From NCBI GenBank assembly GCA_043810925.1, contig JBDRNT010000021.1:1-20385 (forward strand): a DNA stretch of 20,385 bases, written 5' to 3'. Numbering within the stretch: the stretch's first letter is position 1; each line of letters opens with the position of its first letter. The translations under genes and the position numbers were made by a program. This document shows, one piece after another, positions 1-20,385 of this stretch. The DNA is from Candidatus Eiseniibacteriota bacterium. Its GTDB lineage: Bacteria; Arandabacterota; Arandabacteria; Arandabacterales; Arandabacteraceae. A model generated the notes under the pieces. That model made no database searches. It saw only the letters and a list, made by a program, of their open reading frames with translations, and was not told the origin of the DNA.

Positions 1-766
1 GCAGATGGATCACATCGCCAGGGCCGTCGAGACGGTCGTGGCCTCCATAAAGGGCGGAGGCCGGGTCTTCTACGTGGGAGCCGGGACCAGCGGACGCCTG
101 GGAGTCATGGACGCGGCGGAGTGCCCGCCCACCTTCGGCACGCCTCCTCATCTTTTCCAGGGCATAATCGCGGGCGGATACGGAGCGATCGTCAAGGCCA
201 GGGAGGGCTCCGAGGACAGGGAGGACCTCGCCAGGCGGGCGCTTGCCAGGCGGGGTGTAACGAGCAAGGATATTGTCGTGGGCCTGGCGGCCTGCCGCCG
301 GACACCCTATGTAGTCGCCGCGCTTGAGCGCGCGCGCGAGATCGGGGCTTCCACCGTCTACATCACCTGTAACGGCGAGGTCGCGGGTGACGAGGCCGAT
401 GTGGTAGTGGCCGTCGATGTGGGCCCGGAGGCCGTGATGGGATCGACCAGGATGAAATGCGGTACCGCCGAGAAGATGGTACTCAACATGATCTCGACCG
501 CTTCGATGGTGAGGCTGGGCAAGGTCTATGGAAACATGATGGTTGACTTAATGGCCAATAGCGAGAAACTACGCCAGAGGTCGGTCAGGATCATCATGCT
601 CACGACCGGCTGCTCCTATGATGAGGCGGTCGATGTCTTAAGGCGCGCCAGGGGCAGTGTCAAGATCGCCATCGTGATGCAGATTAAGAGCCTTGGCCGC
701 AACGACGCAAGTGCCCTGCTTGCCAAGTCGGATGGCTTCGTGAAGAAAGCCCTTAAACGAGAATGA
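1..766 (+). CDS. murQ: N-acetylmuramic acid 6-phosphate etherase (5' end lies outside the window)
   Basis: SIS-domain MurQ motifs GAGTSGRLGVMDAAECPPTFG, GPEAVMGSTRMKCGTAEKMVLNMIST and GKVYGNMMVD. The frame is open to the window edge and stops at 764-766. Confidence 0.95.
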   Translation, partial: QMDHIARAVETVVASIKGGGRVFYVGAGTSGRLGVMDAAECPPTFGTPPHLFQGIIAGGYGAIVKAREGSEDREDLARRALARRGVTSKDIVVGLAACRRTPYVVAALERAREIGASTVYITCNGEVAGDEADVVVAVDVGPEAVMGSTRMKCGTAEKMVLNMISTASMVRLGKVYGNMMVDLMANSEKLRQRSVRIIMLTTGCSYDEAVDVLRRARGSVKIAIVMQIKSLGRNDASALLAKSDGFVKKALKRE

Positions 767-2115
767 AAGTCATGGGGACCACGGTGAGAATCAAGACAGG
801 CCCGTACGCAATCTTCTGTAGCCTTCGCGCTCCTCTGTGTAGCGTCCTGGCTCCTGCCAGGACGAGTGCGCGTGTGATGGTCACCGGAGCAGCAGTCCTG
901 CTCCTCTGCATCACCTTTCTTTCCTGCTCCAGGGACGATGAGGCCCAACTCGTCTTCTGGCAGTTTCAGCGCCAGGACCTGATGAATGAACTGATTGCCG
1001 ACTTCGAGGCTGCGAACCCATCGATCAAGATCAAGCTCGAGACTCTTACCTGGCAGAGCGGCTATGAGAAGATCATCATGGCCTATGCATCAGGCCAGCT
1101 CCCCGACCTGCTGGAGGTGGGCTCGACCTGGATGCCCAAACTCCAGGCCGAGGGGGCGGTGAGTGACATAACCGCTCTTACCGCCGACTTGGAACCCCGG
1201 CTCATGATGTGGGATCTCTCCACCTTCGCCGGCCGGCGATATGGCATACCCTGGCTCATAGGAAGCCGGGTGCTCTTCTATAACAGGGACCTCTTCGCGG
1301 CGAGCGGACTCTCGCCGGATGAGCCCCCGATTACATGGAGCGAGCTCCTGGATGCTGCCCGAAGGGTACACGACCCGGAAGAGGGACGCTATGGCTTCGG
1401 CATGAATGCCGGAGAGCGCTATGTGCTCTATAAGAAGTTCATGCCCTTCGCCTGGGGAAACGGCGGGAAGATCTTGAGTGATGACCTGGCCCGCTCCGAG
1501 CTCGACTCGCCCCGGATGCTGGAAGCCCTGGAGTTTTACCTGTCGCTTAAGCCCTATTCGGTGCTGGAGCGCCAGGACATGCTTGATGACCTCTTCAAGC
1601 AAGGCCGTGTGGGCATGATGATCTCGGGCGGCTGGAACCTTGAGCGCATCCCTGAGGATGCTCCCGATCTTGACTTCGGAGTGGCATTGATGCCCCGTCC
1701 CGGCCGGGCGGACCGCTCCGGCACCTCCGATCATCCCGAGGAGGAGGGTTTCCATGCCTCCTTCGCGGGTGCCGAGATCCTGGTTTTGCCAAAGGGCTCG
1801 AGGTCGGAGCCCGCCATGAAACTCGCCCGGTTTCTCATTGAGGCCGATCAGGCCTTGAGGATCTCTTCGACCGTTAAGGGCGTGCAGCCCGCATCCCGGG
1901 AGGCCCTGGGCCATCCCTATTACGATGACCATCCCATGGAGCGGCTCCTCCTTGAGCAGGGCAAGACCTCGCTTTCGCCTCCCTTATCACCCCACTGGGT
2001 AGAGATAGAGGAAGTCATCAACACGCGGCTCGAGGAATGTATCTACGGCAATCTTTCGCCAGTGGAAGCATTGAGGTTGATGCACGAGGAAGTAAGCGCA
2101 ATAATCGAGGAATGA
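763..2115 (+). CDS. Sugar ABC transporter substrate-binding lipoprotein (CUT1 family)
   Basis: Hydrophobic stretch with lipobox-like FLSC; motifs PDLLEVGSTW, LFYNRDLF, PPITWSEL and FKQGRVGMMISGGW. ATGA overlaps the murQ stop; an alternative start at ATG 877 would give a more typical signal peptide. Confidence 0.9.
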   Translation: MKVMGTTVRIKTGPYAIFCSLRAPLCSVLAPARTSARVMVTGAAVLLLCITFLSCSRDDEAQLVFWQFQRQDLMNELIADFEAANPSIKIKLETLTWQSGYEKIIMAYASGQLPDLLEVGSTWMPKLQAEGAVSDITALTADLEPRLMMWDLSTFAGRRYGIPWLIGSRVLFYNRDLFAASGLSPDEPPITWSELLDAARRVHDPEEGRYGFGMNAGERYVLYKKFMPFAWGNGGKILSDDLARSELDSPRMLEALEFYLSLKPYSVLERQDMLDDLFKQGRVGMMISGGWNLERIPEDAPDLDFGVALMPRPGRADRSGTSDHPEEEGFHASFAGAEILVLPKGSRSEPAMKLARFLIEADQALRISSTVKGVQPASREALGHPYYDDHPMERLLLEQGKTSLSPPLSPHWVEIEEVINTRLEECIYGNLSPVEALRLMHEEVSAIIEE

Positions 2116-2981
2116 AACCCTCCACTCAGCGCACTCTTTTTATTGTCCCCTGGGTGATCTCCTTTCTTCTCTTTTCCGCCTACCCCATAGTGTTCTCTCT
2201 TGGAGTGAGTTTCGCCGATTACAATCCCTTTAAGGGCGGCCTGATGGGTTGGGCGGGCCTCGCCAACTACAGGGCCGTCTTCTCAGACGGCCTCTTCTGG
2301 CGCTCGGCGGCAAACACCATTTTCTTTGTCTTAGGAACCGTGCCACCCACGGCGGCCCTGTCTCTGCTCCTGGCGCTCCTCATAGAGCGCGCGGGAAGGG
2401 CGCGGGGCTTCCTCAGGACCGGCTATTTCCTGCCTTCTGTTGTCTCCCTTGCGGTGATATCGCTTGTGTTCAAATACGTATATTCCAAGCAGGGCATGCT
2501 CAACCTCATTCTGGGTCTCTTCGGAGCAAGCGGCCAGGAGTGGCTCTTGAATCCCCGGCTTGCGCTTCCCTCCATAATGGTGATGGACGTCTGGGCAAGT
2601 ATAGGCTACTACGCCATCTTTTACCTTGCAGCGCTTCAGACGGTTCCCCGGGAACTCTACGATGCAGCCAGGGTGGACGGCGCGGGCTGGTGGAGCACCT
2701 TCCGATCGGTCACGCTTCCCTGGATCCGCCCCGTCATAGTCTTTGTGGTGGTAGTAAACACCATCCGGGCCTTCCAGGTCTTTGTGGAGGTCGTGATAAT
2801 GACCCGCGGCGGCCCGATGGGGAGCACCATGACCCTGGTCTACTATATGTATGAGAAAGCTTTTCACCGCGTGGACATCGGAGCCGCAAGCGCGGTGGCC
2901 TTTGTCGTGTTCGTGCTGATTACGATCTTCGCGCTCCTTCAAGTGAAACTCATTGGGCGGATGAAGGCATCTGTGGGGTAG
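2112..2981 (+). CDS. Sugar ABC transporter permease (MalF/UgpA-like)
   Basis: Multiple TM segments and the EAA loop ELYDAARVDGAGWWSTFRSVTLP. Start placed at ATG 2112 (ATGA overlap with the upstream stop). Confidence 0.93.
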   Translation: MKPSTQRTLFIVPWVISFLLFSAYPIVFSLGVSFADYNPFKGGLMGWAGLANYRAVFSDGLFWRSAANTIFFVLGTVPPTAALSLLLALLIERAGRARGFLRTGYFLPSVVSLAVISLVFKYVYSKQGMLNLILGLFGASGQEWLLNPRLALPSIMVMDVWASIGYYAIFYLAALQTVPRELYDAARVDGAGWWSTFRSVTLPWIRPVIVFVVVVNTIRAFQVFVEVVIMTRGGPMGSTMTLVYYMYEKAFHRVDIGAASAVAFVVFVLITIFALLQVKLIGRMKASVG

Positions 2982-3041
2982 AGGTATCGTGAGAACTGGA
3001 AGCAATATCAAGGACCGGGACATCCGGGAGGCAGGACGGTC

Positions 3042-3863
3042 GTGAGATCACGCAATACCAGGCTCGTGGCGGCTGCGCTCCTTGTCCTGCTCGCCGTCAA
3101 TCTCTTCCCGCTCTATGTCATGGTATCGGTATCGGTAAAGGGGGAGGGGACGGTCTTATCACGCCTCTATGATCTTATCCCCTCAGAGCCCACCCTTGAG
3201 AACTACCGCGAGATCCTCAGCCACGGCCCCTTCGCCCGCTACTTCTTTAACAGCACCGTGGTGGTGGCCTTCGTGGTCTTAGGAAACCTCGCATTCGCCT
3301 CGACGGCGGCATATGCCATAGCACGGAGCAGGCGAAAGTACGCGAACCTGATGCTGGCGGTCCTGGTCTCCACCATGATGATTCCCAAGCACATCATGAT
3401 GATTCCGCTCTTTACCCTGCTCTTAAGGATGAACCTCATAGACACCTACTATGCGCTCGTACTTCCATTCCTGGTGGATGCCTTCAATGTGTTTTTCATC
3501 CACCAGTATGTTAAGTCGGTGCCGAGGGAAATTGAGGAGGCCGCCTTCGTGGATGGCGCCGGCCTCTTCACCACGTTTACGCGCATCGTGTTCCCTGCGC
3601 TTAAACCCGCCCTGGTTGTGGTCGCCATCAACACCTTCCTGCTTAACTGGAACTCATTTCTCCTCCCATTCATCCTCACCAACTCGGATAAGGTGAGGAC
3701 TTTGCCCGTGGGTCTTGCTATCTTCTCCCAGGGAGAGCACAGCGTCGACTGGGGCCTTTTGATGGCCGGAGCCACCCTGGCGGCCATCCCGACCATAGTC
3801 GCTTTTGCCTTCTTCCAGAAACACATTGTCCGCGGGATCACCGAGGGAGCCGTGAGAGGTTAG
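3042..3863 (+). CDS. Sugar ABC transporter permease (MalG/UgpE-like)
   Basis: EAA loop EIEEAAFVDGAGLFTTFTRIVFP, WNSFLLP, TLPVGL and C-terminal FQKHIVRGITEGAVRG; GTG start. Confidence 0.93.
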   Translation: MRSRNTRLVAAALLVLLAVNLFPLYVMVSVSVKGEGTVLSRLYDLIPSEPTLENYREILSHGPFARYFFNSTVVVAFVVLGNLAFASTAAYAIARSRRKYANLMLAVLVSTMMIPKHIMMIPLFTLLLRMNLIDTYYALVLPFLVDAFNVFFIHQYVKSVPREIEEAAFVDGAGLFTTFTRIVFPALKPALVVVAINTFLLNWNSFLLPFILTNSDKVRTLPVGLAIFSQGEHSVDWGLLMAGATLAAIPTIVAFAFFQKHIVRGITEGAVRG

Positions 3864-3865
3864 CG

Positions 3866-5041
3866 ATGGCCAGGAACTATACAATATGCGGCATCATGTC
3901 GGGCACCTCGCGCGACGGGGTGGATGTGGCCGTGGTCAAGATCTCGGGCAACTTCCCGTCCAACAAAATCAGGCCGCTCTACGCCGAAACCTACACTTAC
4001 CCGCCCTGGCTAAAGACCCTGCTGCTCACTCCCTTGAAAAACCTTGAGGTGGAAGACGTATCGGGGCTGGATTTCCTGCTTGGAGAGATCTATGCCGAGT
4101 ATGCCCTCCGGGCGATCCAGAGCGCCGGACTTGAGCCCCAGGATGTTGATGCCATCGGCTCCCACGGGCAGACCCTGCTTCACCTGCCCAGGGGAAGAAA
4201 ACTCGGTGAGCGCACCGTGAGGTCGACCCTGCAGGTAGGCTCGGGTGCAATGATCGCCCAGAAGGCGGGAATCACGACCGTATCGGACTTCAGGAGCGCG
4301 GACATCGCGTCGGGAGGGGAGGGAGCCCCACTGGTTCCGGTCTTTGACTATGTGGTGCTCCGCTCGCCGAAGAAGTCACGCCTTGCCCTTAATATCGGAG
4401 GCATAGCCAATCTCACCGCGATCCCTAAGAAGGCCAAGTTGGGGGACATGATCGCCTTCGACACCGGGCCGGGAAACTGCATGATCGATACCGCGCTCCG
4501 GCTACGCTCGGGGGAGGCTTCGGCGTTTGACCGGGACGGGGCGCTCGCCCGCGTCGGAAAGCTTGACGAGGAGTGCGTCGAAGAGGTTCTTTCGCATCCC
4601 TACTTCGCCCGGAAGCCCCCCAAGACGACCGGGTGGGAGGAGTTCGGCGAGGACTATACCCGCGGGCTCGTGGAGGCAATGGCCGGACGGGGCAGATCGA
4701 CCAGGGACATGGTGAGGACCTTCACCGAGATCACCGGCGCCACCATTGCCAATTCCATCGAGGACTTCGTGCTGCCCTTAATGAGCGTGGATGAGGTCAT
4801 AGTGACGGGCGGGGGGAGCCGAAATTCCATGCTTATGGGCCTCATAAAGAAGCGGCTGCCCGAGATCCCGGTGGATACAGGAGAGGCCCACGGCATCGAC
4901 TCCGATGCCAAGGAGGCCTGCGCCTTTGCTTATCTGGCTTATCTTCGCCTGGAGGGGGTTTCCGCCAACATAGTCTCCCAGGCTGCGGGCCTTGAGCCCG
5001 CCCTCCTGGGCTCCGTTTCTGAATCTGGGGTCACCCGGTGA
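3866..5041 (+). CDS. anmK: Anhydro-N-acetylmuramic acid kinase
   Basis: GIMSGTSRDGVD, IGSHGQT, DFRSADIASGGEGAPLVP, LNIGGIANLT, FDTGPGN, GGGSRN and KEACAFA; clustered with murQ. Confidence 0.95.
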   Translation: MARNYTICGIMSGTSRDGVDVAVVKISGNFPSNKIRPLYAETYTYPPWLKTLLLTPLKNLEVEDVSGLDFLLGEIYAEYALRAIQSAGLEPQDVDAIGSHGQTLLHLPRGRKLGERTVRSTLQVGSGAMIAQKAGITTVSDFRSADIASGGEGAPLVPVFDYVVLRSPKKSRLALNIGGIANLTAIPKKAKLGDMIAFDTGPGNCMIDTALRLRSGEASAFDRDGALARVGKLDEECVEEVLSHPYFARKPPKTTGWEEFGEDYTRGLVEAMAGRGRSTRDMVRTFTEITGATIANSIEDFVLPLMSVDEVIVTGGGSRNSMLMGLIKKRLPEIPVDTGEAHGIDSDAKEACAFAYLAYLRLEGVSANIVSQAAGLEPALLGSVSESGVTR

Positions 5042-5057
5042 GGGATTACGTTTGCTG

Positions 5058-5086
5058 TTGACAGCAACCTCCGGCTGATGTATCTT
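5058..5086 (+). promoter_or_regulatory. Sigma70-type promoter for the tRNA
   Basis: TTGACA (5058-5063), 17-nt spacer, TATCTT (5081-5086), 15 nt upstream of the tRNA. The -35 lies within an inverted repeat TTGCTG-TTGA-CAGCAA (5052-5067). Confidence 0.7.
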
Positions 5087-5101
5087 GATTCCTGCATGAG
5101 C

Positions 5102-5179
5102 GGGGTCGTGGTGCAGCTTGGTTAGCACACTGGCCTGTCAAGCCAGAGGTCGCGGGTTCGAGTCCCGTCGGCCCCGCCA
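5102..5179 (+). tRNA. tRNA-Asp(GTC)
   Basis: Folds as a cloverleaf: acceptor GGGGTCG/CGGCCCC, D stem GTGC/GCAC, anticodon stem CTGGC/GCCAG with GTC at 5137-5139, T arm GCGGG-TTCGAGT-CCCGT, discriminator G and encoded CCA. Confidence 0.97.
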
Positions 5180-5503
5180 GTCCAATTCCTTCCCAGTCGA
5201 GTCTACATCGGTTTTGAGCTCAGACTTTCACTCATGAAACAGAACCAGCCCTATACTGCTTGGCATATACTGGGGACGCCCCTACCCAGAAGTTCTAATC
5301 CCGTATGGGGATCCAGTCTGCATCAAAGGCAGAACCTCGTAGTGCGCTTTCGGACCAACCACATGGCGAGCGGAGGTCGTATGGTTTTTGAGATATGCCC
5401 CGGGTGGTGGATGATGCGGTTCACCACCTCGAAGCGAACTATGAGACGGAGAGGGACATGTCACCGGATCGCAAAGAAAGTTGCTACAGCAGGGCGCTTT
5501 CTA

Positions 5504-5512
5504 TGGTATAAT
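5504..5512 (+). promoter_or_regulatory. Extended -10 promoter candidate for the unit 1 gene
   Basis: TGgTATAAT about 180 nt upstream of ATG 5695; no well-spaced -35. Confidence 0.45.
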
Positions 5513-5694
5513 CCGTGCGAGGCGATAGAGTGTTTCTTAGAAGCTGCTCAAGAAAGTCCACTCTCAGTTGCCGATGTACACCCTAAGAACAAGCAGAGCG
5601 ATTCTGAGACCGGACCTTGACAGTGATATGGCGCGCCGAAACGCGTACTCGACGTGGGGAAGGTGAGGTTCCGGGCCAAGGGAGGTGTGCGGTC

Positions 5695-7566
5695 ATGAGA
5701 AGGTTCATATGGTTGTTAATTGCAGTATGTCTCCTCGTCGGTTTGTCGGGAGTGGCGGCGGCACGAATCAATGAGTCAGAGCAGAATCAGCCAGTGGCCG
5801 TCATGGATGAGCGCCTCGATCTCGGCGATGCGGCCGCCGTGCGCGATTCGTTCTTCAATGATCTACACATTGGAGCCCTCTGGTTTCCCAGCATCTCGAA
5901 CAAGGGATATATAGGGTACTACGATCTCTCAGCCTATTATCCCGGAGGCGCTGACCAGTCCACGGTGTGGCAGGCTGGTATGTGGGCCGGAGGATACGTC
6001 TGGGATGAGGGAGAGGAGGAGTTCTATCCCCTCCCCTGGCATTGGCTCGGGTCGGATGCAAGCCACTGTGACCCTGACTTGTATGATAGTCTCGGCCTGC
6101 AAGCAGTTGTCGACACCGAGACAGATCTTGGCCTGCCTTACCCTTACAGGCGTCTCACAATACGCGTGAACACCGCCTCCAAGCCGCTTGAGGTAAGCGA
6201 GAGAGGCATAATAGACGGGGACATGGGCATGACCGTAACCTTCCAGTGGCACCAGTGGGGTGTTCCCGATTACGACCACTGGGTCTTTGTCCATGTCAGG
6301 ATCGAGTTCACCAAGGCTATCGACGACTTCTACTGGGCTTGGATGAGCGACTGCGACGTAGGTGACGTTTTCTACCACTATGATTACTATCTCGATGATT
6401 ACGCAGGCTGGGATGACAGTCTCAAGTTCTGTTACATGAGAGACTGGGATTATGATCCTCTCATCGGTCAGCCACCCGCAGGATCGACAGAGGATAGCCT
6501 CTTTCTCTCACCAGGTGCCGTCGGGCAGTACCTGCTTGCCGCCCCGCCGGTAGGCGGTCCGGTAACTGCCGATCCTGATGGGGCGCAGAAGTGGGTAACG
6601 AAGAACTACTGGGATTGGAACAATGACTATTCGACCAGACAGGATGCATACGACCGTATTGCCGGTATCTGGGAGAACCCGTTCCCGTCACCAACGGCCT
6701 TCGATTACCGGATTCTGAACGGTGTTGGTCCATACGACGTATCGGCGGGTGATACGGCTCATTTCTGGATGGCTTACGTGGTTGGCGAAGGCTATGACGA
6801 GGCTTCACACGCAACGTATGACCTGGGTGCTCTGGTCAATCATGTCCAGGATGCGCAGGCGTTTTTCGATGGTGGGATGGTGATACCTGCGCCGGACATC
6901 CCGCCGCAAGCGCCCGATTTGAATCCCGACCTGGACTTTGACGTTACCGGCGATACGATAAGGATCGACTGGGCGCCCTACAGCAACATCGCCGGCGGCG
7001 TCACAGCAGACAGTTTCTTCGTTTACCAGAGCGCGGTGAGCAAGCTGGGTCCTTGGGAAAGGGTTGCTGCATTCGATGCTTCTGTGACGGAAACGGAGAT
7101 TGGATTAGTGTCTGCCTGCACCTATTTCTGGGTACAGGCATACGATACAGGCAACCAGGTGGGCAGCGATCCCTATGCCGTTTCGAGTCGCCTGTATGAA
7201 AGGGACGAAGATGGCATCATCCGGGCGGATTGGAGTACCATCGTGTGTGCGGAATCTCCGTTCACCGGGGTTCCACCACAGCCACAGCTGGCAAACAGCC
7301 TGTCCCAGAACTACCCGAACCCGTTCAATCCTACGACAACTATCGCATATTCCATTTCCTCTCCAGGAGAGGTGAATCTTCGAGTATATGATGTATCTGG
7401 TAGCCTGGTGCAAGTCCTCGTGAACGAGCCAAAGGCAGTGGGTGAGTATAGAGCATCCTGGGATGGGCGCGATATAAGAGGAATGAAAGCTGCCCCCGGT
7501 GTCTACTTCATCAGGCTTGAAGCGGACTGGCAGGTGAAGACGAGAACGATTATCTTGCTGGAATAA
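5695..7566 (+). CDS. Secreted acidic protein with C-terminal FlgD-Ig / T9SS type A sorting-like domain
   Basis: GGAGG at 5681-5685 before ATG 5695; signal peptide MRRFIWLLIAVCLLVGLSGVAAA; C-terminus LSQNYPNPFNPTTTIAY...LRVYDVSGSLV...WDGRD...GVYFIRL. Confidence 0.85.
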   Translation: MRRFIWLLIAVCLLVGLSGVAAARINESEQNQPVAVMDERLDLGDAAAVRDSFFNDLHIGALWFPSISNKGYIGYYDLSAYYPGGADQSTVWQAGMWAGGYVWDEGEEEFYPLPWHWLGSDASHCDPDLYDSLGLQAVVDTETDLGLPYPYRRLTIRVNTASKPLEVSERGIIDGDMGMTVTFQWHQWGVPDYDHWVFVHVRIEFTKAIDDFYWAWMSDCDVGDVFYHYDYYLDDYAGWDDSLKFCYMRDWDYDPLIGQPPAGSTEDSLFLSPGAVGQYLLAAPPVGGPVTADPDGAQKWVTKNYWDWNNDYSTRQDAYDRIAGIWENPFPSPTAFDYRILNGVGPYDVSAGDTAHFWMAYVVGEGYDEASHATYDLGALVNHVQDAQAFFDGGMVIPAPDIPPQAPDLNPDLDFDVTGDTIRIDWAPYSNIAGGVTADSFFVYQSAVSKLGPWERVAAFDASVTETEIGLVSACTYFWVQAYDTGNQVGSDPYAVSSRLYERDEDGIIRADWSTIVCAESPFTGVPPQPQLANSLSQNYPNPFNPTTTIAYSISSPGEVNLRVYDVSGSLVQVLVNEPKAVGEYRASWDGRDIRGMKAAPGVYFIRLEADWQVKTRTIILLE

Positions 7567-7599
7567 CAACTCCGCTACGGGCTCACCTTTTCACCGGAT

Positions 7600-7707
7600 C
7601 TATCCCGTGGCGCAAAGATCATAAGCCATCCGTGCCATCTTGGCGCATTCCTGGCTGAAGAGGAAGTTCCGATAGTCGTCCCGTATGGCCCGCCATTGAC
7701 CTTCCCG
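7600..7707 (+). repeat. att-like element copy R1 (core 7678-7695, variant type)
   Basis: Core GTCCCGTATGGCCCGCCA (15/18 to the tRNA 3' end); minus strand reads WRAIRDDYRNFLFSQECAKMARMAYDLCATG*; right flank TTGACCTTCCCG. Confidence 0.92.
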
Positions 7708-7729
7708 CTGTGGGTCCTGGTTTTCTACC

Positions 7730-7758
7730 TTCACGGACAGCCACAACTGTGCTACAAT
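7730..7758 (+). promoter_or_regulatory. Promoter candidate, unit 2
   Basis: TTCACG, 17 nt, TACAAT with extended TG at 7750-7751; GAGGAG RBS follows before ATG 7781. Confidence 0.55.
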
Positions 7759-7780
7759 AACTCCCGAGGAGTTACGAGAT

Positions 7781-8809
7781 ATGGGACGCATGGTATTGGT
7801 ATATGTTTTGACTGTTCTCGTCTTCACGTCGGTATCTTTGGCCCGTGCTTGGTACATCCAACCGGATAGCACGGGTGACGCCCCGACGATCCGGGCCGGC
7901 GCGGACCTGGCGGCGAATGGAGATACGTTGCTACTCGCCGACGGTGTCTATGCAGGAGCAGATAACAAGAATGTGACTGTGGTCAACAGCCGACTCACGA
8001 TTATGTCCGAGAGTGGAGACCCCGAGCTTTGTGTGATTGACTGCGAGGGCTCTGGTAGATTTGCCATCTATGCCGGTGTGTCTGATAGTTCTGCCTCTGG
8101 CCTTGTACAGGGCCTGAAGATCACAGGTGCATCGACAGCCATCGAAGCCAGTGAGGATGTCTCTCTGAGTATCAACAATTGTATTCTCACGGGAAACAGT
8201 GGCCCAGCCGTCAGAGCTTCAGGGATGCCGGCTCAAGACTATGCCAGAATCAATGTTAGCCGGAGCACCTTTTCATCAAATCCTGCTGGTGCAATGTCCT
8301 GCGGCTATAAGTGCGGGCTCACAGCTGGATCATGCACGTTCTTCAATAACGGGCGTATACTGTTTGTTGATGAGCAAGGCTATGGTTCACTATTGAGATG
8401 CACAGTCGCGTTCAACTCGGTCAGCTCCGGAGGGCTAATAGTGAGCTCCTACTCAGGTGTCATAATCAATAAATCGATAATCGCATTCAACAGTGGAAAC
8501 ATAATCGAATACGTAGGTTGGTGTGACGTCGCCTTGGAGTGCTCTGATGTTTATGGTAACACTGCTGGCGATTACGTCGGATGTCTTGCCGGCAGAAATG
8601 GTATTGATGGGAATATCTCTTCTGATCCCCTGTTCTGCGATGTGGCGACTGGGACCTTCACAGTTGAAGAGTGTTCCCCTTGCCTTCCCGGTAACCACCC
8701 GGACAGTGTTGACTGTGATCTGATAGGTGCATGGGATGTTGGATGTGTTTGTGGGCCGTCAGCCACTGAGTCCTCAACGTGGGGTGGAATCAAGAGCCTC
8801 TACAGGTAG
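7781..8809 (+). CDS. Secreted right-handed parallel beta-helix (pectin-lyase-fold-like) protein with TWGxIKxxYR C-terminus
   Basis: Signal peptide; PTIRAGAD..GDTLLLADGVY.G N-cap; repeated xxNCxFxxN-like rungs; GNISSDPLFCD...SPC...IGAW; ends STWGGIKSLYR. Confidence 0.8.
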   Translation: MGRMVLVYVLTVLVFTSVSLARAWYIQPDSTGDAPTIRAGADLAANGDTLLLADGVYAGADNKNVTVVNSRLTIMSESGDPELCVIDCEGSGRFAIYAGVSDSSASGLVQGLKITGASTAIEASEDVSLSINNCILTGNSGPAVRASGMPAQDYARINVSRSTFSSNPAGAMSCGYKCGLTAGSCTFFNNGRILFVDEQGYGSLLRCTVAFNSVSSGGLIVSSYSGVIINKSIIAFNSGNIIEYVGWCDVALECSDVYGNTAGDYVGCLAGRNGIDGNISSDPLFCDVATGTFTVEECSPCLPGNHPDSVDCDLIGAWDVGCVCGPSATESSTWGGIKSLYR

Positions 8810-8818
8810 GAAGCCAAG

Positions 8819-8919
8819 CTATGCCAGATTAGCCACCATCTGTGCCATCTTGGCACATTCCTGACTCATAAGAAAGTTGCGAAAGTCGTCCCGTCGGCCC
8901 CGCCACTGACTTTCCCGTC
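8819..8919 (+). repeat. att-like element copy R2 (core 8888-8905, exact tRNA 3' end)
   Basis: Core identical to 5162-5179; minus strand reads WRGRRDDFRNFLMSQECAKMAQMVANLA*; right flank CTGACTTTCCCGTC. Confidence 0.95.
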
Positions 8920-8940
8920 CAAGCTCTCGTGAATCCACGC

Positions 8941-8969
8941 TTTAATCCCGGACACATCTGTGCCATAAT
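8941..8969 (+). promoter_or_regulatory. Promoter candidate, unit 3
   Basis: TTTAAT, 17 nt, CATAAT with extended TG at 8961-8962; AGGAGG at 8978-8983. Same layout as unit 2. Confidence 0.55.
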
Positions 8970-8990
8970 GACCCCACAGGAGGTGCAAGC

Positions 8991-10034
8991 ATGGGACGCA
9001 TGGTATTGGTATCTGCATTAGCGATTGTTCTCCTCGCATCGGTATGTATGGCCAGAACCTGGTACATCACACCCGACGGCTTTGGAGACCTTCCCACGAT
9101 TCAGGCGGCGGTGGATTCCGCGGCGGAGGGGGACACGCTACTCCTTGCTGACGGCACCTACCGAGGGCCGGGGAACCGCGATGTGACCGTAGACAAGCGC
9201 CTGATAATAAGATCGGAAAGCGATGACCCCGAAGCCTGCATAATCAACTGTGAGGGGAGTTCGGCCTCTCCCCACCGGGCATTCTACATCCCGTTCGGAA
9301 CCGGCCTCCACAGCGAGTTATCGGGTGTATCGGTAGTGAACGGTTGGGATCCCTCATGGGGCGGGGCGGTCCATATTCATGGCCCCGGTGCGGATATTAG
9401 AAACTGCATTTTCCGCGACAATTACGCTGATATGGGTGGGGCGGTCTGGGTCGAGGACTATCGTGGAGGTCCGAGCCTCATCTCAGAGTGCGCCTTTATA
9501 GGCAATTCTGCGGGTTCGGGAGGCGCAGTCTTCGCGAACTACTGGCCAACGCACCTTATAATAGAACGCTCCCTGTTCGCGCGGAACTCGGCCTTTACTG
9601 GCACCATTGTGATAGAGGCCGAGAGATTTCCGGAAATCGTCGTGGAGATAAACAACTGCACCATGGTTGATAACTCTGGCTGGTACTCGGCTGTGTGGAA
9701 CAAGACCTTCGACACATATTGCTGTGTTATCAGGAATTCCATCATCGCCTACGGTACCGGAGAATACCAACCGGTCCTGGACTGCCGTGTACAGTGCTCG
9801 GCTTTCTATGAGAACCAGCCCTACCCCGATTGGCTGCCGGCTGGTGATGGGAACTTCTCGGCTGACCCCCTCTTCTGTGATACTCTGAGTGGTGACTTCC
9901 ATCTTGATTGCAGATCACCCTGTGCGCCTGCTCAACAACCTGAATGTGGCTTGATAGGTGCCTGGGACGTAGGTTGTGGCCCATCTCAGACTGAGCCCAC
10001 AAGCTGGGGCAGAATCAAGTCGATGTACAGGTAA
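8991..10034 (+). CDS. Secreted right-handed parallel beta-helix protein, paralogue of 7781-8809
   Basis: Signal peptide; PTIQAAVD..GDTLLLADGTYRGPGN; GGAV/FxxN repeats; GNFSADPLFCD...SPC...IGAWDVGC; ends SWGRIKSMYR. Confidence 0.82.
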   Translation: MGRMVLVSALAIVLLASVCMARTWYITPDGFGDLPTIQAAVDSAAEGDTLLLADGTYRGPGNRDVTVDKRLIIRSESDDPEACIINCEGSSASPHRAFYIPFGTGLHSELSGVSVVNGWDPSWGGAVHIHGPGADIRNCIFRDNYADMGGAVWVEDYRGGPSLISECAFIGNSAGSGGAVFANYWPTHLIIERSLFARNSAFTGTIVIEAERFPEIVVEINNCTMVDNSGWYSAVWNKTFDTYCCVIRNSIIAYGTGEYQPVLDCRVQCSAFYENQPYPDWLPAGDGNFSADPLFCDTLSGDFHLDCRSPCAPAQQPECGLIGAWDVGCGPSQTEPTSWGRIKSMYR

Positions 10035-10043
10035 AAAGCCGAG

Positions 10044-10146
10044 TCATGCCAGATTAGTCACCATCTGTGCCATCCTGGCGCATTCCTGACTCATCAGAAA
10101 GTTGCGATACTCGTCCCGTATGGCCCGCCATTGAATCTTGGCGAGC
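10044..10146 (+). repeat. att-like element copy R3 (core 10113-10130, variant type)
   Basis: Minus strand reads WRAIRDEYRNFLMSQECARMAQMVTNLA*; right flank TTGAATCTTGGCGAGC. Confidence 0.95.
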
Positions 10147-10276
10147 CCGATATCCCTGTATAACCTCAGACTCCCGAAGCAGCATATAGCACATAACGGC
10201 TCTCACTAGGGTGAGGACCTCATCATGATGAGGATGTCATTCGGGCTTTGGTATAAGTAGAAGCGTGGTCTCCATG

Positions 10277-11572
10277 TCAGCCCTCAGCGAAGTAGCCTGG
10301 ATTAAGGACTCTGCCCACGAAAAGAATCGTATTCGTGTAGCGTTCGCGAATCACGAACATGAAAGGATGGTCGACCTTGATCGTGAAAGATGAACACTCC
10401 GGCGGAACGCTTGTCGGTCCACATTCAACTTCCGTTACTGCAGCAGCCTCGGTGCCGACCTCATTAACCCTGACATAGGTCTTATGACGAACGGCCGTGA
10501 TCTGGAGTGCCATGCTGCGACACATCTCTGAGAAGTCAGCATCCCCGAAGGCCTCTCCCATGCCAAGAGCAGTCAGCACATCATTCATCACCAAATTGTA
10601 TTTCAGCTCGAATCTCGGCATGAGGAGTACTCCCCTGCAGGTATGAAAGCTGCTTGTCAGGCTGTCCCAGCGGTCGGGATTGAGCCACGATATTATCTCA
10701 TCAACATCCTGCCCATGACGCGGCAAGAGCAGCGTCATGGTGAACAGACTATCACCGTAGGGCAGATCAACGGCCTGGAAGTGATCGTTAAGCACCACAC
10801 TGTAATCAGCGAGGAGTTCCGTGACATCGGATGGTGGAGGAAACTGTGGTCTGGACATCATCCTGCAAGGTGTTTTCGGTTCATTCGGTGGATGAAACCA
10901 ATCGTCCTTGGTATCCGCGGGATCAAACTGATACTGCCAGTTACCGAGGAAGTAGATCGCATTGACAAGGATTATCATTGTCGCAGGGTCAATGGGCTTC
11001 GGGACAATCTCTGTGATCTTGCCATGAGTCTTCTCATCAACCCATCCATTGATGATGTCTGATGCGTCAGGCTGGTCGAAGTCAAGGCTGCTTACCTCGG
11101 CATCGAAACACGTCCGGCAGGCTTCGAGAAACGGCGCTTCGAATATCACTCCGCTCCTGCCCCAGATGGAATTCGCGATCTCGAATAGCACTTCGGGATC
11201 CAGGCCTGTCAGAAGATCGATCAGGTCCCTGTAACATTGATCTGCACTCTCCGTGCTATACCCCGGAAATCCAAGTGTCATAAGCATGGAATCAAGGGTT
11301 GATCCGCCAGCCCCATTCATGGTCATACCAAGTGCCATGGAAACGCTTAAGGGGGATATGAAGATGTTACTATCGGATTGCGCCTTCACAATCTCCTTGA
11401 AAAGCCTGAAGGCGAAGTCATTATTAGCGGAGACCAGTATCTCCTGAGAGAGAGGATCACCACTGTGCTCTTCGTCACTCTGTGGACACAGAGAGTCCCG
11501 CCCGCAGCCCGCAAGGGCGATCAACATGAATACCGAGAAAAACAGACCGAAGGTCCTAATTCCTCTTCCCAT
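10277..11572 (-). CDS. Serpin (serine protease inhibitor) lipoprotein
   Basis: Lipobox LAGC; NNDFAFRLF, NIFISPLSVSMALGM, INGWVDEKTHGKI, LVNAIYFLGNW, hinge EVGTEAAAVT and DHPFMFVIRE...ILFVGRV. Confidence 0.96.
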   Translation of the reverse strand: MGRGIRTFGLFFSVFMLIALAGCGRDSLCPQSDEEHSGDPLSQEILVSANNDFAFRLFKEIVKAQSDSNIFISPLSVSMALGMTMNGAGGSTLDSMLMTLGFPGYSTESADQCYRDLIDLLTGLDPEVLFEIANSIWGRSGVIFEAPFLEACRTCFDAEVSSLDFDQPDASDIINGWVDEKTHGKITEIVPKPIDPATMIILVNAIYFLGNWQYQFDPADTKDDWFHPPNEPKTPCRMMSRPQFPPPSDVTELLADYSVVLNDHFQAVDLPYGDSLFTMTLLLPRHGQDVDEIISWLNPDRWDSLTSSFHTCRGVLLMPRFELKYNLVMNDVLTALGMGEAFGDADFSEMCRSMALQITAVRHKTYVRVNEVGTEAAAVTEVECGPTSVPPECSSFTIKVDHPFMFVIRERYTNTILFVGRVLNPGYFAEG

Positions 11573-11666
11573 ACCGCAGCCCCCAATGCCTGCAGCCGAG
11601 GATCCAAGCGTTCCTCTGACTCCGAGCTGAGCTTACCATGCTAACGTGAGTACTGCAAGGGAAGAA

Positions 11667-11767
11667 TCACGTAGCGACGGCGACCATGCGGGCCGTCTCC
11701 AGACACTCCTCAGACCTCAGAAAGTTCCGATACTCGTCCCGTATGGCCCGCCACTGACTTTCCCGTC
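11667..11767 (+). repeat. att-like element copy R4 (core 11736-11753, variant type)
   Basis: Left arm diverged in DNA but the minus strand still reads WRAIRDEYRNFLRSEECLETARMVAVAT*; right flank CTGACTTTCCCGTC is identical to R2. Confidence 0.92.
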
Positions 11768-11997
11768 TGTTTTCGACATTACTTATCGATGCTTCTCCGC
11801 ATGTGACGATTATCTCGCTTGGAAGTCCCGCCGAACCAGTAAGGAGGTCCCCGCTGAAGGCTGGAAATTAAACCATGTTGACATACAGGACAGAATGGAG
11901 GAGCATACAGCCTGTGCGAAAGCGGAAGCCGTGCTTAATGTGGTTAACCGGATCAACATAAGTACCAGTTAGCTGCTTGAGGAAAAGGAGTCCGTGA

Positions 11998-13161
11998 ATG
12001 AGGACGCACGTCAAAGCTAATCAATTCAGCGTGGCAATGCGGATCGCGTTGCCCCTTCTAATCTCATCGGCCATGGCTTGCGCGGCATCGTCCTCTATGT
12101 CGAGCCGTCCGACGGGGCGCGCGTTCACGGAAGCCGATGCGCTCTTCCGCCGGGACCCGAGCTGGCTCGGTGCCGATGCCGCACTTTCGGTTCCACTCGG
12201 CAACGGTCGCACACTCTGGCTCTTTGGTGACACATTCGTCGCCAAGTCGAATGCCCATGTGCGCTCAGAGTCCCCAATGGTAAGGAACACGGTCGCGATC
12301 CAGACGGGGGAGGATCTGCGCACTGCCTCGATCACGTTCCACTGGGGGCGGAAGAGTGATGGCTCGCCGGCATCGTTTTTTCCAAAGCGCGGGCAGTACT
12401 GGTATTGGCCTGGGCACGGGATTCGGCTCGATGAAGGGCCGCTGGTCATCTTTCTATACGCGATGGTCGAGACACCAGGCCAGGGTCTTGGCTTTGCGAG
12501 CGCGGGCTACGCCATCGCCGTGATCAACGATCCAGATGCATCGGTGGAAACATGGAACCCGCGCATTGTCGATGTCGCTCCGAGCAGCTTCGATGCCATT
12601 CCTGCGACGGCGGTGATCCAGGACGGCGCGTACATCGTTGCTGTTGGCATCCGCCAAGAAGGAACGCACGCTGGCGCGCTCGTTCGCTACCCGACGCACC
12701 TGCTGGCACAGGGTGATGTCGACAGCGCTGAATGGTGGGCGGGTGATGAGCGCGGGTGGGTCCCGGAATCCTCACTCGGCGAAGGTGGTCCGGCGTTCGT
12801 TATGGACGACGCGGGAAGCGAATGCTCGCTCCACTGGGATGAGCGCTCGGGATCATTCATCCACGTTGCGAGCTACGGCTTTGGCGCGTCGACGATCGGG
12901 CTGCGTACTGCACCTGCGCTCACAGGCCCCTGGAGTCACCCGGTCGTCGTCTACCGTCCGCCCGAGTCGGATGGTCCGCAACCATTCGTGTACGCGGCGA
13001 AGGCTCACCCGGAGCTGGTCGGCCCAGACGCCGCCGACCTCGTCGTGACGTACGCCACGAACAGTTTCGAGTTCGGGGATCTGTTTACGGAAGAAGGCGC
13101 GCGTTCTCTATACTGGCCGCGAGTCGTCCTCGTGCGGGTAGGAAAGGGAGGTGTGTGGTAG
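11998..13161 (+). CDS. Exported DUF4185/DUF5005-like protein (probable beta-propeller, possibly carbohydrate-active)
   Basis: AAGGAG RBS; hydrophobic N-region with Cys; WLGAD...GRTLWLFGDTF, APALTGPWS, YAAKAHPEL and YWPR motifs recalled from this family. Confidence 0.7.
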   Translation: MRTHVKANQFSVAMRIALPLLISSAMACAASSSMSSRPTGRAFTEADALFRRDPSWLGADAALSVPLGNGRTLWLFGDTFVAKSNAHVRSESPMVRNTVAIQTGEDLRTASITFHWGRKSDGSPASFFPKRGQYWYWPGHGIRLDEGPLVIFLYAMVETPGQGLGFASAGYAIAVINDPDASVETWNPRIVDVAPSSFDAIPATAVIQDGAYIVAVGIRQEGTHAGALVRYPTHLLAQGDVDSAEWWAGDERGWVPESSLGEGGPAFVMDDAGSECSLHWDERSGSFIHVASYGFGASTIGLRTAPALTGPWSHPVVVYRPPESDGPQPFVYAAKAHPELVGPDAADLVVTYATNSFEFGDLFTEEGARSLYWPRVVLVRVGKGGVW

Positions 13162-13169
13162 GTGGAAGC

Positions 13170-13228
13170 AGCTATCAAGGGCACGCGGTGGACACGCTGA
13201 CGATCGCCGATGATGCACAACGTTAGCC
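13170..13228 (+). other. Degenerate integron attC site (59-base element)
   Basis: Starts 8 nt after the stop. R''-like AGCTATC to R'-like GTTAGCC spans 59 nt. AAGCAGCTATC (13166-13176) matches the reverse complement of GTTAGCTGCTT (11968-11978) at 10/11. Confidence 0.65.
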
Positions 13229-13259
13229 TCAGCAGGTCAACAAGGCCAAGTCTGTATTC

Positions 13260-13362
13260 TCAAGTTAGATTAGCCACCAAATGTGTCACTTTGACACACT
13301 CCTGGCTTAATAGAAAGTTCCGATACTCGTCCCGTATGGCCCGCCATTGAATCTCAGCGAGC
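13260..13362 (+). repeat. att-like element copy R5 (core 13329-13346, variant type)
   Basis: Minus strand reads WRAIRDEYRNFLLSQECVKVTHLVANLT*; right flank TTGAATCTCAGCGAGC (14/16 to R3). Confidence 0.95.
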
Positions 13363-13531
13363 TCAATGCATAGGTCATAGATCCAATCCTCTTCAGCTGC
13401 GCCAAGACCAGCATCCCAATGCGGGAAGTCTCCCAGCCTTGAACATGCACTCATATTTGGTGTAGTCCCATACAGTGGACGCGAGAACATGCAATGACGT
13501 ACGCGAATAGCTGCAGGCCATAGTACGAGGG

Positions 13532-13740
13532 ACTGACAGTGATGAAGGCGGGGCCCATTGATGTCCTCCGACGGACGGTGGATTGCTTTCGCTCGGAGTA
13601 ATGAACTTCTGCTCCTGGACATATCCTTCTATCAAGAGACCCCCATAACGTGCATGAACAGTGCGTGTTCTGACTCACTCGCGTGGATCGTCTGGATTAG
13701 CCAATGGATCTCCTTGTCTTCCCAGAGAAGATCCTACTGA
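13532..13740 (+). pseudogene. Possible decayed TolB/PD40 beta-propeller fragment
   Basis: SSDGRWIAFARSNELLLLD resembles the PD40 motif SPDGxxIAF; TDSDEGGP lies just upstream in a shifted frame; no intact ORF. Confidence 0.4.
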
Positions 13741-13963
13741 CCCTGAGTGCAGTCTCATCGGCGCGTGGGGAAAAGCGTGTGGTTCCAGGCAAGATACCGA
13801 GTAGAGACGCGCGAAACGGCCAGAACAGGCTTTGAGGCCCGTACAGAACTCAAGCGCTTCGCTGTGCGTGATTGATGTGAAATTGCACACTTGGGTGAAC
13901 CGGAGATTTCAATAATTCCCGGCGTGGCGCTGAGGGCAGACGAGCAGTACTGGTACAATATGC

Positions 13964-13992
13964 TTGACACTCAGGCGTGTCTGGACCATGAT
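13964..13992 (+). promoter_or_regulatory. Sigma70-type promoter candidate for the unit 6 gene cluster
   Basis: TTGACA, 17 nt, CATGAT; AGGAGGAGG RBS before ATG 14048. Confidence 0.5.
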
Positions 13993-14047
13993 CGCATCCT
14001 GCAATGCTAAGCCTGTTGACAGCATCAGGCAATAGGAGGAGGACAAG

Positions 14048-14542
14048 ATGAAGAGTACTCGATTGATTCTGATTGGAGCTGCAATGGCGATAGCCCTGGG
14101 TCCCGTTCTTGCTCTGGCCGGTCCAGACACCGACATCGGCTTCCGCGGCTGGGGCCCGCGGGTAGGATTGTCGCTCGACCCCGACCAGGTCCACTTCGGC
14201 GCTCACCTCGATTTCGGCAACTTCGCCCGGCACGTCCGCTTTCAACCCAACGTGGAGTTGGGCTTCGGGGATGACATGAAGATCTTTACTGTCAACGCTG
14301 AGGCAGCGTATCGCTTCCGCTCACAATGGGACGTCTGGACTCCGTACCTCGGCGGTGGTCTTGGCGCGAACATCAAGAGCTTCGACAACGTGGGAAACAA
14401 CAACTCGCAGACCGACCTAGGCGTCAACCTGCTCGGCGGGATCGAGAGAGGGCTCTCAAACGGTGACCGTTTCTTCATCGAGGGCAAGTTCAGCCTGAAC
14501 GACGTGCCAGACGCCAAGGTCACGGTCGGCTGGACGTTCTAA
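14048..14542 (+). CDS. Small outer-membrane beta-barrel protein
   Basis: Signal peptide, alternating amphipathic strands, PYLGGGLG and terminal aromatic VTVGWTF. Confidence 0.85.
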   Translation: MKSTRLILIGAAMAIALGPVLALAGPDTDIGFRGWGPRVGLSLDPDQVHFGAHLDFGNFARHVRFQPNVELGFGDDMKIFTVNAEAAYRFRSQWDVWTPYLGGGLGANIKSFDNVGNNNSQTDLGVNLLGGIERGLSNGDRFFIEGKFSLNDVPDAKVTVGWTF

Positions 14543-14559
14543 CACTAGCCATGGGGCAA

Positions 14560-14596
14560 AGAGGGGCGCCGTCGGTTGGCACCGCCCCTCTCGTTT
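14560..14596 (+). terminator. Possible intrinsic terminator or processing hairpin
   Basis: AGAGGGGCG (14560-14568) pairs with CGCCCCTCT (14583-14591); weak U-tract CGTTT. Confidence 0.45.
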
Positions 14597-14622
14597 CCCG
14601 GTAGTACAAGAGGAGGTTTCAT

Positions 14623-14772
14623 ATGTTGTGGGCGATCGCAGTCGTATTCATCGTTCTATGGCTGCTCGGCCTTGTTACGTCCTTCACGATGCACGGCTTC
14701 ATCCATATTCTGCTTGTGATCGCCGTGATTGCTGTGCTGGTCCGCATCATTCAAGGGCGAAGGGTGCTGTAG
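14623..14772 (+). CDS. lmo0937-family small membrane protein (49 aa; absent from the ORF track)
   Basis: AGGAGG RBS; translates as MLWAIAVVFIVLWLLGLVTSFTMHGFIHILLVIAVIAVLVRIIQGRRVL, matching the family pattern LWLLG...GxIHILLVxA. Confidence 0.88.
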   Translation: MLWAIAVVFIVLWLLGLVTSFTMHGFIHILLVIAVIAVLVRIIQGRRVL

Positions 14773-14828
14773 ACGGGGCTTCGGCCAGAAGAAGCCTGGG
14801 ACATAAACTTTATGGAGGAGTGTTTGAC

Positions 14829-15461
14829 ATGTGGATCATTCGAGGCATTCTTGTTGCAGTTCTAAGTCTGTGCTTTGTGCTGCCGGCTGCAGCTCAGTAC
14901 ATCGGCGTCATGCAGTCCGCCGAGACGGTGGACAAGGGCACGTTCAAACTCATGGTTGGCCCGGTCCTGGCATTCGGCGAGAACGGAGCAGATAACGAGT
15001 TCGGGATCGCGGCCCGTGGCGGGTACGGATTCACCGACCGCTTCGACGCCGAAGCCAATCTGGGCTTCTTTGAGAATAGCACCTTTGTCGGCGCGGATGG
15101 CGAGTTGTGGATTCTGAAGGGTCAGGAAAAGTATACCGGCCTGGATTTCTCGTTGGCGGGAGGCGTCCACTGGATGCTCGGTAAAGACAATCATTTCGAC
15201 ACCATGGGATTCGAGCTCACACCGCTGTTCAGCGGGCATGTGAACAAGAGCCTGGAGCTGTACGGCGCTCTGGATGTCTCGTTCGAGTCGATCAAGGATA
15301 CCCCGCCGGGGTTCGACGACACGTTCACGAGATTGCACCTCGTGCCCGGAATCGAGTACCGCCTGTCTGACAAAGCGGACCTGGTTGGCGAGATCGGTAT
15401 CGGGCTCAACGACGACTCGTTTTCCTATGTGGGGGGTGGCATCGCTTTCTACCTGCGCTGA
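14829..15461 (+). CDS. Outer-membrane beta-barrel protein
   Basis: GGAGGAG RBS before ATG 14829; signal peptide ending PAAAQ; amphipathic strands; C-terminal GGGIAFYLR. Confidence 0.8.
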   Translation: MWIIRGILVAVLSLCFVLPAAAQYIGVMQSAETVDKGTFKLMVGPVLAFGENGADNEFGIAARGGYGFTDRFDAEANLGFFENSTFVGADGELWILKGQEKYTGLDFSLAGGVHWMLGKDNHFDTMGFELTPLFSGHVNKSLELYGALDVSFESIKDTPPGFDDTFTRLHLVPGIEYRLSDKADLVGEIGIGLNDDSFSYVGGGIAFYLR

Positions 15462-15560
15462 CGGGGAGTGGTCTGGTCATCGCCCTTGCTGTCTGGTGGC
15501 TCCGGCCGACTCCGGCCGGGGTACCGGCAGGCGGGCATAGATTAGGAAAGGGCAAGTGAA

Positions 15561-15773
15561 ATGAGAATCTTTGGAATCGTACTCGTGGTCCTAGGAGTTA
15601 TCGCGCTGGTCTACGGCGGAATCAGCTACAACAAGAACCGGACGGTCCTCCAGATGGGTGATATGACCGTTACCGCCACGGAGCATAAGAGCATTACGGT
15701 CCCGGCAGTCGTCGGTGTGGTTATGCTGATCGGCGGCGGCGCACTTCTGGTGGTCGGCAAGCGCCGTTCCTAG
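15561..15773 (+). CDS. Small two-TM membrane protein (DUF3185-like)
   Basis: 70 aa; two hydrophobic helices flanking a short soluble beta-rich loop. Confidence 0.8.
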   Translation: MRIFGIVLVVLGVIALVYGGISYNKNRTVLQMGDMTVTATEHKSITVPAVVGVVMLIGGGALLVVGKRRS

Positions 15774-15838
15774 CCCGATTCGCGGACTTGGAGATGTCTC
15801 GCTGGCAATTGCATTCGTTCAAGACGGGTGGACACGGT

Positions 15839-17284
15839 ATGGCCAGTCGCAGATCTGTTTTCGCCGTTGTGGCGGTTCTCATGTTGCTTTTGATCCCCCT
15901 AGCTTGCGCCATCAATCCCGTCACGGGCAAGAAGGAATTCATGCTGGTCACGGAAGGCGACGAAATCGCCCTTGGAAAGCAGGCCGATCAGGAAATCGGT
16001 CAGACCTACGGCATCTACGACAATTCAGGGTTGTCGAATTGCGCCAACCGGATCGGTCAAGATATGTCCAAGGTGACACAGCGGCCGAATCTCGAATACC
16101 ATTTCCAGGTGTTGGACACGCCAGTCATCAATGCGTTTGCCGGGCCCGGCGGATACGTCTACGTAACACGTGGCATTATGGCTTACTTTAACGACGAGGC
16201 CGAGCTGGCCGGCGTGATCGGACACGAACTCGGCCATGTGAGCGCCAGACATGTAGCCCAGCAGATTAGCCGCCAGCAGGTTGCCCAGCTCGGGCTCGGG
16301 GTCGGCATGATCTTTTCGGAAGATTTCAGAAAGTACTCCGGTCTGGCCCAGTTCGGCGCGAGCATGCTGTTTCTTAAATTCAGCCGTGACGACGAGCGTC
16401 AGGCAGACGACCTCGGAGTCGAATACGCGAGCAAGGCGGGTTACGACACCAATCGGATGGCTTCGTTTTTTCAGACCTTGGAAAGAGTCAATCCGGGAGG
16501 CAACGGGGCCTTGCCGGATTGGTTCTCAACGCATCCCAATCCGGAGAACCGGATTGCGGCGGTAAACAATGCGACCGAGGAATGGCGCCGGAGACTTGAT
16601 CGTACCCAGTACGCGGTCAATCGTAACGATTATCTGAAAGTGGTTGACGGAATCATATACGGTGACGACCCGCGGCAGGGATACGTGGAGGGCGATGCGT
16701 TTTACCATCCGACTATGGAATTCACCCTTCCGGTTCCAAGCGGCTGGCGGGTTACCAACACGCCTGCACAGGTCCAAGTCCTTTCGGATAAACAGGACGC
16801 CGTGATTCTGCTTATGCTGGACGGTTCCGGGTCTGTCTCTCAGGCGGCAGATCGGTTTGTGCAGGACGCCCATGCCGCCGTGCAGTCGAGGGAACACCTG
16901 GTTGTCAACGGACTTCAAGCTGAAAAGGTCGTTTCGCGGCTGGTGTCCGAGCAAGACACACTTCGGGCCATGTCCTACTTCATTGCCAAAGGCGGAGCCA
17001 TTTACGCTCTCCATGGGCTGACCGGACAGACTGCATTCTCACAGTACTCGCCGACGTTTTCCAGAACATTCGGCGGGTTCAAGAATCTGGACGATCCGTC
17101 CAAGATCAACGTGCAACCCGAGAGGCTCGCTGTCAAAACCGTCACCAAGGCCGGCAGTTTGAGAACGCTCTTGAAGCAATTCGGTACGCCGGAGAGCGAA
17201 CTCGAGAATATAGCCGTCTTGAATGGTATGCAGCTGGAAGACAATGTGAGCGCGGGTACGCTGATAAAGATCGTGGCAAAATGA
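15839..17284 (+). CDS. M48-family zinc metalloprotease lipoprotein
   Basis: Lipobox LAC followed by AINPVTGK; NAFAGPGGYVYVTRG, HELGH, FSRDDERQAD and STHP; LysM-like C-terminal tail. Start placed at ATG 15839. Confidence 0.92.
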   Translation: MASRRSVFAVVAVLMLLLIPLACAINPVTGKKEFMLVTEGDEIALGKQADQEIGQTYGIYDNSGLSNCANRIGQDMSKVTQRPNLEYHFQVLDTPVINAFAGPGGYVYVTRGIMAYFNDEAELAGVIGHELGHVSARHVAQQISRQQVAQLGLGVGMIFSEDFRKYSGLAQFGASMLFLKFSRDDERQADDLGVEYASKAGYDTNRMASFFQTLERVNPGGNGALPDWFSTHPNPENRIAAVNNATEEWRRRLDRTQYAVNRNDYLKVVDGIIYGDDPRQGYVEGDAFYHPTMEFTLPVPSGWRVTNTPAQVQVLSDKQDAVILLMLDGSGSVSQAADRFVQDAHAAVQSREHLVVNGLQAEKVVSRLVSEQDTLRAMSYFIAKGGAIYALHGLTGQTAFSQYSPTFSRTFGGFKNLDDPSKINVQPERLAVKTVTKAGSLRTLLKQFGTPESELENIAVLNGMQLEDNVSAGTLIKIVAK

Positions 17285-17390
17285 TCTCACTTGCTCTCCG
17301 TGATGGTGCGGGCGCATTGGTTGGCAGTGGGCTACTGAGCATAGGATTGGGATCGGTCGCGAGGTCACGAAAGGAGGAAGCGGAGAAGAC

Positions 17391-17558
17391 ATGAATCCAC
17401 TCATCGGTCTTGCCGTTCTGGTGCTGGATGTCGTCGCGATCGTGGATTGCCTCAAGAGGCCCATGGCGACAGGCAAAAAAGCTCTGTGGATCATCTTAAT
17501 CCTGGTGCTGCCAGTGGTCGGGATGATTCTGTATTTCCTGTTAGGCAGAAGAAAATAG
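17391..17558 (+). CDS. PLDc N-terminal-domain small membrane protein (55 aa; absent from the ORF track)
   Basis: Translates as MNPLIGLAVLVLDVVAIVDCLKRPMATGKKALWIILILVLPVVGMILYFLLGRRK, matching the KxxWxxxIxxxPxxGxxxYxxxG pattern; purine-rich RBS. Confidence 0.88.
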   Translation: MNPLIGLAVLVLDVVAIVDCLKRPMATGKKALWIILILVLPVVGMILYFLLGRRK

Positions 17559-17640
17559 AGAGACGAGTTATCACCTGGCCCGGAATCCAATCGGGCAGGC
17601 AGGAAGTGGGCGAGGTCCCAACGAATGTAAGGAGGTCAAT

Positions 17641-18306
17641 GTGAAGACGCTTATCGTATTGAGTTTGGCAGGTTTGTTGATGCTTGGAAATCTCAGCTGC
17701 GGCTGGACTCGAGCAGAAAAAGGGACAGTCATAGGTGCCGGTGCGGGAGGCGCGATCGGCGGTGCCATCGGAAATAAGGCTGGTAACACTGCAGTAGGCG
17801 CGATCCTGGGCGCCGCGGTTGGTGGCGTCGCCGGTGCATACATCGGCGATTACATGGACAAGCAGGCGGCCGAACTGCAAGAGGAACTCGAGAACGCGAG
17901 AATCGAGCGCATTGGTGAAGGCATCAAGGTCACCTTCGATTCAGGGATTCTGTTTGATTTTGACAAATCCACTTTGAGGCCTGCAAGCCAGGAACAGATC
18001 ACGAATTTTGCTCAGGCTCTCACGAAGTACGAGGACACGGACATTTTCATCGCGGGACATACCGATGCTACCGGCTCGGAGGATTACAACATGACATTGT
18101 CCCGCCAGCGGGCGGAGTCGGTCGCGAACTACATGGAGAAGCTGGGCGTGAGCCGGACGCGCTTCACGATAACGGGATTCGGTGAGACCCAGCCCATTGC
18201 GAGCAACGAGAGCAATGAAGGCCAGCAGCTCAATCGCCGTGTCGAAGTTGCAATCTATGCAAACGCCAAGCTGAAGGAAATCGCCGAGGAACAGACCCAG
18301 GGCTAG
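17641..18306 (+). CDS. OmpA-family lipoprotein with glycine zipper (YiaD-like)
   Basis: AAGGAGG RBS, GTG start, LSC lipobox, GAGAGGAIGGAIG zipper, ILFDFDKS, GHTDATG, LSRQRAESV and NRRVE. Confidence 0.94.
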   Translation: MKTLIVLSLAGLLMLGNLSCGWTRAEKGTVIGAGAGGAIGGAIGNKAGNTAVGAILGAAVGGVAGAYIGDYMDKQAAELQEELENARIERIGEGIKVTFDSGILFDFDKSTLRPASQEQITNFAQALTKYEDTDIFIAGHTDATGSEDYNMTLSRQRAESVANYMEKLGVSRTRFTITGFGETQPIASNESNEGQQLNRRVEVAIYANAKLKEIAEEQTQG

Positions 18307-18516
18307 AGCGATCGGAATCGAGCCTTACAGTCTGAACGAGGGTATTGGCGATCTTGGCCAATGGATTCTCCGGGGCATAGGTTAGGGAAATGGAGTTCTT
18401 ATGGGCACCCAAGCCTGACAATACTCTAAAAGGAGGGCAGAGCGTTGTTACGGTGTAGGGGACTGATTGACTCTGCATCACGCTGTGCATTACACCACGA
18501 AAGGGGCGCAGTAGAT

Positions 18517-18951
18517 ATGTTAACACGAACAGCTTTACTCGCTATTGTCATGATGTGTGTCCTGGCTTATGCGGGAGTTGCGGTAGGACAAGACAATCTT
18601 CAAACCTACTTCAACGGCACCGCATGCAAAGTGAAGGCAACGGCCGACCCGTCGCAGAAGCGCGCAATCCTCAGCGAGGGACTTCAGAAGATGTCCAAGG
18701 CGTTGGACATGGTTGAAAGCTCAACGCTGGTCTCGGAAGGCGACCGCGCAGGGATTGATCGCTTCAAAGCCACCCTCCAGGAGAGACAGAATGAGCTCGC
18801 CGGTACGAATGGCTTCGATCGTGTGCCCGATGAGCAACTGAATGCCTTCGCTGATTTCGTCGTCCAGGACATGGAGCAGGCGGACCGGACGGTAAACATC
18901 AGTTTGGTCACACTGCTCTTGATCATAATCATTGTGATCCTGGTCGTGTAG
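18517..18951 (+). CDS. Hypothetical exported helical protein with C-terminal hydrophobic anchor
   Basis: Signal peptide from ATG 18517; ends LVTLLLIIIIVILVV. Confidence 0.75.
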   Translation: MLTRTALLAIVMMCVLAYAGVAVGQDNLQTYFNGTACKVKATADPSQKRAILSEGLQKMSKALDMVESSTLVSEGDRAGIDRFKATLQERQNELAGTNGFDRVPDEQLNAFADFVVQDMEQADRTVNISLVTLLLIIIIVILVV

Positions 18952-18985
18952 TCTCGGCATAGAGTGAGCATTGTCGGCTTTAGGT

Positions 18986-20107
18986 ATGCGAAGCAGGCAC
19001 AACCGATTCTTGACGAGCGCCACCCATGCGTGCTCGATGCCCATAGTGGGCGCCGCTTGCGTGGCGCTCGCGTTGTTGCTGTCTTCGTGCAGCTCAACCC
19101 GCCCCGCCCGCCGTGCAACCCCACTTGTCGAGGAGAGTGCGCCCCCGCCACGCTACTCAATCGTAATTATCATCCACGGCGATGGGGCCTACCTCTATCA
19201 TGATACTGATGGCAATGCGCACAGAGCAGATGAGGAGACTCTCAAGAGAGCCAAAACGGTTGCGGAGCGGAACGCGGAAGCAGAGGTGTTCATCTTTCAC
19301 GAGAGACGCCGGAGGCACTTCCTGCTCTTTTTCCCTGTCCGTGACGGAACCTTCTATTACTACCGGCACGGACGGCTCCTCGCCGAAGAATCATACTGGC
19401 GCGATCAGGGACAATTGCGTTTCGATCCCGAAATGGAGCTCTATAACCGCTTCCGCGTGGAAGAATCACCTGAGCTGGTGAGATTGTTCTTGTACTTCGG
19501 CCACGAAATCCCCGAATTCGGCGGGGCGGGCTACGATGCGTCGTACAAAAATCGGACGTTCGCAATGGATGACCTCGCGGCCGTATTGAGGCACATCACA
19601 CGTGATTCCACGAAGGTTGATCTCGTGGTGCTCTCCACGTGTTTTGGCGGCACCCCCCGCAGCATCGCTGCGCTTGCTCCGTACGCACGATACATCATCG
19701 CTTCTCCCGGCAATCTTCACCTCTCATACTTCGACCTCAGCCCATTTGAGCGATTGGATATCGGTTTGCGAGCCGAGGATGTGTCCAGGTTTGCAGATAC
19801 ATTCGCTCAGCATGCGTTCAACAGGCTGACAGAAGACACACAGACGGCGGTCACTGTCGTCGTGTACGATGTGGATCGCGTCCAGGGATTCTTGAACTCC
19901 GTCGGCAGCATCTACGACGAGGCTTTGACCGCATTGAAGGGGAAAACGCCGGCATCCATTGAGCACTGCGATTGCGCCGAAGATCCTGCGTACGCGTTGC
20001 CGGGGATGAACGAGGGAATAGCGGTACTCTATCGCCCGCCGCGCTTCGGACGCTTAAAGCACAAAGAGAGCCATTCCGGATGGGAATGCTGGAGGCTCTT
20101 GAAATAA
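18986..20107 (+). CDS. Hypothetical lipoprotein, possible clan CD (clostripain/CHAT-like) peptidase fold
   Basis: LSSC lipobox; strand-His motif LFLYFGHE and strand-Cys motif DLVVLSTCFGG followed by ARYIIASP. Start codon uncertain. Confidence 0.6.
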   Translation: MRSRHNRFLTSATHACSMPIVGAACVALALLLSSCSSTRPARRATPLVEESAPPPRYSIVIIIHGDGAYLYHDTDGNAHRADEETLKRAKTVAERNAEAEVFIFHERRRRHFLLFFPVRDGTFYYYRHGRLLAEESYWRDQGQLRFDPEMELYNRFRVEESPELVRLFLYFGHEIPEFGGAGYDASYKNRTFAMDDLAAVLRHITRDSTKVDLVVLSTCFGGTPRSIAALAPYARYIIASPGNLHLSYFDLSPFERLDIGLRAEDVSRFADTFAQHAFNRLTEDTQTAVTVVVYDVDRVQGFLNSVGSIYDEALTALKGKTPASIEHCDCAEDPAYALPGMNEGIAVLYRPPRFGRLKHKESHSGWECWRLLK

Positions 20108-20181
20108 TCCAGCCTTGTGCGAAATGCTCGCATAGGGTCATGCAACCGCACAGCACTTGTTTTCTGTACGGTTTTCTTTTC

Positions 20182-20241
20182 TTAGAATTGCCCACTTTGG
20201 CTGAAGTGTGAAGTTTCATACTCGTCCCGTCGGCCCCGCCA
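20182..20241 (+). repeat. att-like element copy R6 (core 20224-20241, exact tRNA 3' end; degenerate left arm)
   Basis: ATACTC followed by the exact 18-mer; TGGCTGAAG..GAAGTT upstream aligns with R1; minus strand reads WRGRRDEYETSHFSQSGQF*. Confidence 0.88.
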
Positions 20242-20385
20242 CGGATGCCATGCTGCTATCTGTCTCGAGTTTTCTTCGGTGAACCCATACCGATGCACTT
20301 TGACCGGCGAATCGGCCAGCAGTGGTGGAGGGTCACCTTATCGTTCGGAAGCGGTTAGCAGGCGCGTGAAGCGGATACTGGCTTC

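What the first reader, a model, noticed from the sequence alone, without database searches (positions are those of the whole stretch)
5102..20241. Integrase-less, integron-like cassette array anchored on the tRNA-Asp 3' end
Seen: the last 18 nt of tRNA-Asp (5162-5179) recur in the same orientation at 7678, 8888, 10113, 11736, 13329 and 20224, each preceded by a related arm of up to ~70 bp. They divide the region into units of 2516, 1210, 1225, 1623, 1593 and 6895 bp. Five of the six units carry exactly one intact gene, all predicted exported, and no recombinase ORF lies in any unit or next to the tRNA. Known: integration at a tRNA 3' end duplicates that end as attR, and tandem islands exist, but they normally each carry an integrase and are larger. 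Inference: these are minimal gene-plus-attP cassettes stacked at the tRNA by a recombinase acting in trans, an integron analogue in which the tRNA serves as attI and the newest unit is nearest the tRNA.
Basis: partly seen in the sequence, partly recalled or inferred. Interest (0 to 1): 0.95.

Follow-up and report, generated by a model that had tools for sequence, protein, structure and literature searches.

The report
Repeat-bounded gene cassettes at tRNA-Asp
Downstream of a tRNA-Asp gene, single genes are separated by a 100-base repeat that ends like the tRNA, and the same repeat bounds cassette-like gene arrays elsewhere in this genome and its relatives, which looks like an undescribed gene-shuffling system whose enzyme is still unknown.

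Summary
The last 18 nt of tRNA-Asp recur six times at the stated coordinates. Five copies follow a conserved ~76-nt arm; the sixth has only a remnant.

The finding is wider than reported. The arm gives 30 co-oriented copies on 13 contigs of this MAG. 17 of them end in …GTTGGGGGAG… instead of the tRNA-Asp end. It occurs in 9 of 12 other genomes of the family (MAGs labelled Candidatus Eisenbacteria). A 40-nt core of it is found in Atribacterota-labelled MAGs.

Units carry genes with no Pfam match, exported proteins and toxin-antitoxin pairs. Shared units sit in different orders in different genomes. One relative has one extra unit inserted exactly at the tRNA 3' end. Six other tRNA-Asp loci have no arm.

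It is not an integron. The sites lack the attC hairpin, and relatives hold true IntI with canonical attC sites unlike the arm. No recombinase is linked to any array.

Best reading (about 0.45): site-specific cassette arrays served by a recombinase acting in trans. The arm also carries an unexplained antisense coding-like frame. No circles were seen and no enzyme was identified.

The parts
5102..5179 (+). tRNA-Asp(GTC). Its last 18 nt (5162-5179) are the 'core'.
   Evidence: Homology with relatives' anmK-tRNA flank stops at 5179.
5180..5320 (+). Native flank downstream of the tRNA ('flankN'). It ends in a degenerate GGGGA-type site at about 5285-5315.
   Evidence: It re-appears after two arm-cores in L022 and one in L028. 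The site likeness was read by eye from alignment A4.
5617..7566 (+). Unit 1 gene: 649-aa protein with a T9SS C-terminal sorting domain. ORF 5234-5620 upstream of it is doubtful.
   Evidence: Pfam FlgD_ig and Por_Secre_tail.
7609..7707 (+). Site S1: arm, variant core (7678-7695) and about 12 conserved nt.
   Evidence: 83 bits
7781..8809 (+). Unit 2 gene: beta-helix protein, 342 aa.
   Evidence: It is 38% identical to the unit 3 protein.
8819..8917 (+). Site S2: arm and core identical to the tRNA end (8888-8905).
   Evidence: 95 bits
8991..10034 (+). Unit 3 gene: beta-helix paralogue, 347 aa.
   Evidence: The whole unit from arm to arm is 76% identical to G003:C92.
10044..10142 (+). Site S3: arm and variant core (10113-10130).
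   Evidence: 98 bits
10277..11572 (-). Unit 4 gene: serpin, 431 aa, on the opposite strand.
   Evidence: Pfam Serpin, E 3e-102
11667..11765 (+). Site S4: arm and variant core (11736-11753).
   Evidence: 84 bits
11998..13161 (+). Unit 5 gene: DUF4185 protein, 387 aa.
13260..13358 (+). Site S5: arm and variant core (13329-13346).
   Evidence: 89 bits
13359..20197 (.). 6.9-kb multi-gene block: two OMP beta-barrels, M48 peptidase, OmpA-like protein, C11-like peptidase. It holds no full arm; an arm-like 26-mer lies at 18560-18585.
   Evidence: D4
20198..20247 (+). Site S6: degenerate arm remnant and exact core (20224-20241).
   Evidence: 24 bits
20245..20385 (+). 141-nt overlap, 100% identical, with the end of contig C86. 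The assembly breaks 3 nt after S6.
8819..8923 (-). Example of the antisense coding-like frame inside an arm (…QWRGRRDDFRNFLMSQECAKMAQMVANLA, then a stop). The same frame occurs in S3, S4 and S5.

Best explanation
The region is an array of small gene units. Each unit is closed by a ~100-nt recombination site. The left 76 nt of the site (ending GTCGTCCCGT) are a family-wide conserved arm. Its right end comes in classes, one of which is the 3' end of tRNA-Asp.

Inferred mechanism: units move as [start - gene - arm - core] by conservative site-specific recombination between two such sites, or between a site and the tRNA-Asp 3' end. The tRNA shares GTCCCGT and the following 11 nt with the Asp-type sites. 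A unit that carries the exact tRNA end can insert there without breaking the tRNA.

The recombinase is not in the units and must act in trans. In two array-bearing relatives the only site-specific recombinases found are three tyrosine recombinases each, which I take to be Xer-like. A housekeeping-type Xer-like enzyme is therefore the leading, unproven candidate.

Shown: site anatomy, co-orientation, distribution, unit content, one unit indel at the tRNA end, and tRNA-Asp loci without arms in relatives.
Inferred: recombination as the process, the crossover position, and the enzyme.
For: 1. Co-orientation. All arms on a contig point the same way in 17 of 17 contigs or loci with 2 or more arms: 6 in this MAG and 11 in relatives, 37 consecutive agreements. 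Gene orientation varies meanwhile: the upstream gene is co-oriented in 39 of 57 cases and the downstream gene in 36 of 55.

2. Position. Arms sit close behind genes. The median distance is 84 nt from an upstream stop to the arm, against 257 nt from the arm to the next start.

3. Unit indel at the tRNA.
- W and G011:C185 share the anmK-tRNA flank at 86-91% identity, up to the CCA.
- G011 then has about 1.8 kb [gene FAM13 + arm + 18-nt core].
- After that follows the sequence that in W lies directly behind the tRNA (W 5162-5311 = L022 4170-4022, 75%).

4. Second locus. G000:C7 has four arm-closed units between tRNA-Asp and gene FAM9. G007:C48 has tRNA-Asp, one unrelated gene, then FAM9 (76% identity) and no arm. 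In G009, FAM9 is flanked by arms and followed by FAM10, which in C7 is the gene next to the tRNA.

5. tRNA-Asp loci without arms. 6 of 6 anmK-tRNA-Asp loci fetched from G002, G004, G005, G007, G008 and G010 have no arm in the 2-12 kb downstream.

6. Unit content: AbiEi/AbiEii twice, MqsR, SpoIIE, NHL, beta-helix, serpin, DUF4185, and many ORFs with no Pfam family.

7. Mixed end classes. Asp-type and GGGGAG-type ends occur in one array (L028; L085).

8. Independent assemblies. The arrays occur in MAGs from several separate assemblies (titles).
Against: - No recombinase is linked to any array. tblastn with 10 of this MAG's own tyrosine recombinases against all loci L009-L117 gave nothing at E 1e-5.
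- No recombinase family tracks arm presence.
- No circular or deletion junction was seen.
- 7 of the 13 arm-bearing contigs hold a single arm.
- Arms next to shared genes are not each other's closest relatives, in either direction. Ranks are 3-14 of about 58 for the arm after the gene and 1-20 for the arm before it. The arm therefore does not clearly travel with a gene.
- The arm shows a 3-periodic, coding-like substitution pattern on the antisense strand. A pure recombination site does not predict this.
- Four of the six window cores differ from the tRNA at 3 of 18 positions and could not restore the tRNA.
Confidence: 0.45

Rival explanations
1. The arm is a self-spreading short intergenic element of MITE, REP or PATE type, or a tiny gene or sRNA. 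It is copied by a transposase acting in trans or by gene conversion, and it accumulates in flexible regions. The 'cassettes' are then just variable genes between copies. Co-orientation would reflect strand-specific (for example lagging-strand) insertion.
For: - Single copies occur on 7 of 13 arm-bearing contigs.
- The antisense frame is 3-periodic (permutation p about 2e-4). A conserved stop is present in 42 of 47 copies checked.
- 107 database ORFs end in this peptide.
- A 40-nt homologue lies in front of terminator-like hairpins, with 4-6 copies per genome, in three Atribacterota-labelled MAGs.
- Arms do not co-travel with neighbouring genes.
- Y1-transposase-like genes are present in the genome. 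One lies about 700 nt from a site in locus L130.
Against: - The 1.8-kb unit indel duplicates the 18-nt tRNA end and displaces the native flank.
- Shared units keep an arm contiguous with the gene (L009 4924-6583 matches L030).
- No terminal inverted repeats or target duplications were recognised by eye.
- G007 has arms but no PF01797 match.
- 11 of 47 copies cannot encode the peptide or lack the stop.
Confidence: 0.25
2. The array is the decayed record of successive classical integrations at tRNA-Asp. Each island once carried its own integrase and has since been whittled down to one gene plus its attR arm.
For: - A tRNA 3' end as direct repeat is the hallmark of such islands.
- S6 closes a 6.9-kb multi-gene block like an ordinary attR.
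- Other partial tRNA fragments (tRNA-Asn, 25 nt) of unrelated islands exist in relatives.
- Tycheposon islands show tandem integrations separated by partial tRNAs, plus degenerate remnants (passages read).
Against: - No integrase fragment was found in any array locus.
- Units are uniformly small in several genera.
- The arm is kept at 60-95% identity while everything else differs.
- The same arm bounds arrays with a non-tRNA-Asp end far from any tRNA.
- Unit order is permuted between genomes.
Confidence: 0.15
3. It is an ordinary integron cassette array without its integrase (a CALIN), and the arms are attC sites.
For: - The architecture and content (toxin-antitoxin units, genes with no family, co-oriented sites behind genes) match integron arrays.
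- True integron integrases exist in 5 of 13 family genomes, at 403-471 bits against a cut-off of 265.
- Clusters and single attC sites without integrase are known (listings and abstracts).
Against: - Arms do not fold end to end. Eight folds gave -10 to -22 kcal/mol with z from +0.2 to -2.6, and only local hairpins.
- The two local hairpins are 76% paired against 73% in shuffles.
- I saw no RYYYAAC…GTTRRRY inverted core (by eye).
- As a control, the attC sites beside IntI in G008:C79 fold into one long hairpin from CTAAC to GTTAG (-35 to -38 kcal/mol, z -2.9 and -5.1). They are unrelated to the arm: nhmmer --max at E up to 1 found one arm hit (4.3 bits, E 0.9, in L169) across the 6 IntI loci.
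Confidence: 0.03
4. It is an assembly or binning artefact.
For: - The source is a fragmented MAG of 185 contigs.
- Contigs break next to arms.
- There are two anmK-tRNA-Asp loci.
Against: - The copies differ from one another (60-90% identity), so they are not collapsed duplicates.
- The same architecture is present in independent MAGs.
- G011 also has both anmK-tRNA-Asp loci.
Confidence: 0.02

Closest known systems
Integron cassette arrays, including clusters of attC sites lacking an integrase (CALIN) and single attC sites (PMC4889954; 10.1101/2022.09.11.507474; listing and abstracts seen)
   Same: - Co-oriented sites of about 100 nt follow mostly single, promoter-poor genes.
- Content includes toxin-antitoxin units and genes with no known family.
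- Arrays and single sites occur without a linked integrase.
- Unit order is shuffled between genomes.
   Different: - The sites have conserved sequence, not conserved structure, and no R''/R' hairpin.
- One end class copies a tRNA 3' end.
- No IntI is in this MAG, and the IntI-linked attC sites of relatives are unrelated to the arm.
Tycheposons and tRNA-anchored islands of Prochlorococcus (10.1101/2020.12.28.424599; passages read)
   Same: - Integration at a tRNA 3' end leaves partial tRNA copies.
- Tandem elements are separated only by a partial tRNA.
- Degenerate remnants lie inside islands.
   Different: - Those elements carry their own tyrosine or serine recombinase and replication genes, and they are several kb long.
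- Here no unit carries one, the units are 1.2-2.5 kb, and the conserved arm also works with a non-tRNA-Asp end.
CIMEs (cis-mobilizable elements) formed by accretion beside ICEs or IMEs (PMC5704250, PMC6323972; search listing only; the concept is recalled)
   Same: Units flanked by att sites, without recombination genes, stacked in tandem at the target of an integrase acting in trans.
   Different: CIMEs derive from, and sit beside, a resident ICE or IME that supplies the integrase. No such element was found here.
Xer-dependent elements: IMEX at dif, and pdif modules of Acinetobacter plasmids (recalled; no paper read)
   Same: Integrase-less gene modules, often toxin-antitoxin pairs, moved by host XerC/XerD acting in trans. 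Tandem stacking at one site.
   Different: I saw no 28-bp dif-like XerC/XerD site in the arm (by eye only). pdif sites alternate in orientation, whereas these are direct.
tRNA-linked repeats of the E. coli tyrT operon (rtT RNA and Tpr peptide; recalled, no paper read)
   Same: The 3' end of a tRNA is repeated in tandem downstream of the tRNA gene, with a small peptide frame in the repeat.
   Different: Those repeats are contiguous 178-bp units without intervening genes, and they are not dispersed.

Membership tests
Integron (array or CALIN) | attC sites: imperfect palindrome that folds end to end, with an R''(RYYYAAC)…R'(GTTRRRY) core | tested here: not met
   Folds of 8 arm strands show only local hairpins, z from +0.2 to -2.6. 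Pair counts are 76% against 73% in shuffles. The control attC sites of G008 fold as one hairpin. IntegronFinder's own model was not available.
Integron (array or CALIN) | Integron integrase (IntI with its extra domain) in the genome or beside the array | tested here: not met
   The best TIGR02249 score in G000 is 112-194 bits, against a cut-off of 265. IntI is present in 5 of 13 family genomes. Across the 6 IntI loci fetched, nhmmer --max found only one marginal arm hit (4.3 bits, E 0.9). The MAG is 92% complete.
Integron (array or CALIN) | Co-oriented sites separating mostly single genes | tested here: met
tRNA-integrating island / tycheposon | Direct repeat of the tRNA 3' end at the element boundary, with the tRNA left intact | tested here: met
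tRNA-integrating island / tycheposon | Element-encoded tyrosine or serine recombinase | tested here: not met
CIME (cis-mobilizable element) | att sites of a resident ICE or IME that supplies the integrase | tested here: inconclusive
   No ICE or IME was seen on array contigs, but the MAGs are fragmented.
Xer-dependent module (IMEX / pdif) | 28-bp dif-like site with XerC and XerD arms | tested here: inconclusive
   Inspected by eye only, and none was recognised. XerC and XerD are present. The family's own dif site is not known to me.
MITE / REP-RAYT | Terminal inverted repeats or REP palindromes, target duplication, and a cognate transposase that tracks the repeat | tested here: inconclusive
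   No clear terminal inverted repeat was seen (by eye). PF01797 is present in 14 of 19 genomes but does not track arm presence; G007 has arms and none.

The most novel reading that the evidence does not exclude
This is a second cassette platform, independent of integrons. Conserved ~100-nt sequence sites with tRNA-3'-end-like right halves are recombined by a chromosomal, Xer-type recombinase acting in trans. Arrays are seeded at tRNA-Asp and spread to other loci. The system would be shared across phyla (Eisenbacteria family, Atribacterota-labelled MAGs). Each site would also encode a translated micro-protein of 16-35 aa on the opposite strand, with a role in the system.
Probability: 0.25. Interest if true: 0.9.

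Novelty: new variant of a known kind. Interest (0 to 1): 0.72.

Why it matters
If these sites are recombination sites, they are a new way for bacteria to build and reshuffle arrays of single accessory genes. There would be no integron integrase and no attC structure, and a tRNA end would serve as one docking point. That would widen the search space for cassette systems in uncultured phyla. It would also give a testable substrate, about 100 nt long with a defined break between arm and end class at GTCCCGT.

Two further points raise open questions. A 40-nt core of the site is conserved at the nucleotide level between GC-rich and AT-rich phyla. The embedded micro-ORF is a second puzzle. Both point to something other than simple island decay.

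If the element is instead a self-spreading intergenic repeat, it is still an undescribed repeat family with a strict orientation rule.

Tried and rejected
- **Rfam.** A scan of the window at E up to 1 found only the tRNA.
- **tRNA-like fold or hammerhead in the arm.** Considered by eye and rejected. There is no T-stem partner, and CTGATGAG is not conserved.
- **attC.** Rejected.
- **Recombinases near arrays.** None found.
- **Phyletic tracking.** No correlation with arm presence for the C112-type recombinase, PF00589, PF00239, IntI or Y1 transposases.
- **Peptide searches.**
  - Pfam and NCBIfam gave nothing below E about 1e-3 for 10 peptide-bearing ORFs.
  - ESM Atlas gave no usable hit.
  - The profile search found no larger protein that carries the peptide as a domain. 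Three long hits with many short stretches look spurious.
- **Public reads.**
  - The 6 runs found hold only 6-9% of the sampled words.
  - Four runs were laid as short Logan contigs.
  - One 1252-nt contig spans exactly core to core (8888-10119).
  - A few joints at or near arms have short sides.
  - Nothing here shows or excludes circles.
- **Same-genus synteny for empty sites.** G001 is too diverged, at 74-83% nt identity.
- **Collection scans.** Viral contigs gave 0 matches to the site motif.
- **Arm-gene linkage test.** Inconclusive.

Full report
**1. Observation**

The window is a whole contig (C21, 20,385 nt) of a 3.85-Mb, 185-contig MAG. ARAGORN finds one tRNA-Asp(GTC) at 5102-5179.

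- The last 18 nt of the tRNA recur on the same strand at 7678, 8888, 10113, 11736, 13329 and 20224.
- Two copies are exact. Four share the variant GTCCCGTATGGCCCGCCA (15/18).
- A 20-nt version with up to 3 mismatches hits 3 times, against none in 100 shuffles.
- Five cores (R1-R5) are the 3' part of a ~100-nt repeat. R6 keeps only about 38 nt of it.
- Upstream lie a SIS/MurQ-like gene, sugar ABC transporter genes and anmK.
- The units hold a T9SS-tailed protein, two beta-helix paralogues (38% identical), a serpin on the minus strand and a DUF4185 protein. A 6.9-kb block of envelope proteins and peptidases follows.
- No recombinase lies on the contig.

**2. The repeat is much wider than the tRNA locus**

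A profile built from 9 copies gives 30 hits at E below 1e-3 on 13 contigs of the MAG; 9 of those are the training copies.

- Thirteen hits carry a tRNA-Asp-type end: C21 has 6, C33 has 3, and C7 has 4 downstream of a second tRNA-Asp.
- Seventeen hits have the same 76-nt arm but continue …GTCGTCCCGT|TGGGGGAG(G/C)C…GCGGAACATGTCA instead.
- C143 has five of these in 6.7 kb.
- The two classes diverge right after GTCCCGT, and both occur within one array (L028; L085).
- The second end resembles the family's tRNA-Asn 3' end (…TCCTGCCCGGGGAGCCA) but is not identical to it. I treat that likeness as a lead only.
- The MAG has 41 tRNA genes, two of them tRNA-Asp and none tRNA-Asn.

**3. Distribution**

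- BLAST with one arm hits 11 of 61 genomes at E up to 0.001, this MAG included. Without it: 9 of 12 in the family, 1 of 3 in the sister family and 0 of 45 elsewhere.
- At E up to 1e-6 it hits 8 of the 18 genomes held for the phylum.
- Record titles name the family's MAGs Candidatus Eisenbacteria.
- A degenerate 21-nt motif found 82 stretches in the genome collection. I estimate about 26 by chance (my arithmetic).
- Many of those stretches lie in Atribacterota-labelled MAGs and a few others. They share a 40-nt homologue (…CTCATACAAAAGTTGCGAAAATCGTCCTGTCTGGGGAGCC) followed by a terminator-like hairpin.
- Three such genomes hold 4-6 copies each. Copies sharing a contig are co-oriented.
- No viral contig holds the motif.

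**4. Array properties**

- In 17 of 17 contigs or loci with two or more arms, all arms are co-oriented. Neighbouring genes are co-oriented with the arm in only about two thirds of cases.
- Arms lie a median 84 nt behind an upstream stop and 257 nt before the next start.
- Units encode AbiEi/AbiEii pairs (two), MqsR, SpoIIE, NHL and beta-helix proteins, and many ORFs with no Pfam family.
- GC content varies from unit to unit, 0.52-0.63.

**5. Comparative evidence for gain and loss at the sites**

anmK-tRNA-Asp synteny is kept in 12 of 13 family genomes. G000 and G011 each have two such loci.

- W compared with G011:C185. The flank is 86-91% identical up to the CCA. G011 then has an extra ~1.8 kb (gene FAM13, arm, 18-nt core). 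After that comes the sequence that in W directly follows the tRNA.
- G000:C7 compared with G007:C48. C7 has four arm-closed units between the tRNA and gene FAM9. G007 has one unrelated gene, no arm, and then FAM9 at 76% identity.
- In G009, FAM9 lies between two arms and is followed by FAM10. In C7, FAM10 is the gene next to the tRNA.
- Six of six tRNA-Asp loci fetched from G002, G004, G005, G007, G008 and G010 have no arm in the 2-12 kb downstream.
- A two-gene AbiE unit is shared by G000:C143 and G007:C150, with the downstream arm contiguous in the alignment.

Against a simple model in which the gene travels with its arm: arms beside shared genes are not each other's nearest relatives.

**6. 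It is not an integron**

- Arms do not fold end to end. Their two local hairpins are barely better paired than in shuffles: 76.1% against 73.4%, with the covariation score reached by 4 of 500 shuffles.
- The family does hold real integrons. TIGR02249 scores 403-471 bits in 5 of 13 genomes, and G000's best is below the cut-off.
- Beside IntI in G008:C79 lie canonical attC sites that fold as one long hairpin.
- Those attC sites are unrelated to the arm. A maximum-sensitivity scan found only one marginal arm hit (4.3 bits, E 0.9) across the six IntI loci.

**7. The enzyme is unknown**

- None of this MAG's 10 tyrosine recombinases has a relative in the array loci.
- G001 and G011, both rich in arms, show only three PF00589 genes each and no resolvase. 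I take them to be Xer-like from their matches to the C112 recombinase and the XerC, XerD and C161 types of this MAG.
- The C112-type recombinase, IntI and the Y1 transposases do not track arm presence.
- A host Xer-type enzyme is therefore a guess by elimination. All these genomes are incomplete MAGs.

**8. An unexplained layer**

- Across 60 copies, column entropy is 3-periodic: 0.997, 0.566 and 0.760. The permutation p is about 2e-4.
- The phase fits an antisense frame …(L)PQRDDFRNFL-MSQECAKMAQMVANLA followed by a stop.
- 36 of 47 copies are open across 34 codons and end in a stop. The other 11 have an in-frame stop just upstream or lack the stop. No start codon is conserved.
- Atribacterota-type copies have MSEETEKVYHKLEEIISIC in the same place.
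- A profile search of 1.84 billion proteins finds 107 hits. Nearly all are ORFs of 24-177 aa that end in the peptide, and none belongs to a known family.
- The peptide may be translated, or the pattern may be a relic. I cannot tell which.

**9. Verdict**

Its interpretation is right in architecture: gene units bounded by sites, no recombinase in cis, and turnover at the tRNA end. It is wrong in making the tRNA the defining anchor and in the closeness of the integron analogy.

I rate site-specific cassette arrays served in trans as most likely (0.45). A self-spreading intergenic element follows (0.25), then decayed classical islands (0.15).

Literature searches for 'Eisenbacteria' with 'integron' found nothing. 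The nearest published concepts I could check are CALINs and tycheposons. CIMEs were seen in a search listing only.

Noticed in passing
G000:C7 (L011 7386-12918) compared with window 1-5179; G011:C185 and G011:C316: The murQ-like / ABC transporter / anmK / tRNA-Asp block exists twice in this MAG, at 65-75% nt identity with the tRNA 100% identical. It also exists twice in G011, so the duplication is a family trait rather than a binning error.
   Followed up: partly
L166 (G008:C79) 137-2597 and 3317-4537; L164, L165, L167, L168: True integron integrases (403-471 bits) occur in 5 of 13 family genomes. In G008 and G006 they sit next to a conserved 441-aa and 258-aa gene pair. G008 has canonical ~105-nt attC hairpins beyond the 3' end of intI.
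   Followed up: partly
L120, L123-L128 (G001, G011, G007): Several 25-nt partial tRNA-Asn 3' fragments include the T-loop but have no full tRNA. These look like att scars of other, unrelated islands.
   Followed up: no
L135 (G065:C39) 9368-11032: A 543-aa ORF with a serine-recombinase-like N-terminus (YARVST…, read by eye) abuts tRNA-Asn, about 2 kb from an arm-like site.
   Followed up: no
G000:C32 (L005) 14-3986: Four tyrosine-recombinase genes lie in a row on a 4.5-kb contig, three of them as a tight co-directional trio.
   Followed up: no
L130 (G061:C60) 5155-5727 and 6415-6434: A Y1-transposase-like ORF (…HYHLL…, read by eye) lies about 700 nt from an arm-type site in an Atribacterota-labelled MAG.
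   Followed up: partly
window 20245-20385 and G000:C86 4431-4571: An exact 141-nt overlap of contig ends starts 3 nt after core S6, which suggests an assembly-graph branch at the site. In G001 the first gene on C86 (FAM14) is followed by an Asp-type arm (L023).
   Followed up: partly
window 18560-18585: A 26-nt stretch 73% like the middle of the arm lies inside the 6.9-kb block. It may be a relic site or a chance match.
   Followed up: no
window 7781-7800, 8991-9010, 11572-11553 (-): Three neighbouring unit proteins begin MGRMVL, MGRMVL and MGRGIR. The two beta-helix genes also share an 80% identical last ~70 nt that runs into the arm (family D2).
   Followed up: no
L081 (G065) 1266-1425; L085 1444-1599; L033 620-820: Units holding no gene: tRNA-Asp is followed within 30 nt by a short arm with a GGGGAGCCA end, and two arms lie 50-130 nt apart.
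   Followed up: partly

What the first reader, a model, noticed from the sequence alone, without database searches (positions are those of the whole stretch)
7600..13346. The repeat arm is conserved as a protein: a fixed-length antisense C-terminal tail, probably from a recombinase gene that spans its own attP
Seen, reading the minus strand from the CCA: R1 WRAIRDDYRNFLFSQECAKMARMAYDLCATG*; R2 WRGRRDDFRNFLMSQECAKMAQMVANLA*; R3 WRAIRDEYRNFLMSQECARMAQMVTNLA*; R4 WRAIRDEYRNFLRSEECLETARMVAVAT*; R5 WRAIRDEYRNFLLSQECVKVTHLVANLT*. R2-R5 are exactly 87 nt to the stop, and DNA similarity largely ends there. Many changes are synonymous or conservative: Leu of NFL uses CTC/CTT/CTG/CTA, Ser uses AGC/AGT/TCT, the stop is TAG or TGA, and D/E and F/Y alternate. 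No shared start codon exists. The same frame through the real tRNA reads WRGRRDSNPRPLA*. Inference: the arm is the 3' end of an integrase gene crossing attP, so integration swaps the enzyme's C-terminal tail, a possible directionality or stability switch. The divergent tails imply several donor elements. A small antisense peptide is the alternative.
Basis: partly seen in the sequence, partly recalled or inferred. Interest (0 to 1): 0.85.

Follow-up and report, generated by a model that had tools for sequence, protein, structure and literature searches.

The report
tRNA-anchored gene cassettes with coding arm
Downstream of a tRNA-Asp gene lies a row of small mobile one-gene cassettes, each closed by an 87-base site that also reads, on the opposite strand, as a conserved protein tail that no gene has yet been found to own.

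Summary
All five translations, the 87-nt length of R2-R5 and the synonymous or conservative changes are as described. On 118 distinct copies from this genome, relatives and metagenomes, the antisense frame has pN/pS 0.31 and no stop. The other five frames give 0.48-1.57 and carry stops. The repeats are recombination-site arms at the 3' end of tRNA-Asp. But the units they close are integrase-less single-gene cassettes (beta-helix proteins, serpin, DUF4185). One cassette (8906-10130) sits directly behind tRNA-Asp in a related metagenome contig at 95% identity, while the flanks are 83-84% identical. No recombinase or other long ORF owns the tail. This holds for 18 genomes of the phylum (open frames at most 176 aa), for 1.84 billion representative proteins (real hits at most 177 aa), and for 66 cassettes circularised in silico (at most 177 aa). 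The arm family is confined to one order of Candidatus Eisenbacteria and is retargeted to tRNA-Trp, tRNA-Glu and probably tRNA-Asn by swapping its last bases. It works like an integron-type cassette system anchored at tRNA genes. What translates the tail is unresolved.

The parts
5102..5179 (+). tRNA-Asp(GTC), head of the array; its last 18 nt recur in the arms
   Evidence: ARAGORN; Rfam tRNA 68.7 bits; alignment with the arms
5180..7695 (+). first unit behind the tRNA; cargo ORF 5617-7566 (649 aa, FlgD_ig / Por_Secre_tail C-terminus); ends in arm R1
   Evidence: Its first ~130 nt recur behind an arm in metagenome contig L081
7600..7695 (-). arm R1: tRNA-like core plus antisense tail WRAIRDDYRNFLFSQECAKMARMAYDLCATG* (96 nt)
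7696..8905 (+). cassette 1: beta-helix secreted protein ORF 7781-8809 plus arm R2
8819..8905 (-). arm R2, 87 nt; its core is identical to the tRNA 3' end
   Evidence: loose ends at 8821 and 8905 in other metagenomes
8906..10130 (+). cassette 2: paralogous beta-helix protein ORF 8991-10034 plus arm R3; shown to move as a unit
   Evidence: L081:2683-3930 matches window 8888-10134 at 95.0% and sits directly behind tRNA-Asp, while the flanks are 83.2-83.7% identical
10044..10130 (-). arm R3, 87 nt
   Evidence: loose end at 10044
10131..11753 (+). cassette 3: serpin ORF 10277-11572 on the minus strand plus arm R4. The arm keeps its orientation although the cargo is inverted.
11667..11753 (-). arm R4, 87 nt, of the divergent 'RSEECLE' type
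11754..13346 (+). cassette 4: DUF4185 protein ORF 11998-13161 plus arm R5
13260..13346 (-). arm R5, 87 nt
20198..20241 (+). R6: degenerate arm with a perfect tRNA-Asp 3' end, closing a 6.9-kb multi-gene stretch (13347-20241)
   Evidence: (20.1 bits)

Best explanation
Shown: window 5180-13346 is a tandem array of integrase-less, mostly single-gene mobile cassettes. They were inserted one after another by site-specific recombination at the 3' end of tRNA-Asp. Each cassette runs from the base after one CCA to the next CCA. Each ends in an 87-nt arm, which is the cassette-borne half of the recombination site and plays the role of an integron attC or an attP arm. The last 7-18 nt of the arm copy the tRNA 3' end. 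Sequence divergence at the CCA and the swapped core variant place the strand exchange in or just left of those last ~11 nt. The same arm, with other last bases, heads arrays behind tRNA-Trp and tRNA-Glu, and probably behind tRNA-Asn, in related genomes. Hence one trans-acting recombinase of this lineage, not encoded in the cassettes, is inferred to move them. Also shown: the 24 or so codons of the arm left of the core, read on the minus strand, are under purifying selection as protein and end in a fixed stop. They have no start codon and no conserved upstream partner in the integrated state. Inferred, with low confidence: the tail is translated only when recombination places it behind an ORF on a partner molecule that is not in the data. 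That partner would be a helper element or platform whose gene is completed across the junction. Cassettes whose tail is spoiled would then stop spreading. The tail is not the end of any recombinase gene present in these genomes. The confidence given (0.55) is for the statement as a whole. By layer it is about 0.85 for the cassette array and site-specific recombination, about 0.75 for the tail being constrained as protein, and about 0.3 for the junction-completed partner.
For: Array anatomy. Family size: 33 nhmmer hits on 15 contigs of the own genome; 69 distinct arms with relatives; 55 more in 31 metagenome loci. Mobility and boundaries: in L081 cassette 8906-10130 lies directly behind tRNA-Asp at 95.0% identity, while the flanking ABC permease and AnmK genes are 83.2-83.7% identical, and two cassettes there precede the flank that follows the tRNA in the window. 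Other metagenome contigs diverge at 8905, 8821 and 10044. Reverse-oriented cargo genes stop 4-80 nt from the preceding CCA. Retargeting: arms behind tRNA-Trp end in ...GCCTGCCA (G008:C11). Arms behind tRNA-Glu end in ...TACGCCA or ...TACGCTG. Asn-type arms share GGGGAGCCA with tRNA-Asn, and one shares its downstream flank with a tRNA-Asn fragment. Between the window and L081, the same arm carries either the ATGGCCC or the CGGCCCC core variant. Coding signal: tail frame 0 stops, synonymous fraction 0.30 and mean BLOSUM62 +0.24, against 14-106 stops, 0.10-0.25 and -0.6 to -1.1 in the other frames. In pairs at least 90% identical, 50% of differences fall on codon position 3, and 48% of changed codons are synonymous, against 16-17% in shifted phases. 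pN/pS is 0.31 in 588 close pairs, against 0.48-1.57. A stop sits at codon 29 in 55 of 69 arms. No recombinase in cis.
Against: No recombinase has been tied to the arms. The order-wide Xer-like gene (C161 type) is also present in three arm-negative genomes. The C112 type is found in only 3 of 18 genomes and has no arm beside it. No 'head' ORF was found in any of these searches: open frames at most 176 aa in 18 genomes; real hits at most 177 aa among 1.84e9 proteins; nothing among longer proteins; no tail-like C-terminus in 3763 open frames of at least 200 aa; no left-truncated arm at a contig start; 0 hits in viral contigs. The inferred junction-completed gene therefore rests on elimination, not on an observed partner. 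Circular cassettes and empty sites were not observed directly. All genomes are fragmented MAGs, and arrays break contigs, so array ends are mostly unseen. pN/pS 0.31 is moderate, and the frame on the other strand that shares third positions reaches 0.48.
Confidence: 0.55

Rival explanations
1. One reading: the arm is the 3' end of an integrase gene that crosses attP on several donor elements. Integration swaps the enzyme's C-terminal tail, and the array holds attR remnants.
For: The tail is coding-like, of fixed length, directly abuts the crossover and lacks a start. That pattern is what a gene split by its own att site would leave. Close pairs keep the coding signature, as expected if arms sample an evolving functional gene.
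Against: No integrase body lies beside any of 69 arms or anywhere in the arm loci. In-silico circles give junction frames of at most 177 aa. No long protein carries the tail among 1.84e9 representatives or among longer proteins. Viral contigs give 0 hits. The unit that moves is the integrase-less cassette itself. In passages I read, a review states that integrases with the att site inside their gene are known only from archaea (PMC8371274).
Confidence: 0.12
2. A stand-alone small antisense peptide of about 30-75 aa with a variable N-terminus, translated in place from each arm.
For: Gene callers predicted 102 short proteins (24-177 aa) carrying this tail, mostly at their C-terminus, in public metagenomes. 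Some copies have an upstream in-frame ATG, for example a 75-aa ORF at L049:6262-6489.
Against: 42 of 107 arms have no ATG/GTG/TTG after the nearest upstream in-frame stop, which lies within the range of the two control phases (56 and 13 of 107). Several arms have a stop 0-5 codons before the conserved part. The upstream parts are not conserved, or are conserved across in-frame stops. No Pfam, PDB or Atlas relative exists.
Confidence: 0.1
3. Not translated at all. The arm is only a DNA (or folded single-strand or RNA) recognition site or terminator, and the codon-like pattern is a relic or a by-product.
For: The right block (AAGTTGCGAAAGTCGTCCCGT) is nearly invariant even at synonymous sites, as a protein-binding site would be. 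A palindrome TGTGCCA-N3-TGGCACA sits in many arms, and it shows more double changes than shuffles do (32 against 19).
Against: RNAalifold finds no consensus structure in 69 arms. The hairpin pairs in only 64% of cells, and a slid control scores as high. Rfam finds nothing. A relic would not stay free of stops or show its strongest synonymous excess in the closest pairs. TGA, TAG and TAA alternate at one position, with TGG seen once in 69 arms.
Confidence: 0.15
4. An ordinary integron cassette array without a nearby integrase (a CALIN) whose attC sites happen to resemble the tRNA.
For: Compact one-gene cassettes in one orientation of site, frequent toxin-antitoxin cargo (AbiE pairs), and arrays of up to 6 sites.
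Against: No integron integrase reaches the TIGR02249 cut-off; the best match is 111.9 bits against 265. There is no attC-type inverted-repeat structure. The arrays begin exactly at tRNA genes, and the site ends copy the tRNA 3' end.
Confidence: 0.03

Closest known systems
Integrons (IntI, attI, attC cassette arrays)
   Same: Tandem, compact, mostly one-gene cassettes. Each ends in a recombination site of fixed orientation. They are mobilised as discrete units by an enzyme not encoded in the cassette, and toxin-antitoxin pairs are among the cargo.
   Different: The array is anchored at the 3' end of tRNA genes instead of at an attI beside intI. No IntI was found. The site is conserved in sequence rather than in hairpin structure. 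It ends in a copy of the tRNA 3' end and carries an antisense reading frame under purifying selection.
tRNA-targeting genomic islands and tycheposons (bioRxiv 10.1101/2020.12.28.424599, passages read)
   Same: Successive integrations at one tRNA gene push older units outward, leaving units separated by partial tRNA copies.
   Different: Those elements carry their own integrase and replication or packaging genes and are several kb long. Here the repeated unit is 0.6-3 kb with no recombinase. The repeat is a ~95-nt non-tRNA arm plus only 7-18 nt of tRNA.
SSV-type 'suicidal' integrases of archaea (review PMC8371274, passages read)
   Same: This is the only known case where an att site lies inside a recombinase gene, so that integration splits the gene and leaves coding fragments at tRNA-linked junctions.
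   Different: There the att lies near the 5' part of the gene and both fragments border the element. Here only a 24-28 codon C-terminal piece exists, no body was found anywhere, and the host is a bacterium.
Cis-mobilisable elements and satellites flanked by att sites (CIME concept; recalled, no paper read)
   Same: Units bounded by att sites, lacking int and xis, that depend on a recombinase supplied by another element or by the host.
   Different: CIMEs derive from, and sit beside, a recognisable ICE or IME. No such parent was found here, and the units are single genes in long arrays.
Prophages e14 and 21 replacing the 3' end of the host gene icd (recalled, no paper read)
   Same: An att arm that keeps a coding signature because it supplies the C-terminal codons of a gene cut by integration.
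   Different: There the head gene (icd) is known and sits beside the site. Here no head exists in the integrated DNA.

Membership tests
Integron | Integron integrase (IntI, with its specific extra domain) beside the array | tested here: not met
   TIGR02249 in the own genome: best match 111.9 bits against a cut-off of 265. No tyrosine recombinase in the window or in any arm locus.
Integron | attC sites: imperfect inverted repeats (R''-L''...L'-R') conserved in structure, with the crossover in GTTRRRY | tested here: not met
   No consensus structure in 69 arms. The inner palindrome is paired in only 64% of cells. The boundary lies at the tRNA-like ...GCCA, not at GTTRRRY.
Integron | Array of compact cassettes that move as discrete units | tested here: met
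   The same cassette lies at another array position at 95% identity, against 83-84% for the flanks.
tRNA-integrating island / tycheposon | Direct repeats of the tRNA 3' end at the unit borders, with the array starting at an intact tRNA | tested here: met
   Also found at tRNA-Trp and tRNA-Glu in relatives.
tRNA-integrating island / tycheposon | Element-encoded integrase (and replication or excision genes) inside each unit | tested here: not met
   Pfam scans of the cargo ORFs examined in the window and of selected cargo ORFs in five relatives' loci (L042, L043, L044, L045, L050) and one further reverse-oriented ORF each from L107 and the own genome's C7 locus (L021) and tblastn with 12 integrases find none.
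SSV-type suicidal integrase | Recombinase ORF that runs through the att core in the free (circular) form | tested here: not met
   66 in-silico circles give junction frames of at most 177 aa. No long protein carries the tail.
SSV-type suicidal integrase | Int(N) and Int(C) fragments at the two ends of each integrated unit | tested here: not met
   ORFs of at least 120 aa reading toward the core beside 69 arms are cargo genes or short frames that overlap cargo or flanking sequence on the other strand, or read through the arm in the tail frame itself. One 544-aa ORF (L049) was not scanned against Pfam.
Satellite / cis-mobilisable element | att-flanked unit without a recombinase, plus a related helper that supplies it | tested here: inconclusive
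   The first half is met (above). No helper was found in 18 genomes, in viral contigs or in protein collections. The MAGs are fragmented.

The most novel reading that the evidence does not exclude
A bacterial, tRNA-anchored analogue of the integron in which every cassette carries the last 24-28 codons of a protein whose gene is completed across the recombination junction. That protein would be the recombinase or a factor it needs. Insertion would hand the enzyme a new tail, and only cassettes with a working tail could be moved again. This would be the first att-in-gene ('suicidal'-type) recombination module outside archaea, and a new way for mobile DNA to be policed by its own recombinase.
Probability: 0.2. 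Interest if true: 0.9.

Novelty: new variant of a known kind. Interest (0 to 1): 0.7.

Why it matters
If the reading holds, an order of Candidatus Eisenbacteria builds its accessory gene pool with a cassette system that works like an integron but is anchored at tRNA genes. That pool includes secreted beta-helix proteins, serpins, kinases and abortive-infection (AbiE) toxin-antitoxin pairs. The system uses a sequence-conserved site that can be retargeted to another tRNA by changing a few bases. That would be a second, independent solution to cassette capture, and a compact site-plus-specificity module worth testing as a tool. The orphan coding tail is the real puzzle. A stretch of 24-28 codons is kept as protein in more than a hundred copies without any gene to belong to. 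Finding its partner would make the question of how recombinase genes and their sites co-evolve directly testable in bacteria. I found no paper linking Eisenbacteria with integrons in the held library (0 papers). A second search pairing Eisenbacteria with mobile-element terms required only two of five terms, and none of its ten listed papers held the word Eisenbacteria.

Tried and rejected
- Rfam on window 5000-13700 found only the tRNA. Rfam on five Asn-type loci found nothing relevant.
- RNAalifold on 69 arms gave no structure. The palindrome I had noticed, with apparent compensatory changes in R4 and R5, did not stand up: 64% of cells paired, and a slid control scored equally.
- The tail matched nothing in Pfam (2 chance matches at E 0.06-0.12 among 23 tails) or in PDB (0 matches). 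The best ESM Atlas score was 0.75, below the 0.9 lead level.
- My idea that the Asn-type right flank starts a gene 'MSASVIADS' was rejected, because no ORF follows.
- My idea that the tail frame continues upstream as a ~75-130 aa protein in a subset was rejected, because the conservation there runs across in-frame stops. That stretch is a ~220-nt non-coding module with only a weak predicted fold.
- The search for a tRNA ending in TKGGGGAGCCA found none. The looser pattern found tRNA-Asn.
- Candidate recombinases: the phyletic patterns of the C161 type and the C112 type do not separate arm-positive from arm-negative genomes. No arm or tRNA lies beside C112-type genes or on five integrase contigs.
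- Two 'Bacteroidetes' matches of the DNA pattern are chance: only the 24 nt match.
- No RNA holder was listed among sequencing runs. Only DNA contigs could be laid, so nothing can be said on expression or strand.
- Supplements of the papers were not consulted.
Full report
**Observation.** The window is a whole 20,385-bp contig of a 3.85-Mb, 185-contig MAG. It holds one tRNA, tRNA-Asp(GTC), at 5102-5179. Downstream, the repeat finder gives five 108-nt direct repeats whose conserved part ends at 7695, 8905, 10130, 11753 and 13346. It also gives a sixth, degenerate 44-nt copy ending at 20241. Each ends in the last 18 nt of the tRNA or a close variant (GTCCCGTCGGCCCCGCCA or GTCCCGTATGGCCCGCCA). 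R2-R5 are 87 nt to the stop and R1 is 96 nt. The tRNA itself reads WRGRRDSNPRPLA*. The quoted codon choices are correct.

**What lies between the repeats.** There are no recombinases.
- The units are 2516, 1210, 1225, 1623 and 1593 bp long.
- Each is filled by one cargo gene: a 649-aa protein with a FlgD_ig/Por_Secre_tail end, two paralogous beta-helix proteins, a serpin on the opposite strand, and a DUF4185 protein.
- Upstream of the tRNA are a SIS-domain protein, an ABC transporter and AnmK.
- The arm keeps its orientation when the cargo is inverted (the serpin). It therefore belongs to the unit border, not to the gene.

**The family.**
- An HMM of the five arms finds 33 matches on 15 contigs of the own genome. 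These include a second AnmK-tRNA-Asp locus with four arms on C7 and a 6.7-kb contig with five arms.
- A profile of 23 tail peptides (A2), searched in six frames, matches 11 of the 18 genomes held for the phylum. All 11 lie in one order (families f1 8/12 and f2 2/3, plus the own genome), with 1-27 matches each at E <= 1e-5.
- In a wider sample, 13 of 61 genomes match. Two of those are chance-level hits (E 0.005-0.009) in unrelated genomes.
- Record titles in the public genome collection name the carriers Candidatus Eisenbacteria: 13 of 15 pattern matches. The two 'Bacteroidetes' matches are chance.
- 31 metagenome contigs carry the pattern and yield 55 more arms. Viral contigs give none.

**The arms are recombination junctions, and the cassettes move.** Four observations support this.
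- Metagenome contig L081 is the orthologous locus of a relative. Its ABC permease and AnmK genes are 83.2-83.7% identical to the window. Directly behind its tRNA-Asp lies window cassette 8906-10130 at 95.0% identity. The match runs from the tRNA-like core (8888) to 4 nt past the next CCA (10134). A second cassette follows, and only then comes the flank that follows the tRNA in the window. The same cassette is thus first in one array and third in another, and it is far more similar than the chromosome around it.
- Contigs from four other metagenomes (a different study each) were laid on the region. In two of them (X2, X4) contigs diverge exactly after 8905, and before 8821 (X2) and 10044 (X4), the tail's stop codons.
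- In relatives the same arm closes cassettes behind tRNA-Trp and tRNA-Glu, and its last bases then copy those tRNAs. The large 'GGGGAGCCA' class shares its end with tRNA-Asn. In one case it also shares its downstream flank with a tRNA-Asn fragment. The tRNA-Asn gene itself is not assembled in this MAG.
- Between the window and L081, one and the same arm carries ATGGCCC or CGGCCCC before GCCA. The exchange therefore takes place in or just left of the last ~11 nt.

Cargo in relatives includes DUF11, beta-helix and BNR proteins, histidine and Ser/Thr kinases, a TPR-CHAT protein and AbiEi/AbiEii pairs, and again no recombinase. Reverse-oriented cargo genes stop 4-80 nt from the preceding CCA, so the units are tightly cut.

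**Is the tail coding?** Yes, by every test I could run.
- On 57 of 69 arms (12 dropped for low identity to the consensus), the tail frame has 0 stops in 24 codons, a synonymous fraction of 0.30 and a mean BLOSUM62 of +0.24 for replacements. The other five frames have 14-106 stops, 0.10-0.25, and -0.6 to -1.1.
- 55 of 69 arms have TGA (44), TAG (8) or TAA (3) at codon 29, and TGG occurs once.
- On 118 distinct arms, pairs at least 90% identical still put 50% of their differences on codon position 3. 48% of their changed codons are synonymous, against 16-17% in shifted phases.
- In the 588 pairs at least 80% identical, pN/pS is 0.31 with no stop. The other frames give 0.48-1.57, with 82-1511 codon comparisons lost to stops.
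- The more divergent 'RSEECLEVASLVASLP' type keeps the peptide while its DNA falls below 50% identity in the left block.
- By contrast, no RNA or DNA structure is conserved, and Rfam has no match.
- The right block of the arm is nearly invariant even at synonymous sites. I read it as the recombinase-binding part, overlaid on the coding constraint.

- In 18 genomes, every open frame that contains the tail is at most 176 aa.
- A profile search of 1.84 billion representative proteins returns 104 hits. Two are eukaryote-type repeat proteins. The other 102 are 24-177 aa. I read 10 of the 104 sequences and took the remaining lengths from the table.
- A word-indexed search among longer proteins finds none.
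- The 66 cassettes bounded by two ends, circularised in silico, give junction frames with a median of 51 aa and a maximum of 177 aa.
- The C-terminal 80 aa of all 3763 open frames of at least 200 aa in the own genome show nothing better than E 0.25. The 12 tyrosine recombinases of the genome neither resemble the tail nor occur in any arm locus.
- No contig starts inside an arm with a gene reading toward it.
- 42 of 107 arms lack any start codon after the nearest upstream in-frame stop, within the range of the control phases (56 and 13 of 107). In-place translation as a small gene is therefore not general.
- Upstream conservation seen in some Asn-type copies crosses in-frame stops. It belongs to a ~220-nt non-coding module at the start of those cassettes.

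**Mechanism I commit to.**
- About 0.85 confidence: a trans-acting site-specific recombinase of this order recombines the cassette arm with the 3' end of a tRNA gene or with another arm. This builds and reshuffles arrays as an integron does.
- About 0.75 confidence: the arm's left two thirds are constrained as protein.
- About 0.3 confidence: the tail is read only in a recombination product that places it behind an ORF on a partner not present in these assemblies.

The enzyme is unknown. The order-wide Xer-like gene (C161 type) is present in 13 of 18 genomes, all within the order, but these include three arm-negative genomes. The C112 type is sporadic. The two most arm-rich relatives examined show only three tyrosine recombinases each.

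**Comparison with what is known.** The system works like an integron, but it fails the two defining tests, IntI and attC structure. It shares tRNA anchoring and outward pushing of older units with tRNA islands and tycheposons (passages read), but it lacks their integrases. The att-in-gene idea has a precedent only in archaeal SSV-type integrases (passages read), and none of that family's defining features is met here. Two searches of the held paper library were run. One pairing Eisenbacteria with integron found 0 papers. The other required only two of five terms, and none of its ten listed papers held the word Eisenbacteria. Other searches gave nothing matching a tRNA-anchored cassette array. 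Subscription journals and supplements were not covered.

**Limits.**
- All genomes are fragmented MAGs.
- Arrays break assemblies, so most array ends are unseen.
- No RNA data were available.
- Kin genomes are not independent samples.

Noticed in passing
window 7781-8809 and 8991-10034; G000 C33 245-1162; C7 38084-38995 and 42616-43320: Cassette-borne secreted proteins end in a shared motif [ST]WGxIKxx[YF][RK] directly before the stop (…STWGGIKSLYR, …TSWGRIKSMYR, …TTWGAIKSIYR, …GTWGNIKRMFR, …STWGDIKAVFK). It may be a C-terminal sorting signal of this lineage.
   Followed up: no
G000 C7 36000-46000 (locus L021): A second AnmK-tRNA-Asp locus has its own array of four arms. Its flanks are only 71-75% identical in DNA to the window's. 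It is either an old duplication or two related organisms in one bin (contamination estimate 1.83%).
   Followed up: partly
L075:1839-2073, L028:378-612, L096:751-985, L092:1961-2195 and others: A ~220-nt conserved non-coding module (TGCGGAACATGTCAG…) lies directly right of Asn-type cores in a subset of cassettes. It holds an inverted repeat TGCGGAACAT…ATGTT…CCGCA. Rfam has no match and the predicted fold is weak. It could be the other arm of the site or a leader RNA.
   Followed up: partly
L055, L056, L058, L061, L062 (relatives G001, G002, G011, G013): Partial tRNA-Asn 3' ends that include the T-loop but lack the conserved arm occur in up to 7 copies per genome, including a 29-nt tandem duplication in G011:C6. 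tRNA-Asn is therefore also a target of other, conventional integrative elements.
   Followed up: partly
L043 5853-8294 and 12463-14742; L107 5005-7275; L021 5570-6412: Reverse-oriented cargo genes (Ser/Thr kinase-TPR proteins and a 280-aa protein without Pfam family) have their stop codon within 1-4 nt of the preceding CCA, so the cassette border falls almost on the gene end.
   Followed up: partly
window 13247-13262; G000 C108, C110, C99; L071, L075, L078, L089, L096: A subset of arms keeps 16-45 more conserved bases left of the tail's stop (CAAATCTGTATTCTCA, preceded by …TCAGCAGGAC…). This is a longer version of the arm.
   Followed up: no
window 13347-20241 and 18560-18585: Between R5 and the degenerate R6 lie 6.9 kb with six genes: two OMP beta-barrels, an M48 peptidase, an OmpA-family protein, an unknown, and a C11 peptidase. 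A weak arm relic sits at 18560-18585. This may be several decayed cassettes fused together.
   Followed up: no
G000 C143 2635-6445; L044 9201-10705; L052 241-2255: AbiEi/AbiEii toxin-antitoxin pairs are recurrent cargo of Asn-type cassettes. They also occur as a single cassette plus arm inside a 219-kb contig next to lexA and an impB/mucB-family (Y-family) DNA polymerase gene.
   Followed up: partly
G000 C32 (4.5 kb): Four to five tyrosine recombinase genes are packed on one short contig. From recall, this resembles a 'recombinase in trio' element. It is unrelated to the arms.
   Followed up: no
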